64,000 nt of DNA, taken from positions 372,001 to 436,000 of the forward strand of contig OZ251247.1 in the NCBI GenBank assembly GCA_965240325.2, written 5' to 3'. A program made the translations under genes and the position numbers. Positions 1-64,000 of this stretch are shown in pieces. The notes beneath the pieces were generated by a model. That model did not search any database. It had not been told where the DNA came from and saw nothing but the letters and a program-made list of their open reading frames with translations. Source of the stretch: Rebecca billardiae RCC1528. Its lineage: Eukaryota; Protista; Haptophyta. Positions within the stretch are counted from its first letter, which is position 1, and each line of letters starts with the position of its first letter.

Positions 1-254
1 GGGGCTGCCTCAAGATGAAGCTCTGCATTTGCGCCGGTCCGCCCTGCTATGAGTATTGCAGCATGCCCGTGATCACCGGCATGCGGAGCCCGGCAAAGTT
101 CATGTCCGCTCTCAAGTACGCCACCGAGGAGTACAACACGCGACATGGCCTGAGTGCCGTCGAGGTGGCCGAGTTCCCCGCCTCGGTCGAGAACCGGGTC
201 TTCGATGCGAGTCGCATCGAGGTGGCAGCTGCTTACATGCAGCGGGTCGTGTAG
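1..254 (+). CDS. 3' end of an unidentified protein-coding gene (frame open to the window edge)
   Basis: The frame of ORF 15..254 has no stop back to position 3. Codons are GC3-rich and the composition is protein-like (FMSALKYATEEYNTRHGLSAVEVAEF). No motif recognised. Confidence 0.4.
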   Translation, partial: GCLKMKLCICAGPPCYEYCSMPVITGMRSPAKFMSALKYATEEYNTRHGLSAVEVAEFPASVENRVFDASRIEVAAAYMQRVV

Positions 255-1041
255 CACTACTACTCTACTTACTACTAGTGGGGCGGCCGCTGCATCCGTA
301 CGCTCGGTCCAAGCGCGCCGCTCAATCTGTCTGCCAGCGGGACGAGTGATCCGTGGGCGCGCCAGCCCTGTCAAGCCACGGGCAGGCGGCGGGCACCGGG
401 GGCAGGCGCCCCGCGGACTAAACGCGGCTATTAGCCAGTCCGGCACTGTCACGGGGCCGCGCTACCGGTACGGCGCGCCCGGGCGCAGCCGTCTCACAGC
501 GGAGCCGACGGTCTACGCAGGCTCGTCATCGCGTATTGTCAGTGTCTTCCATCTATATCGGTGCTATCTATATATCGATCTATGTGTGTGTGTCGACGCG
601 GCGCTCAGCGCGGGCCGCGCGCGGGCCGCGCCACCTGAACCACACTACCACAGCCAGCAGTCGTCAGGTCCGGGCAGCGAGCAGCCGCGTCACCGAGCGC
701 GCTCAACCGCGCGCCGCTAAGTCGTACTAATAAGAGTGCGCTGCCGATCAATCGGATGCGCGGAGATTAGCAGTAGGCATGTCTAGCTAATAAACCGGCT
801 ACCCCGCGCGCACTTTATGGTACCGACGTACAGATCCGATTCGCGTGGTGCTGCTGATGGCGCAGTTGCGCGGAGGCCATACTCATCGTCAGTGACGGTA
901 CGACGACAGTGGCTATGCAACTTGCATCGGCCACGCTGGCTTACGAATGCTAGCGCGCGCGGTGTAAGTTCTGAGTCATCATCGTCGTCGCGCGGCGGTC
1001 CGGTATGTCGTCGTCCGCGCGCGCCGCCGATATATCGTCTG

Positions 1042-1267
<226 letters not shown>

Positions 1268-1609
1268 CGATGCAGATGACAAAAGGTTATACGTACCGTC
1301 AGCGTCATCACGACTGCTCGTGATATCATCAGTCGTGTAGACCTACGGTGTATATAGTCGGCAGCCGCCGCAGCCGCGCGCCGCCGGCGCCGCCGTGGGC
1401 GCGGCCGGAGAGACTGGCACTGTGACCGGCTGGCTAGCGGCTACTATCAGCTGCTATACTACGCTGCTACTCGACCAGACGCAGCGCGGCTCATCAATAA
1501 TCATACTTTATTATTCATCGTCACTACGGTGGTGATGACAGCGCGCGGGCCCGCACCTAAGCTGTGACGGTGCTGCTTATGTGGCGCCCGCCGGTATCAT
1601 CATATTATA

Positions 1610-1810
<201 letters not shown>

Positions 1811-1970
1811 TATTGTCATATCATCGTGATCGATGTCATGTGCTGTCGTGATATATGATACGCGCGGCGACTGCTGCTACTGATGGCATCACGCGCACGA
1901 GCGACGCCGACAACGAACGTCGTCGATGTGATGACGCAAGGCAGCGCGAGGCGTTGGGCGCGGCGCGCTG

Positions 1971-3507
1971 TTAGTGGCGTCCGCCGACAGCCGTCACCGC
2001 CAAGTCAGCGCCGCTGCCTGACCGAGCTGTGCATGCCGCCGCTGCAGTGGTCGATAGCAGTCGGCGGCGGCGAGCAGCCTCGGGCAGGCGCGTGCGCGCT
2101 TCTCGCGAGTCCGCGCACGGGGCGGCGGGCGGCAGCTGCTTGATGCGCGTGGAGTCGGTGCGGACGGGCCGACCCTCCGCCAAGCTCACGCCGAGGCCGA
2201 GGCTGGCATTGCTCTGGCCGCGTGCGTGCACGCAGCCGCCAGAGCCGAGGACGTGTGCAGGTAGCGGCACGCGCGTGGGCATGGGCACAAAGCGGGGTGT
2301 CTGCCCAAGCCCGAGCTGGCCGTACGCATTGCGCCCGAACGTGTGCACGCTGCCGTCTGCACCCAACACCGCGCTGCACTGGTCGCCAGCGCACGCGCGC
2401 ACGGCGCGCACGCCTACAAGGGCCTCGGTGCGCGCGGGAAGGCGCCACCGAGAGCGATCGCGCTGTCGAGGCTGGCCACGGCGGCACTCACCAAACGAGT
2501 GCACAGCGCCCGCTGCGTCCACCACCAGGCTGTGCGCAAAGCCCGCGCTCACGTGCACGGCGCGCACTCCCTCCAGCGCCTCGATGCGCCTCGGCGTGCG
2601 CTCATCCTGCTCGTCGCCGTGGCCGAAAAGGCCGCCCCATCCGCTGCCGCACGAGTACACGCCGCCATGCGCAGAGAGCAGCAGCGTGTATGCACCACCC
2701 GCGGCCACGCCGCCCACGCGCACGCCGTCCAGCGCCTCGATGCGCGTCGGCTCCCACCGCTTCTCCGTGTCGCCGTGGCCGAGCTGGCCGCAGTAGTTGC
2801 TGCCCCAGCTCTACGCGCAGCCAGCGGCGGTGCGCGCGAGGCTGTGCGTGCTGCCGGCCGAGATGCCCACCACGGCCGCAGCGCGTGTGAGAGCGATCGG
2901 CGCGAAAGAACGCCGCTCCTCCCTGTCCCCCAGCCCCAGCTGGCAGCTGTCGTTGTCGCCGCAGCCGTACACGGCGCCGGCCTCCCTCAGCGCGAGCAGG
3001 TGGGCAAAGCCAGCGGCCACGGAGCACACGCGCACCGCGGACAGCGACACCACGCGCGTCGGCACACACACCCGACGAGGGGCGTCGTGGCCCAGCGCGG
3101 CGGACACCCTTCCTCATCCTCGCCGCACCAATGTGCAGCCCGCCCCCGCCGTCCACAAACGCGCTGAAGTAGTAACTGGCTGCGATGACGGCCGCCTGCG
3201 CGCGAGCGCAGGCGAGCACGCGATCGCGCGCGAAGAGCTCCTCCGTCCAGGTGCGCACATCCGGGGGCAGCGTCGCCGGCAGCGCGCGATCGTGTCCGCG
3301 CGCGCGCGCGAGCTCGCGCAGCGCGCGCTCGACCGGCGAGCACCCGCCGGGCGGCGCGGCGCGGAAGAGGGGCGAGGCGGCGTTGGCTGCGGCGAGGTCG
3401 GCGGCGGAGAGGGCTTGCGCGAGCAGGATGCGCTCGATCACCTCCACGGGCAGCCCCGCAGCCCGCGGTGCCGCCGACTCCTCCGAGCTGACCGCGGCAG
3501 CCATCAT
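1971..3507 (-). pseudogene. F-box/RCC1-repeat gene copy 1, disrupted; the only copy on the minus strand
   Basis: F-box-like GLPVEVIERILLAQALSAADLAAANAASPLFR followed by RCC1 blades. Frameshift near 3125-3135 (LHI+gg+CGE versus consensus LHTCGE). TAC-to-TAG nonsense at 2811-2813 (CA*SWGSNYCGQLG versus CAYSWG in paralogs). Confidence 0.88.
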
Positions 3508-3605
3508 GTTGCGACAAGGCGCCGGCCGTGCAGAGGGAGCCCCGCTCGCTCGGCAGCGGGCTGAACCTCGGCGCGCCTTGCTCCTCCATCGCTCCGACCG
3601 CGGGG

Positions 3606-5424
3606 ATGAGCGGGTGCGCGTTCGACGCGCGCGGCGCGACGACGACGTGCGCGGCGCACGAGGGCTGGGGCGCGCGGCGCGACTCGAACGACACCGCTGA
3701 CGACGCCGCCGACAGCCCGGGCGCGCCCTCCGCGCCGCTCCTCGGCACGGCGGCCGCGTCCGCCAAGGCGACGCCCGCGCGCGTCGCGCTCAACAGGCGG
3801 TACGCGCTCGCGGGCGCGGTGCTGCTGCTGATCGCGGTGCTCGGCTTCGCCTCGGCGATCGGCGCGCGGCTGAGCACCGGCGTCTGGTACCGCGACCCGC
3901 TCCCCGCCGTCCGCACCAAGCCCATCCCCACCGAGCGCCTCGGCCCGCTGGTCGCTCTGCACGCGCTCACCGGCAGCGCGTGGCTCGTGCTCGTCGCGCT
4001 GCAGGTGCGCGCGCGCGCGCGCGGCGGCGGGCGCACCCGGGCCGGCGCGGGGTTGGGCGCGCCCGCGGGCACGCTGTGCGCGCGCGTGCTCGCGGCGGGC
4101 GCCGGCCTCGCGGCGGCGTGCGCGCGCTCCGCTCTGGGCCTGCAGGCTGAGCCGCTGAGCCGCTGGCTGTGTCGCTGCCGCGCGCCCGCCGCGGCGGCGC
4201 AGGTGTCGAGCATCGCCATTGCCGGCGCGGGCTCGCTCCCGAGCATCGACCCCGCCTCGCGCCCCGCGTCCGCCAACGCCACAGACCCGCCCGCCCTCCG
4301 CCTCCACCGCGCGCTCGGCAAAAGATCTTTTCTTTTCGCGAATTCATTCGCGCTGTCCGCACTCGTGCTGGTGGTGGCGGGCGCGTGGCGCGGCGGGAAG
4401 GACGCGGAGGGCGGGTACAACACGTGGTTCGTGCGGTGAGCGCCGCGCGCGCGCGCCCGCCGTGCGCCGGCGGCGCGCGCGCATGCGCTCCACTGCTGGC
4501 CGGCGGTGGGGGCCGCGGCGGCCGGCGGCGGCGGCGGTGGCGCTGTGGCTCCGCGCCGCTCCGCCCGGCCTCTGCGCGGCGCGCCCGCCGACGCGCGCGT
4601 GCCCCGTCCCTCCCGCGCCCCCCGCGCGCGCACACGCGCCCCCGCAGCTGGGTCGAGTTCGGCGCGGTGGCGCTCTCGTGGGTCTTCTATCTGAACGGCA
4701 TGACCTATGTGTCCCTGAAGGACTCGCTCTATGAGAAATACCCGCACTTGGAGCTCACGCCCGCGCTGTGCGTGAGCAGGCATAAGGACTGCATGCTCGC
4801 GAGCCTCTTCTTCGCGGCGGTGCCCACCGGGCTGCCGCGCCTGCTGCGCGACGTGCTGCAGGTGCGCAGAGGGGGGCGGCGCTTCGCTGCGCGCGGCGGC
4901 GCGCATGGGCGCGGCGGCGCGCTCGCGCGCCATGCGCCTAGGGTTAGGGTAGGGTTAGGAGGGTTAGGGTTAGGGGCACGCGCCGCACCCTGACCGCCCT
5001 TCGCGTGCGGCGTGCGCCCCGCGCGACCGCGCGCGGCGGGCTGGCGGCAGAGCCGCGAGAGCCCCGGCGGGTGCAACTACGCCGACTCCTCCGTCCTCTT
5101 CTTCGCCTTCGCCTGCGTGGCGTGCGTGGTGCGCGCGCGCCCGCGAGCGGCTGCTTTGCTGCATATGCGCGCGATCGTGGGGGGCGGTGCGCGTCGCGTC
5201 GCGCAGCCGCTCACCCCCGCCACGCCGCCGCCCGCCCGCCCGCGCGCCCCCGCCCATCCACCGCCGCGCCCCGCGCGCCGGCGCAGCTCGGGCTGCCGCT
5301 GATGCTGCTGTGCATCGGCGGCCGCTTCCACGTGCGGCTGTACGTCGCGCCTCTGGCGTGGTACGGCACGGTGGTGGCGGGCAGCTTTGCGCTGCTGCGG
5401 CCCGACCTGACGCTGTACTGCTGA
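3606..5424 (+). CDS. Multi-pass membrane protein, DUF2306-like; 5 exons (3606-4004, 4203-4435, 4648-4861, 5051-5128, 5287-5424)
   Basis: The GT..AG junctions are phase-compatible and give one frame. Hydrophobic helices carry a His pattern (LHALTGSAWLVLVALQ...LHRALGKR...RHKDCMLASLF) that resembles DUF2306 from recall. Confidence 0.7.
4939..4975 (+). repeat. Interstitial telomere-like (TTAGGG)n, degenerate, inside predicted intron 3
   Basis: tagggttagggtagggttaggagggttagggttaggg. Confidence 0.85.
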
Positions 5425-5905
5425 GGAGGGGGCGTGAGGCGGGCGAGGCGGCGGGCGGCGTCGCTGCTGACTGCGTGACCGAGCGCGGCGGGCGAGTCCG
5501 GCGCGGCCGCGCACGGCGGTGCGCGCTGCGCCTGCTGCGCCACGCTGGCGGCGTCGCAGGCGGAGCGTGGCAGACTGTTGGAGTCCGGGACGCTGCGGTC
5601 GCGGACCTGCCCACTGAGTGCGCATCATGACGACAGTAATCGAGCGCGGGCTCAGCGGCGTGCCCTCCGGCTCCGCCGCTGATGCGCGGGACTGGTCGGG
5701 CTCGGACAGCCAGCATTGCAGAATGCAGAGTGCTCGTCGATGTCTGCGATGACAATGACGGTGTGATCATCAGATGATCAGATCGCAGTACCATATCGCG
5801 CTGAGCTGCTGGCCGGTGCCAAGGGCTTGCCGGTGCTGCCACCGACAGGCGGCAGCGTGACACCGGACTCGCCGCGTCCGCGAGCAGCGCGCCGCGCGAG
5901 CAGCG

Positions 5906-7405
5906 ATGGCCAGCACGGAGCAGGCGCACGCGCGCCGCCTCGCGCTCGACGACCTGCCACCCGAGGTGCTCGGCCGCATCGTCGTGTGGCTGCCGCCGTG
6001 CGACCTCGCCAGCCTGAACGGCACCTCGCGCCTCTTCCGCGCCGCGCCGCCCGGCGGGTGCTCGGCGGTCGAGCGCGCGCTGCGCGAGCGCGCGCGCGCA
6101 CGCGGGCACGAGTGCGCGCTGCCGCCGTCGCTGCCCGCGGGCGTGTGCACGTGGACGGAGGAGCTGTTTCTGCGCGAGCGCCTGCTCGAGCGCGTGCGTG
6201 TGCACGCATCCCCGGTTGCGATGGGCGCATGTCCGGGTGACGTGCCCTCCGGCTTCAGCGCGTTTGTGGACGCGGAGGGCGGGCTGCACACGTGCGGCGA
6301 GGAGGAGGAGGAGGACGAGGACTGGGAGCCGACGGGCGAGGTTCGAGCGCACGTGGCCACCGGTCACGCGAAAGGGCTGGAGGTGTACGTGCCGACGCGC
6401 GTGCCCTCGCTCTTCGCGGTGCGCGTTGTCGCGGTGGCGGCTGGCTGTGCCCATCTGCTCGCGCTGAGCGACACCGGCGTCGTGTACGGCTGCGGCAGCA
6501 ACGGGTACGGCCAGCTGGGGCTGGGCCACACGGAGGAGCAACGCGCATTCGCTCTCGTCGGGCTACCCGTGAATCAACCCGTCGTGTGCATCGTTGCAGG
6601 CAACGTGCACAGCCTCGCGCTCACCGCCGCGGGCTGCGCGTACAGCTGGGGCCACAACTTCTACGGCCAGCTCGGCCACGGCGACACGGAGGAGCGGTGG
6701 GAGCCGACGCGCATCGAGGCGCTGGACGGCGTGCGCGTGGGCGGGGTGGCCGCGGGTGGTCGACACACGCTACTGCTCTCTGCCCACGGCGCCGTCTACT
6801 CGTGCGGCCACGGCGTGCATGGCCAGCTGGGCCACGGCGACCAGCGTGATCAGCACACGCCGAGGCGCATCGAGGCGCTCGCGGGCGTGCGCGCCGTGCA
6901 CGTGAGCGCGGGCTGTGCGCACAGCCTGGTGGTGGACAGCGAGGGGGCGGTGTACTCGTTTGGGCTCGGTCGGCATGGCTTGCTCGGGCACGGTGACACG
7001 CACGAGCAGCTCACGCCGAGGCGGATCGACTCCCTCGCGGGTGTGCGCATCGTGCACGCGTGGGCAGGCGCAGGCAGCAGCGCGGTGGTGTGTGCGGACG
7101 GCAGCGTGCACACGTTTGGGAACAACACCAACGGCGAGCTGGGGCTTGGCGTCGCTGCTGCTGCCGTGCCCCTCCCGCAACGCGTGCACGCTCTCGCGCA
7201 CACCCGCGTTGTGCGCTGCGCCATGGGCGGTCACGCAGCGCTGTACGTGGCGTCGGACGGCAGCGTGTACTCGTGCGGGGCTCACACGGCAGCGCTCGGC
7301 CTCGGGCTGAGTGCTGCCGGCGCGCCCCCGGAGGTGCGGTCGGTGCGGACACCCACGCACATCGAGCGGCTGCCGTGCGTGCACCTGGAGGCAGGCTCGG
7401 CGTGA
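5906..7405 (+). CDS. F-box/RCC1-repeat protein copy 2 (499 aa)
   Basis: LDDLPPEVLGRIVVWLPPCDLASLNGTSRLFR F-box motif; repeated VxAGxxHxLxL...VYxxGxNxxGQLGxG RCC1 blades; no introns. Confidence 0.92.
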   Translation: MASTEQAHARRLALDDLPPEVLGRIVVWLPPCDLASLNGTSRLFRAAPPGGCSAVERALRERARARGHECALPPSLPAGVCTWTEELFLRERLLERVRVHASPVAMGACPGDVPSGFSAFVDAEGGLHTCGEEEEEDEDWEPTGEVRAHVATGHAKGLEVYVPTRVPSLFAVRVVAVAAGCAHLLALSDTGVVYGCGSNGYGQLGLGHTEEQRAFALVGLPVNQPVVCIVAGNVHSLALTAAGCAYSWGHNFYGQLGHGDTEERWEPTRIEALDGVRVGGVAAGGRHTLLLSAHGAVYSCGHGVHGQLGHGDQRDQHTPRRIEALAGVRAVHVSAGCAHSLVVDSEGAVYSFGLGRHGLLGHGDTHEQLTPRRIDSLAGVRIVHAWAGAGSSAVVCADGSVHTFGNNTNGELGLGVAAAAVPLPQRVHALAHTRVVRCAMGGHAALYVASDGSVYSCGAHTAALGLGLSAAGAPPEVRSVRTPTHIERLPCVHLEAGSA

Positions 7406-7792
7406 GTGCAGCGCATATGCCAGCAGTTCTGCGGGCCATGCCGCCGCGCTGCTAAGCCGGTGGCGGGTGTCAGTCCCAACACGTGCGCCCATCAAAGGCC
7501 GTGCCGATGCCGAATTTGGCTGCGCAGCCGCAGGGCGGCGGCGCGGCTTTCGATCCGCCAGACCGCGAGTGACTACATGCCGGCAGGGCCCGGGGCGCTC
7601 AGTCCAATCCGTCGCAGGGCCGGGCGCTACTTCCGATCCGCCAGACCGCGGACGAGACGCCTGCTGATGACGACGATACGACAGATATGCGGCTGACGAT
7701 CGGACGTAGTCTGAGTGCCAAGGCACGCAGTTGGCACGACGGTCGCGTAGTTGCTCGCGCTGGAGTTATCCGGCGGCAGATGGTGTCAGTCG

Positions 7793-8969
7793 TCAGCGAG
7801 CCCCACCAGCTGCGCCGGCCAGCCTGCCGCCGGCGGCGCACTCGCGCAGCACGATCGGCTGCTCGCGCAGCGCCGGCGCGCCGTCGCCCGCCAACTCCAC
7901 CACGAGCGGCCAGCAGCCCTGGGATGCGTAGTCGCTTTTGCGCACCGGCAGCGTGCCGTTGGGGCCAGATGGGCGGCAGCGCGGCCGCGACACTCAGCGC
8001 GCCGCCGCGCGGCCGCGCCACGACACCTTCCGCCAGCCGCCCGTGCAGCGCGAAGCTGCGCGTCACCCCCACCGGGTCGGCGCGCGCCACCGCGCGCCAC
8101 AGCCCGGGCGCGTGCGCGTACAGCGCCCCCTGTCGCTCGCGCGCGCGCACGAGCGCCGCGTGCAGCGGCGCCGCGCCGACCGCGCGCAGCGCGGCGGCCG
8201 AGGGCTGCAGCGGCGCGAGGCGGAAGCCGACGAGGTAGTCGGCCAGGAGCTCGTCCAGCTCGTTGAACGCCCAGAGCCGCGCCAGGTCCGCCACGCGCGC
8301 GCACGCCGCGACCGCGGCCGCGTCCAGCCGCTTCGGCTTGAGCTCCGGCCTGGAGCGCCAGGTGAGGATGGTGCGCAGCGCCTCGGGCGAGAGCCGCACC
8401 CCCGCGGAGCGTGCCGCTCGATCGATCTCTGCGGCGCTTGCGCGGCGGCTCGCCGCGCCGCGCCCCGGCGGAGGCGCACAGCACGTCGGAGAAGGTGGGC
8501 AGCGAGTGCCCGAGCACAGAACGCGTCGGGAGTCCGGGAGGCAAGGCGGCTGGGTGTACCAGCCAGGCCGAGCAGCACGAGCGTCGCGTTGAGCGGCTGG
8601 CGGTACGAGACGCGGTGAGCGAGGCGGTGCCGACGAGGTGCACGTCGAGCGAGCGGCCCTGCGCGCGGAGCACGAAGCCGGTGAGCGCGAGGCTCGTCTG
8701 GTGCATGCGCATCACCTGCTCCACGTCGGCCGCCGAGTACCCGGGCCCGTCTTCGCCATCTGCGCGACCAGCAGTGCTGCACCGTCTGCGCGGGCCGGAG
8801 CAGCCACGCGGCGGCGGACGCGTCGGCCGAGGGCTCGGCGGCGGGCGCGCTGACGGGCACCCCATTGGGGCGGGCACGCGGCTCGCGCCGCCGCGGCCGC
8901 CAGCCAGGCCGTGACGAGGAGCACCCACTCGCGCGGCGACGCTCGGCGCGTGCGCGGCCGCTCCCCCAT
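7793..8969 (-). CDS. Hypothetical spliced gene, possibly secreted; exon structure incomplete
   Basis: ATG at 8969 begins a signal-peptide-like segment (WVLLVTAWLAAAAARA). A phase-compatible intron near 8760-8860 joins it to DGEDGPGYSAADVEQVMRMH. Further protein-like blocks lie in other frames (RLSPEALRTILTW..., PVRKSDYASQGCWPLVVEL). Confidence 0.45.
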
Positions 8970-9091
8970 GGACGTGAACTTATTCGTCCTGGAAGTGGCC
9001 GGCCACTCAATTTTCAGCGGGGCACAAAACCGCTTCGTCGTCATCGTGGGCCCGGCTGGGCGCACAAAGTGATGCGGGTACGGCGGTCACC

Positions 9092-10876
9092 ATGGCGGGT
9101 TCCGTGACAAGGGCGCATCGTCCCGCTCGCTCTCGTGGCCGGCGCCACGCGTGCGTGGCGCTCGCGGCCGCGCTCGCCGCCGCCACCACCGCCGTCGCCG
9201 ACGCGCCCTACGGCGGGTGGCGGCTGTACACGTACGACGTGCCGCTCGAGGCGCTCGGCGTGCCCGCGGCCGCGGCCGCGCGCTACCGCGCGCGCGTGCG
9301 CGAGGGGCCGACGCTCGTGCCGTGGGACGTGGGCGGCGTGGCGCACTCGCTCGCGCGCGAGCTGCCGCGCGTCATGCCCGCGTGGTCGCCGCGCCCGGAG
9401 CAGCACGACCCCGCCGCTGCTGCTGGCAGCAACACCACCGGCGGCTGGCCACACCCCGGGCAGTCGGGGCAGCGGGTGCTCTACTTTTTGCCCATCGCGC
9501 CGTTCGTGCTGTGCATGAGCGCGGACGAGCACCGCAGCAACCGCTCGTTCGGCAGCCTGAACGGGCGGCGGAAGGGCTCGTTCGACTGGCCCAGGGCCAG
9601 CCTCGGCGCCATGACGCGCGCGAGCAAGAACTGCTCGCTCGACGCGCGCAAGCTGTGCCCCGCGTACGCTTCGGTGCTGGAGTGGCTGGTGGCGCAGCCG
9701 AGCTGGGCGGGGCGCGAGCACCTGCACGTCGTGCCCGCCTCCTTCTCGCCCGACGTGCCGCGGCTCGCGTTCGCGTGCGCGGAGCGCCGCGGCGTGCCCG
9801 AGGCGCAGCGCCCCGCGCTCGCGCGCCTCGCGCGCTCCATCCTTCTCGCCACCGAGGGCCGCACGTGGGCGTGGCGCGCGGACGTGGCCGCCGGCCGGCT
9901 CGTGCACGCGCCGCACTACGTGCCGCCCGGGCCGTACCTGCTCTCCGCGCGCGCGGGGGCGGAGCTGGCCGGCGCGAAGCGCGCGCGCGTCGCGATGGTC
10001 ACGGTGCACGCCAAGGCGTGCCACCGCTGGGATGACCCGGCGCGACAGACCGAGCGCTACTGCGCCACCTCCGCCGCCGCGAGCCGCGCGATCGACGGAG
10101 GCGCCAGGCCGCCCGCAGACGCGCCGCCGGCGCAGGTGCGCGCCGCGCTCGCGCTCGCGGCCGCGCACGCCACGGGGCGCGGGACGCGGGAGCTCCGCCT
10201 GTTCAAGCTGCTACGCAAGCCGATGGACGCGGTGCGCGCCTTCGCGGCGGAGTACCGCAGCGCCACCTTCACCCTCGTCCCGCCGGGCGACTCCATGCTC
10301 TCGGCGCGCATCTACGGCGCGCTCGCCGCGCTCTCCATCCCCGTGTTCCTGGTGCCGCTGTCCGCGCTGCCCTTCGGCGCCACGGTGCCGTGGGCGGAGC
10401 TGTCGGTGCAGCTCGAGCCGCGCGCGGTCGTCAGGTACGCTGCGCAGTGGCGGCGGCTCGGCACGCACGGCGCCAACGGCACGCCGTGCGCGCACCACCC
10501 GCCGAGCGCGTGCGCGAGAGAGCGCGAGCTGCACCGGCGGCTGAACAACCCGCTCCGCGCTCTTCTGGACCGGCTCGAGCGCGACGAGCCCGCGCGCGTC
10601 GCGCGGATGCAGTCCCTCGTCGCCCGGCACCGGTGGAGCGTGCTGCACCATGGCGGCTCGGAGGACCTCCGCGCGATCGTGCCCTTCGACGGGGCGGACG
10701 CCGAGCTGCGCGGCGCCGCGCCGCCGAGCGAGTGGCCCTCGGCTGCGCGGAGCCTCGCCGCCGAGCTCGCGATCGCCGCCGAGCGCCGGCTGCGCACGCG
10801 CGCCACCGACGGCGACATGCGGACACCGCCGCAGCCGAGCGGCGCCGCCGCGCCGCGCGCCGCTCGGAGGTCTTGA
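9092..10876 (+). CDS. Exostosin family (GT47) glycosyltransferase
   Basis: N-terminal signal/anchor; WRLYTYDVP; GREHLHVVP; the GT47 signature EYRSATFTLVPPGDSMLSARIYGALAALSIPVFL...LPFGATVPWAELSV. Confidence 0.85.
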   Translation: MAGSVTRAHRPARSRGRRHACVALAAALAAATTAVADAPYGGWRLYTYDVPLEALGVPAAAAARYRARVREGPTLVPWDVGGVAHSLARELPRVMPAWSPRPEQHDPAAAAGSNTTGGWPHPGQSGQRVLYFLPIAPFVLCMSADEHRSNRSFGSLNGRRKGSFDWPRASLGAMTRASKNCSLDARKLCPAYASVLEWLVAQPSWAGREHLHVVPASFSPDVPRLAFACAERRGVPEAQRPALARLARSILLATEGRTWAWRADVAAGRLVHAPHYVPPGPYLLSARAGAELAGAKRARVAMVTVHAKACHRWDDPARQTERYCATSAAASRAIDGGARPPADAPPAQVRAALALAAAHATGRGTRELRLFKLLRKPMDAVRAFAAEYRSATFTLVPPGDSMLSARIYGALAALSIPVFLVPLSALPFGATVPWAELSVQLEPRAVVRYAAQWRRLGTHGANGTPCAHHPPSACARERELHRRLNNPLRALLDRLERDEPARVARMQSLVARHRWSVLHHGGSEDLRAIVPFDGADAELRGAAPPSEWPSAARSLAAELAIAAERRLRTRATDGDMRTPPQPSGAAAPRAARRS

Positions 10877-11209
10877 GGACAGTTCGTCCCCGATACTATA
10901 CTGCAGTCATCTGATGCTGCTCGTCTCTTTCGCCAAACAATACGCACGCGCGTGTGAGCAGGGTGCCTTACGTATACTACCGTTGAACTCCACAGTCAGT
11001 ACCGACTATTACCGTCAATGTTGTACAGTACGGTCCTTGGTTGGCCGTTGGCCGTTGGCGTTGCCCGCGCAGCCGCGCTCCCCACCGCCAAGCGGAGGCG
11101 TCCGGTGCGTTCACTCGCAGACTCGCTTTCCGGCTTCCCGGTGCACCGGACTCGCCGCTCCGCGAGCGAGCCGGCGCCGACGCTCGCCACATCGTGCGAG
11201 CCGCGAGCG

Positions 11210-12679
11210 ATGGCCAGCACGGCACAGGCGCACGCGCGTCGCCTCGCGCTCGGCGATCTGCCTCCTGAGGTGCTCGACCGCATCATCTCGCTCCTGCTGC
11301 CGCGCGACCTCGCCAGCCTGAACGCCACCGCGCGTCTCTTCCACGCCGCGCCTCCCGGCGGGTGCTCGGCGGTCGAGCGCGCGCTGCGCGAGCGCTCGTG
11401 TGCGCGCGGGCACGCGCGCGCGCTGCCGGTGTCACTGCCCTCCGGCGTGCGCACGTGGACGGAGGAGCTGCTCGTGCGCGAGCGCGTACTCGAGCTCGCA
11501 TGCGTTCACGCATCCCCGGTCGCATGCGGTGGCAACTTCAGCGCGTTTGTGGACGCGGAGGGCGGGCTGCACACGTGCGGCGAGGAGGCGGTGTGGGACG
11601 AGGGCGACGGGCAGTTGACGGTCGAGTACGTGGCGCCTCTGGCCGTGGACCACGCAGACGCCCCGCGCCTGCCAACCCGCGTGTCCTCGCTCAGCGCAGT
11701 GCGCGTGGTCGCGGTTGCCGCTGGCGATCGCCACCTGCTCGCGCTGAGCGAGGCACGCGCCGTGTACGGCTGCGGCAACAACTACTTCGGCCAGCTCGGG
11801 CTGGGGGACAAGAACGAGCGGCGGTCGTTCGCTGTAATCGGCACCCTTCGGGACGAACTCGTCGTGGGCATCGCAGCCGGCTATGTCCAGAATCTCGCGC
11901 TCAGCGCCGATGGCCGCGCGTACAGCTGGGGCTACAACAACGACGGCCAGCTCGGCCAGGGCGACACGGAGGACCGGTGGGAGCCGACGCGCATCAAGGC
12001 GCTGGACGGCGTGCGTTTGGGTGGCGTGGCCGCGGGTGGTGACCACGCGCTGCTTTTCTCCGCCCAAGGCGCCGTCTACTCGTGCGGCAGCGGGAGCGAC
12101 GGCCATCTCGGCCACGGCGACCGGCAGGATCAGCACACGCCGAGGCGCATCGAGGCGCTCGCGGGCGTGCGCGCCGTGCACGTGAGCGCGGGCTGTGCGC
12201 ACAGCCTGGTGGTGGACAGCGAGGGGGCGGTGTACTCGTTTGGGCTCGGCCGGCATGGCCTGCTCGGGCACGGTGACACGCACGAGCAGCTCACGCCGAG
12301 GCGGGTCGACTCCCTCGCGGGTGTGCGCATCGTGCACGCGTGTGCAGGCGCAGACTGCAGCGCGGTGCTGGGCGCGGACGGCAGCGTGCACACGTTTGGG
12401 AGCAACACCAACGGCGAGCTGGGGCTGGGCGTCGCTGCTACTGCCGTGCCCCTCCCGCAACGCGTGCACGCTCTCGCGCACACCCGCGTTGTGCGCTGCG
12501 CCATGGGCGGTCACGCAGCGCTGTACGTGGCGTCGGACGGCAGCGTGTACTCGTGCGGGGCTCACACGGCAGCGCTCGGCCTCGGGCTGACTCGTGCCAC
12601 CTCGCAGGGAGCTCTGCAGACGCCTACGCGGATCGCAGAGCTGCCGCGCGTGGACACAGGTGAGGCTGAGTCGGCGTGA
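11210..12679 (+). CDS. F-box/RCC1-repeat protein copy 3
   Basis: Starts MASTAQAHARRLALGDLPPEVLDRIISLL, homologous to copy 2; RCC1 blades; 3' third nearly identical to copy 2. Confidence 0.92.
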   Translation: MASTAQAHARRLALGDLPPEVLDRIISLLLPRDLASLNATARLFHAAPPGGCSAVERALRERSCARGHARALPVSLPSGVRTWTEELLVRERVLELACVHASPVACGGNFSAFVDAEGGLHTCGEEAVWDEGDGQLTVEYVAPLAVDHADAPRLPTRVSSLSAVRVVAVAAGDRHLLALSEARAVYGCGNNYFGQLGLGDKNERRSFAVIGTLRDELVVGIAAGYVQNLALSADGRAYSWGYNNDGQLGQGDTEDRWEPTRIKALDGVRLGGVAAGGDHALLFSAQGAVYSCGSGSDGHLGHGDRQDQHTPRRIEALAGVRAVHVSAGCAHSLVVDSEGAVYSFGLGRHGLLGHGDTHEQLTPRRVDSLAGVRIVHACAGADCSAVLGADGSVHTFGSNTNGELGLGVAATAVPLPQRVHALAHTRVVRCAMGGHAALYVASDGSVYSCGAHTAALGLGLTRATSQGALQTPTRIAELPRVDTGEAESA

Positions 12680-13000
12680 GTGCCACGTGTGCGCTGCGTG
12701 CGGCCGGCAGCGCAAGTGCTGTGGCAGTGCGCGACATGAGCCCTCGCCGCCACTCACTCACTCACTGCCAACCTGAGTCAGCCGACAGACGGGCTGATGC
12801 GTCTGACTGAAGTCGACCCGCCGGCGACGACTGCGTCCGGACGAGTCTGAGGGCCGCGCCCCGTTCTAGGCAGGCTCAGCTAGTTAGCTGCGGGCTGCAG
12901 CCACGCCTTTCAGATGCAATTGTCTCGGCGGGTGGCGCACGCCCGAGCGTGACGGTCTTTGGTGTGACCTGGGTTGGCCGGTGCGGCGGGACGCGGGTGG

Positions 13001-14078
13001 AGGCCACTTCACCGAAATCGAGGTTGGGGAGGATCTCCGCTGCACTGGTGGGGAGGATGTCATCCTCCCCGCTCGCCGCGGCTGGGGAGGATCTCCGCCG
13101 CGCTGTTCGGTCTTTCGCCGCTGACAAAACTTTCGAAAATGAAAGTCGCGCCATGGCGGACCCGGTGTTCCCGCCCGGCGGCGAAAGGGGCGCGGGGCCG
13201 GTGGCTCGCGATCCGAAGGGCAGTAGTTCGCGACCTCGCTTGGGCGGCGGCAGCGGCGCTGTGGCATGGCGTGTACCATCCGCGCGGCTGTGCGCGATCG
13301 CGCGGTCCCGTTCGTCGCCACGCCGCGCGCGACCGTTCACGCCACAGTCTTTCCGCACCGGCATGCACCCCTTGCAAGCGCATGACGGCGGAGAGCTCAG
13401 AGAGCCCGTCACGCGCGTGACGACCGTGTGGGATGGGTTGTACAACTTGTCTTCATGTTCAGGGAGGCACGCGCCGGCCCATGAGGCGGGCATGAGGATC
13501 ATGGACGGCTGCTGTACTGTTCACAACTCCATGGCCGTGTGGCAGGCGATGACTCATCTTGCAGCAGTTAGGAATGGTCTGAACGTTGGATGGGCTCATC
13601 AGAAAGCCTACGAAGGCAGCGTTCACATCGGCACAACCCATCCCACATGGTCGTCACGCGCGTGACGGGCTCTCTGAGCTCTCCGCCGTCATGCGCTTGC
13701 AAGGGGTGCATGCCGGTGCGGAAAGACTGTGGCGTGAACGGTCGCGCGCGGCGCGGCGTGGCGACGAACGGGACCGCGCGCTCGCGCACAGCCGCGCGGA
13801 TGGTACACGCCATGCCACAGCGCCGCTGCCGCCGCCCAAGCGAGGTCGCGAACTACTGCCCTTCGGATCGCGAGCCACCGGCCCCGCGCCCCTTTCGCCG
13901 CCGGGCGGGAACACCGGGTCCGCCATGGCGCGACTTTCGTTTTCGAAAGTTTTGTCAGCGGCGAAAGACCGAACAGCGCGGCGGAGATCCTCCCCAGCCG
14001 CGGCGAGCGGGGAGGATGACATCCTCCCCACCAGTGCAGCGGAGATCCTCCCCAACCTGGATTTCGGTGAAGTGGCCT
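13001..14078. mobile_element. Non-autonomous foldback/long-TIR element (about 440-bp TIRs, about 190-bp spacer)
   Basis: 13001-13441 is the near-perfect reverse complement of 13633-14078. Direct repeat CGGGTGG at 12994-13000 and 14079-14085; an equally valid reading is a 5-bp GGGTG TSD with ends at 13000/14079. Confidence 0.88.
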
Positions 14079-14301
14079 CGGGTGGTTGGCCACGGATGGC
14101 CACTGAAACTAGTGAAAGGCGGGTGTTCCGGCGGCCGCGTCGTGATGGTCAGGAACCGGACAAGCTCACCCGCGCAGCAAAAACCGCCGCGCGGCGACGC
14201 CCGCGCACCCCACGGCCAGGCGGGCGCCGAGTCCCGCCCAGCAGCTGCCGCGCTCCTCCCGCCCACCCGCCGCCACCGGCCACCCAGCACGACACGCCGC
14301 C

Positions 14302-17300
14302 ATGGTCGCGCGGCGGCCGCAGCAGCCGGCGGATTCGCCCTCCGCCGCGCGCGAGCGCGTCTTCCGTGCGTGCGCGAAGCCGATCGACTACGCCGAGCGC
14401 GCGCAGCGCGCGCGCGCGGCGGCCGAGGCCGCGGCCGCGTCCGCGGCGGCCGAGGCCGCGCAACGGCGGCGGCGGCGACGTGGCGCGCGCGGCGCGGCGC
14501 GTGGCGCGGCGCGTGGTGGCACGCGGCGTGACGCCCTGCGCGAGCAGCACGACTCGGACTCCGACGACGACGACGACGACGACGACGAGCGTCCGCGCGC
14601 CGGAGGGCGGCAGCGCGCGTTCGCGCGCCGGCGGCGCTGGTCCGTCGGCGAGCGCGCGCGGCTGCACGCGCTGCTCCGCACGCACGGGCGCGACTGGCCC
14701 ACGGTGGCCGCGCGGCTGGGCGGCGGCCGTACGCCGCGCGACGTGAGCATTTATTTTTCAAACTACCGCAAAGCGCGCGGGCTTGGCGCGCTTGTGGCCG
14801 CGGCGGACGCGGCGGCGGAGGGCGGAGGGCCGAGTGGTGCGCGCGGCGGCGGCGGCGGCGCGCGCGGTGGCGGCGGCGGCGCGCGCGTGGCGCGGGGTGG
14901 TGGTGGCGGCGGTGGCGGTGGCGGCGCGCGGCGGCGGCGCGAGGCGCGCACGTTTGTGCCGTCGCCGCCGCCGCCACCGCCGCCGCGCTTCTCGCAGGCG
15001 CAGCTGCGCGCGGCGATGGCGGCGGTGCCGCTGCCCGCGCTCGCCGTCAGCGCGTGGGCGGCGCCACCGCCTTCGCACCAGCCGCCGCCGCCCCAGCAGC
15101 CGGCCGCCGCGCCCGTGCTCGCGCCCGCCGGCGCGGAGGCCGCTGACGCGCCGGAGGCCGCGGGCGAGGCCCCGGCTGCGCCGCCTGCCGCTGAGCCTTT
15201 GGCGCCGGCCGCAGCCGCGGACGCCGCCGCTGCCGCGCCTGCGGCGCCCGCGGCGGATGGGGCGGCGCCGGCGGCCGAGCCCGCCGCCGCGCCTTCCCCG
15301 CCCGTGCCGCCGCCCCCTGCGCGAGTCGGCGCAGTGCACGCGCCGCGCGGCCGTGCGTGGGTGGTGCATGCGACCTGTGAGCACGCGGGCGTGCGCTGGC
15401 GGCGCGCGCCGGTGCGCGGCTGGGCGGCGAGTGTGCAGCTCGGGGGGATGGTCTTCCACCTCAGTCCGGGCGGGCCGCCGAGCCCGGGCGGCGACGGGGC
15501 CGGCGGCGCCGCCGCCAGTGCGCCCGCCACGCCCGCGTCCGCGCACACGCCGCAGGCAGAGCCATCCTCTGCCGGCACTGCGTGCGGCGGCGGCGGCGGT
15601 GCTGCCGCTGCCACTGCCGCCACTGCTGCCACTGCTGCCACTGCCACTGCCGCTGCCGCTGCTGCCGCGCCGCAGGGCGATGCTGTCTGCGCCGACGCCG
15701 CCGTGCGCGAACCTTCATCCCCCGCCGCCGCACGACAGGAGGCAGCGCCTCCCGCGCCCGCGCACACGCCGCCCCCGGACTCGGCGGAGGGCGGCGGTGT
15801 CTTCCCGACAGCGGAGATGGCCGCGCGCGCGTGCGACGCCTTCACGGCGCACTACGGGGGGCTCGCGGCCGCGCGCATCGTGCGCGAGCTGGGCGGGACG
15901 GCGGCGCTGGGCGTCGGGCTGGGCGCCAACCCTACCCCTACCCCTACCCCTACCCCTACCCCTACCCCTAGTGCTAGCCCAGGGGCGGCGCCGCTTGGCG
16001 CGTTGGCGGGCGTGGTGGGTGTGCAGGGCTGCGCGGCGGGCGCGCCGCCGGCGGCCGATGCGGCCCCGGCGGCGGCGGCGGCCACGGTCGCGCTGACGCC
16101 ATGCGCCGAGGCGGCGGGCGCGGCGCCCGGCGCGGCGGGCGCGGCGGCGCCGGCCGCGCTCGCTGCCTTCGCCCCTGCGGCGGCGGCGCTCGCCGACGCA
16201 GCCGCCCCTGCGGCGGCAGGCGCTGCCGCCGTCGGCGCGCCCGCGGTCGGCGCCGCCGCACCCGCCGCGGCGGCGCCAGCGCCGGCTGCAACGGCCGCCC
16301 CCGCCGCGGCGGCGCCTGCCGCGGCGGCGGAGGGTGGCGCGGCCGCGCACGCCGCGCCGCCGGCCTCCGCGCCGCCGGCGGCGGCGGCGCCGCCAGCCGG
16401 CGCGGCGCCGGCGGCCAGCAGCGCCGCCGCCGCGGCCGGCGCTTCGCCCGGCGCCGCCGCCGTCCGCGTCGTCGCGCCGTCCGCCGCCGCGGTCTCCGCC
16501 GCCGCCGCCGCGGCGGACGCCGCGGCGATCGGCGCCGCGGCGAGCGCTGCGTCCGCGCTCACGCCGCCGCCGCGGCTGCCCGCGTGGGCGAGCGCACCGC
16601 TCGAGTGCTGGCAGTGGCGCATGCTGCGCGCGGTGGCGGGGCGCGCGGCGCTGGCCGTCGAGCGCTGCGTGGCGGACGCGGCGGAGCGCGTGGCGCGCGC
16701 GCGCGCCGTCGCGTACGCGCGCGCGCTCGCGCACGCCGAGCGCGCCGCCGAGCGCGCCGTGGCCGATCGCGCGCGCGCCGAGGCCGCCGCGTCCAAGCGC
16801 CGCGTCGCCATCGAGGCGCGGCTGCGCGCGCGCGCACAGGCGGAGGACGAGGCGTGGGCGCGCGCGCTCGCTGCGCACGCGGCGCGGCGCCGGCTGAGCG
16901 TCGAGGCGGCGCTGCTGCGCGGCGCGAAGCTCGAGGAGCGCGCGGACGCGCGCGCGCGCGACGCGGCGGCGCGCCGCGCGGTCGCGCTCGCCGAGCGCGA
17001 GGCGCGGCGCGTCGCGGCCGCCGCCGCCGCGGCCGCCGCGGCCGCGGCGCGGCGGCAGCAGCAGGAGGCGGCGGCGGAGGAGGCGCGGATGCGCGCGGCG
17101 GCGGTGGCCGAGGCGCGGCGGCTCGCGGCGGAGGGCGCGGCGGAGGCGCGCAGGCGCGCCGCGCTCGCCGCCGCCGCCGAGCGCAAGGCGGCTGCGGCCG
17201 CGGCGGCGCAGGCGCGTCGGCAGGAGGCAGCGGCGGCTCGCGAGGCGGAGTCGGCGGCCACACACGCGGCCAAGCGCGCGCGCGCCGGCGGGAGCGGCGA

Positions 17301-17826
17301 TGGCGGCGGCGGCGGTGGTGGCGGTGTCGCTGCTGGCAGCGTCGGCGCTGCTGCCTCTGCTGCCGCCGGCGGCTCTGGCGGCGGCGGTGGCAGCAGCCGC
17401 GGCGGCGGCGGCCACAAGCGCAAGCGCGCGCCGGCGGGCGCCGCGGCCGACGCGCCGCAGCCGCGGCGGCCGCCCGCGCCGCGGCCGCCCCCACAGACGC
17501 CGCCGCCGCTGCCGACGGCGGCCGTGCTGCCGCTGCCGCCGCTCGTGCCCGCCCTCGTCGTCGCCGTGCGCTCGCCCGGCGGCGGCATCACCCGCGTCCT
17601 CGCAGACTCGCCCGGCGGCAGCGGCGCCGACGGCGAAGCCCCGCGCCCGGTGGTGAAGGCGCGGCGCGCGTCGGCGCCCGTGGTGGCGGCGGCGCGCGCG
17701 CTGCTCGCCGCGCACGGCGCGATGGGCTGCGCGGCGGGGGCAGGCGCGGCGCCCTCCGCGCCGAGTGCAGCGGGCGAGGCGACGGCCGCCGTCGTGCGCG
17801 CGGGCCGCGTGGCGACCGCGGCGCCA

Positions 17827-17863
<37 letters not shown>

Positions 17864-17946
17864 GTGCGGGGGGCGCGCCGAGCAGCAGCGCGATGATGGC
17901 GGCGGTGGTGCGCATGCGGCTCTCGGGCCACTCGGCGGGTTGGTAG
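14302..17946 (+). CDS. Large Ala-rich protein with a SANT/Myb domain, a split AP2-like domain and a predicted coiled coil; start and introns uncertain
   Basis: WSVGERARLHALLRTHGRDWPTVAARLGGGRTPRDVSIYFSNYRKARGL (SANT/Myb, about 14635-14785). HAGVRWRR..GWAASVQLGGMVFHL and GVFPTAEMAARACDAF match the two halves of AP2. HKRKR is a possible NLS. Confidence 0.7.
15930..15970 (+). repeat. (CCCTAC)n hexamer run, a telomere-repeat variant; reads PTPTPT in frame
   Basis: aaccctacccctacccctacc... seen directly. Confidence 0.85.
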
Positions 17947-20900
17947 TGCACGCGCTCTGGTTGATGCCAGCTGGCGGGTGCATTGGGGCACGTCGTACGC
18001 ACACACGACTCAGAGACAGAGTAGGTCTACGACTCAGACTGAGAGTGTCTAGTGAGACGAGGAGTCTATAGGACTTCCGGTTCGTAGTATATATACCCAG
18101 AGTACTATGCTGATGACGCGCTAACCGGGTCACCGGCTGATGCGCCCTACGCTAGCTTGCCGGCCAGTCAGCCGCAGCAGGGACTATGATGCTGATCGAG
18201 CCCGAGATCATGTTTGCGTTGCCTGACGAGGGACCTACTCTCAGCCAGGGGACGTGCATTTTGCACGTTGAGATCGCGTTCAAGGTTCCTAAGGCGAGCG
18301 CTCCCGGACCGCCCCCGGACACGCCGCCGAGCGCCGCGAGGCCGTTGGCCTCGCCGTCGACGGCGCCGCGATGAGCGCTGCCACGGCTGCAGACGTGCGC
18401 GCTGCGCCCAGCGCGCGAGACGAGCGGGCGCACAGTCCCCACGCACGCAGCCGCGCCGCTTGTCCCGACCTGCGTCTCCGTCTCCTCGCGCCGCGCGCGC
18501 AGGGCGAGGCAGACGAGTTGTGCCCAGTCGGACGCCGCGGCAGCCGCGCAGGTGGCGGCACTGATCGAGGGCTCGCCGCGGGCGCTCCTGGGGCCCTGCC
18601 TCAAGGAGCTGCTCGTGACGACCGCGACCGCCCTCGAGCGCCTTCCTCAGGCCCGAGCCCACTCCGGCGCACTGCGGCTGGCGGCCGGACAAGCGAGCAC
18701 GGTCGCGCCTGGCGGCGAGGAAGCTGCGCAGCCGCGTGCGCAGCCGGTGTCGGATGCGGATGCAACGACGATGGAGATGGACGACGGCGTCGGTGGCGAT
18801 ATCGTTGACGGCGCGCACGCTGGTGACGCGATGTCCGCGCAGGGCGAGGGGGAGCGGGAGGACGCAAACTACGGGCGAGCAGGGGCGTGAGTCGGTCTCG
18901 TGACAGCACCCGCGACTCCGCTCGATGATCGTGGTCAGACGACAGAGTCCGAAGTCCTACATCAGCCCAGACGCGCGACGCTTTCACTCGAAGCCTGACT
19001 GCTGCGGAGTCCACGACCGTCTCGTCAGACCGGTCCGCGGACACAACTCGGCGGGCACTCGAGGCCGACGCGCAGTCCGGCCGCGGCGCGGCCGCCGCGC
19101 GTCGGGACGGTCACATTGCCGTGTCAGACTATGCCTATGGCGGTCGTCTCAGTTGACCACAGCAGTGACATGGTCCCGGCGGCCTCGTCACCGTAGATGC
19201 CGGGCCAGACCTCTTACAGTAGTAGCATCATCAGTCATCATCAACCACGACACTACCGCCGCCACGACCATCGATCAGCGGCCGCGGCTGCGCTGTTGGG
19301 CCCGTGTTGGCGCGTGTCACAGACACATTGCCGATAACGGATAAGGCGATACATCACGAGTCACGTCTCACCGCGCACCGCCACTCAACCGTAACAATGC
19401 TGCGGCGAGCACGTACCGGTCACGTCGCCTCTCGGCTCATGGGCACTGACACCGCTGTCACGAGCGCCAGCGTCCCTGCTGGTCGCCGCGCTGGAGCCAG
19501 AGGCGCGACTGTCCGAGGCAGTAGACACGCGACCGACTGTCTGCGCTGTCCTCGCGGCGTGTGCCTCTGCCTCCTCCGAGGTCGCGCGTTCGACTTGGCG
19601 CCCACGGGCACGGCAGGAGTGCCCCTCGCTCGGCGCCGCCCACTGTCGGCTGCTTCAGGAGGGCGTAAGCGAAGGCCTGGCTCAGCTTGGCAATGGCTCG
19701 CCGCTTCTTGCTCCAGTGCGCCAGGTAGACGGCGTCTGACGCGTCCGGCTCGCCCTTTGGCCGCCTCCGCCGCGGCTGCGCGCGCTGACGCGCGCCAGCA
19801 GTGCCACGTTGAAGACCTGTCGGCGCGGCTTCTCTCGCAGCTCGCCACCTTGCCCATGACGGCGAGGCACCGGAACACAATGCGAGAGTCCTTGGCGTCG
19901 GGCGTCGAGGCGGCGGCGGCGGCGCCAGCGATGAGCAGCGCCCCTCGCGGCGGCGCGACAAGGCCAGCGAGTGCGTCAATCGCCGCCGCCTTGACCGGGC
20001 CTGGGGCTGAGCGCGGCGGAGCAGCGGCGGCGCGGCCGCTGCCACGGCCGCCTCGGCCGCGGCCGCCGCGGCCGCCACCCTCCCCCGCTGGACAGCCTTG
20101 GCAGCGGGTGGTCCGAGTCGACGACGCACCTGGGAATCGGTCCTGCGCCCACGTCGTCCCGGCTGGCAGGCTGCGCGCGTCGTCTCGTGCGAGCTCGACA
20201 AGCTCGCGCAGCCGGACGAGCCGCGATCGCCTCCGACTCCGCCATCGCAGATCGCACGGACTCGGCACTGAACGGGTTCAGGACGGGCACTGAGCCAGCA
20301 AGCCCGTCCTCAAAGCCCCTCCTCGCCCGTAGTATGCTGCAGCCCCTCGTCGGACTGCTCCTCGTCCTCGTCGTCATCCCGCTCCCCCTCGCCCTCGCCC
20401 TGCGCGGACATCGCGTCACCAGCGTGCGCGCCGTCAACGATATCACCACCGACGCCGTCGTCCATCTCCATCGTCGTCGCATCCGCATCCGACACTGGCT
20501 GCGCACGCGGCTGCGCAGCTTCCTCGCCGCCAGGCGCGACCGTGCTCGCTTGTCCGGCCGCCAGCCGCAGTGCGCCGGAGTGGGCTCGGGCCTGAGGAAG
20601 GCGCTCGAGGGCGGTCGCGGTCGTCACGAGCAGCTCCTTGAGGCAGGGCCCCAGGAGCGCCCGCGGCGAGCCCTCGATCAGTGCCGCCACCTGCGCGGCT
20701 GCCGCGGCGTCCGACTGGGCACAACTCGTCTGCCTCGCCCTGCGCGCGCGGCGCGAGGAGACGGAGACGCAGGTCGGGACAAGCGGCGCGGCTGCGTGCG
20801 TGGGGACTGTGCGCCCGCTCGTCTCGCGCGCTGGGCGCAGCGCGCACGTCTGCAGCCGTGGCAGCGCTCATCGCGGCGCCGTCGACGGCGAGGCCAACGG

Positions 20901-22949
20901 CCTCGCGGCGCTCGGCGGCGTGTCCGGGGGCGGTCCGGGAGCGCTCGCCTTAGGAACCTTGAACGCGATCTCAACGCCGCGCGCGCGTCGCGCTCCTTCT
21001 GGCGAACCGGTGTTTACGATAGGCGGATGCAGGGGTTGCCTGGGGCCGCCAGTCGCCACGGGGGGGGGCAGGGCGGCGAGGCAGCGCCCGCCCGGCAGCA
21101 CATCGCCCCCCCCGTGGACGCTGACTCAAGCCGCACCCACCCCAGCGCGGCGATCCCACGCCAGGGAGGGCGGGCGGGAGGCGGAGGAGCGCCGCTGGCT
21201 GTCCGTGAGTGTGCCGGCGCCGCCGCGGCCTGCCGCCCGGGGGCCCCGGGCCCGGGCGGGGCCGCTGTGCTCAGGCGTCGGCCGGGGCAGGGTGCGCCGG
21301 GGGGCAGTCGCGGCGGAAGCGGTCGGCTGCACGACGTGGGCTGCCCTGACCGGCCCCGAAGGTGCGCCTGTCACGCCGAGGGTCGGCCCGCCTGCAGGTA
21401 CGCTCACTTTCCGCTTGGTACCCGCGCCGCAAAGGCGAGCTGCTTCCGACTCACATCTCGTCACCGTCCGGTCACTCCGGCGATGCCGCTGCGAGCGCCG
21501 AGCCCGCGTCCGGCCAGGTATACGCCCACCTAGCGGGGAGGGGCACGGACGGCGGCGGAGCAGCGACGCGGCAGTCATAACGCGATAACCACCGCGGACT
21601 GCCAAACCCACCACTCCCGTCGCGTCGGCCATCGCCCCATAACCGCGCGCGCGTCGCGCTCCTTCTGGCGAACCGGTGTTTACGATAGGCGGATGCAGGG
21701 GTTGCCTGGGGCCGCCAGTCGCCACGGGGGGGGGCAGGGCGGCGAGGCAGCGCCCGCCCAAAGAGGCGCAGCGCCAGGCGCCACGCCGGCGTGGCCGGCG
21801 TCGGCCGGCGCGGCCGAGGCCAGGCCCGGCCCCGACCCCCAGAGGCGCAGCGCCCTGCCCACCACCACGCCGCACGCCGCCGGTGTGAGGCCGCGGAGCG
21901 GCGGACTGGGTGCCCCCCCCCCTCCCCCCCAGCGCTCAGCCCCTGCCAGAGGTCGCCGAGAGCCCGCAGCGACCGGCGGACCACAGGACCACTGGCGTAA
22001 CCCGCCCGTCGTCGCGCGCCGGCACAGGCCAGGCGAAGCGCTGCAGGTGACCCGCAGGCCACGCCGTCCACTTGCCCGACGAAACCGCCCAGCAGCACGC
22101 GCGCACCGCCGCCGCCGCCGCCGGCCGGCGAGAGCGCATGCGCCCGAGCCGTCGCGGAACACACCCGAGCCGACATGAGGCGCAGGTATCGACGTCGGCT
22201 TGCCGACAACGTCGTCAACCACGCGCCTGCAGACCGCACGAGCGCCCGTGAAAGCGCGCCGAAAAGGGGCGTGCGAGGTGACGCGCACGGTGCGCGAATG
22301 GTGATGGCCGTGCGGCGCACGAATGACGATCGGTGCGCGCGCACGATGAGCGGTGCGCGCGCGGGCGGATCGGAGCGCGCGCATGATAAACGGCGCATGA
22401 TACTCGGCGCGCGCGCATGACGGCGCGCGCGCATGATGATCGGCGCTGGTCGGTGCGCGCGCATGATGATCGTCACGCGATGATCGGCGCGCGCGCATGA
22501 CCATGCGCGCGCGTGACGAATTCGCCGCAACGGCTCGCGCGAGAGGCACAAGGCGATTGACGATGAACGCGACCACGTTCGAGCGCTCGAGCGAAGCAGG
22601 AGGTGATGAGTGAGGAAGATGGCACAGGAATGGGAGAGGAACGCGTGGCGCGTGGCGGGAAGGGCCAGGCACGCTCGGCGTGAGGAAAGGAACGCGCGTA
22701 GAAACGGAACGGAACGGAAAGCAGCGGTTCGAGCGATAGACAGGAGGTGATTGACGATGATGAGCGCGTCCGCGCTCGAGCGACGCAGAAGGTGACGAGC
22801 GAGGAAGACCAAGGCCAGGTGAAAGCGCCGCAGGTGGCCAGCGGGCCACGTCGCTTTTCGCGCCCGAAAACGCCCAGCAGCGCGCGCGCCCCGCTGCAGT
22901 GGCAGCCGACCGGCGAGAGCTGCATCCGCCAGAGCCGCCACGCGGCGCA

Positions 22950-23280
22950 GGTATCAACGCCGGCCCGCCGACAACGTCGTCCCCGACACCCCGGCCACAG
23001 ACACCACGTACACCCATGTAAGCGCGCCGAAAGGTGCGCGCGAGGATGGCGCACTCGGCACCCGAATGATGATGATGGTTATTGCGCGGAGCACGAATGA
23101 TGATCGGCGCGCGCGGGTATCAACGCCAGCCCGCCGACGACGTCGTCCCCCACGCCCCGGCCACAGACACCACGTACGCCCATGTAAGCGCGCCGAAAGG
23201 TGTGTGCGATGATGGCACGCTCGGCACCCGGATGATGATGCGATGGTTACGCTGAGCACGAAGTGATGATCGGCGCGCGC
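22950..23280. repeat. Diverged tandem duplication, about 166 bp x2
   Basis: ggtatcaacgcc.gcccgccgac..cgtcgtcccc...ccacagacaccacgtac.cccatgtaagcgcgccgaaagg occurs at about 22950 and about 23116. Confidence 0.8.
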
Positions 23281-23315
23281 ACATGATGATGATCGGCGCG
23301 CGCGCATGAGAAGAC

Positions 23316-23818
23316 AGGTGCGAGTGACGCGCGGAGAAGATGCGCGCGGAGACGATAGGCGCGGAGGGCATAGGCGCAAGTAACGCGCGAAGGAGATAGG
23401 CGCAAGTAACGCGCGGAGAAGATAGGCGCAAGTAACGCGCGGAGAAGATATAGTAGGCGCAAGTAACGCGCGGAGACAGGCGCAAGTAACGCGCGGAGAA
23501 GATAGGCGCAAGTAAACGCGCGGAGAAGATATAGTAGGCGCAAGTAACGCGCGGAGACAGGCGCAAGTAACGCGCGGAGAAGTAGATAGTATAGGCGCAA
23601 GTAACGCGCGGAGGAGGTATAGGCGCAAGTAACGCGCGGAGACAGGCGCAAGTAACGCGTGGGGAAGTAGATATAGTAGGCGCAAGTAACGCGCGGAGAA
23701 GTAGATAGGCGCAAGTGACGCGCGGAGACAGGCGCAAGTAACGCGCGGAGAAGTAGATAGTAGGCGCAAGTAACGCGCGGAGATGAGATAGGCGCAAGTG
23801 ACGCGCGGAGAAGATAGG
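23316..23818. repeat. Minisatellite: about 16-17 copies of AGGCGCAAGTAACGCGCGGAG with short purine-rich variable linkers
   Basis: 16 close copies counted from 23371 to 23812 plus a degenerate copy at 23316. Linkers include ac, aagat, aagatatagt and aagtagatagtat. Confidence 0.95.
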
Positions 23819-23863
23819 GTGCGCACACGATGATCGGCGCATGATGATCGGCGCGCGCGCGAG

Positions 23864-23943
23864 GGATAGACAGATAGACAGATAGACAGATAGACAGATA
23901 GACAGATAGACAGATAGATAGACAGATAGATAGACAGATAGAC
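23864..23943. repeat. (GATA/GACA)n microsatellite
   Basis: gatagacagatagacagatagac... seen directly. Confidence 0.95.
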
Positions 23944-24263
23944 GCGCGAGTGAGCGACGGCGAGCTGTAGAGAAGGGTGAGTCGTGCGGCGGCGAGTGGC
24001 GGCGGCGTGCTTGCAGCGCGGCAGCGGCGTGCGGCGAGCGCGAACACGCGGAGCGCGCGCGGCTCCGCTGTTGCGCCCCGAGGGGCCCGCGCCGAAGAAG
24101 CGCGCTCGCTCGAGCGGGGGGCAGATCGAAGGTGATGAAGCGCGCGGTTCCGCTCAAGCGAAGTAGAAGGTGATGAGCGACGAGTGTGCCCGACGGACGA
24201 CAGCGCAACGACACCTCACGCGCCGCCCCGCCGGCCGCCCAACAGATGGCCGAGAACGGGACG

Positions 24264-25078
24264 CCGAAGTAGCATGTGTGCGCTCACTGCCCGCGCCGCC
24301 GACATGCGCTCCAGCTCGGACGAAGGGCAGAAGGTGTTGTTGAGCGCGCCCCCGCGAGCGCGCAGCAGCTGGTGAGGAGCGTGTTGTTGAGCGCACCCCC
24401 TCGAGCGCGCAGCAGCTGGTGAGGAGCGTGGAGCGTGCCCGACACACGCCCGCTGGCGCCGCCCCGCCGTGCGCCCAGCCGCCGGACGCTGCCGATGGAC
24501 GCAGAAGCAGCATGGATGCGCACGAGTCTCGTCCAGCGCCAAAATGCGCTCGCGCGCGAGCGAGGTAGACAGTGCCGAGCGCGCCCACGCTCGAGCGAAG
24601 CAGGTGGAGATGAGCGAGGAGCGCGCCCGACGGACGGCAGCGCACCGGCACCTCACTTACCACCCCGACGTTCCGAAGCAGCATGTGTGCGCTCACTGCC
24701 CGCGCCGCCGACATGCGCTCCAGCTCGGACGAAGGGCAGAAGGTGTTGTTGAGCGCGCCCCCGCGAGCGCGCAGCAGCTGGTGAGGAGCGTGTTGTTGAG
24801 CGCGCCCCCGCGAGCGCGCAGCAGCTGGTGAGGAGCGTGGAGCGTGCCCGACACACGCCCGCTGGCGCCGCCCCGCCGTGCGCCCAGCCGCCGGACGCTG
24901 CCGATGGACGCAGAAGCAGCATGGATGCGCACGAGTCTCGTCCAGCGCTAAAATGCGCTCGCGCGCGAGCGAGGCAGACAGCGCCGAGCGCGCCCACGCT
25001 CGAGCGAAGCAGGTGGAGATGAGCGAGGAGCGCGCCCGACGGACGGCAGCGCACCGGCACCTCACTTACCACCCCGAT
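24264..25078. repeat. 409-bp tandem duplication x2, near-identical
   Basis: agcatgtgtgcgctcactgcc at 24271 and 24680 (offset 409); identical translated ORFs at 24284 and 24693. Confidence 0.93.
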
Positions 25079-25600
25079 GTGCGCCCCCCGATGTGCGCCC
25101 GGCCACCGGACGCCTCAGAAGGACACCCAGCACAAGCGTGGTCGCGCACGAGCGGATGAGAGAAGCAGAAGGCGCTGAGCGTTCCCCTCGAGTAAAGCAG
25201 TGGGCCATGAGGAGGAGGGAGCACGACGGACGGCAGTGCCCAGCACCTCGCGCTCCGCCTCGCAGTGCGCACGACCGTCGGATGCCGCCGCAGAAGGACG
25301 CCGAAGCAGCATCGTGAGAGTTCGAGCGTGATGCACGCGCACCACGCCAGGGGGGGACAACGAGGAACGGGGAGCGAAGGAGGCGGAGGAGCGCCGCTGG
25401 CTGTCCGTGAGTGTGCCGGCGCCGCCGCGGCCTGCCGCCCGGGGGGCCCGGGCCCGGGCGGGGCCGCTGTGCTCAGGCGTCGGCCGGGGCAGGGTGCGCC
25501 GGGGGGCAGTCGCGGCGGAAGCGGTCGGCTGCACGACGTGGGCTGCCCTGACCGGCCCCGAAGGTGCGCCTGTCACGCCGAGGGTCGGCCCGCCTGCAGG

Positions 25601-25837
25601 CAAGGGGCTTACAAAATACCACTGGGGGCGAAACACAGTCGTCGGATGCGATGTACATGAGACGGACAGCGTCCGGACTCCGGTCAGCGGAAAACACTGT
25701 GCGAGAAGTTTGAATTCGGCCAAAGCACAGTGTTTTCCGCTGACCGGAGTCCGGACGCTGTCCGTCTCATGTACATCGCATCCGACGGGGCTCCTCACTG
25801 GCGCTTTCGCCCCCAGTGGTATTTTGTAAGCCCCTTG
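25601..25837. mobile_element. 237-bp MITE, P-superfamily-like (CAAGG termini, 33-bp TIR, 7-bp TSD CTGCAGG)
   Basis: TIR CAAGGGGCTTACAAAATACCACTGGGGGCGAAA at 25601-25633 and 25805-25837. Inner 63-bp IR at 25640-25702 and 25725-25787. TSD at 25594-25600 and 25838-25844 (a 5-bp TGCAG reading is also possible). The empty site cctgcaggtacg is visible at 21391 in the sister repeat. Confidence 0.92.
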
Positions 25838-26112
25838 CTGCAGGTACGCTCACTTTCCGCTTGGTACCCGCGCCGCAAAGGCGAGCTGCTTCCGACTCAC
25901 ATCTCGTCACCGTCCGGTCACTCCGGCGATGCCGCTGCGAGCGCCGAGCCCGCGTCCGGCCAGGTATACGCCCACCTAGCGGGGAGGGGCACGGACGGCG
26001 GCGGAGCAGCGACGCGGCAGTCATAACGCGATAACCACCGCGGACTGCCAAACCCACCACTCCCGTCGCGTCGGCCATCGCCCCAAAATGCACGTCCCCT
26101 GGCTGAACTCGT

Positions 26113-26212
26113 AATCTCGCCTGCCTGAGCTGTGTGCGTCTCTTATTCTTAGTAAACTGTCAATCTCGCCTGCCTGAGCTGTGTGCGTCTCTTATTCTTA
26201 GTAAACTGTACA
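26113..26212 (+). repeat. Two tandem copies of a dispersed 50-55-bp motif (AATCTCGCCTGCCTGAGCTGTGTGCGTCTCTTATTCTTAGTAAACTGT)
   Basis: Other copies at 32278-32342 (+), 41288-41338 (-) and 61265-61330 (-). Confidence 0.9.
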
Positions 26213-26508
26213 TGCGCAACAGGCGCGCACGGAACGATTGTATGCTGGCGGGGCTATTGTACAGTTACAGTTTACTATATGATTTATTAACGTGCACACT
26301 TGTAGCGCCGTGCCTGTTCGTATCGGAGTCCACGACCGGATGTGGTCGTAGGGGCGCGCAGGTCGAGGCGCCGAGAGCGCGTGCGCGGCTGCCGTACGGC
26401 GTACGTTGCCGTGCGTGGGCGAGGCGGTCATCCCAAGACGAGGCCCCGCCGGGCAGGAGCACGCCGCTGGCGAGCAGGCACGAGCACCAGGCACACATCC
26501 CGCAGCGG

Positions 26509-28065
26509 ATGAAGGCGCGGCGGCTCGGGCCGACTGCGGCCCCACCCGCCCGGACGACCGGCGCGGCGCGCCCCTCGGCAGCGCGCGCTCGCTGTGCGGA
26601 CGGAGGGCGAGCTTTGCTGCTGGAGGCGCTGCCGCCGGAGGTGGTCGGACACATATTGGCGTTCCTGCCGCCGCGCGACATCGCGCGGGCAAGCCGCGCC
26701 TCGCGCCTCTTCCGCGGCGCGCCGGGCGGCCGCTCGCCGGTCGAGCACGCGTTGCGTGAGCGCGCACGGGCTCGCGGGCACGCGCGCGCGCTGCCGACGA
26801 CGTTGCCGGTGGGCGTGCGCAGCTGGAGGGAGGAGCTCTTTGCGCGTGAGCATGTCTACGAGCTCGCGTGCGTGCACGCATCGCCTGTGGCGGCCGGCGG
26901 CTACTTCAGCGCGTTTGTGGACGCGGAGGGCGGGCTGCACACGTGCGGCGAGCACTTGACGGACCCGAGACTGGGGCACGACCTGTCCAACGCGCCAGTC
27001 GTCTGTGGACACGTCGGCGCGCCGCTGTTGCGGGTGCCGACGCGCATCGCCTCGCTGTCGACGGTGCGCGTGGTCGCGGTGGCCGCTGGCGAGTCCCACC
27101 TGCTCGCGCTGAGCGATGCTGGGACGGTGTACGGCTGCGGCCTTAACTGGAAAGGCGAGCTCGGGCTGGGGGACACGGAGGAGCGGCGTTCGTTCGTTCT
27201 TGTCGCCGAGCCGCACGGCGCACCCCTCGTATGTGTCGCTGCCGGTGCCGCCCACAGCCTCGCGCTCACCGCCGCTGGCTGCGCGTACAGCTGGGGCTTC
27301 AACAACTTCGGCCAGCTCGGCCACGGCGACACGGAGGACCGGTGGGAGCCGACGCGCATCGAGGCGCTGGACGGCGTGCTCGTGGGCGGCGTGGCTGCGG
27401 GTGGTATCCACACGCTGCTTCTCTCTGCGCATGGCGCCGTCTACTCGTGCGGCTCCACCTACTATGGCCAGCTCGGCCACGGCGGCTGTCGGGAGCAGCA
27501 CACGCCGAGGCGCATCAAGGCGCTCACTGGCGTGTGCGCCGTGCACGTGAGCGCGGGTGCTCATCACAGCCTGGTGGTGGGCAGGGAGGGGGCGGTGTAC
27601 TCGTTCGGGAGCGGGTACGGTGGGCAGCTCGGGCTCGGGCGTGACGTTAGGTTCGACGAGCGCACGCCGAGGCGGATTGACGCCCTCGCTGGTGAGCGCA
27701 TCGTGCACGCGTGTGCGGGCCACTCCAGCAGCGCGGTGGTGGACGCGGACGGCGGAGTGCGCACGTTCGGGCAGATCCGCAGAGGCCCCATCGGCCACTC
27801 CACTGGCCATGGCTACGCGGGTATGTACGCGTGCCATAGTCCACGGTGCGTGCATGCCCTCCCCCGGGGGCGCGTGGTGCGCGTCTCCCTGAGCAGCTCG
27901 TCTGCCTTCTTTGTGACGGCTGACGGCTGCGTGTTTGCGTGTGGTTGGCAGACGGCTGCGCTCGGCCTCGGCGTGAGCCGTGCGGACAAGCTCGACGACC
28001 TCACGCGTCCCACGCGCATGGAGCAGCTGCCGCGTGTGGTCGTTTGGGAGGCTGGCTCTGCATGA
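26509..28065 (+). CDS. F-box/RCC1-repeat protein copy 4 (HEHQAH subfamily; the paralogous first ATG reads AGG here)
   Basis: LEALPPEVVGHILAFLPPRDIARASRASRLFR plus RCC1 blades. Paralogs start MHEHQAH whereas this copy has RHEHQAH; the next in-frame ATG is at 26509. Confidence 0.88.
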   Translation: MKARRLGPTAAPPARTTGAARPSAARARCADGGRALLLEALPPEVVGHILAFLPPRDIARASRASRLFRGAPGGRSPVEHALRERARARGHARALPTTLPVGVRSWREELFAREHVYELACVHASPVAAGGYFSAFVDAEGGLHTCGEHLTDPRLGHDLSNAPVVCGHVGAPLLRVPTRIASLSTVRVVAVAAGESHLLALSDAGTVYGCGLNWKGELGLGDTEERRSFVLVAEPHGAPLVCVAAGAAHSLALTAAGCAYSWGFNNFGQLGHGDTEDRWEPTRIEALDGVLVGGVAAGGIHTLLLSAHGAVYSCGSTYYGQLGHGGCREQHTPRRIKALTGVCAVHVSAGAHHSLVVGREGAVYSFGSGYGGQLGLGRDVRFDERTPRRIDALAGERIVHACAGHSSSAVVDADGGVRTFGQIRRGPIGHSTGHGYAGMYACHSPRCVHALPRGRVVRVSLSSSSAFFVTADGCVFACGWQTAALGLGVSRADKLDDLTRPTRMEQLPRVVVWEAGSA

Positions 28066-29332
28066 GTGCCCGCTGGTGTCGACGCTGCGCCGGTCCGCGC
28101 CGCTGCTTCAGCAGGCATCACTGAGTGGCTGCCTCTGGCCACTCAATCAAGTCAGGCTCGGTCTGGCGGCAGCAGGCGCAGCGTCAGGCTGCTGATAACC
28201 GCCTCCATGACGGCTGGCGGCAATGCGCTGCGTCAGCAGCAGTACTCTGTAGCCGACCAATGGGCAACTGGCTGCCGTGCGCGCCGTCTGGGCCTAGCTG
28301 GCGGCGATGGCGCCCGCTGAGTCGCATCGTCGAGCGTCGTCACTCGTCCTATCGCCGGCGCGCGAAGAGCGCGCGCTCCTGCGGACGGGGGCGGGCGTGC
28401 CGCTGCTGCGGCTGACGCAGCAGAGGGATGGATCGGCTGATCGCGCGGCGCACTGATGGCCGCACATCACGGCGATGAAGCTGATGGCGGGACCCGCCGT
28501 ACGGTATAGTTGATGAGCGCCGCTACTGGACGGCGAGGTTAGTGCCGGCGGCGGCCGGCAGCTGGACTAACTACTATATATATTCGTCATGCGCAAGCAG
28601 CCACGTCCGCCGAGCATGACTGATGATGAGGACGAACTACGCCGCCTACGCAAGCAGCGTGCCCCGCACGCCCCTCTGACCTGGCAGGCGCGAGCTTAGA
28701 CCCGCTGCCCGCGCCATATCGCGCATGCAGTAGCTGCTGCAGCACGCGGCGGAGCACTCAGCGCGTCGATGGCGTCACACGCGGCGCTCGACGGCGGGAT
28801 ACGACGAGGGCGTGCAGGCCGCGCGCTGGCGCTGCCGCTCGCCTCCGAGGCGCTGGGCCGTCAGCTGCGAGAGCTGCGCGCCGCCGAGCGCCGCGCCGCG
28901 TGCTGGAGCCGCAAGGCGGAGTCACTGAGGCGCGCAGCCGCTGGCCGCTGACCCCGAGCCGCATGCCACGATGGCACCGCCGGCTCTCTACGCCACGGCT
29001 TCACACGTGCAGCTGGACGGGGTGGGGCGTAGCTGTGACTAGGAGCCTCCTGGAGCCGCTCCTGCTGCGATGATGCCGAATGTTGCCGGCGATCTGCGGC
29101 CATTCGCGCTGACCGTTTGCGCTGTGGCTGCTGCTAGCGAAAGGTCGCAGCCGCGCATCCGGATTCCGGGCCGCGGAAAGTGATTGCGGAATCCGGACAC
29201 CGCCTCGCGTCCGCCCGTGGAGCGTCGCATCAGGCGACGCCTCGCCGCGCCGCGCTCGAGCTTGCGCGACGTGCGTGCGCGGCGTGGCCGTCACGCGAGG
29301 CACCGTCAAGCAGGCGTACACCGCTGGCGACC

Positions 29333-30955
29333 ATGCACGAGCACCAGGCGCACATCCTGCAGCGGATGAAGGCGCGGCGGCTCGGGCCGACTGCGGCCCC
29401 ACCCGCCCCGACGCCCGCCGCGGCGCGCCCCTCGGCCGCGCGCCCCCGCCGCGCGGACGAAGGACGAGCGGTGCAGCTGGAGGCTCTGCCGACCGAGGTG
29501 ATCGGGCAGATACTGGCGTTCCTACCGCCGTTTGACATCGCGCGGGCAAGCCGCACCTCGCGCCTCTTCCGCGGCGCGCCGCCGGACGGCCGCTCGCCGG
29601 TCGAGCACGCGCTGCGCGAGCGCGCGCGCCGGCAGGGCCGGGAGGCCACGCATGAGCCGGAGCCGCTGACTCGGAGTCGCAGCACGCTCGGAGAGCTCAT
29701 CGAGCGTGCACATGTCTGCGAGCTGGCGTGTGCGCACGGGTCCGTGGTGGCATGCAGTCAGCGCACGTACGCTGGCGGACGCTTCAGCGCGTTTGTGGAC
29801 GCGGAGGGCGGGCTGCACACTTGCGGCGAGGAGCCGGTGCGGAACGGGTTGGGGTGGCCGACGGACGATTTTCGAGCACACGCTGCATTGGGCCACCCCG
29901 CTGTGTCGGCTGTGCGCTGGCCGTCGCGCGTCACCTCCCTCAGCGCGGTGCGCGTGCGATCAGTGGCAGCTGGCGAGTCCCACCTGCTCGCGCTGAGCGA
30001 CGGTGGCGCCGTGTACGGCTGCGGCCACAACCGCTGCGGGCAGCTCGGGCTGGGCGACACGGAGGAGCGGCGCTCGTTTGCCCACGTCAACGCCGTGCAT
30101 ACCGGATACGTCGTGAATGTTACTGCCGGCAGCGCCCACAGCCTCGCGCTCAGCGCCGCTGGGTGCGCGTACAGCTGGGGCTTCAACTACTTCGGCCAGC
30201 TCGGCCACGGCGACACGGAGCACCGGTACAAGCCGACGCGCATCGATGCGCTGGACGGCGTGCGCGTGGGCGGCGTGGCCGCATGGTATAGATACACGCT
30301 CTTTCTGACCACGTGCGGCGCCGTCTACTCGTGCGGCAGCGGAAGGGACGGCCAGCTCGGCCACGGCGACCGGCAGGAGCTGCACACGCCGAGGCGCATC
30401 GAGGCGCTCGCGGGCGTGCGCGCCGTGCACGTGAGCGCGGGCCGTGAGCACAGCCTGGTGGTGGACGCGGATGGCGGCCTTCATTCGTTCGGCCGTGCCT
30501 CCGGGGGTGGGCTAGGGCATACCCGCAGCCGCCGTGAGACCAGCCCGAGGCGCGTCGAGACGCTCTCTGATGTGCGCGTGGTGAGCGCCAGCGCGGGCTA
30601 CCACAGCAGCGCGGTGCTGGGTGCGGACGGCAGCGTGCGCACGTTTGGGTTCAACGAGTGCGGCGTGCTCGGCCATCTCAAGCGCTCCAGGCTAGCAGGC
30701 CTGTATGTGCGCCTTCCACGGCGCGTGGCTGCCCTCTCTCGGGAGCGCGTGGTGCGCGTCTCTCTGGGATACTGGTCCGCCTTCTTCGTGACGGCTGACG
30801 GCCGTGTGTATGCGTGCGGCCGGCAGACGGCTGCGCTCGGCCTCGGGCGGGCAACTCGGGAGAGCTTCGGTGTGGATCGTGCGGACGAGCACGACGATCT
30901 CTGCACGCCCACACTCATGGAGCAGCTCCCGCCGCTCGACGCTGCGCGCTGCTAG
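29333..30955 (+). CDS. F-box/RCC1-repeat protein copy 5
   Basis: MHEHQAHILQRMKARRL..., LEALPTEVIGQILAFLPPFDIARASRTSRLFR, RCC1 blades. Confidence 0.92.
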   Translation: MHEHQAHILQRMKARRLGPTAAPPAPTPAAARPSAARPRRADEGRAVQLEALPTEVIGQILAFLPPFDIARASRTSRLFRGAPPDGRSPVEHALRERARRQGREATHEPEPLTRSRSTLGELIERAHVCELACAHGSVVACSQRTYAGGRFSAFVDAEGGLHTCGEEPVRNGLGWPTDDFRAHAALGHPAVSAVRWPSRVTSLSAVRVRSVAAGESHLLALSDGGAVYGCGHNRCGQLGLGDTEERRSFAHVNAVHTGYVVNVTAGSAHSLALSAAGCAYSWGFNYFGQLGHGDTEHRYKPTRIDALDGVRVGGVAAWYRYTLFLTTCGAVYSCGSGRDGQLGHGDRQELHTPRRIEALAGVRAVHVSAGREHSLVVDADGGLHSFGRASGGGLGHTRSRRETSPRRVETLSDVRVVSASAGYHSSAVLGADGSVRTFGFNECGVLGHLKRSRLAGLYVRLPRRVAALSRERVVRVSLGYWSAFFVTADGRVYACGRQTAALGLGRATRESFGVDRADEHDDLCTPTLMEQLPPLDAARC

Positions 30956-31617
30956 GGCTGGGTGCTGCACGTGGGTGCCCGTGGCGTGGCCCGCAGCCTT
31001 CGCGCCATACGCCATGCCCCAGGCCACGATGATCCTCACGACTGTCATCCTCGATCATCCGTGGTGCGACCTTGAACACTCAAATGAACAGAACTTCGTC
31101 GATGATGACTCAGCAGTACAGTAGATAAGAAAGGATAAGAAAAAGCGTCGTCGTATCACGCGCTCGCCGCTCTGCGGAGCTCGAGGCTTGACAAATTGTC
31201 CAATACCCTTTTCCTCTGAAAGGGCCAAAACAGGCAGACTGCAGACGATAAATCGAATAAACGAATAACAAATTCCGCACCATCGCCGCGCGATGTGCCC
31301 TTGCGATCGAGTTGGGCCAAATGGGTCGGGAACAACGGACCGCGTGCGAGCCCCGGCCCGGACCGCCGTCCGCGCGCGAAAGCAATCCAAAGCTTGCCCA
31401 AGCGATCCACTGACCGAGCACCGGCAAACGGCCCACACCCCTCGCCCATCCTCTGCCCATGGCGTCGCACCTGCTGCTCGCGACGGTCGCCGCCGTGCCG
31501 GCGCACACGCCCATGACTCCGGAGCTCGCTCCGCGCCGCGTGCGCACCGATGCTTACGATGGCGACTCAGCTCGCGCCGTGCATCACGTCGGAGCGCTCG
31601 TGGACGCCGAGGCGGAC

Positions 31618-32235
31618 TCAGATCGTGAGTGCCGCCGCCTGCTGCTGCTGGCGGACGCGAATGTGCATCGGCTCCCGCCACAGGAACTCACGGTACCGCG
31701 CGACGAGCGTGTGCACAGCCTCCACCGGCGGGCGGTACAGCTTCGCGCCGTGCTCGATGGCGACGATGGTGACGTGGCGATACACCTTACTGCCGGCGAG
31801 GCAGCCCGCGACACGGCGCTCGGACTCGACGCACGCCGCAACCAGGTCGGCGTCCGCGGCGATGCCAATCTTGTCGCGCCCTGCGCGGCGCGCGCGGGCA
31901 CGCGCGGAGGACGCGCGTCAACACGGGCGGCGGGGGGGAGCGGGCACGGCGCGCGCGCAGCGGGATCCGATCGTACCGAGATCGAGCACGTACTCGTCCG
32001 CCTCCCCGAGCAAGCACGGCCGCAGCGGGTAGCCGCGCTGCTGCCCGTCCTCCGCAGCCCCTGTCGTCGTCGGCAGCACGATGGCGCCGTCCGGCTGCTT
32101 CCAGGCCTTCAGGCCGACACCGAACTCGAATGGCATGCGGGCGGTCGGGAGCTGCGCGATGACCTCCTCGGGTGGCTCGGTCAGATTCATGTTCGCCACA
32201 TGCAGCACGTTGCGCTCCCCCAGGGGGGGCTTGCG
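31618..32235 (-). pseudogene. Last two exons of an unidentified gene (32235-31977, 31880-31618); 5' exons not found
   Basis: A phase-compatible 96-bp GT..AG intron joins ...EADEYVLDL-G-RDKIGIAADADLVAAC...ALTI*. The upstream exon begins at a gcag acceptor. An internal ATG at 32190 could alternatively be a start. Confidence 0.5.
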
Positions 32236-32347
32236 CTGCGTCGGCAGGCGCGCGCCGAGGCGCGGTCGTTAAAGCGGGCGTCAATCTCGCCTGCCTGAGC
32301 TGTGTGCGACTGTGCGTCTCTTATTCTTAGTAAACTGTACAGCATCC

Positions 32348-32669
32348 ATGGCGGCGTCCGACTCCGACGGCGACGCGGCGTCGTACCTGCCGATCGCTCG
32401 TGCCCGTCGGCATGCGTTGCAGCTTCCGGCGGAGTTGGGCCCGCCCGCGCTGCCCACACTCGACCTCGACCTCTACCTCGCGCCCGCGCCCGCGGGGTCG
32501 CTCGACGACGATCGTGCCCAGATCGTCCTTTACGTTTTGGACCCGGCGCCGTGTCTCTTTGGCATGGCGGCGCTCTTCGTGTACTCGCAGGCCGGTTACT
32601 TTGGCTCAGATGAGGGGTGCGCTGAGGGGCAGTTCTCCCGGACGCACGTGGTTGGCGTCGGCCACGCAG
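32348..32669 (+). pseudogene. N-terminal fragment of a putative esterase (alpha/beta hydrolase, IroE-like)
   Basis: IVLYVLDPAPCLFG...HVVGVGH resembles the vLYvLD...ivVGIg motif of putative esterases. No downstream GxSxG exon found after the GT at 32670. Confidence 0.45.
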
Positions 32670-33551
32670 GTAGTCGCGTGCGATGGCGCTTCCCGCCCGC
32701 GAGACGCCTCGTGATGAGGGCTTTCTCGCACCGAGCCCGACGCGCGACGGTGGATCGCGCGAGGCGGTCATCGTGCGCAGCGCATGATGCTATGGCCGGT
32801 GCGAGCTTTCGACGTGCACGTCGGGCGAGGATCGCCCCAGGTCTCACGATCGTGTCGACGCGCCGAGCGTACCGCTCCAAACGCGTCGATTTAGCCCCCG
32901 TTCGACCTGCACGCGAGACGACGAGGGCAGCAATCGCGAATCGGGCGAAAACCCCCCTCGGGAGTCCTCTCACGATGTCCGCGCCGGCGTTGGATTCGGC
33001 GCGCGCGGCCCACGCGCTCCGCGCCAGGCGCCATATGGTTTTCGGCCGAGCGTCCCCAGTGGGAGCTGCGAGGGCGCCCGGTAGTGAGCGCGTGACCCAT
33101 GCCACGCGAGCTCTGCGCTGCTCGCTCTGCACACTCACTCGGACGCCCCTCCCCTCCTGCACGATGCGCACGCGAACGACGCCGTGCATCCCGCTCCCGC
33201 GGTCCCGCCGTCGTCGGCTGCGCGTCGTCGGGGGAACCAGAGCGAACCGGCACGTGGAATTGAAATGCGCAATCAGGCTCGGTTTCTCAATTTCTACTGA
33301 TGCAAATTTACACGACTGGTAGTTTGCGCTCAAGATTGATGAGACCAACCGCGAATCCGTGATCATCAAGCGTCGTCGTATCACGCGCTCGCCGCTCTGC
33401 GGAGCTCGAGGCTTGACGAGGCTTCCACTCCTCTCCGGCCCGGGGCGGTGGGCTCTCTCTCCCCTGACGACCCAACGAGGCGCGGCGTGCGATCGCTACG
33501 TGGGCGCTGCCGAACTCCACGCCGATCGGCGCAACCTTGCACTTGCTGAGC

Positions 33552-35150
33552 ATGCACGAGCACCAGGCGCACATCCTGCAGCGGATGAAGGCGCGGCGGC
33601 TCGGGCCGACTGCGGCCCCACCCGCCCCGACGGCCGCCGCGGCGCGCCCCTCGGCCGCGCGCGCTCGCTGCGCGGACAAAGGGCGAGTGGTGCAGCTCGA
33701 GGCGCTGCCATGCGAGGTGATCGGCCAAATACTGGCATTCCTGCCGCCGCTGGACATCGCGCGGGCAAGCCTCGCCTCTCGCCTTTTTTGGGGCGCGCCC
33801 GGCGGGCGCTCGCCGGTCGAGCACGCGCTGCGCGAGCGCGCGCGTCGGCGGGGGCGCGAGGCCGCGCTACAGCCGGTGCTGCGTTCACGGTCTCGCAGCA
33901 CGCTTGGGGAGCTCCTGGAGCGTGCGCATGTCTACGAGCTCGCGCGCGCGCACGCCTCACCCGTCGCGGCCGGCTATCAGTTCAGCGCGTTTGTGGACGC
34001 GGAGGGCGGGCTGCACACGTGCGGCGAGGAGATGGTGTGGGATGAGGACACCGGGCAGTGGACGGGCGAGCGTCGAGCGCACGTGGCTATCGGCCACTCG
34101 GGCGCACCGGCGCTGCTCGTGCCGACGCGCGTGCCCTCGCTCTCTGCGGTGCGCGTCGTCGCGGTGGCGGCTGGCAGCTTCCACCTGCTCGCGCTGAGCG
34201 ATGCTGGGACGGTGTACGCGTGCGGCAAGAACCGCGGCGGCCAGCTCGGGCTGGGCGACACGCAGACGCGGCACAGGCTCGCGCAGGTGCGCCTGACCGC
34301 TGCCGAGCCGGTCGTCTGCATCGCTGCTGGACTGAACGACCACGCGTACAGCCTCGCGCTCACCGCCGCTGGGTGCGCGTACAGCTGGGGCCGCAACAGC
34401 TACGGCCAGCTCGGCCACGGCGACACGGAGCAGCGGCGGGAGCCGACGCGCATCGAGACGCTCGATGGCGTGCGCGTGGGTGGCGTGGCAGCGGGGCCCC
34501 GTCACGCGCTTTTCCTGGCCACGCGTGGCTCCGTGTACTCTTGCGGCGATGGCGATTGCGGCCAGCTCGGCCACGGCGACCGGCAGGTTCAGCACACGCC
34601 GAGGCGCATCGAGGCGCTAGCGGGCGTGCGCATCGTGCGCGTGAGCGCGGGCGAGATGCACAGCCTGGTGGTGGACGCGGCGGGCGGCGTGCACGGGTTT
34701 GGGAATGGGATGTGGGGTAGGCTGGGCCTTGCCCCCACCCGCTCGGAAGACCGCCCGACGCGCGTTGGCACGCTCTCCGGTGTGCGCGTAGTGAGCGCCA
34801 GTTGTGGGCTCCTCTGGAGCACGGTGGTGGGTGCGGACGGCAGCGTGCGCACGTTTGGGTTCAACGGCAACGCCGTGCTCGGTCATCCCGCCGGCCCTAA
34901 GGGCTTGGTTGAGATCGTGCGTCGTCCACGGCGCGTGGCTGCCCTCTCCAGGGAGTGTGTGGTGCACGTTTCTCTGGGTAACGCGGCAGCCTTCTTCGTG
35001 ACGGCTGACGGCTCTGTGTTTGTGTGCGGAGTGGTGACGGCTGCGCTCGGCCTGGGCGTGGGATGTGCGGACGACCTCGGCGTGCTCGACATGCCCGCAC
35101 GCATCGAGCAGCTCCCGCCGCTCGGCGTTGCGCACTTCTGGTCGGAGTGA
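33552..35150 (+). CDS. F-box/RCC1-repeat protein copy 6
   Basis: MHEHQAH start, LEALPCEVIGQILAFLPPLDIARASLASRLF, RCC1 blades. Confidence 0.92.
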   Translation: MHEHQAHILQRMKARRLGPTAAPPAPTAAAARPSAARARCADKGRVVQLEALPCEVIGQILAFLPPLDIARASLASRLFWGAPGGRSPVEHALRERARRRGREAALQPVLRSRSRSTLGELLERAHVYELARAHASPVAAGYQFSAFVDAEGGLHTCGEEMVWDEDTGQWTGERRAHVAIGHSGAPALLVPTRVPSLSAVRVVAVAAGSFHLLALSDAGTVYACGKNRGGQLGLGDTQTRHRLAQVRLTAAEPVVCIAAGLNDHAYSLALTAAGCAYSWGRNSYGQLGHGDTEQRREPTRIETLDGVRVGGVAAGPRHALFLATRGSVYSCGDGDCGQLGHGDRQVQHTPRRIEALAGVRIVRVSAGEMHSLVVDAAGGVHGFGNGMWGRLGLAPTRSEDRPTRVGTLSGVRVVSASCGLLWSTVVGADGSVRTFGFNGNAVLGHPAGPKGLVEIVRRPRRVAALSRECVVHVSLGNAAAFFVTADGSVFVCGVVTAALGLGVGCADDLGVLDMPARIEQLPPLGVAHFWSE

Positions 35151-35505
35151 GGCGGCTGCTCGCTCGTAAGCGTCTGCAGTGGGGCCCGCCGCCTCTGCGC
35201 TAGAGTGCTCCAGGCAGCTACACCGACCCGCGTCATCATTAATAAGACATTGACAGCGTGATGATGAGGCATCCGCGCCGACCGCGCACAGCGCAGCCGG
35301 CGGCCTGACTTGCCGTTTTGCGACGAGCAGGGATCAAGCATCAATAAAAACTGTCGTTGCTCGCGCAGAATAATAAATGCTGCTGCTGCGTGAGAATTTA
35401 TTTGAAATATCGTCGTCACTTATTCGTACCATCCCTCGCGATCGCATTCTGACGCGCGACGAATCTTGCATCATCACATCGTCAAGTCGGCATCCGCGTT
35501 TGCAG

Positions 35506-37056
35506 ATGATGGCGCCACCGCCTCACGCGACGCGAGACCAGCGCGCGGCGCGTTCGGCAACGGCGGCGTTGCGGCTCGCGGACCTGCCCGCAGAGGCGAT
35601 CGTGCGTATCCTGTCGACGCCGACTCTCTCCCCCGTGGACCTCGCCGCCGTGAACGCCACCTCGCGCCTCTTCCGCGGGGCGCGCGGCGCGCGCTCGCTG
35701 GTCGAGCACGCGCTGCGCGAGCGCGCGCACGCGCGGGGCCACGAGCGCGCGCTGCGGCTGGATCTCCCGGTGGGCGTGCCCACATGGACGGCGGAGCTGC
35801 TCTCACGCGAGCGCGTGCTCGCGTTCGCAGACGCGCATGCGGCCATCGTCGCATGCGGCAACGAGTTCAGCGCGTTTGTGGACGCGGAGGGCGGGCTGCA
35901 CACGTGCGGCGAGGAGGCGGTGCTAGACGGGCACGCACGTCCGACGGGCGAGCGTCGCGTGCATGTGGGCACCGGCCACCCCGCCGACGTGGTGGCGCTC
36001 GTGCCGACGCGAGTGGCCTCGCTCGCCGCGGTGCGCGTGCGCGCGGTGGCCGCCGGTAGCCACCACCTGCTCGCGCTGAGCGATGCCGGCACTGTGTACG
36101 ACTGCGGCGAGAACGGGTACGGCCAGCTGGGGCAATCGCGTGGGCGCGAGCGCACCGCCGCCCCCCGACGCGCGCTCGAGGCCGTGGGCACGCTGTCGGA
36201 CGAGGTCGTCCTGGGCGTCGCCGCGTGCGGCCAGAGCAGCCTCGCGCTCACACTGGCTGGCCGCGCGTACAGCTGGGGCGACAACGGCTTCGGCCAGCTC
36301 GGCCACGGCGACGAGAAGGACCGGTGGGAGCCGGCGCGCATCGAGGCGCTGCGCGGCGTGTGCGCCGCGAGCATGGGCGCCATGCACACGCTGCTGCTCT
36401 CGACCAGCGGTGCCGTCTTCTCGTGTGGGCGTGGCCGCGCAGGCCGGCTCGGCCACGGCGACCAGCAGGATCGACACACGCCGAGGCGCATCGAGGCGCT
36501 CGCGGGCGTGCGCGCCGTGCACGTGAGCGCGGGCAGAGCGCACAGCCTGGTGGTGGACACGACAGGCCGTGGGCATGCGTTTGGCGCAGGCAAGCGCCGG
36601 TGCCTTGGGCTGGGCCGCGTGAAGTACCAGCACACGCCCGCGCACGTCGAGGCGCTGCAGGGCGTGCACGCAGTGCGCGCATGCGCAACGGGCGACTGCA
36701 GCGTGGTGCTGGGCGCGGACGGCAGCGTGCACGCGCTCGGGGGCAACGACAACGGCCAGCTGGCGCTGGGGCCGCGCGAGAGTGCGCATACGCCGACTTG
36801 CGTCGACGCCCTCGCTGGGTCGCGCGTGCTCAGCTGTGCCATCAGCGAGGCCCACGCGCTGTACGTCACGGCGGATGGGGCCGTGCACGCGTGCGGGAAG
36901 CGGTCGGCTGCGCTCGGCCTCGGGCTGAGCCTGTCACACTCATCCGCAGGGGAGACAGCAGGCGTGCTGGTGACGACGCCCGTGCGCGTCGAACGGCTGC
37001 CGCGACTCCAGCCGCACCAGGGCGGCTGGAGTCGAGGCGGAGGAGGCTGGTGGTAG
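35506..37056 (+). CDS. F-box/RCC1-repeat protein copy 7
   Basis: LADLPAEAIVRILSTPTLSPVDLAAVNATSRLFR, RCC1 blades. Confidence 0.9.
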   Translation: MMAPPPHATRDQRAARSATAALRLADLPAEAIVRILSTPTLSPVDLAAVNATSRLFRGARGARSLVEHALRERAHARGHERALRLDLPVGVPTWTAELLSRERVLAFADAHAAIVACGNEFSAFVDAEGGLHTCGEEAVLDGHARPTGERRVHVGTGHPADVVALVPTRVASLAAVRVRAVAAGSHHLLALSDAGTVYDCGENGYGQLGQSRGRERTAAPRRALEAVGTLSDEVVLGVAACGQSSLALTLAGRAYSWGDNGFGQLGHGDEKDRWEPARIEALRGVCAASMGAMHTLLLSTSGAVFSCGRGRAGRLGHGDQQDRHTPRRIEALAGVRAVHVSAGRAHSLVVDTTGRGHAFGAGKRRCLGLGRVKYQHTPAHVEALQGVHAVRACATGDCSVVLGADGSVHALGGNDNGQLALGPRESAHTPTCVDALAGSRVLSCAISEAHALYVTADGAVHACGKRSAALGLGLSLSHSSAGETAGVLVTTPVRVERLPRLQPHQGGWSRGGGGWW

Positions 37057-39609
37057 TAGTGCTCGCTTGCGGCTGCGGGAACGTCGTGCGGTCGTGTGCA
37101 CCCTGATGCCGGAGTACCGTAGAGGACGGAGGAGTCGAGGAGGCTGGTGATCAGGCAGCAGTTTTGATTCTTGATTCCGCCTGCCTCGTATGCCTCGGAC
37201 TGATCGACGGTCAATGAGCAGCCGACTACCGCTCTGAGCACCCGGCGCCGCTCCAGCGCGTGACGCGGCTGCTACCCGCCTCGCAGGCACGACGCTGCAG
37301 CGCTGAGCACCCTCACTGCACACCCCTGCCGTTACTTGCTGTTGGTGACGTGCGACTCGCTCGTACTGTTATTACGCCAGGATGCGCCCCGTCGGCTGCC
37401 CTGTCTGACGGCCCACTGCCGGGTCGGTGCAGCGCGCGACGATTGTGATTTGTGGTCGGTGCATCGGGTACTACGACTGTGCCAGCAGGCGGAGTGCGGC
37501 CGTCTCTCGCCCGCTGGAGCCGCCGGATGCTCCCGTTGACGCGCCCGCTCCGCGCGCCGGCGCATTGATGACTAATAAGAAACGGGACGGGACCTGGCTG
37601 GTACGCACCCAGCCGCCTTGGCTCCCGGACTCCTGGCCTCCTCCGGCCGCCAAGGGCAAGGACGGGACGCACACAGCTCAGGCAGGCGAGATTCTAGGGG
37701 GTCCAAGCCGCGGAATTAAACATCGAAAATCGACTGACCGATTTCGCGGTGACCATTTCCGAACATTGTTGCCTCGAATTGCGGCAGCACGGGCCGCGGC
37801 CGTTCAGAGCACGGTCGAGCCCGAGATCGGGCGAGTAGCACGCCTGGGCGGTGGACTTCATCGTCGCGTCGGCGCGGCGGAGCGCGCTCTGGCGTCAGAG
37901 GCGCGCGGGCGGGCGAGTCAGGGTGGCCATCATGACAGCGGTCGACCAAATGATCGCTGGCAGCTCGCTCTCACCGGACATCTTGAACCTCACAGCCCCG
38001 CTCTGCGCGCCGTTCGAACTCTCATCCGGATGAGCGCGGACAACGCAGCCCCGGTTTCAGGTGAAGCGTGCACGCTGCGCGCTGGTTTACACCTGGTTTA
38101 GCTTGTCTATGATGAGCATGAATGACTCCCCGGCGCTCGGCCTGGTGCGTGCAGTGCTCACCTCCCCACGCGCTGCGCATGCACTCGCGCGATCGCTGGC
38201 CGCTCGTTCGCAAACGGGAGTGCGCGGCAGTCGTGGGTGGTAAGCAAGCTCGGCGACCCTGTGTACGTGCGGGGCCTGTCTTCCAGCTCACAGTAGTACC
38301 GCCAGAAGCTCCAGCCGGCACGCGTCGGCTTGTTTGTTGTGCCACTTGGCGTGCCGCTTGGCTGCATGCAGCAGCCGAGCTGCGCTGAGAGCGTGCACCT
38401 TGTCACGAACGTCAAGCTTGCTGCGGAGCAAACGCGCGCCGCCAAGCTCCGCTATGACCGCTGCAACATCTGCACACCGTGTCTTCGTCTCGGGAGTGCC
38501 TGCGCCACTGTTGGCGGCCGTCTTGGAGCAGCGCGCGGACTGCATGATGCTCGGGGCAGGAGTGCTTCTGGGCGCGGCAGTGGAGGCAGAGAGCTCAACG
38601 CTCGCCACCGAGCAGCTCGCAGAGTCAGAGGTAAGCTGGAGCAGCCTCGACTGCAAGCGCTGTAGCCGCAGCAGAGGTGGACCGGCGGCGGCCTCGCGTG
38701 AGCTGGGGTACGACGAACGGCGACGGTGCCGGTGACACCTGAGTACGGGCAAGGAAGCCGCCCGGCACATGGCGAGCTAGTCTGCGCACGCCAGCCTCGA
38801 CGGCGGAGAGGACTCTCATGCCGGGATGGTGGCGGCATGTTCAGGGGCGGAGTTGGCCGTGTGCCGCAGCACGTGCAGCCCGCCACCGGCATCAGGCCCG
38901 CGTTCGCGGGCCGGCACTCACTGATGTGCTGAGTCCAGTGGCATGAGCCGTCTCGGCGCCGCCGTACTCCGTATTCGGATGACCCAGCAAGTAGTGAGCA
39001 AGGTACCCATGTATAGGCACTCACTTGAATACATATGGCAAAATTAACCACATTATATATATAGTGGGTAACATGGCGCTTATATGCGGGTATATTCCCA
39101 TAATTAAATGGGTAATGTGCTCGATCTTGGAGTAGTTTTTCATGGACGTCTACGCGCACAGCATTGTGCCCCACTTTTTCGGTATTTTCACCATAAAATC
39201 CTTTGGATAGAGGGCAGCGCTTGTCAATATGTAAGTCCGACCGCGTATCGTCATCTAGCTGCCATGACAAGTAGGTAACATTCGGCTGAATCTCTATGTG
39301 ACACAGCGGGCGCCGCTGCGTGCGCGCGCGACCGCGCGACGACACGCGGAGTCGGTTTTTAGTGCTTCTGGCGGCTGGGCTGGGCTCTGGGACATATTTG
39401 AGGGTGACTCCGCAAGCGTCACGCTCATCAGACGCCTACATGGCATGGTTGTCAAATATCACCAATCGGTGGGCTGCTGGCTTGGACCCCCTAGAGATTC
39501 ATCATAAGCCGCCCGGATTGCCACCGCGCCCGGATCGCGCAATCAGCGCAGGTATCCGGTCCGCAGGTGCGGGCGCATCAGGCGCAGGATTCACGCGCGC
39601 GAACAGAAA

Positions 39610-41133
39610 ATGGGGGCGGCAGCACCCGCGTCATCGCCCGACGAGCATGCTAAAGAGGCGCACCCGGGAGCGCGGCTGCTGACCGACCTGCCGTCTGAGC
39701 TGGTCTCGTGCCTGTTGGCCCACCTCGGCTGTGCGCGTGACCTCGCCGCCGCCAACGCCACTTCGCGCCTCTTCCGCGGCGCGCCCGGCGAGCGCTCGCC
39801 GGTCGAGCACGCGCTGCGCGAGCGCGCGCGCGCGCGCGGGCGCGATCGCGCGTTGCCGCCGACGCTACCCGTGGGCGTCTGCACGTGGACGGAAGAGCTC
39901 TTCGACCGCGAGCGCGTGCTCGAGCTCGTGCGCGCGCACGCGAACGTCGTCGCCGCCGGCGGGGTCGACGAGGATATCTGCTTCAGCGCGTTTGTGGACG
40001 CGGAGGGCGGGCTGCACACGTGCGGCGAGGAGGAGGTGCTGGACGCGGCCACCGGGCGATACTTCGGCGGGCATCGCCCGAACGTGGCAAGCGGCTGCCC
40101 AGGCATGCAGGCAGTGCGCGTGCCCACGCTCGTGCCCTCGCTGTCCGCGGTGCGCGTGGTCGCGGTGGCCGCCGGGCAGTCCCACCTGCTCGCGCTGAGC
40201 GATGCTGGGACGGTGTACGCGTGCGGCGACAACATGCGCGGCGAGCTCGGGCTGGGGGACGTGCAGACGCGGCGTTCGTTCGTGCCGATCAGCCACTTGC
40301 GCGGTGCTGCCGTCGAGGGCATCTCGGCCGGCCACAACCACAGCCTCGCGCTCACCGCAGAGGGGTGTGCGTACAGCTGGGGCAGCAACTCCTGGGGCCA
40401 GCTCGGCCACGGTGACACGGAGGACCGGTGGGAGCCGGCGCGCATCGAGGCGCTGGACGGCGTGCGCGTGGGCGGCGTGGCGGTGGGACTGGGCTACACG
40501 CTGCTGCTCTCGTCGCGGGGTGATGTCTACTCCTGCGGCCATGGCGCCGGGCAACAGCTCGGCCACGGCGAGCTGCAGGATCAGCACACGCCGAAGCGCA
40601 TCGAGGCGCTCGCGGGCGTGCGCGCCGTGCACGTGAGCGCGGGCGAATGCCACAGCCTTGTGGTGGACGCAGCGGGCCGCGTGCATGCGTTTGGGTTAGA
40701 AAACGGTGGCGTCCCCGGGCGTAGTGACCGTGCCGCCCAGCCGGTGCCCACGCCCGTCGCGGCCCTTGCAGGCGTGCATGCAGTGCGCGCCAGCGCCGGT
40801 GCGATCTGCAGCGCGGTGCTGGGCGCGGACGGCAGCGTGCACACGTTTGGGGCCAACGCGTTTGGTCAGCTCGGGCTCGACACGACCACCAGGGCGGCTG
40901 CCCCTGGGCGAGTGAGCGCCCTCGCCCATTCGCGCGTGTGCCAGTGCACGTTCGGCCAGGCCTACACGCTGTTCGTCATGGCGGACGGCGCTGTGTACGT
41001 GTGCGGCAAGCGGCTGGCCGCGCTCGGCCTCGGCGTGCGGCGCGAGCCGGTCAGCTCGAGGACACCGCTGGTGCCGCTCCAGCGCGTGGCGCAGCTGCCT
41101 CCTCTGTACTCGCCGGCACGCTGCGCTGAGTGA
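39610..41133 (+). CDS. F-box/RCC1-repeat protein copy 8
   Basis: LTDLPSELVSCLLAHLGCARDLAAANATSRLFR, RCC1 blades. Confidence 0.92.
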   Translation: MGAAAPASSPDEHAKEAHPGARLLTDLPSELVSCLLAHLGCARDLAAANATSRLFRGAPGERSPVEHALRERARARGRDRALPPTLPVGVCTWTEELFDRERVLELVRAHANVVAAGGVDEDICFSAFVDAEGGLHTCGEEEVLDAATGRYFGGHRPNVASGCPGMQAVRVPTLVPSLSAVRVVAVAAGQSHLLALSDAGTVYACGDNMRGELGLGDVQTRRSFVPISHLRGAAVEGISAGHNHSLALTAEGCAYSWGSNSWGQLGHGDTEDRWEPARIEALDGVRVGGVAVGLGYTLLLSSRGDVYSCGHGAGQQLGHGELQDQHTPKRIEALAGVRAVHVSAGECHSLVVDAAGRVHAFGLENGGVPGRSDRAAQPVPTPVAALAGVHAVRASAGAICSAVLGADGSVHTFGANAFGQLGLDTTTRAAAPGRVSALAHSRVCQCTFGQAYTLFVMADGAVYVCGKRLAALGLGVRREPVSSRTPLVPLQRVAQLPPLYSPARCAE

Positions 41134-41380
41134 GCACCCGCGTGCCGTGCGCTGCCGGCATGATGGCTTATTGATGCAGTGATGATGCGCGCTGACGATG
41201 ATGGCCGCTGTGGCTGTGAGCCCGGACACGGTGGACTAGTAGCAGCGCCAGGATGCTACTGTATTGTACACGGAATGACTGAATGCCCTGTACAGTTTAC
41301 TAAGAATAAGAGACGCACACACTGCTCAGGCAGGCGAGTAGCCGGGGGCCGCCCGCTCTCGCTGACGGTGGGTGGCCGCG

Positions 41381-42874
41381 ATGGCGCCATCGGCGAAGCA
41401 TGGCGAGGCGCACCCTGGGGCGCTGCGGCTGGCCGACCTGCCGTCCGAGCTGATCTCGCGCCTGCTGCTCCACCTCGACAACGCGCGTGACCTCGCTGCC
41501 GCCAACGCCACGGGGCGCCTCTTCCGCGGCGAGCCTGGCGAGCGCTCGCCGGTCGAGCACGCGCTGCGCGACCGCGCTCGTGCTCGCGGGCACGCGCGCG
41601 TCCTGCCGACCGAGCTGCAGGCGGCCGTGTGCAGCTGGAGAGAGGAGCTCTTTGCTCGCGAGCTCGTGCTCGAGCTCGCGAAAGCGCACCGGAACATCGT
41701 GGACGTTGGCTCTTCCGCTGTGGGTCGGTTTGGTGTGCCCAAGGAACACTCTTACTTCTTCAGCGCGTTTGTTGACGCGGAGGGCGGGCTGCACACGTGT
41801 GGTGAGGAGGAGGCGCGGGACGAGCACGGCCGGCTGCCCGACGAGTTCCGTGCGCACGCCGCCATCGGCCACGGCGTCACCAGTGCGCTGCGCGTGCCGA
41901 CGCGCGTCGCCTCGCTCAGCGCAGTGCGCGTGCGCTCCGTGGCCGCTGGCTGCCACCATCTGCTCGCGCTGAGCGAGGCGGGCACCGTGTACGGCTGCGG
42001 CTACAACGGGTACGGCCAGCTTGGGCTGGGTGACGATAAGAGGCGGCGATCGTTCGCACTGGTGAATGCGTTGCGGCATGAAGCCGCCGTGTGCATCGCA
42101 GCTGGCGTCATCCACAGTCTCGCGCTCACCGCCGCTGGCTGCGCGTACAGCTGGGGTGACAACCGCAGCGGCCAGCTCGGCCACGGCGACAAGAAGGACC
42201 GGTGGGAGCCGACGCGCATCGAGGCGCTGGATGGCGTGCGCACCGGTGGCGTGGCATCAGGCGGCGCCCACACGCTGCTGCTCTCGCTCGACGGCGCCGT
42301 CTTCTCGTGCGGCTGGGGCCGCGTTGGCGTGCTCGGCCACGGCGACGAGCAGGATCAGCACACGCCGAGGCGCATCGAGGCGCTCGCGGGCGTGCGCGCC
42401 GTGCACGCGAGCGCGGGCAGTGGGCACAGTCTAGTGGTGGACGCGACGGGCGGCGTGCACTCGTTTGGGGCGGGCAACACGGGCACGTGGGACGCCCATT
42501 GGCTCTCCCAGCTCACACCTAGGTGCATCGGCGTGCACGCCGTGCGCGCCAGCTGCGGCTTGTGCTGCAGCGCGGTGCTTGGCGCGGGTGGCAGCGTGTA
42601 CACATTCGGGGACAACCGATGTGGCCAGCTGGGGACTGCCGCCCACACGCTGTTGGCCACTCCTTGGCAGGTCGCCCTCGCCAATACGCGCGTGCTCCAG
42701 TGCGCGCTCTGCGAGACCCACGCGCTGTTTGTGACGGCGGACGGCGCTGTGTATGCGTGTGGCATGCAGTCGGCCGCGCTCGGCCTGGGCATGCGGCGCG
42801 AGCCACTCACGACACAGCCAGTGCCGCTCCAGCGCGTGACGCAGCTGCCGCCCCTTGCAGGCACGCTCCCCTGA
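41381..42874 (+). CDS. F-box/RCC1-repeat protein copy 9
   Basis: LADLPSELISRLLLHLDNARDLAAANATGRLFR, RCC1 blades. Confidence 0.92.
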   Translation: MAPSAKHGEAHPGALRLADLPSELISRLLLHLDNARDLAAANATGRLFRGEPGERSPVEHALRDRARARGHARVLPTELQAAVCSWREELFARELVLELAKAHRNIVDVGSSAVGRFGVPKEHSYFFSAFVDAEGGLHTCGEEEARDEHGRLPDEFRAHAAIGHGVTSALRVPTRVASLSAVRVRSVAAGCHHLLALSEAGTVYGCGYNGYGQLGLGDDKRRRSFALVNALRHEAAVCIAAGVIHSLALTAAGCAYSWGDNRSGQLGHGDKKDRWEPTRIEALDGVRTGGVASGGAHTLLLSLDGAVFSCGWGRVGVLGHGDEQDQHTPRRIEALAGVRAVHASAGSGHSLVVDATGGVHSFGAGNTGTWDAHWLSQLTPRCIGVHAVRASCGLCCSAVLGAGGSVYTFGDNRCGQLGTAAHTLLATPWQVALANTRVLQCALCETHALFVTADGAVYACGMQSAALGLGMRREPLTTQPVPLQRVTQLPPLAGTLP

Positions 42875-42957
42875 GCACTCGCGGCGCGCGGTATCAGCCA
42901 CCATGCGCGGGTGACGGCGATGGTCTCGGCGGCCCTGGGTCCAGTCACGTCTCGGAT

Positions 42958-43229
42958 ACAACGAGCACGGGCAGCTGGGGCTCGGCGCCGAGCGTGGGTG
43001 TGCGCTGCTGCCAGCGCGCGGCGACACCCTTATGCACCCGCCCGTGCTCGGCGTCTCGCTCGGCGACACCCACGCCCTATTCGTGACAGCTGGCGGCGCT
43101 GTGTACGCATGCGGCATGCTGTCGGCAGCACTCGGCCTGGGCATGCGGCGCGAGCCACGCATCAGGACACGGCCCGTGCCGGTCCAGCGAGTGACGCAGC
43201 TGCCGCCCCTTTCGCGCATGCTTCCCTGA
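42958..43229 (+). pseudogene. Isolated 3' fragment of an RCC1 gene (copy 10)
   Basis: Nearly identical to 55293-55563 (NEHGQLGLG...LPPLSRMLP*); the 5' part is absent. Confidence 0.9.
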
Positions 43230-45148
43230 GCACTCGCGCACGGCGCAGCGCGATATCATCCGCGCCATGCACGGGTGACGATGATGGCTCCGGTCGGGGC
43301 GGTCCTGTCACTGGGTCCAGTCACGTCAGGTGTATCGTAGCGATCGTACTACTAGGGACGGAAGGCGCCCTGCTGCCGCTGGTCCAACTACTGTACAGCA
43401 CCGCTCCGCCACCGAGTCCGGAGCGAACCGCCGGACGAGTGACGACCAAGCCGCGACGCTGCTATGCGACCAACCGCCATCCAATATTCGCCGCATCCCG
43501 CTCGGCCGAGAGAGAGATCGATGGCATCCGCGGCGACGACGCACGGGCGTGGCGGGGCGCACTCGGGAGCGCTGATGCTGACCAACCTGCCGCCCGAGCT
43601 GATCTCGCGCCTGATGATCCACCTCGACAGCGCGCGTGACCTCGCCGCCGCCAACGCCGCCTCGCGCCTCTTCCGTGGCGCGCCCGGCGAGCGCTCGCCG
43701 GTCGAGCACGCGCTTCGCGAGCGCGCGCACGCTCGCGGCCACGCTGACGCGCTGCCCACCGAGCTGCCGGCGGGCGTGCGCACGTGGTCCGAAGAGCTGT
43801 TTGCGCGCGAGCGACTGCTCGAGGTCGCGCACGCGCACCGGAACGTCGTGACCGCCGGCGCATTCTTCGACGTCGCTAGCTTCAGCGCGTTTGTGGACGC
43901 GGAGGGCGGGCTGCACACGTGCGGCGAGGAGGAGGCAGAGGACGAGGACGGGTGGCCACTGCGCTGCGCGCACGCCGCTATCGGGCATGGCGTGGACGCA
44001 GGCACACGGTCTGTGCTCGTGCCGTCGCGTGTCACCTCGCTCAGCGCGGTGCGCATGTGCTCCGTGGCTGCAGGCGAGTCCCACCTGCTCGCGCTGAGTG
44101 ATGTTGGGACTGTGTACGGCTGCGGCCACAACCGCTGCGGGCAGCTCGGGCTAGGCGACACGCAGGAGCGGCGCTCGTTTGCCCTCGTCGACGCCTTGCA
44201 GGCCGAAGACGTCGTGGGTGTTACTGCAGGCGGCACCCACAGCCTCGCGCTCACCGCCGCTGGGTGTGTGTACAGCTGGGGCTGGAACCACTACGGCCAG
44301 CTCGGCCACGGCGACACGGAGGACCGGTGGGAGCCCACGCGCATCGAGGCGCTGGACGGCGTGCGCGTCGGTGCCTTGGCCGCGGGGTCTTGGCACACGC
44401 TGCTCCTGACGACGCACGGCGCCGTCTACTCGTGCGGCAGCGGACGGCACGGCCAGCTCGGCCACGGCGACCAGCTGGACCAGCGCACGCCGAGGCACAT
44501 TGAGGCTCACGCTGGCGTGCGCGGCGTGCACGTGAGCGCGGGCCGTGAGCACAGCCTGATGGTGGACGCGGACGGCGGCCTTCATTCGTTTGGCCGTGCC
44601 TCAGGGGGTGGGCTAGGGCATACCAGCAGCCGCCCTGAGACCAGCCCGAGGCGCGTCGAGACGCTCTCTGGTGTGTGTGCAGTGCGCGCCAGCGCTGGCT
44701 CCCACAGTAGCGCGGTGCTGGGCGCGGACGGCAGCGTGCACACGTTTGGGTTCAACGCTCTGGGCGTGCTCGGTCATCCCACGAGCTCTACGCCAGCTTG
44801 CCCGCATGAGCTCCTTCCACGGTGCGTGGCTGCCCTGTCTCGGGAGCGCGTGGTGTGCGTCTCTCTGGGCCTACGGTCAGCCTTCTTCGTGACGGCTGAT
44901 GGCCGTGTGTACTACTCGTCAAATCCTGCAATTCGCCGCGAGCACCGCGCGGCCGGAATGCGCTCGCTGAAGCGCGCGCGTCAGAGGCGGGGAGCCTCCG
45001 TCGCCCCGAAGGCGCGTGCGACGCGGGCGCGAGCGCGCGCGCGCGGGCGCGCGCGCGGGCGAGTGATCTGGCTGACGCCCGGCCGCCCACCCGCGCCCCA
45101 CCACCCCCGCGCCCCGCAACCGCAGCGGCGTCAGCCAGATCTGCCCCG

Positions 45149-47714
45149 ATGCGGCGCACGCGAGCACAGCCGGGCTCTCCATCGGCATCTCGCTCTGCGA
45201 CGCCCAAGAAGAGGGAGCGTGATGCGAAGACGCGCAACGCGCGCCGAGAGCAGGCCAAGCTGGACTCGGCGAAGAAAAGGGGCCCCGTGCCAGAGAAGCG
45301 GCAGCGCCGAGACTCGCTCCCCCGAAACGCGCACGCCGAGGAGGCGTACGCCGGCGAGGCGCTGGCAGCTGACATGATGCTCAAGCTCGCGGGCGCGAAG
45401 AAGCAGGCGGAGAAGAAGAAGAAGCAGAAGGTGGAGGTGGCGGCGCGGGGGGACGACGACGACGAGGAGGAGGAGGAGGAGGAGGCGGCGGCGGCGGAGG
45501 CGGAGGCGGATGCGGCCGGCGACGACGAGGAGGAGGACGATGACGAGGAGGAGGAGGAGGCGGAGGCGGAGGCGGAGGCGGAGGCGGAGGGGGAGGGGGA
45601 GCAGGAGGAGGAGGAGGAGGAGGAGGAGGAGGAGGAGGAGGAGGAGGAGGAGGAGGAGGAAGAGGAGGAGGACGGCGCCGAGGAGTCCGACGAGGACTCG
45701 CAGGACAAGCACGACGTCAGGCGGTACGGCGGCCGCAACATCGACGGCGTCGAGAAGACCGACGGCACGAGGATCAGGTTGGAGATGACTGCGCCGAAGG
45801 ACATGCCCTCCTTGGGCGGCAAGGAGATAGTGACGGCGTACATCGGCTACCGCTCAGGCCGATTCTTCGACCCCAACGCGCGGCAGGTGACCGTCGCGTT
45901 CCGCAACCGAAGCCTCTACTGGGGACGGCCCAACGCGCGCACGGTGAGGGCGCTCCTCACACTGGTCGGACAGGTGTGTGAGGCGAAGGTCGGGGCCATG
46001 AGCGAGGCGCGGCCGCACCACAGCGCCAAGCTCTACGCGCTGCCGGCGCCGACTAAGAACGGGCGCGGGCCGAACCTGAAGGCAATGCTCCGCGAGCTCG
46101 ACACGGAGACGACCTTCCAGTTGTACGTCCAGGCGTCGGGGTCGATCGAGGTCGTGGTAGGGCCGACAGTTGCCATGTACGCCGAGGAGAAGGCGGAAGC
46201 TGAGGTGCAGCTGGCGACGGCGGCGAGTAAGCGCGAGCATGAGGCCGCGATGCGTGCGAGTGATGCGAAGCGCGCCGAGCTGCTGCGCGAACGCGCCAAG
46301 CTCAGGAACGCCAAGCTGCAGAAGCAGGTCGACGGTGTCGTCGTCGGCGGCGGCGGCGGCGCGCGTGGCAGCGGTGGCGGCCGCAGCGGCGGCCTGGACG
46401 ACGGCTGCGACGAGGAGGACCTCGGCACGCCCATCGGGGGGCGGCAGTACGCGATTTACCTGTATCCGATGCATGCGACGTCGGGCGGGGTGCGGCTGCA
46501 ATTCCTCCGCATCGACGGCGAGCAGCTCGCCAGCCTCAGCGACGCCGAGCACGCGGTGCGCACTGCACAGCCCTCCGGGCATCTGTTCGGGCCGCTGCCC
46601 GGCACGCCGCTGGAGCTCTCTCTGCTGCATGTGGCCTCGGGCGGCAAGATCGTGGCCGCCGGCCCGCACGAGATCTTGACGAGGGGCTCTGACCTGTCGA
46701 AGCAGTACACGCGCAACCCGCGCGAGAGCGGGCTCCACGTGCTCCACCTCGGGCTCCAGCCGGCACCTGCGCCCGCAGCACCTGCGCCGTCGGCTGTTGC
46801 CGGTGGAAAGAATCGGCGGGCGGCGGCGGGCGGCCTGACGCTAGCGCAGCGGCTCGCCGCGCAGACGGTCGACAACGCGCCGGATGCGCCACGCGCGAGC
46901 CTCGGTGGGCGCAGCACCGATTACCGCCCGACGTACGACCCGCACGGCAACGGGTCTCCGCCGACGCCGCTCGGTTCGTCCCCCGCGGAGCAGCTCAACG
47001 ATATGCAGAACATGAACGACCTGAGGAGCATGGTCGGCACCTGGTTCGGCAGCAAGTGGAAGCACGACTCGGCGCTCGAGAGTTTTGCTGTCAAGGAGCT
47101 GATCAACTCCGGCCTGCATTACGACATCCTCGCCCGCCCGGAACACGCGGGCCAGCGGCTCGACCAGGTCCGCTTCGAATGGCCGCCACACAACCGCCCG
47201 CGCGACAAGAACGTACACGGTGTGTGCGCGGCGCGCGGCGCGCGCGCGCGCCAGAGACCACGCGCCCTCCTCTCACACGCTACATCTACGCACGCGTGCG
47301 AACCCCTGCCCCGCAGCGTCACACGCGGCAGCGCCGCCGACCCAGTACCCGCCGGCGGCGCAGGCATTCGCAGCGCTCGGCGCTGGCGCGATGGCGCCGA
47401 GGGCGCCTTACCCACAGCCTGGCGGGGCGCCCGCCGTGCCGCCTCACCTCTCCTTCAGCGAGCGGTCCGCGCGCTTTGCGCGCGCCATCGCGGAGCTGAA
47501 AATGAATGCCGACTTTGACACCGAGATGAAGATGTACCTCGCGCAAGCAGCTGCTACGGAGAACAGCATGCCTACCCTGAGCGATCCGCAGGCGCGCTCT
47601 CTATTCGCGCACAGCGTCGGCCCCTCCTCCTCACCTGTCGCGGTCGGCTCGCAGTACAACGACTACCGTGGACGTGGTGACGACGACGATTTCACGGGCG
47701 GCAGCAACCCCTGA
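45149..47714 (+). CDS. Transposon accessory protein of unknown function (about 820 aa; basic N-terminus, poly-Glu tract); probable intron 47220-47316
   Basis: Long GC3-biased ORF starting at an ATG inside the left TIR. A g|GTGTGT...CCGCAG| splice puts the 47317-47714 block (MNADFDTEMKMYLAQ...GSNP*) in frame. Confidence 0.75.
45465..45672 (+). repeat. (GAG)n / (GAGGCG)n coding repeat giving poly-Glu and EA tracts
   Basis: Seen directly. Confidence 0.95.
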
Positions 47715-47744
47715 TCGCCATCGTCAGTCGATGATGCTGCTGAC

Positions 47745-47930
47745 AACATTATAAACAGTGACGGCGATTTCAGCTGCTACATCCGGGCGTCATTGAAAAT
47801 CGGTCAATAAATACGCGTATTATTATAATAATATTGTTAAATAATATATTGTAATATGTATCATCGTCCGATATTATTATAAAATATATATTTAACCGTG
47901 CGCTGTGACTTAGCCATATAGTTTGAGTAA
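47745..47930. terminator. AT-rich region between the convergent transposon genes; probable bidirectional 3'-end/polyadenylation region
   Basis: Sharp AT enrichment with AATAAA near 47807, between the stops at 47714 (+) and 48008 (-). Confidence 0.5.
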
Positions 47931-48007
47931 GTGACGGTCGAGTCCGCTGACGGATCGCAGACGGCAGAGTCCGAGATTACATACGACGAATATCGTGGCG
48001 CCTACGA

Positions 48008-49069
48008 CTACACACTGTAGCCACAACGCGCAAAGTTGCGTGCCGCGCTGGCCGCCGGGTGGTCGCTCGTGAAGCAGCACGCAAAGGCAAGCGCCAGTGC
48101 TTCTGTCAGCTCCATCGAGTTGAGCGTGCGGCCGTGGCGACGCCAGTACGCCTTAAACGTGTTGAAGGCGAACTCGATCGGCGAGTCGATCGGCGAGTAC
48201 GGTGCCAGGTAGAGGATGCGCCCGCCCTTCATCGCCACGGCACGACGCAGCAGCTTCTCCTCTGCGTGGTGAGTGCGGCAGTTGTCCAGGACAAGGATCG
48301 ACCGCGGCTGCGGCCACGGCTGCATGTTGTCGTCAATCATGTCGATGATCGCCTCCATGAAGCGCTCTGTGTTGAAGGCGCCCTGGGCCCATCGGAAGTC
48401 GACGAAGCCCGTGACGTCGTACAACGCCAACACCGAGATCATCTTGCCCCGGTGCCAGATCTCAGTCACCGTCACGCGCGAGCCGACAGCACCCCATCCA
48501 CGCTTGCGCCGCATCGTGCGACTGTCCATGGCCGTCTCGTCGCCGAAAAGCAGTTGAGCCCGCGTGATCACGTTCTCTGCGATCGCTGCCCAGTACAGCA
48601 TCCGGTTGAACTCGTCCCGCTGCTGCGCCTTCCTCTGCATCTTCTTCAACGAGATGTGGGCAGCGAGAAGGGCCCCGTGGACGTACTGCCTGGAGTAGAT
48701 CACCCGGGTACGACGCCACAGCTCGTCGCACATCTCGTCCAGGAAGAGCCATGGGTGCTCCGCGACGATGGCGAGCAGCGTCTTCTGGTGCTCCGGCGGC
48801 ATCTTCTTCCGGGCTGGCTTGCGGGGGGCGAAGTCCACCAGGCCGGTATCGTTGTAGCGCTTGATCGTCTTCTGTACAGTGCGCCTGGACACGCCCGTGC
48901 GGAAGGTGGCAACGAGCTCAGCGATTGTGGCTGTGCCGATATTGTGCACGAAGAACATGACCACGATCGCCTGCAACAGGTCGACCCCGAGCCGCCCCCC
49001 AGCGCGGCCGCGCGGCCGCCCACGCGCACGGCCCGGGCCGACTGAACGTGCGCCTCCAACGTGCCGCAT
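48008..49069 (-). CDS. IS630/Tc1-like DDE transposase (DD36E), 353 aa
   Basis: HTH region (VSRRTVQKTIKRY, HPWLFLDEMCDEL). Catalytic motifs LLFGDET, SILVLDNCRTHH and LYLAPYSPIDSPIEFAF, with 36 residues between the second D and the E. The ATG lies inside the right TIR. Confidence 0.93.
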   Translation of the reverse strand: MRHVGGARSVGPGRARGRPRGRAGGRLGVDLLQAIVVMFFVHNIGTATIAELVATFRTGVSRRTVQKTIKRYNDTGLVDFAPRKPARKKMPPEHQKTLLAIVAEHPWLFLDEMCDELWRRTRVIYSRQYVHGALLAAHISLKKMQRKAQQRDEFNRMLYWAAIAENVITRAQLLFGDETAMDSRTMRRKRGWGAVGSRVTVTEIWHRGKMISVLALYDVTGFVDFRWAQGAFNTERFMEAIIDMIDDNMQPWPQPRSILVLDNCRTHHAEEKLLRRAVAMKGGRILYLAPYSPIDSPIEFAFNTFKAYWRRHGRTLNSMELTEALALAFACCFTSDHPAASAARNFARCGYSV

Positions 49070-50144
49070 CGGGGCAGATCTGGCTGACGCCGCTGCGGTT
49101 GCGGGGCGCGGGGGTGGTGGGGCGCGGGTGGGCGGCCGGGCGTCAGCCAGATCACTCGCCCGCGCGCGCGCCCGCGCGCGCGCGCTCGCGCCCGCGTCGC
49201 ACGCGCCTTCGGGGCGACGGAGGCTCCCCGCCTCTGACGCGCGCGCTTCAGCGAGCGCATTCCGGCCGCGCGGTGCTCGCGGCGAATTGCAGGATTTGAC
49301 GAGTAGTATGCGTGCGGCCAGCAGACGGCTGCGCTCGGCCTTGGGCGGGTGAGCTTCGACGCTGATGACGAGGATAGTGCGGACGAGCATGACGAAGTCA
49401 CCACGCCCACACTCATGGAGCAGCTCCCGTCACTCTACGCTGCGCGCTGCTGACGGGCGGGTTGGGAGTGCTGCTGCCTGTGGGCGGCAGTGGCGTGGCC
49501 CGCAGCCTTATTCGTGCCAGCATACGCCATGCTCCAGGCCACGACGACTCACGACTGTCATCATGGATCATCCGTAGTGGTGCGACCTTGAACAGAACTT
49601 TGACTGCGCGTGAGGCGGAATGACGCACGCGCGGGATGATGACGATCCGAGCTAGCACTGCTCCTGCGGTCCAAGGGCTTTGTCCGCCCGAATTAAGTAA
49701 TTGTTTAAATAAGCTGATGTGTTCATCACAGATCACTGTTCACCAGAAAACTTTTATTTATACGTACAGTTGTGTGACGTTGAATTCGGATGCTTAAATG
49801 TTTCGGACGCGGAAAGGCTCGGGCGCTGAAAGCGCCCGAGCCCACCCTTGAGGTCCGGAGGCGCACACCGTACCCGCTTGCCGTGCTTGATTTGAAAGTT
49901 TCACGGCGACCCCGCGTTCTCCCGCATATACAATCGCATCAAACATGAGACGGCTTAGAATAGTGAGTAGGCATCTCCCACAATCTCGCGGGAATCTAGA
50001 ACGGCGCGGGGGTATCTCAGCGTACTGCAAGGTATCTTCGTACGCTGAAACATTCATGCGCTCAAATGGTCAGCCATGTGTTTCGGCGACGACGAATCGC
50101 GCGCCGCGATTTAGGCTAGAATTCCCTAATGCACTTCAGACTAC

Positions 50145-50254
50145 CGAATGTGCTTTCTGATTGGTTGGAGGGTAGCATCGCCCGCCCGAATCTTGCAGTC
50201 GAATGTGCTTTCTGATTGGTTGGAGGGTAGCCTCGCCCGCCCGAATCTTGTAGT
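50145..50254. repeat. 55-bp tandem repeat x2 containing ATTGG (reverse CCAAT)
   Basis: cgaatgtgctttctgattggttggagggtagc.tcgcccgcccgaatcttg twice. Confidence 0.85.
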
Positions 50255-51479
50255 TATGGTATGTTTGTCCGTGCGAGCTGCGTGGCCACAACAAGGCCGA
50301 CTCGCGTCGCGGTAAAAGTTGAAGTTCGGTGTCGCTCGGCGCTCGCCAACGTGCTCCGCTCCGCACGCCACGGCCTTCGCCCCTGCGTCCGCGTCCCGGT
50401 GCCGCAGCCGGCCAACGGTCCGACGTGATGCCCACCGTCAGTGGATCACGACGCGTCTGAAACTGCACCTCTCACTACACCTTGACCTGTTCATCCGACT
50501 CGGTCACGACCGTGCACCGTGCGCGTCGGCTGGCGGCCCCGCGGCAGCAGTGAGCTCGCACATCGGGCGCTCAACGTCACCTCAAGTACATGGGCATCTC
50601 GTGTGTTCTCGATTTTCCGTGTAGGCTTGACCCCCAGGGCGTCGCTCTCCCCAGGCGGCGTGGTTGGATTTGGCAAACCTTTTGCCATGGTTCTGGAGCC
50701 TTTCCGGACCGCCATGCCGAATCCGCCATCGTGCGGCCGGTTTGGCGGTCCGGAAAAGGTTTCAGAACCAGGCAAAAGGTTTGTTTGGGGATACGACAGT
50801 ACAGGTCGCTGCTTCAACTTTCGGACCCGATTGCTGTTCACTTTTTGTGCACGATGGCGGCGGCGCCCCCGGGGGTCTGCGGCGCTCGAGATCGCGTCTG
50901 GCGGCACCCCCAGGGTGTGCCTGAGGTACAACCCAGCGGCTATGTACCATTTAGACGACTTTGTTCCACTACCATGTGCCCCACGGACGCCACGAGGTCC
51001 ACGACGGGGCCGCCGACGGCATGCTTCAACTTTCGGACCCGCGGGCTCTCAGCGCGCGCGCCGAGTCAGAGCCGCTGCCTGGTGAGCCGTGTGAGTCGGG
51101 CTAACGGCATCATGCATTCTAGACATAACATACATGCAGTAGACCACCTCAGGAACGGACGAACATGCTCACTCAGCTTCCGCGCTAGCCGCCCAGACGG
51201 CAGCTGCGGCTGCGCCGCCGCGGGCACCGTCGACCACTTTCGGACCGCATGCTCTCAGCATGCACGCGGAGTCTGCTAGCAGCTGCGGCCTGGTAGGCCA
51301 TTTGAGTCGGGCTGACGGCATCATACATTCCAGACATCACGTGCGTGTAGCATCCAACCCCAGGGGCAGGTAAGCATGCTCACCAGGCGACTGTCGATGT
51401 CAGCTCCAGACCCTGCGCCGCGGGCACCGTCCGGCGTTCGCCGTCGACGTCGACCTGGTGAACTTTCGGACCGCCGGCC

Positions 51480-52030
51480 AGCACGCGCACGCGCCGCCTC
51501 CGCCTCCTTCTGCGCAGTTCGCGCGGCCTTCTTCTGGTTGAATTCCCGCAACGACCACGAGTCATTCTGGCCATCATTGAGCCGCATGTTGTCCGGCTTC
51601 GGCGCGGCGACCTCTACGGCGTGCACAGGAAGGATACCGAGCTGGTCGGCGAGCTCAGCCGCGTCGAACCTCACCGCCTCAGCCTAGCGCACGTCATCAA
51701 GTTCGGCCTCGTGCTGCTCACGAAGGCGCGCGAGCTTGGCGGCCTGGCGTGCCGACTACTGCTTGGCAAGCTCAACGTTGGCGCGGAAGGCTGGAGCAGT
51801 CTTCCAGCGCATCCCCGCCGGCGTGGCTGTGAACACACTCAACTTCGATGATGAGAGCGTGCCAGAGGGCTCGTTGTCGTCGGCCGAGCACGCAGCCGCG
51901 CGCCCCAACACCACCGCATGGCAGCCGCCTTCTGGGCAACTACCGCGCGCTATATCTTGTAGGTCTCCGCTTTCGCGCCTCAACCGAGTACGGCTTGACG
52001 CCCTTAGCCGCCTTCATCGAGGCGCTTGCG
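51480..52030 (-). pseudogene. Degenerate coding remnant with in-frame stops, possibly from a transposable element
   Basis: ORFs 51756..51983 and 51321..51674 are in one frame separated by TAG stops (...NVELAKQ*SARQAAKLARLREQHEAELDDVR*AEAVRFDAAEL...). No catalytic motif recognised. Confidence 0.35.
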
Positions 52031-52345
52031 CTGGGCCCGGCCGGCGCGCACAGCGTAAGCGCGGGCGTACCGATCAGCGCAGCGCCTGAGCTGCGAGCGG
52101 CCGAGGACGATGCCAGCAGGCACCGCGACCCGACTGGTAACGTATAGTGACGGGCACGTCACCCCACGCGCCGACAGGCTGCTCAGCCCTGCCGCGGCGC
52201 GCCCGCCACGCACCCGCCGATGAGCGAGCCACTGTCGCCATCGCCCGGGTCCGAAAAACGAAGCAGTCCGAAAAACGAAGCAGCGACCTGTAGTATGCGG
52301 CCAACCGCCATCGCCATCGCGGGCAAGGGCGCGCTCGGCCGAGAG

Positions 52346-53858
52346 ATGGCATCCGCGGCGACGACGCACGGGCGTGGCGGGGCGCACTCGGGAGCGCTGA
52401 TGCTGCCCGACCTGCCGCCCGAGCTGATCGCGCGGCTGCTGCTTTGTTTCGACAGCGCGCGTGACCTCGCCGCCGCCAACGCCGCCTCGCGCCTCTTCCG
52501 CGGCGCGCCCGGCGAGCGCTCGCCGGTCGAGCACGCGCTGCGCGAGCGCGCGCGCGCTCGCGGCCACGCTGACGCGCTGCCCACTGAGCTGCCGGCGGGC
52601 GTGCGCACATGGCTGGAGGCGCTGCTAGCGCGTGAGCGACTGGTCGAGATCGCGCACGCGCACCGGAACGTCGTCGCCGCCGGCGCATTCCTCGACGTCG
52701 CTTGCTTCAGCGCGTTTGTGGACGCGGAGGGCGGGCTGCACACGTGCAGCGAGGAGGAGGAGGTGCTGGATGATCGCTTCCAGTGGACGGGCGAGTATCG
52801 GCTGCACGCGTCCATCGGCCACCCAGATGCGCCGAACGTGTGCTTGCCGACGCGCGTCGCCTCGCTCAGCGCAGTGCGCGTGCGCTCCGTGGCCGCTGGG
52901 CGGGACCACCTGCTCGCGCTGAGCGCCGCCGGCACCGTGTACGGCTGCGGCATCAACGAGTACGGTCAGCTGGGGCTGGGGGACGCCGACGAGCGGCGGT
53001 CGTTTTGCGGAGGTAGACGTGCGTTCAGGTGGGTTGGTCGGGGCTATCGCCGCGGCCGCTTGCCACAGCATCGCGCTCACCGCCGCTGGGTGTGTGTACA
53101 GCTGGGGCCGCAACGAGTGCGGCCGGCTCGGCCACGGCGACACGAAGGAGCGGCGGGAGCCGACGCGCATCGAGGCGCTGGACGGCGTGCTCGTGGGTGG
53201 CGCGTCCGCGGGCGAGGCGCACACGCTGCTGCTCTCGGTGCAGGGCGCCGTCTACTCGTGCGGTTGGGGCTACAAGGGCCGTCACGGCCACGGCAACAAG
53301 AAAAGTCGGCGCACGCCGAGGCGCATCGAGGCGCTCGCGGGCGTGCGCGCCGTGCACGTGAGCGCGGGCAGGCTGCACAGCCTGGTGGTGGACGCGGCGG
53401 GTGGTGTGCACTCTTTTGGATGTGGGGACGGGGGCTGCCTGGGCCACGGGGACGAGGCCAAGCAAACACTGCCCAAGCGTATAGAGGCGTTGGCGGGTGT
53501 GCACGCCGTGCGCGCGTGCGCTGGCTCAGGCGGCAGCGCAGTGGTCGGCGCTGACGGCAGCGTGCACACGTTCGGGGACAACGAGCAAGGGCAGCTGGGG
53601 CTCGGCGCCGAGCGTGAGCACGCGCGGCTGCCCGCGCGCGTTGACACCCTCTCTCCCCAGCCCGCGCTCGGCTGCTCGCTCTGCGGCACCCACGCGCTGT
53701 TCTTGACGGTGGAAGGCGCTGTGTACGCATGTGGCATGCAGTCGGCAGCACTCGGCCTCGGGCTGGCGATCAACGCCAACGAGGAGGGTGGGCGCTCTGC
53801 GCAGCCGGCGCCGCAGCGCGTGACGCAGCTGCCGCCCCTTGCGGGCACGCTTCCCTGA
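52346..53858 (+). pseudogene. F-box/RCC1-repeat gene copy 12 with a +1 frameshift (possibly a sequencing error)
   Basis: TTTT at 53003-53006; deleting one T gives RRSFAEVDVRSGGLVGAIAAAACHS and fuses ORFs 52220..53554 and 53019..53858. Confidence 0.85.
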
Positions 53859-54063
53859 GCACTCGCGGCGCGCGGTATCGGCCACCATGCGCGGATGACG
53901 GCAATGGTCGCGGCGGCCCTGGGTCCAGTCACGTCACACGTGTGTAGCCTAAAGTACCCCCATAGCCGGGCGGGCATAGGGAACAGCACTGCTCCGCCAC
54001 TGAGTGGACAACCAATAAGCCGCGATGACGCCGCGCGGGCAAGCGGAAGGGCGCTCGGGCGAG

Positions 54064-55563
54064 ATGGCATCCGCGGCGACGACGCACGAGCGCGACGAGG
54101 CGCACGTGGGAGCGCGGCTGCTGACCGACCTGCCGTCCGAGCTGGTCTCGTGCCTGTTGGCCCACCTCGGCTGTACGCGTGACCTCGCCGCCGCCAACGC
54201 CGCCTCGCGCCTCTTCCGCGGCGCGCCCGGCGGGCGCTCGCCGGTCGAGCACGCGCTGCGCGAGCGCGCGCGCGCGCGGGGGCGTGCGTGCGCGCTGCCC
54301 ACCGAGCTGCCGGCGGGCGTGCGCTCATGGCTGGAGGAGCTGTTTGCGCGTGAGCGACTGGTCGAGCTCGCGCACGCGCACCGGAACGTCGTCGCCGCCG
54401 GCGCAGCCCTCGACGTCGCTAGCTTCAGCGCGTTTGTGGACGCGGAGGGCGGGCTGCACACGTGCGGCGAGGAGGAGGTGGTGGACGAGGTCTGGGGGGA
54501 GCTGCCGGGCGAGTATCGACCGTCCATGGCGATCGACCACCCAGATGCGCTGAGCGTGTGCTTGCCGACGCGCGTGGCCTCGCTGAGCGCGGTGCGCGTG
54601 TGCTCCGTGGCCGCTGGCTGCGCCCACCTGCTCGCGCTGAGCGATGCCGGCGACGTGTTCGGCTGCGGCAAGAACCACCGCGGACAGCTTGGGCTGGGCA
54701 ACGCGGAGAGGCGGTGGTCGTTTGCCCTGGTCGGCGCATTGCGAGGTCAGCTCGTCGTGATCGCGGCTCGCGGGCACCACAGCCTCGCGCTCAGCGCCGC
54801 TGGCTGTGCGTACAGCTGGGGCAGCAACGGCTGCGGCCAGCTCGGCCACGGCGACACGGAGAAGCGGTGGGAGCCGACGCGCATCGAGGCGCTGGACGGC
54901 GTGCGCGTGGGCGGCGTTGCTGCAGGTGGTGCTCACACGCTGTTCCTATCTGCGCATGGCGCCGTCTTCTCGTCCGGCGACGGCTACTTTGGCCAGCTCG
55001 GCCACGGCGACCGGCGGAATCAGCACACGCCGAGGCGCATCGAGGCGCTCGCGGGCGTGCGTGCCGTGCACGTGAGCGCGGGCACGGAGCACAGCCTGGT
55101 GGTGGACAGCGACGGGGTGGTGTACTCGTTTGGACGTGGGGACGGGGGCTGCCTGGGCCATGGGGACAAGGTCACACAACATCTGCCCAAGCGCATCGAT
55201 GCATTCGCGGGCGTGCACGCCGTGCGCGCCTGTGGCGGGCTATGCAGCAGCGCGGTGGTCGGCGCTGACGGCAGTATGCACACGTTCGGGAGCAACGAGC
55301 ACGGGCAGCTGGGGCTCGGCGCCGAGCGTGGGTGTGCGCTGCTGCCAGCGCGCGGCGACACCCTCATGCACCCGCCCGTGCTCGGCGTCTCGCTCGGCGA
55401 CACCCACGCCCTATTCGTGACAGCTGGCGGCGCTGTGTACGCATGCGGCATGCTGTCGGCAGCACTCGGCCTGGGCATGCGGCGCGAGCCACGCATCAGG
55501 ACACGGCCCGTGCCGGTCCAGCGAGTGACGCAGCTGCCGCCCCTTTCGCGCATGCTTCCCTGA
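54064..55563 (+). CDS. F-box/RCC1-repeat protein copy 13
   Basis: LTDLPSELVSCLLAHLGCTRDLAAANAASRLFR, RCC1 blades. Confidence 0.92.
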   Translation: MASAATTHERDEAHVGARLLTDLPSELVSCLLAHLGCTRDLAAANAASRLFRGAPGGRSPVEHALRERARARGRACALPTELPAGVRSWLEELFARERLVELAHAHRNVVAAGAALDVASFSAFVDAEGGLHTCGEEEVVDEVWGELPGEYRPSMAIDHPDALSVCLPTRVASLSAVRVCSVAAGCAHLLALSDAGDVFGCGKNHRGQLGLGNAERRWSFALVGALRGQLVVIAARGHHSLALSAAGCAYSWGSNGCGQLGHGDTEKRWEPTRIEALDGVRVGGVAAGGAHTLFLSAHGAVFSSGDGYFGQLGHGDRRNQHTPRRIEALAGVRAVHVSAGTEHSLVVDSDGVVYSFGRGDGGCLGHGDKVTQHLPKRIDAFAGVHAVRACGGLCSSAVVGADGSMHTFGSNEHGQLGLGAERGCALLPARGDTLMHPPVLGVSLGDTHALFVTAGGAVYACGMLSAALGLGMRREPRIRTRPVPVQRVTQLPPLSRMLP

Positions 55564-55678
55564 GCACTCGCGCAGCGCGATATCATCCGCGCCATGCACG
55601 GGTGACGATGATGGCTCCGGTCGGGGCGGTCCTGTCACTGGGTCCAGTCGCGTCAGGTGTATCGTAGCAATCGCACTA

Positions 55679-58600
55679 TCTCTTTGTTGGCCGCGGGGAA
55701 GATACGCTAGCGTATCTTCGATGGCGCCCCGGCGCGCGTGAGCTCTGACGGCGCGTAGGGGGCGCGCGCGAGGGCGGCCGCGGGCGCGATTGATGCCTGG
55801 GACCTCAACGACAACTCACATGACGAGACCTTCTCTTCTGATGCCGACGACGGCCCTCCAGAGGCGACCGCGCTCGACGACGGTCGTGATTTGGACACGG
55901 TGAACAGAATGGCGGCCAAATGTGTACTTTAGGGTGGCCGCCGCGCGACGCGGGCCGGCGGCCTAGTAAGAACGCTGAGCCGGCGCGGACAGGCACTGAC
56001 AGGTGCGCAACCACCCAATACATGCTTCAGACACCGCTCACCAGCCCCTGCCACCTCGTCTCCTCGTCTGTTACTGCCCACGACACGCGCGAATGTCATC
56101 TCAATCGCCCGGCGTCGCGCGACCGCGCGGCCGCGCGCGCATGCGGTGCGCAGGCGTCAGATGGCGGAGGTGGAGATGCGGTGCGACGCGCATGGACGAT
56201 CTCGCGCAGACGCACCTCGCTCGCAGGCCCGCTGCCACTGGATGCGCCCGGCTGCACCGTCTTGCTGCGCGCAGTCGCAGCCGGCCGTTCTTGTCGACGG
56301 TGTTGGTGCGCTTCTTCATGATCTTGCCCACGATCACCTGCTTGGCGGCCTGCTCGACGCGGCCAGCTCGCGGCATGCTCGTTCCGCGTCTGTTCGAGCA
56401 CAGCCCGCCCGGCCGGCACGTGCGGTCGCAGAACGTGTTGCCGATGATCTTGCCGTCGTGCTCCGACCCTTGTGTGCTCGCGCGGTGCAGCGCGCCGCCG
56501 AGTCGCACAATGGCGCGAAGGGCGATGGCGACGACCACGTGCGGGTAGCACGCGACCGTGCTCGTCCACTGCTTGAGCTCGCGCGCATACGCGCACCAGG
56601 CGTTGAGCGCAGCAAGCACCATCACCTTCACCTCAGCGGCGGTCGTCGGACGCCGCCGACGAGTTCGCGCACCGCGCGTGAGCTGCGGCTGCTGCGGTGC
56701 CTGAGCAGCGTTGGCGTAGCCCTCGCACGGCACGATGGCGTCACGCGCGTGCTGCATCCTCTGCTGGGCGTGGCCCTGGCCCTGGCGGTACCTGGCCGCA
56801 CGCGGCGCGCACTACGACCTCGTCGTGCCACTTTGCGTCTGCCGACGGCTCGGTCCACACTGATCGTAGTGATCGTCAGCCCTGGGCTCCGCGGCCGTGC
56901 AGCGCCACTGTGTGCGACGATCGTATCGATATATGACTCACAGCGACTCACGCGTACGTGTGTCGTGGTAGTATGGCAGCGTCATGCAGGGCATCAGACG
57001 ACTGATGACGAGGCCTCCTGCCCGAAGCGCACGGGCCCGCGCGGAGGGATGAAAGTCGAAAGACATGATCGGCTCGTCCGGACGCGCGCAAATCCGCAAT
57101 GCGCATCCGATCACGCTGCTCGTCGCGCCCAGATTCTGCGCGCTGCTCGCCATGATGACGAACGAAGCACGGACTCCTGCAGGCCGAGGTGCTCAACGGC
57201 GCGCTTACTGCGTCGGCGACAGGATCCTCCATCAGCTCCCGCCCTTGTCGCAGCAGGGCACGGCTGAGGGTCACACCCGCTGATGGCCCTCCCCGCCTCG
57301 AGCTGCATCCACGAGCGCACATCAGAAAGTGCGCGCTCGCGATCGCCCACATCAGAGAGCGCATCACTCCCAACGCTCACCCCGGCGGTACGATGTAGCC
57401 CGGTGGGGCGCTGATCGCTGCCATCAGCTTCGCCGCCACGCCGCTGTCCATCCTCGGGATCTGGTGCTCTGCGAGCACTGGTCAGTGTCGAGCTGCGCTG
57501 CTCACCACGCGCCCACCCTCAGATTGATCCGGCGCGCAACGAAAGAGAAGAGAGAGCTGCACTGCCGAGCGAACGGCGCGGCCTCGCATCGCACCTGGTA
57601 CTGCTCCGGCAGCGTTCTGTCACCCGCCGCAGCCTTCGGCGCCTCCTGCTGGTGCTTCAGCTTGAGTTGCGGCAACTGCACCATATCACCTCTGCGCGAG
57701 CGCGCCGGAGAGGGTGCGCAGCAGGGGACATCGCGCGAGATTGGCCGGTCGATAGCGATCGGAACTTCAAGGGAGGATGCGCGCATGTGTCGCCCTCCCA
57801 TTCGTCCCCTTTCGCGAGACATCGACCGAAGGTTTTCGGGACGCCGCGCATCTGCGCGTGCGAGGTGGCATGACAGCCGCTCACCGCGGGCATCGTCAGC
57901 AGCTTGCTGCCACGCGCGTTGTAGCGCCGCTTCGTCTTCTCGACCGAGTTCGGGGATGCAGTGGGTCGTGTCACCCGCCTCGCCGTCTTGGTCTGCTCTC
58001 TCGAGATCGAGTGTGACGTCGGTCATGGACACCTGATGGGCGGGCACTGAGGGATGGCGGCGGGCCGCGCAATCCGCCATTGTGCCCTTCGTGGCCGCTC
58101 GAGGGGGGCTTCTAAAGTACACATTTTGAGGTCCATCTGTTCACTGTGGATGACTGCGGCGCTGCGCGGCGTGAGGCGGAGGAAAGCGGCGCGGCGCAGG
58201 GCTTCGAGCGGGCTGTGGCGATGGAGCAACTTATCATTGTCAACGTCATCGCCCCGAGTGCCACCGCGCTGCCGCACGCCACGCCAATTGCGCCAGTGCA
58301 AGCTATTCAGCGCGGCCGCTGCGGCGCGAGCCGTGGGCGTGGCCAGCAGCGCGGTGGCCGCGGTGCCTGAGCAGGGCGTTGCAGGTGCGACCAGCGCGCC
58401 GCTGCCACCGCGCGCTCGTCAACGGTTGATGGAGTCGCGAATGCCGCACGTCCCGCCGACTAGCCCGCCCTGTGTGCTGTCGCCGTGACCCCTCAGTGCT
58501 GTTGGTCGTCCGACGACGAGCCCGCGCCGCGCGTCGCTGAGCGTGTGCCGTGTCTCTCAAAACGTCAGTCGTGGAGCTCTCTGACGTGCGCGGCGCTTGC

Positions 58601-58926
58601 TGCCCATTAAGTCAATCATGTTGGGCACCTCCTGGGGCACCTCTGGCTGAAGTCTTAGCCTCTGAGGTCTCGAACATAGCCGGCGCTAGCGTACTACCGG
58701 CACCCTCAAAAGGAAGATACGCTAGCGTCCTTCGACTTTTGGACGGTTCCGGCGGTCGGACGGTCGCCTGCGGCACCTGACGCCCAAACCCGAGCGGGTC
58801 CCAAGGTTTTCGAGGTCGCTGAACGCATTTGCCGCTGGGGCCGAGGTCTGAAAACCAAGCGATTGCGGCGTTTTCCGCGATTTTGTGGTCGGAAGGACGC
58901 TAGCGTATCTTCGGCCAACAAAGAGA
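55679..58926. mobile_element. 3.25-kb DNA transposon with 15-bp TIR (TCTCTTTGTTGGCCG), TA TSD and subterminal palindromes; degenerate interior
   Basis: TIRs at 55679-55693 and 58912-58926; TA at 55677-55678 and 58927-58928. The empty site gatcgtacTActagggacgg is at about 43342-43361 in the duplicated block. Confidence 0.9.
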
Positions 58927-59070
58927 TACTAGGGACGGAAGGCGACCTGCTGGCTGCTGCCGCTGGTCCAACTACTGTACAGCACCGCTCCGCCACCGAG
59001 TCCGGAGCGAACCGCCGGACGAGTGACGACCAAGCCGCGACGCTGCTATGCGACCAACCGCGCCATCCAA

Positions 59071-59662
59071 CGGAGCGTTGCGCCAGCTGGACAAACGCGA
59101 AGGGGCCACCGCGAAGGGACCCACCGTCCAGGATCCTTGGACTTGTGGAGGGCCCCGGCGAGACCTGCACTCGGATCGGGGCCCTCTCCCGCTGTGCCGC
59201 TTGCGGCGCACGCCCGGCCGCGCGGCGGGCGACGTGTGCGCACGCCGTGCAGCTCGCGGCGCGTGCGCATTGGCTAGCTGGCACACGTCTCCCGACGCAC
59301 AAGGCAAATGACCGCAGCTGGGATGCTCTTTCGCGCCGCAAGAACGCGTGCGAGGCCGGTCGCCGCGGCCGAGCGGCGTGGCCGTGCCGCCTGCACGCTG
59401 GGCGCCCATGGACGTGGCTTCGCCGCGCGCGCTGAGGCCGGCGAGCGTCGCGACCGACTTCCACGACGCGTGCGACGCGCCATCTGCCCGCTTCCTTGCC
59501 TGTGACGCACGTCTTCTGCGGGCAACGGCCATCGCCCGCCCATGCGGCGGCGAAGCCGCCATCCGCCGCGCTTTGCCGTTGGACAGCGCGGAACATTTCT
59601 TTTTGAAAAGCGCCGATCTGAAAAGACCGGAAGGCGTTTGTCCAGCTGGCGCAACGCCCCTG
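59071..59662. mobile_element. About 590-bp insertion bounded by a 24-bp perfect inverted repeat (MITE-like)
   Basis: GCGTTGCGCCAGCTGGACAAACGC at 59075-59098 and its reverse complement at 59634-59657. Absent from the paralogous site at about 43476-43495. No clean TSD. Confidence 0.78.
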
Positions 59663-59707
59663 ATTCGCGCCGCATCCCGCTCGGCGGCTCGGCCGAGAGA
59701 GAGATCG

Positions 59708-61237
59708 ATGGCATCCGCGGCGACGACGCACGGGCGTGGCGGGGCGCACTCGGGAGCGCTGATGCTGACCGGCCTGCCGCCCGAGCTGATCTCGCGCCTG
59801 ATGATCCACCTCGACAGCGCGCGTGGCCTCGCCGCCGCCAACGCCGCCTCGCGCCTCTTCCGTGGCGCGCCCGGCGAGCGCTCGCCGGTCGAGCACGCGC
59901 TTCGCGAGCGCGCGCACGCTCGCGGCCACGCTGACGCGCTGCCCACCGAGCTGCCGGCAGGCGTGCGCACGTGGTCCGAAGAGCTGTTTGCGTGCGAGCG
60001 ACTGCTCGAGGTCGCGCACGCGCACCGGAACGTCGTGACCGCCGGCGGATTCCTCGACGTCGCTAGCTTCAGCGCGTTTGTGGACGCGGATGGCGGGCTG
60101 CACACGTGCGGCGAGGAGGCGCTGCGGGACGAGGACTGGGGGGAGCCGACGGGCGAGTATCGACCGTCCGTGGCGATCGACCACCCAGATGCGCTGAACG
60201 TGTGCTTGCCGACGCGCGTGGCCTCGCTCAGCGCGGTGCGCGTGTGCTCTGTGACCGCTGGCTTTGCCCACCTGCTCGCGCTGAGCGACGCCGGCACCGT
60301 GTACGGCTGCGGCGGCAACCTGCACGGCCAGCTCGGGCTGGGGGACGATGAGACGCGGCGCTCGTTCGTCGAGGTCTACCCGCTCGCGCGCGAGCTCGTC
60401 GTCTCGATCGCCGCGGGCGGCGACCACAGCAGCGCGCTCACCGCCGCTGGGTGTGTGTACAGCTGGGGCAACAACGGGCACGGCCAGCTCGGCCACGGCG
60501 ACACGGAGAAGCGGTGGGAGCCGACGCGCATCGAGGCGCTGGACGGCGTGCGCGTGGGCGGCGTTGCTGCAGGTGGTGCTCACACGCTGTTCCTATCTGC
60601 GCATTGCGCCGTCTACTCGTGCGGCGACTGCTACAACGGCCAGCTCGGCCACGGCGACCGGCGCAATCAGCACACGCCGAGGCGCATCGAGGCGCTCGCG
60701 GGCGTGCGCGCCGTGCACGTGAGCGCGGGCAATCAGCACAGCCTGGTGGTGGACGCGGAGGGTGGTGTGCATTCGTTCGGACGTGGGGACTGGGTCTGCC
60801 TGGGCCACGGGGACGAGACCACGCAACCACTGCCCAAGTGCATCGATGCATTGGCGGGTGTGCACGCCGTGCGCGCCTGTGGCGGGCTATGCAGCAGCGC
60901 GGTGGTCGGCGCGGACGGCAGCGTGCACACGTTCGGGGAAAACGAGCACGGCCAGCTGGGGCTTCGCGCCGAGCGCGAGTACGCGCTGCTGCCCGCGCGC
61001 GTCGACACCCTCTCTCCCCAGCCCGCGCTCGGCTGCGCGCTCGGCTCCACCCACGCGCTGTTCTTGACGGCGGAAGGCGCTGTGTACGCATGTGGCATGC
61101 AGTCGGCAGCACTCGGCCTCGGGCTGACGATCAACGCCAACGAGGAGGGTGGGCGCTCTGCGCAGCCGGCGCCGCAGCGCGTGACGCAGCTGCCGTCCCT
61201 CACTGGCACGCTCCACGACCGTGTGTGGCGTTCGTAG
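59708..61237 (+). CDS. F-box/RCC1-repeat protein copy 14
   Basis: LTGLPPELISRLMIHLDSARGLAAANAASRLFR, RCC1 blades. Confidence 0.92.
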   Translation: MASAATTHGRGGAHSGALMLTGLPPELISRLMIHLDSARGLAAANAASRLFRGAPGERSPVEHALRERAHARGHADALPTELPAGVRTWSEELFACERLLEVAHAHRNVVTAGGFLDVASFSAFVDADGGLHTCGEEALRDEDWGEPTGEYRPSVAIDHPDALNVCLPTRVASLSAVRVCSVTAGFAHLLALSDAGTVYGCGGNLHGQLGLGDDETRRSFVEVYPLARELVVSIAAGGDHSSALTAAGCVYSWGNNGHGQLGHGDTEKRWEPTRIEALDGVRVGGVAAGGAHTLFLSAHCAVYSCGDCYNGQLGHGDRRNQHTPRRIEALAGVRAVHVSAGNQHSLVVDAEGGVHSFGRGDWVCLGHGDETTQPLPKCIDALAGVHAVRACGGLCSSAVVGADGSVHTFGENEHGQLGLRAEREYALLPARVDTLSPQPALGCALGSTHALFLTAEGAVYACGMQSAALGLGLTINANEEGGRSAQPAPQRVTQLPSLTGTLHDRVWRS

Positions 61238-63750
61238 ACGGACGGAGGGCTGCCACTCACTAGAGTACAGTTTATTACTAAGAATAAGAGACTACGCACA
61301 CAGCTCAGGCAGCAGACGAGATTGACGCCGCCAGCCATCAATAAGATTAAGATGGCGCGGCGGTCGTGATCTAGTAGTCAGACCGTGTACACGGTAGGGG
61401 GGCCAAATAAGTGGCACTGTAGCGTTACTGACGGCCACGAGCGCGGGTCCTAGCGAGTGTTTAGAGCTGATTTCGGGCTGGATCATTTGCCCTCTGGAGG
61501 GGTCTGGGCCGGCCATGTAAAAAAATCAGGTGCACATACCCTGAATATAGGGCGTAACGGCTAGCATATTTACTTATTAGAATGAGCCTGAACTTATTGG
61601 AAATACGGCATGTAACGGTCGTCCTATATGTGACATATAGACCATGTCGACCTCACTTTGTTAGAGCATCTCAGCGAGATCGTTCTGAGTCCCCAGCAGC
61701 AGCAGGTCCCAACATGCGATATAGGCTGTGTACTGGCAGGCTGTCAAATATGTAGTTTCCTAGAAGCCACCGATCGTTACATACCCACTGTGTATATAGG
61801 CGCCATGCTGATGAATACAGCCTCATCTGATCTCGAGCTGCGAGATACGCGTTTTCAGACTGTGTATACGGCCACGCGTACGGCGTATTGCAGACATATT
61901 AGACCCAAAGCACCGGCCCCACGTCCTCAGCCCGGGAGTGCTCTCGGTCATAGTCACGGTTTAAAGTCACTCGAGCCAACCGTCACCGCTCCCTGGCCGA
62001 GACCTACGAGGCAGGTCAAATCTGTCGTCGTCGCAGTGCGGCACAGTGCCGAGCATGCGATTCGGCAGCAAACGTCTGCTCCAGGCGGTGGCTGGCGTGT
62101 CTGCACCAAACCAGGCTGGATGGGATTGGTCCACATAGGTACGCACTACCCTGTTCCGCGCTATTTCTGGGCTTAGGGGCGGATATTCGGCCTACAGAGG
62201 CTGATCCGGCGTTGTTCGGCGCTCCTGGCTGGCTGCGCGGAGCCCAACGGCAAGCGCCGGCGTGTGCAAGGTGTCAAGATTGAGACGGTCTCTGACGCTC
62301 CCGCCGGTCTTGGGCGCACCAGGGTGCATGAGGGCCCATCTGCATCTGCTTCTGCAGGCATGAGCGTCACAGGGGCGCGCTTGCAGGCACGGTCGAGTGC
62401 ACGTCGGACCTGTCGAATGAGCCAACCGCTGCCTGCGAGCACGTCCGCGACGTCCTGAGAGGCGAATGGGAGGCGCCCAGACGCCATCTGGGGGCACACG
62501 TGACCCATACCCAACGTACTGACCATCGCAAGTGCCACGGCAGGTGCAAACACGGGCCCTACAAGCGGAACATGACAGTTGCGAGCTCCGCGGAGGTGCT
62601 GTGCGCGAGCTCGCGCCGGTCTGCTGACGGCGATTCCGGCGCAGTAGGGCAGGTTAGGCGAGCTGGGCATTCACAGACATACATGGACGATTGGTCCGAG
62701 CATCGATCTCATTGGTCCGAGTTGATCATGCGCCACACCGTGCGGTAGCGTAGCGGGCGTACGCAGCGCGCCAATTCAAGCCGGCCGACGCGCGCCGCGC
62801 ACGGCGCGAGGTGGCCAAGAAGCGGGTGGTGAGCCGCTGGTGGCGCAAAGGCACGGGTCAGTAGCGCCCACCAGCGTCACGCGCGCGCGCACCCGAGACC
62901 ATCTCGGCGTCTCAAAGGTCGCGAGCGCGCGGCGGTCCACTGCCTCCGGCCGCTCGTGCTGGAGCGGAACCGAGCTCTGAGCGCCCGAAGGCGTCGGAGC
63001 TCGATTTTCGAGCGAGGTCCGAGAAAAAGGCTCCGCGCCACCCTAAAAGGCCGAGGGCGGAGCGAAAATGCGACGCGACTTTGCTTTTCATTTTTAAATG
63101 GGCGGTTTGGCCCCCCTATAACACGGAATAACGGCGGTCATCGATCGATCGATAATAAATCAGTATATATATATATAGTTCGTCGTCGTCATCATGATCA
63201 TCATATCAGCAGTATACGACTAGCAGTCATCGTCAGATATCCGGACGATTCTACTACTCTACATATATATATGATGATGATGATATGTAGGATTTATCGT
63301 CGCCTCGTTGGCGTGCTCAGCCTGGCCGGTTACACGGGCAGCTCCGCGCGGGGCCGCCGGCACTTGGCACCTGCACGGCAGCAGTGGCATCAGCTGTCAG
63401 CGGCCGCCGCGTTAGTTCCCGTTCAGTGTGTACTATACGAGCAGGTACTCGCGGCTTACACTGCTGTCATCAGTCTGAGAAGTATATATATATACACTCA
63501 GTCATCGTCGAGACCGGCCAGCCCTCTCCGGCGCCGCGCTACAGGCAATCGCGGGCAATAAGAAGTCAGAGATCTCACGGCTAGCCTCGGTTTCTTAGCC
63601 GTTCGGTAGCCCGAGCGTCTACGGAGTCTCAGTTTCTTAGCTAGGTCCGCCCGCCGCGCAGGCGCGGGGGGCGCAGGGTCCAGGGGCAGAGCCCCCCGCT
63701 GAGTCTTTAAGTTTAGGCCCGGCCGGCGAGGCCTAAGAAATAATATTTGG

Positions 63751-63785
63751 GCTCCAAAAAGGCCCAAATTGGGCCTTTTTGGAGC
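63751..63785. repeat. 35-bp palindrome (17-bp arms)
   Basis: gctccaaaaaggcccaa-a-ttgggcctttttggagc. Confidence 0.85.
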
Positions 63786-64000
63786 AAAGCTGGCATGATG
63801 TTGCATGGATGCTGCGGTGCACTGGCCAGGAGTCAGTCATCAGGAGAAGTCGGGACTTGGCCTGTACTCGTAGTCGGGCCGCGCGCCGCGTCCCCGACGC
63901 GGGCCGACTGCGCCTCGCCCTCACGGCGGACCACTCGTCAGCCGGGACGACGTAGTCCCGGTTTCTTAGTGTGGCTATGCGTATAGCGAACCAGCCAATC

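Follow-up and report, generated by a model that had tools for sequence, protein, structure and literature searches.

F-box gene families of nematodes and plants have undergone lineage-specific tandem expansion and include many pseudogenes (Thomas 2006 as cited in PMC8120010; PMC3719486). In these families the F-box is conserved, positive selection is concentrated in the substrate-recognition domain, and a link to pathogen defence is proposed and unproven (PMC8120010; PMC3719486). The gene array analyzed here shares the expansion, a conserved F-box or F-box-like N-terminus, a selected recognition domain, and pseudogenes with these families. Their recognition domains are FTH, FBA, Kelch, or LRR, whereas that of the array is an RCC1 propeller. 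The array also differs in that its selected sites form a strict register in each blade and in that its host is a GC-rich alga, probably a haptophyte.

The NWD/HNWD genes of Podospora anserina (het-d, het-e) encode WD40 proteins of non-self recognition whose beta-propeller scaffold is highly conserved. In each repeat, a small number of fixed positions located on the interaction surface are under positive diversifying selection, and the paralogs exchange sequence (PMC1805685). The array resembles these genes in its conserved propeller scaffold, in the fixed selected positions of each repeat, and in the exchange between paralogs. However, the NWD/HNWD proteins are of the STAND/NLR type and their WD40 repeats undergo shuffling both inside single genes and from gene to gene, whereas the blades of the array keep their position and its effector module is F-box-like.

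Two other F-box proteins are similar in domain order. Vertebrate FBXO24, which pairs an N-terminal F-box with RCC1 repeats as the array proteins do, co-precipitates SKP1, CUL1, and RBX1 (PMC10932545). FBXO24 was among the language-model neighbours of one array protein (c02), and the two showed no sequence match past generic domains. It is single-copy and conserved and has no hypervariable register, and the algal family is further set apart by a conserved linker module of its own. Fbw7/Cdc4 has the same order of F-box, helical linker, and propeller, with an eight-blade WD40 domain where the array proteins have RCC1; these proteins are conserved phosphodegron readers and are not hypervariable. 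The nearest solved folds to the propeller are the RCC1-like domains of UVR8 and HERC1/2, which are not accompanied by an F-box. The GWRHT motifs of UVR8 are conserved, whereas the equivalent positions in the array are the most variable.

Gene copies and sequence exchange between them

The window, the whole 64,000-nt stretch of DNA that was analyzed, contains 13 paralogs of an F-box-like module joined to a seven-bladed RCC1 propeller. Twelve are on the plus strand, and c01 is on the minus strand (Table 1). A sequence-only reading of the window had counted 13 full-length intronless copies and a fragment. The 13 paralogs and the fragment were recovered, but full length holds for only the ten intact copies, as c01, c10, and c11 are broken. 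The paralogs are probably intronless, judging from unbroken open reading frames that hold the full domain set. The transposon in c10 has inverted terminal repeats identical over at least 55 nt and encodes a DDE_3 transposase; the insertion point is 44912/44913. c11 is either a pseudogene or the product of a homopolymer assembly error in the T run.

Table 1 Features of the array in the window.
Feature	Coordinates	Strand	Description
c01	2118..3507	-	Pseudogene, frameshifted; N-terminal part at 3133-3507 and middle part at 2814-3071, the two in different frames (three-frame translation, alignment); in-frame stop 2811-2813, then 2118-2810; last blade and C-terminus degenerate
c02	5906..7405	+	Intact, 499 aa; F-box-like module, helical linker, 7-blade RCC1 propeller; copy used for AF2 model
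Register example in c02	6653..6664	+	Blade-2 A-B loop, residues 250, 252, and 253 flanking fixed Asn 251
c03	11210..12679	+	Intact, 489 aa; nearest copy c02
c04	26509..28065	+	Intact, 518 aa; basic N-terminal extension
c05	29333..30955	+	Intact, 540 aa; basic N-terminal extension
c06	33552..35150	+	Intact, 532 aa; basic N-terminal extension
c07	35506..37056	+	Intact, 516 aa
c08	39610..41133	+	Intact, 507 aa
c09	41381..42874	+	Intact, 497 aa
Gene fragment	42951..43229	+	C-terminal, 92 codons and stop; 274/279 nt equal to the c12 tail (tblastn, translation, identity count)
c10, 5' part	43521..44912	+	464 codons
Transposon within c10	44913..49306	.	IS630/Tc1-like, ~4.4 kb
DDE_3 transposase ORF	48011..49390	-	ORF of the c10 transposon
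c10, 3' part	49307..49453	+	Final 48 codons and stop, downstream of transposon
c11	52346..53858	+	+1 frameshift in TTTT run near 53003-53006
c12	54064..55563	+	Intact, 499 aa
c13	59708..61237	+	Intact, 509 aa

The paralogs swap segments in register, yielding mosaics. Trees built for individual blades conflict with one another, and c10 combines an N-terminus 97.8% identical to that of c13 with blades 4-5 that are 91% identical to those of c05. As a result of this exchange, parts of the scaffold are near-identical even at synonymous sites. Shuffling of repeats within a gene, as in Podospora, was rejected, as different blades were 48% identical at the nucleotide level, whether compared within one gene or between genes, and the same blade was 75% identical across genes.

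The protein collection does not include the window proteins themselves, and the nearest full-length relative in it was 54% identical. The Atlas taxa alone pointed to Haptophyta. No homolog of the GT47 ORF neighbouring the array was detected at E ≤ 1e-10. One sequencing run (X1) compared with positions 5500-11400 gave six short contigs with 85-93% likeness in conserved blades, and was judged not to come from the same organism. A viral origin was also rejected. The IMG/VR matches were generic RCC1 proteins only, 27-35% identical over the propeller and devoid of the N-terminal module, and a homolog locus (L003) has a GC content of 61% and a cellular appearance.

Architecture of the encoded proteins

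The propeller was identified by profile and structure searches. All five window copies scanned matched the Pfam families RCC1 (165-236 bits, cut-off 21.7) and WD40_RLD (224-259 bits, cut-off 150), and both families matched all 44 family members. The AF2 model of c02 (pLDDT 93.8, pTM 0.92) has seven groups of four strands and is a seven-bladed beta-propeller, closed in velcro fashion by C and D strands from the N-terminal end. The top structural matches of the propeller were UVR8 (TMt 0.95, 28% identity) and the RLDs of HERC2 (32% identity for RLD3). The GWRHT tryptophans are not conserved in the window copies and there is no Trp triad, so a role as a UV-B sensor is not expected, and that of a UV-B receptor was rejected.

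The N-terminal module is supported as F-box-like at the family level, from profile and model comparisons. Five window copies scored 23.2, 21.1, 18.1, 13.4, and 12.2 bits with the Pfam F-box-like profile (E 6e-5 to 0.16; residues 14-46), all under the gathering cut-off of 24.3. In the aligned family, 27 of 44 members matched at E ≤ 0.01, with a best value of 2e-8. When the N-terminal profile was compared with PDB, 14 of the 16 matches were F-box chains, including FBXO22, FBXW7, AnkB, cyclin F, FBXO31, GID2, and FBH1, aligned at the F-box LPxE helix-1/helix-2 core (best E 0.004). The top 12 Foldseek matches of the N-terminal AF2 model (pLDDT 88.5) were all Skp1-bound F-box proteins, with weak E-values (0.23-1.2) and a probability of at most 0.93. 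Fbw7/Cdc4 gave the best structural alignments to the N-terminal 96 residues, covering the F-box and linker (TM by query ~0.5, 89-99 columns). The F-box proposed in the sequence-only reading is supported at the family level by the profile and fold searches and not by single window copies, whose scores stay below the Pfam threshold.

These features bear on whether the proteins act in SCF complexes. A diversified family could instead use its N-terminal module for another partner, for dimerisation, or for localisation, and its propellers could bind, act as decoys, or regulate independently of ubiquitylation. The F-box-like match is confined to positions 1-33 of the 47 in the profile, the short helix 3 precedes a conserved helix specific to the family and an LP..W segment, and the module forms a family of its own with 520 clusters, all of which would fit such a role. 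However, the profile and fold searches returned almost solely F-box proteins, Skp1-bound and aligned at the F-box, and the LP.E...L core and the hydrophobic positions are invariant in all ten intact copies. The co-precipitation reported for FBXO24, which has the same domain pairing, also argues against it. We consider this alternative unlikely.

Variable register and diversifying selection

The variable codons occupy fixed positions of the repeat, which we call the register. Three belong to G-x-N-x-x-G, which recurs in six blades and whose x positions are the first residues of the A-B loop. Two belong to G-x-x-H, found in seven blades, whose x pair comprises two residues of the C-D loop. An exact match was obtained for the residue combinations given in the sequence-only reading, namely all 13 blade-2 sets (SNYC to NNGH), the CG-x-N-x-x-G sets, and the SAG-x-x-H pairs. 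Its description of the scaffold as almost invariant is correct at a local scale, within blades 2-4. It does not hold for the scaffold as a whole, whose mean pS and pN were 0.35 and 0.21; the pN of the register was 0.63.

The contrast is sharpest at the nucleotide level. A 21-nt scaffold motif occurs 26 times in the window versus 0.02 expected by chance. In the blade-2 tacagctgggg example, the copies differed by 1.7% in 12 scaffold codons versus 52% in three variable codons, and the fixed Asn/Gly codon amid the variable codons was invariant across copies. Tyr, Trp, Phe, and Asn are over-represented at the register. The codon bias is strong (GC3 0.86), and the GC3 of register codons was 0.78. 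In 34 independent metagenomic homologs, 25 of the 30 propeller columns with the highest variability belonged to the register.

Selection was tested with our own codon models, using a separate tree for each blade to allow for mosaicism. The site models rejected neutrality, with LRT values of 114 (M2a vs M1a), 161 (M8 vs M7), and 94 (M8 vs M8a). The LRT was 97 with the ten intact copies only and 67 with the gap-free core blades only, and null simulations (n = 12) gave values of 5.9 or less, as expected. The omega of the register class was 2.45 (GY) and 2.21 (MG); GC3 bias is absorbed because both models use F3x4 codon frequencies. A recombination-aware dN/dS analysis had been suggested along with the sequence-only reading, and the subset with omega above 1 persisted under the per-blade trees and F3x4 models. 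Register sites absent from the list in that reading gave an omega of 2.1-2.2 (p ~ 1e-12), and the loops of the opposite face, used as the control class, gave 0.44-0.53. Register pN was higher than scaffold pS in 78 of 78 copy pairs, and the values were 0.335 and 0.151 for c02-c03, which is among the least diverged pairs. At about 30-40 register codons, amino acid replacement outpaces synonymous change.

The selected sites were concentrated on one side of the propeller. Twenty of the 24 were located in A-B or C-D loops and one in opposite-face loops, corresponding to 20 of 132 A-B and C-D loop sites versus 1 of 76 B-C and D-A loop sites (Fisher p = 7e-4). The earlier claim that one face is under diversifying selection is supported by this distribution and by the site models. 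The G-x-x-H pair aligned with the W and R residues in the GWRHT motifs of UVR8 (PMC4501546), in agreement with the position proposed for it from sequence. The register aligned with W198/R200/Y201 and W233/R234 of UVR8, which are interface residues (PMC4501546). Strand topology and homology to UVR8 support the placement of the register residues on a single face, the protein-contact face of UVR8.

Relaxed constraint was also considered, in which tolerant RCC1 surface loops became saturated in old paralogs and codon bias held down scaffold dS. Register positions are weakly conserved across RCC1 repeats generally (alignment consensus), the register pN is near saturation, the flanks are fully diverged though coding pS is just 0.15-0.42, and the GC3 bias is strong, all as this explanation would have it. 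The flanks of the paralogs are unalignable past 20-180 nt, so they provide no non-coding calibration for dS, which gene conversion may keep low. However, omega was above 1 under the GY and MG F3x4 models and in the least diverged pairs, such as c02-c03. The synonymous codon mismatch in blades 3-4 was 0.105 versus ~0.5 predicted by codon usage, and this value and the 1.7% nucleotide difference indicate that scaffold identity reflects shared ancestry or conversion, not codon bias. Neutral codons within such near-identical tracts would also be homogenised, and the opposite-face loops are equally exposed, yet their omega was low. Relaxed constraint alone is therefore quite improbable.

A mutational hot spot or programmed diversification at register codons beside invariant GGCCAGCTCGG-type motifs, without selection on amino acids, is very improbable: the variable codons do sit inside strikingly invariant DNA and their synonymous rate is 1.2-1.4 times the background, but non-synonymous change in the register exceeded its own synonymous change, register codons retain the codon preference of the genome, the fixed Asn/Gly codon, which a local mutator would also hit, is invariant, and neither a reverse transcriptase nor a template repeat was found among the ORFs scanned. 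With their own synonymous rate, the register codons gave a weaker, still positive beta/alpha of 1.7-1.85 (p = 0.003-0.023), and a locally raised mutation rate could therefore explain part of the excess.

Proposed function of the family

The best explanation, to which we assign a probability of roughly 0.65 as a whole, is that the array is a birth-and-death family of clustered paralogous genes in a very GC-rich alga and encodes diversified SCF adaptors that combine an F-box-like module with an RCC1 propeller. The predicted architecture is an F-box-like three-helix motif, a helical linker, and the seven-bladed propeller. The proteins would serve as interchangeable SCF substrate receptors, attaching to Skp1/Cul1 through the conserved N-terminus and recruiting differing targets for ubiquitylation through the diversified face. 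New specificities may arise by point substitutions at register codons and by reshuffling of blades between paralogs. Such a pattern is the signature of a recognition repertoire, whose putative targets could be viral, parasitic, transposon-derived, self/non-self, or endogenous.

Haptophytes and other marine algae constantly contend with giant viruses and parasites. To our knowledge, the innate defence genes of such algae are almost unknown, and a family with this signature is a concrete candidate. Purely by analogy, the array might form a germline intracellular immune repertoire of a haptophyte-like alga, whose SCF receptors, with an RCC1 face diversified by point change and blade exchange, would capture fast-evolving viral or parasite proteins and send them to the proteasome; this is a tentative and rather doubtful extension of the SCF-adaptor explanation. 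If true, it would be a propeller-based counterpart of the plant NLR-LRR or fungal NWD repertoires, wired to ubiquitylation.

Our literature search found no description, for any alga, of an F-box family that is built on an RCC1 propeller and has a strict hypervariable register. Hypervariable propeller faces are already known from fungal NLR-like genes, and an RCC1-based family adds to the fast-evolving F-box adaptor families known from nematodes and plants. The propeller is also a natural example of a conserved seven-bladed scaffold in which about 30-40 positions at the surface can vary freely, a feature relevant to the design of binders.

A tandem, mosaic and partly decayed F-box-like/RCC1 gene family

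The window has a GC content of ~70% and contains 13 paralogous genes, designated c01 to c13 in order, each encoding ~490–540 residues; 12 are on the plus strand and c01 is on the minus strand. Pfam analysis assigned six RCC1 repeats and WD40_RLD with very high scores, and F-box-like weakly at residues 14–46. The 21-nt scaffold motif quoted in the sequence-only reading occurred 26 times in the window (0.02 expected by chance). That reading had counted 13 full-length paralogs. All 13 are present, but only 10 are uninterrupted from ATG to stop, and c01, c10 and c11 are broken. c11 is broken solely by an additional T in a TTTT run, which may be a homopolymer assembly error instead of a true pseudogene mutation. 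The C-terminal fragment lies 11 kb from the nearly identical c12 tail, and the identity ends exactly at the 5′ end of the fragment, indicating that part of the gene was recently duplicated or that a conversion was aborted. The three broken copies and the fragment thus indicate that the array undergoes birth-and-death turnover.

Features of the array and its surroundings (window coordinates)
Feature	Position	Strand	Remarks
c01		-	Pseudogene: frameshift, in-frame stop at 2811–2813, last blade degenerate
c10			Interrupted after codon 464 by the transposon; final 48 codons restart at 49307
c11 frameshift	52995–53012		+1, in T run
C-terminal fragment	42951–43229		92 codons; 274/279 nt identical to c12 tail
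Basic N-terminal extension	26509–26640 (c04), 29333–29460 (c05), 33552–33680 (c06)		
IS630/Tc1-like transposon	44913–49306		~4.4 kb, within c10; inverted terminal repeats identical over at least 55 nt
DDE_3/HTH transposase ORF	48011–49390	-	Of the c10 transposon
Second long transposon ORF	45149–47515	+	No Pfam match
(AT)n microsatellites	1044–1265 and 1602–1795		111 and 98 copies
Two non-family ORFs inside the array: exostosin GT47-domain ORF, named first, and 1214-aa ORF with Myb DNA-binding domain	9092–10873 and 14302–17943	+	Myb ORF in an 80–86% GC stretch

The Tyr codon is duplicated at the c10/transposon junction, consistent with a TA target-site duplication. A homolog search with the GT47 ORF gave no match at E ≤ 1e-10. 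The GC content of the first 2 kb is 49%, owing to the two long microsatellites. The extension shared by c04–c06 is a ~40-residue basic, Ala/Pro-rich segment (MHEHQAHILQRMKARRLG...) that precedes the F-box-like motif and is missing from the other copies. It may direct the targeting or localisation of one subfamily.

Separate codon trees for the N-terminus and every blade were discordant. c10 and c13 are 97.8% identical in the N-terminal module and only 58% in blades 4–5, where c10 is 91% identical to c05. The nucleotide identity was 75% for the same blade in different genes and 48% for different blades, within or between genes. Blades therefore hold their position, indicating that paralogs exchange sequence in register and excluding repeat shuffling within the array. 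The flanks of even the closest copies could not be aligned beyond 20–180 nt.

A hypervariable register under diversifying selection

Alignment of the 13 copies placed the variability of each blade at a fixed register: positions 1, 3 and 4 of the loop G-x-[N/G]-x-x-G, after the 'YSWG' strand, and both residues of G-x-x-H, ahead of the next strand. The residue combinations listed in the sequence-only reading were all reproduced, and most loops showed 9–13 different combinations among the 13 copies. Its description of the scaffold as almost invariant holds locally, since in its own example the copies differ by 1.7% of nucleotides in twelve scaffold codons and by 52% in three variable codons, but not for the whole propeller, where scaffold pS and pN averaged 0.35 and 0.21. 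Codon usage predicts a synonymous codon mismatch of ~0.5; the observed values ran from 0.105 (blades 3–4) to 0.41 (blades 4–5). The register was enriched in Tyr, Asn, Trp, Phe, Met and Lys, and Val, Leu, Pro and Gly were depleted. The register also accounted for 25 of the 30 propeller columns that varied most among 34 metagenomic homologs lying outside the window; its definition is thus not circular.

Tree-free Nei-Gojobori counts were made for 30 register codons in 78 copy pairs. Register pN (0.63) was higher than scaffold pS in every pair, even in those of least divergence (c02–c03, 0.335 vs 0.151). Our own GY94/MG94 F3x4 code, with pruning, was used to fit site models, and recombination was accommodated by per-blade iqtree trees. 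The M0 branch-length scale relative to these trees was 0.993, consistent with matching parameterisation. M2a was strongly favored over M1a (LRT 114; omega2 4.2, 8% of sites), as was M8 over M7 (LRT 161) and M8a (LRT 94; omega 3.0, 12% of sites). The LRT was 97 with the ten intact copies and 67 with the gap-free core blades. Simulation of 12 data sets on these trees under the fitted M1a yielded no LRT above 5.9, and the simulated parameters were recovered.

With the register as a fixed class whose synonymous rate was set by the scaffold around it in each blade, omega was 2.45 (GY) or 2.21 (MG), and omega = 1 was rejected with an LRT of 91–95. Omega was 2.1–2.2 (p about 1e-12 to 1e-14) for the 22 register sites absent from the list of the sequence-only reading, and control residues in the D-A loops of the opposite face gave 0.44–0.53. 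Gene conversion may have lowered dS. A modestly raised mutation rate at the register codons could also contribute, as alpha was 1.2–1.4 (beta 2.3–2.5) once these codons received their own synonymous rate; however, beta/alpha remained at 1.7–1.85 (p 0.023–0.003). The proposed diversifying selection is therefore upheld, with a weaker estimate under this parameterisation. Thus, ~30–40 loop codons on one propeller face outpace synonymous sites, and the opposite face and N-terminal module are under purifying selection.

Position of the selected sites on the propeller

AlphaFold2 with a 44-sequence alignment predicted a seven-bladed propeller closed by N-terminal strands (pLDDT 93.8, pTM 0.92). The nearest solved folds were UVR8 (TMt up to 0.95) and the HERC1/2 RLDs. 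In the DSSP string, the register falls at the start of every A-B loop and within every C-D hairpin; these loops would lie on the same face, as strands A and C are parallel. Twenty-four sites had an M8 posterior above 0.95: 20 of the 132 sites in A-B/C-D loops, one of the 76 in B-C/D-A loops, and three strand residues at a strand end or within one residue of it (Fisher's test, p = 7e-4 between the two loop groups; p = 7e-7 vs everything else). With faces assigned by modelled strand topology and UVR8 alignment, these data support the claim that one face is diversified. In the UVR8 sequence alignment, the G-x-x-H pair corresponds to W233/R234 and W285/R286 of the GWRHT motifs, and the A-B loop register to W198/R200/Y201. 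The UVR8 dimer interface includes GWRHT-motif residues (the W233/W285/W337 triad, R286 and R338) and 7 of the 14 conserved UVR8 tryptophans (PMC4501546).

The N-terminal module and the wider family

The five window copies scanned scored 12–23 bits against Pfam F-box-like, below the cut-off of 24.3 (E-values 6e-5 for c02 and 2.6e-4 for c03), but the F-box reading is supported at the family level, where 27 of 44 members matched at E ≤ 0.01, the best at 2e-8. When all PDB sequences were searched with a profile built from the first ~95 residues, 14 of the 16 matches were F-box proteins aligned at their F-box, including FBXO22 (E-value 0.004), FBXW7 (0.012), AnkB, cyclin F, FBXO31, GID2 and FBH1. 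In a Foldseek search with the AF2 model of the module (pLDDT 88.5), the top 12 matches were Skp1-bound Fbw7, Cdc4, FBG3, Fbs1/2 and FBXO31, aligned over the F-box and helical linker; their E-values were weak (0.23 and above). The LP.E...L core is invariant in all ten intact copies. The conserved linker, VE.ALR.RA..RG..LP...W (c02 residues 47–100, window ~6044–6205), lies C-terminal to the F-box-like helices, outside the Pfam F-box, and is common to the family. Among 1.84 billion representatives, motif and linker together define 520 clusters (E ≤ 1e-3), mostly of full length (~470–545 aa) or fragments. Atlas clusters with F-box and RCC1 were mostly labelled Haptophyta; vertebrate FBXO24 was a more distant neighbour.

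These proteins may be SCF substrate receptors of diversified target specificity, by analogy with the architecture of Fbw7/Cdc4, the domain pairing of FBXO24, which joins F-box and RCC1 and binds SKP1/CUL1 (PMC10932545), and the nematode and plant F-box families described as positively selected in PMC8120010 (citing Thomas 2006) and PMC3719486. The closest evolutionary mode is that of the Podospora NWD WD40 genes (PMC1805685), although the blades of the window genes are not shuffled out of register. Immune or antiviral defence, self/non-self recognition, control of transposon proteins and a selfish toxin-antidote-like role are candidate purposes on an equal footing. Fast-evolving F-box adaptor families are a known kind; a full-text literature search gave no account of a hypervariable F-box/RCC1 family in algae, so that both the recognition scaffold and the lineage would be new for such families.

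A gene-dense metagenomic locus (L003; 61% GC; ENA contig k141_421118) encodes a 40% identical family member at 16393–17157 and a U-box protein 7.5 kb from it. The first protein search also matched an annotated U-box and RCC1 protein of Pseudoscourfieldia (P0021). In marine algae, RCC1 propellers may thus not be restricted to a single kind of E3 module.

Follow-up and report, generated by a model that had tools for sequence, protein, structure and literature searches.

The window analysed here, a 64,000-nucleotide stretch of the genome of the GC-rich alga Rebecca billardiae, carries at 44912-49306 what is, by its ends, genes and flanks, a 4.4-kb cut-and-paste transposon of IS630/Tc1 type that is intact and was inserted recently. 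The element (4,395 bp) interrupts the gene for an RCC1-repeat protein and consists of two terminal inverted repeats (TIRs) and two convergent genes separated by a spacer (Table 1).

Table 1. Features of the element and its insertion site (positions are those of the window; TSD, target-site duplication; HTH, helix-turn-helix)
Feature	Position	Strand	Evidence or remark
Host gene, upstream part, RCC1-repeat protein	43464..44911	+	Pfam RCC1 3.8e-61, RLD 4.8e-64
Left TA TSD	44910..44911	.	Single TA at paralog's empty site 30769-30850
Left TIR, 244 bp	44912..45155	+	Out-of-frame ATG 44958, (GCGC)n 45012-45061, shared ATG 45149
Perfect 15-bp inverted repeat within TIR	45065..45141 (45065-45079 / 45127-45141)	+	Mirror copy 49077-49153
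Second gene, exon 1	45149..47219	+	ORF; codon-position GC
Predicted 97-nt spliceosomal intron	47220..47316	+	GT..AG, pyrimidine-rich 3' end
Second gene, exon 2, including stop codon	47317..47714	+	GC1/2/3 = 0.67/0.59/0.78
Spacer between convergent genes, 293 bp	47715..48007	.	AT-rich core; imperfect palindrome at 47823-47882
Transposase gene, 353 aa, intronless	48008..49069	-	HTH and DDE_3 catalytic domain; D177, D262, E299 (DD36E)
Right TIR, 244 bp, identical to left	49063..49306	-	Mirror ATG 49069-49067
Right TA TSD	49307..49308	.	Flank sequence and paralog empty site
Host gene, downstream part	49309..49453	+	In frame (ACGQQTAALGLG...) up to stop

The arms of the inverted repeat (44910-45155 and 49063-49308) are 246 nt long and 100% complementary, each being made up of a TIR and the palindromic TA beside it. 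The original prediction had described identical 244-bp TIRs with the inner end ...CCCCG-ATG-CGGC; both points hold, a separate re-check having confirmed the perfect identity. An inverted repeat of this length and perfection cannot be explained by chance.

Insertion took place in a Tyr codon in the last blade of the host gene, where paralogs read ...GAVYACGM.SAALGLG... across the site. An RCC1-repeat paralog within the same window retains the exact empty site: the joined flanks of the element are 85% identical to it over 179 nt (30719-30897). TA stands on both sides of the element and only once at the paralog's empty site, which agrees with the target duplication of the IS630-Tc1-mariner superfamily; the TIRs and the N-terminal HTH required of its members are likewise present. 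An assembly fold-back artefact was considered and ruled out, as the interior sequence is unique and, with the element taken out, the flanks join precisely as in the paralog. The two TIRs do not differ at any position, neither gene is broken, and the host exon shows no damage apart from the interruption; the insertion is therefore judged to be recent, in support of the recent activity suggested earlier. No RNA families were found within the element.

The minus-strand protein matched Pfam DDE_3 (1.7e-18, profile positions 1-140 of 146) and HTH_32 (5.7e-10), with HTH_32, HTH_29 and HTH_23 all matching at residues 57-131. It scored 123.9 bits against the NCBIfam IS630 model (NF033545, cut-off 100), over model positions 21-295 of 299. 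The catalytic triad is spaced D-84-D-36-E, and its three residues are invariant among the 13 sequences in an alignment of the transposase with 12 homologs; the spacing from the second D to the E varies among the transposase's own homologs owing to an insertion between those residues. The triad, the DDE_3 domain and the IS630 score thus bear out the DD36E transposase of IS630/Tc1 type that had been predicted, and on these features the element is placed in the IS630/Tc1 branch of the superfamily. Altogether 22 homologous transposases were found, one of them (KAJ1619449.1) encoded on a 95-kb contig of Pavlovales sp. CCMP2436, while a profile search of solved structures matched no Tc1/mariner transposase.

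An accessory ORF had been predicted on the plus strand. A convergent coding gene does lie there, but it is not the plain ORF 45149-47518: the predicted intron links the frame of the ORF that opens at 45149 to that of the ORF closing at 47714 (frame arithmetic by hand) and shifts the end of the gene to the latter position. Exon 1 encodes, in order, a basic NLS-like N-terminus, an acidic tract of ~85 codons, specified by (GAG)n at 45464-45672 (TRF), a predicted long helix, and Gly-rich and Pro-rich stretches. In composition, the protein combines its basic head and long acidic tract with a coiled coil and these low-complexity stretches. Searched exon by exon, it matched no Pfam, NCBIfam or PHROG family; neither a word-based search (5.8 billion clustered proteins) nor phmmer (1.84 billion representatives) gave a homolog, and the ESM Atlas contained no look-alike. 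A single-sequence AlphaFold model reached pLDDT 40 and contained one long helix only.

Because of its codon-position GC, the second gene is nevertheless judged to be coding. GC1/2/3 of exon 1 is 0.73/0.48/0.88, resembling the transposase and host genes, and the antisense frames lack the codon-position signature of real genes. We consider it very improbable that the plus-strand ORF is no gene, its frame being open only because the DNA is GC-rich, and that the transposase is the single gene of an element whose other, long half does not code. The want of a homolog or domain, the poor structure model and the many overlapping ORFs on both strands of the region would suit such a reading, but a GC3 of 0.88 with a GC2 of 0.48 occurs in that frame only, a clean GT..AG intron connects it with another frame that carries this signal too, and by our own estimate an open frame of 789 codons would arise by chance with a probability of ~6e-7 at the local base composition. 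As to function, the basic and acidic regions allow a low-confidence guess that the product may be associated with chromatin in the nucleus, as a helper or as a factor against silencing.

As predicted, the two genes converge on an AT-rich spacer, the core of which (47800-47899) has 20% GC inside a window of ~70% GC. This region may act as a shared 3'-end and termination region.

At the opposite, outer ends of the genes, a single repeated sequence appears to start both. Only two ATGs occur within the TIR. The inner one, at 45149, is the first start codon in the plus-strand ORF, and its mirror at 49069 shares the reading frame of the transposase, both as originally claimed; the only in-element, in-frame ATG for the start of each gene therefore sits in the last 7 nt of the TIR. 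Identity between the TIRs ends 4 nt past this ATG on both sides. The outer ATG, at TIR position 47, is out of frame and would open overlapping ORFs of 139 and 186 codons, relevant only if transcripts began further out in the TIR. Between the two ATGs, the perfect 15-bp inverted repeat forms a hairpin (-48.1 kcal/mol by RNA folding, z = -2.07) whose end lies 7 nt short of the shared ATG and which, if part of the leader, would hinder scanning to it. The upstream ATG and the strong hairpin would together limit where the symmetrical promoters of the original prediction could start their transcripts.

These two features make the shared ATG awkward as a first AUG and lend some weight to the reading in which its position at the TIR edge is coincidental, the true starts being downstream Met codons (candidates at about residue 44 of the transposase frame and about residue 76 of the second frame) or lying in a spliced-in upstream exon. 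In 70% GC DNA, moreover, chance keeps frames open, and by hand reading the whole TIR is open in the shared-ATG frame. We regard this reading as improbable. In homologous transposases, 20-30 residues that include a conserved basic RGR-type motif precede the first conserved helix; since motif and helix lie upstream of the next Met, the start at 49069 fits the homologs and the next Met does not. The TIR identity also stops just past the ATG on both sides, and by a rough estimate an ATG that lies within the final 7 nt of the repeat and also shares its frame with a long ORF at either end would occur by chance with a probability of ~0.004.

Queries with the TIR (entire, or the outer 79 nt only), the transposase, the two second-gene exons and Pfam DDE_3 found no other copy of the element in the 72-Mb assembly; the remaining genome matches are (GC)n-like simple sequence, and neither MITEs nor solo TIRs occur in this genome. 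The original prediction had spoken of a family, for which a genome-wide TIR search was the proposed check. With TIR, transposase and second gene each found once, the element is not a family in that genome. Scanning of metagenomes for related loci yielded one contig (L033), where a transposase relative, 42% identical, has a convergent ORF alongside; TIRs were looked for on this contig and none was found. The viral contigs scanned held no related locus, and no close relative was found among 185,579 prokaryotic genomes scanned by pattern.

The convergent ORF of L033 has no relative in the R. billardiae genome or the protein database. Compared with the second protein, it gave BLASTP E-values of at least 1.7 and Smith-Waterman scores within the shuffle range; a hand-picked collinear stretch was equalled in 14/500 shuffles and is not counted as evidence. 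The proposal that the second gene encodes a partner of the transposase does not find support here: its protein is without homolog, and the sole related locus compared has an unrelated convergent ORF.

These results bear directly on the alternative that the second gene is a passenger of an ordinary one-gene IS630/Tc1 element, without a role in transposition, and was fused by chance to the mirror leader and ATG, for example when the TIR at one end served as the template to restore the other. It would suit a passenger that the protein is an orphan, that its gene combines a slippage-prone (GAG)n tract with a predicted spliceosomal intron, and that the 42%-identical relative has a different convergent ORF; typical Tc1/IS630 elements, including Luffy of a haptophyte, have a single ORF (PMC10138859, PMC6875036). 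However, the 72-Mb host genome contains no donor gene or paralog, the ORF starts exactly at the TIR ATG and runs undisturbed for about 820 codons, and its codon-position GC matches that of the transposase. On balance we find this explanation doubtful, though one to be reckoned with.

We instead favour, with a probability of about 0.6, an autonomous, intact, single-copy element of the IS630/Tc1 branch with a mirrored TIR expression module that serves both genes. In this model, the outer part of the TIR would be the transposase-binding end and the inner part an inward-facing expression module of promoter, leader and start codon. Lying in an inverted repeat, the module would be present twice, one copy driving the transposase and its mirror the second gene. 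The shared ATG would be the first AUG only in transcripts that start between TIR positions 48 and 237; both transcripts would end in the AT-rich spacer, and transposase bound to the TIRs could co-regulate both genes.

A bolder extension, which we put forward only tentatively and think unlikely, is that in a haptophyte-type algal lineage of IS630/Tc1-like elements the long mirrored TIR acts as a cassette co-expressing any coding sequence placed at the second TIR edge. Such a cassette would explain why the convergent genes of the element and of L033 are unrelated and fast-evolving, and it would constitute a natural two-sided expression and capture device.

If both starts truly lie in the TIR, the favoured model would give a Tc1/IS630 element a compact way to express two genes from one regulatory sequence and would couple their expression to the binding of transposase at the element's ends. 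To our knowledge, the IS630-Tc1-mariner superfamily outside ciliates is treated as a one-gene group. Given its intact state, its single copy and its fresh insertion into a coding exon, the element is a candidate for an active transposon in a group of algae that has few tools for genetics, and possibly a recent horizontal arrival. The orphan second protein, whose basic and acidic regions look nuclear, could be a factor of a new kind that assists transposition or counteracts silencing; equally, it could be cargo.

We compared the element with known systems of similar layout or descent. In MuDR, both promoters lie in the TIRs, and the start codons are inside the element, beyond the TIRs. This maize element of the Mutator superfamily has convergent genes for the transposase and for a protein of unknown function between ~215-bp TIRs (PMC3440606). 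Two convergent genes between long TIRs are the only likeness: MuDR has a MULE (MURA-type) transposase and a 9-bp TSD, whereas in our element, which is no member of that group, the transposase is of DDE_3/IS630 type and the TSD is TA.

Closer in descent are Tec1/Tec2 of Euplotes and TBE of Oxytricha, IS630-Tc1-mariner elements with several ORFs, one on the opposite strand, the TIRs of Tec being very long (~700 bp; PMC7325037, PMC4724952). They share with our element the superfamily and a multi-gene content, and Tec also the long TIRs, so that while one gene is indeed typical of Tc1/mariner elements, as the original prediction held, three-ORF, long-TIR members of IS630-Tc1-mariner are known in ciliates. 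Tec and TBE differ in their three ORFs, DD34E transposase, restriction to ciliate germlines and thousands of copies. The extra ORF of Tec encodes a tyrosine recombinase, those of TBE 22-kD and 57-kD zinc-finger/kinase proteins; our second protein matches no Tec/TBE domain in Pfam, NCBIfam or PHROG, which sets the element outside these groups.

Promoter activity in long TIRs has precedents in one-gene elements. Both inverted repeats of Sleeping Beauty drive inward, convergent transcription (PMC3343047), and the 256-bp TIR region of Bari3 has promoter activity (PMC4120734). The likeness lies in the long TIRs, the promoter activity being theirs. The ATG of Bari3 is 99 bp inside its 256-bp TIR, and its mirror promoter serves no gene. 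Both have the IR-DR layout, whereas in our element the terminal sequence has no repeat copy inside the TIR.

Incomer (DD36E/IC), found in animals only, is a ~1.2-kb element with a single ORF for a ~346-aa transposase and 22-32-bp TIRs (PMC6875036). Our element shares its D-36-E spacing (D262 to E299) and TA TSD, but in length (4,395 bp), TIRs (244 bp) and number of genes (two) it falls outside the description. Bacterial IS630 elements resemble it in the TA target and in a transposase that exceeds the NCBIfam equivalog cut-off over nearly the full model; they are, however, prokaryotic insertion sequences of ~1.1-1.2 kb with short TIRs, as against a eukaryotic 4,395-bp element with 244-bp TIRs and a predicted spliceosomal intron in its second gene. 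From the haptophyte Tisochrysis lutea, the Tc1-Mariner element Luffy has been described, which is 2,567 bp long, with 14-bp termini, about 20 copies and a single 463-aa ORF without a Pfam match (PMC10138859). Luffy and our element are alike as TA-duplicating mobile elements of haptophytes, but the 14-bp termini, single ORF and about 20 copies of the former contrast with the 244-bp TIRs, two genes and one copy of the latter.

The element is a real, intact and recently inserted two-gene IS630/Tc1-type transposon of 4,395 bp, with start codons mirrored within its terminal inverted repeats (TIRs). A repeat search of the window revealed a pair of inverted arms that stands out alone, each 246 nt long and 100% complementary to the other. 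Reading of the ends showed that the outermost two bases of both arms are TA, and that the inner end on both sides is ...CCCCG ATG CGGC, with identity ceasing 4 nt past the ATG. The identical 244-bp TIRs of the original prediction were thus confirmed. Only two ATGs are present in the TIR, at position 47 (window 44958) and at position 238, the latter being the shared start codon. Initiation at the position-47 ATG, which is out of frame, would yield overlapping ORFs (139 and 186 codons). We infer that, if the first AUG is to be the shared ATG, transcription must start between TIR positions 48 and 237. Each TIR also contains a perfect 15-bp inverted repeat ending 7 nt before the shared ATG (as RNA, –48.1 kcal/mol, z = –2.07 versus shuffles), which may serve as a protein-binding palindrome, as part of a promoter or as a leader hairpin that damps translation. 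No internal copy of the terminal sequence was found within the TIR, and hence no IR-DR layout.

Features of the element and its surroundings (window coordinates)
Feature	Position	Strand	Remarks
Left inverted-repeat arm (TA plus TIR)	44910-45155
15-bp inverted repeat, left TIR	45065-45079 / 45127-45141
Second gene	45149-47714	+
GAG-like coding repeat	45464-45672		83% matches
Predicted intron, 97 nt	47220 (GT) to 47316 (AG)	+	pyrimidine-rich run before AG
Spacer core	47800-47899		20% GC; imperfect AT-rich palindrome
Transposase	49069 (mirror ATG) to stop 48008	-	353 aa
Right inverted-repeat arm (TIR plus TA)	49063-49308
15-bp inverted repeat, right TIR (mirror)	49077-49153
Last-RCC1-blade copies (examples)	27844-27971, 30719-30897, 34929-35058, 42728-42789, 53700-53769, 55374-55475, 61061-61124
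Tandem 55-bp units (two)	50145-50254		96% identical
Weaker third relative of 55-bp unit	49677-49702

As predicted, the mirror ATG is in frame with a DD36E transposase. The protein matches Pfam DDE_3 (1.7e-18), HTH_32, HTH_29 and HTH_23, and scores 123.9 bits with the NCBIfam IS630 equivalog model (cut-off 100 bits; model positions 21-295 of 299). Alignment of 13 sequences placed D177, D262 and E299 in the conserved motifs FGDET, LVLDNC and PIE, a D-84-D-36-E arrangement; several homologs have extra residues inserted between the second D and E, so the spacing of 36 varies within this lineage. Used as a profile, the alignment matched no solved Tc1/mariner transposase by sequence. We found 22 relatives with 35–54% identity, nearly all from metagenome or sequencing-run assemblies, one being a partial protein from the haptophyte Pavlovales sp. 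CCMP2436. In homologs, 20–30 residues including a basic RGR-type motif precede the first conserved helix, a length that fits a start at 49069, and the next Met falls inside that helix. Judged by this alignment, the predicted start within the TIR is well supported.

For the accessory ORF, the expected start held, but not the plain ORF end. An ORF of 789 codons has its first start codon at 45149, yet its final ~100 codons look out of frame; the predicted 97-nt intron shifts translation to the frame used by ORF 47220-47714 (frame arithmetic by hand), giving a predicted product of ~822 aa. Codon-position GC (0.73/0.48/0.88 in exon 1, 0.67/0.59/0.78 in exon 2) resembles that of the transposase (0.61/0.47/0.85) and host genes (0.73–0.76/0.55–0.57/0.82–0.86), and the antisense frames lack a coding-like pattern; we therefore take the second gene to be a real coding gene. 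Its protein begins with a basic NLS-like head, followed in turn by an acidic tract for which ~70 GAG-like triplets code, a long predicted helix, and Gly-rich and Pro-rich stretches. The GAG-like repeat is microsatellite-like, and length variation is likely. No family was found in Pfam, NCBIfam or PHROG, no homolog among 5.8 billion clustered proteins (word-based) or 1.84 billion representatives, with exons queried separately, and no look-alike in the ESM Atlas; the structure model (pLDDT 40) was unusable. The two genes converge on an AT-rich spacer, as proposed, their stops lying 293 bp apart; this spacer would be the common 3′-end region of both.

The end of a 482-codon RCC1-repeat ORF (Pfam RCC1 3.8e-61) makes up the left flank, and the right flank carries on the same frame (ACGQQTAALGLG...); window paralogs read ...GAVYACGM.SAALGLG... 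across the insertion point. When joined with one TA, the flanks gave an unbroken match to the paralog at 30719-30897 (85% over 179 nt), whose junction is GTGTG-TA-TGCGTGC. Therefore, the target of the element was the TA within a Tyr codon of the last RCC1 blade, and this TA was duplicated upon insertion, as is the habit of IS630-Tc1-mariner elements; the TA target-site duplication sought earlier is seen as TA on both sides against a single TA in the paralog. Together, the unharmed remainder of the host ORF, two intact element genes and identical TIRs indicate a recent insertion. The last blade has at least a dozen paralogous copies over 7246-61124, which represent a closely packed tandem family of F-box-like/RCC1 genes with one member knocked out by the transposon. 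The interrupted gene is closely followed by the two tandem 55-bp units. Window GC is uneven, at 35% in 1001-2000 and 85–87% in the two kilobases of 16001-18000.

Searches of the 72-Mb, 41-contig assembly with the TIR, its outer 79 nt, the transposase, both second-gene exons and Pfam DDE_3 each matched this sole locus (match counts being lower bounds). Thus, no family members, MITEs or solo TIRs were found there, and the proposed 'family' was not borne out. A single copy is consistent with the element having arrived recently, perhaps through horizontal transfer; its codon-position GC equals that of the host, which favours a donor with a comparable base composition.

The one related locus compared, metagenome contig Ga0164294_10050177 (3,243 bp), encodes a transposase 42% identical to ours and, convergent with it, a 433-aa ORF (1739-3040, minus strand). 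The latter does not significantly resemble the second gene and has no homolog in the protein database or the Rebecca billardiae genome, and the contig shows no visible TIRs. Between 669 and 787 the contig's transposase frame is interrupted, by either an intron or a frameshift. The convergent ORF is compatible with exchangeable cargo or a mere adjoining gene, and speaks neither for nor against a conserved partner. With no homolog of the second protein and a dissimilar ORF here, the 'partner' role is at present unsupported.

In the literature searched, coverage of which was incomplete, we came across no IS630/Tc1 element with TIR-borne start codons for two convergent genes. Ciliate Tec and TBE are three-ORF IS630-Tc1-mariner elements with long TIRs (PMC7325037, PMC4724952), the haptophyte Luffy has one ORF and 14-bp termini (PMC10138859), and with Incomer the only common trait is the DD36E spacing (PMC6875036). 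Both repeats of Sleeping Beauty drive inward transcription (PMC3343047), and the long-TIR Tc1-like Bari3 carries promoters in its ends (PMC4120734). Bari3 differs, however: its ATG is situated 99 bp beyond the TIR, and its second promoter has no gene to serve. For our element, symmetrical promoters co-expressing both genes would be a plausible mechanism. MuDR is characterized by convergent genes flanked by ~215-bp TIRs (PMC3440606); it resembles our element in layout but belongs to another superfamily.
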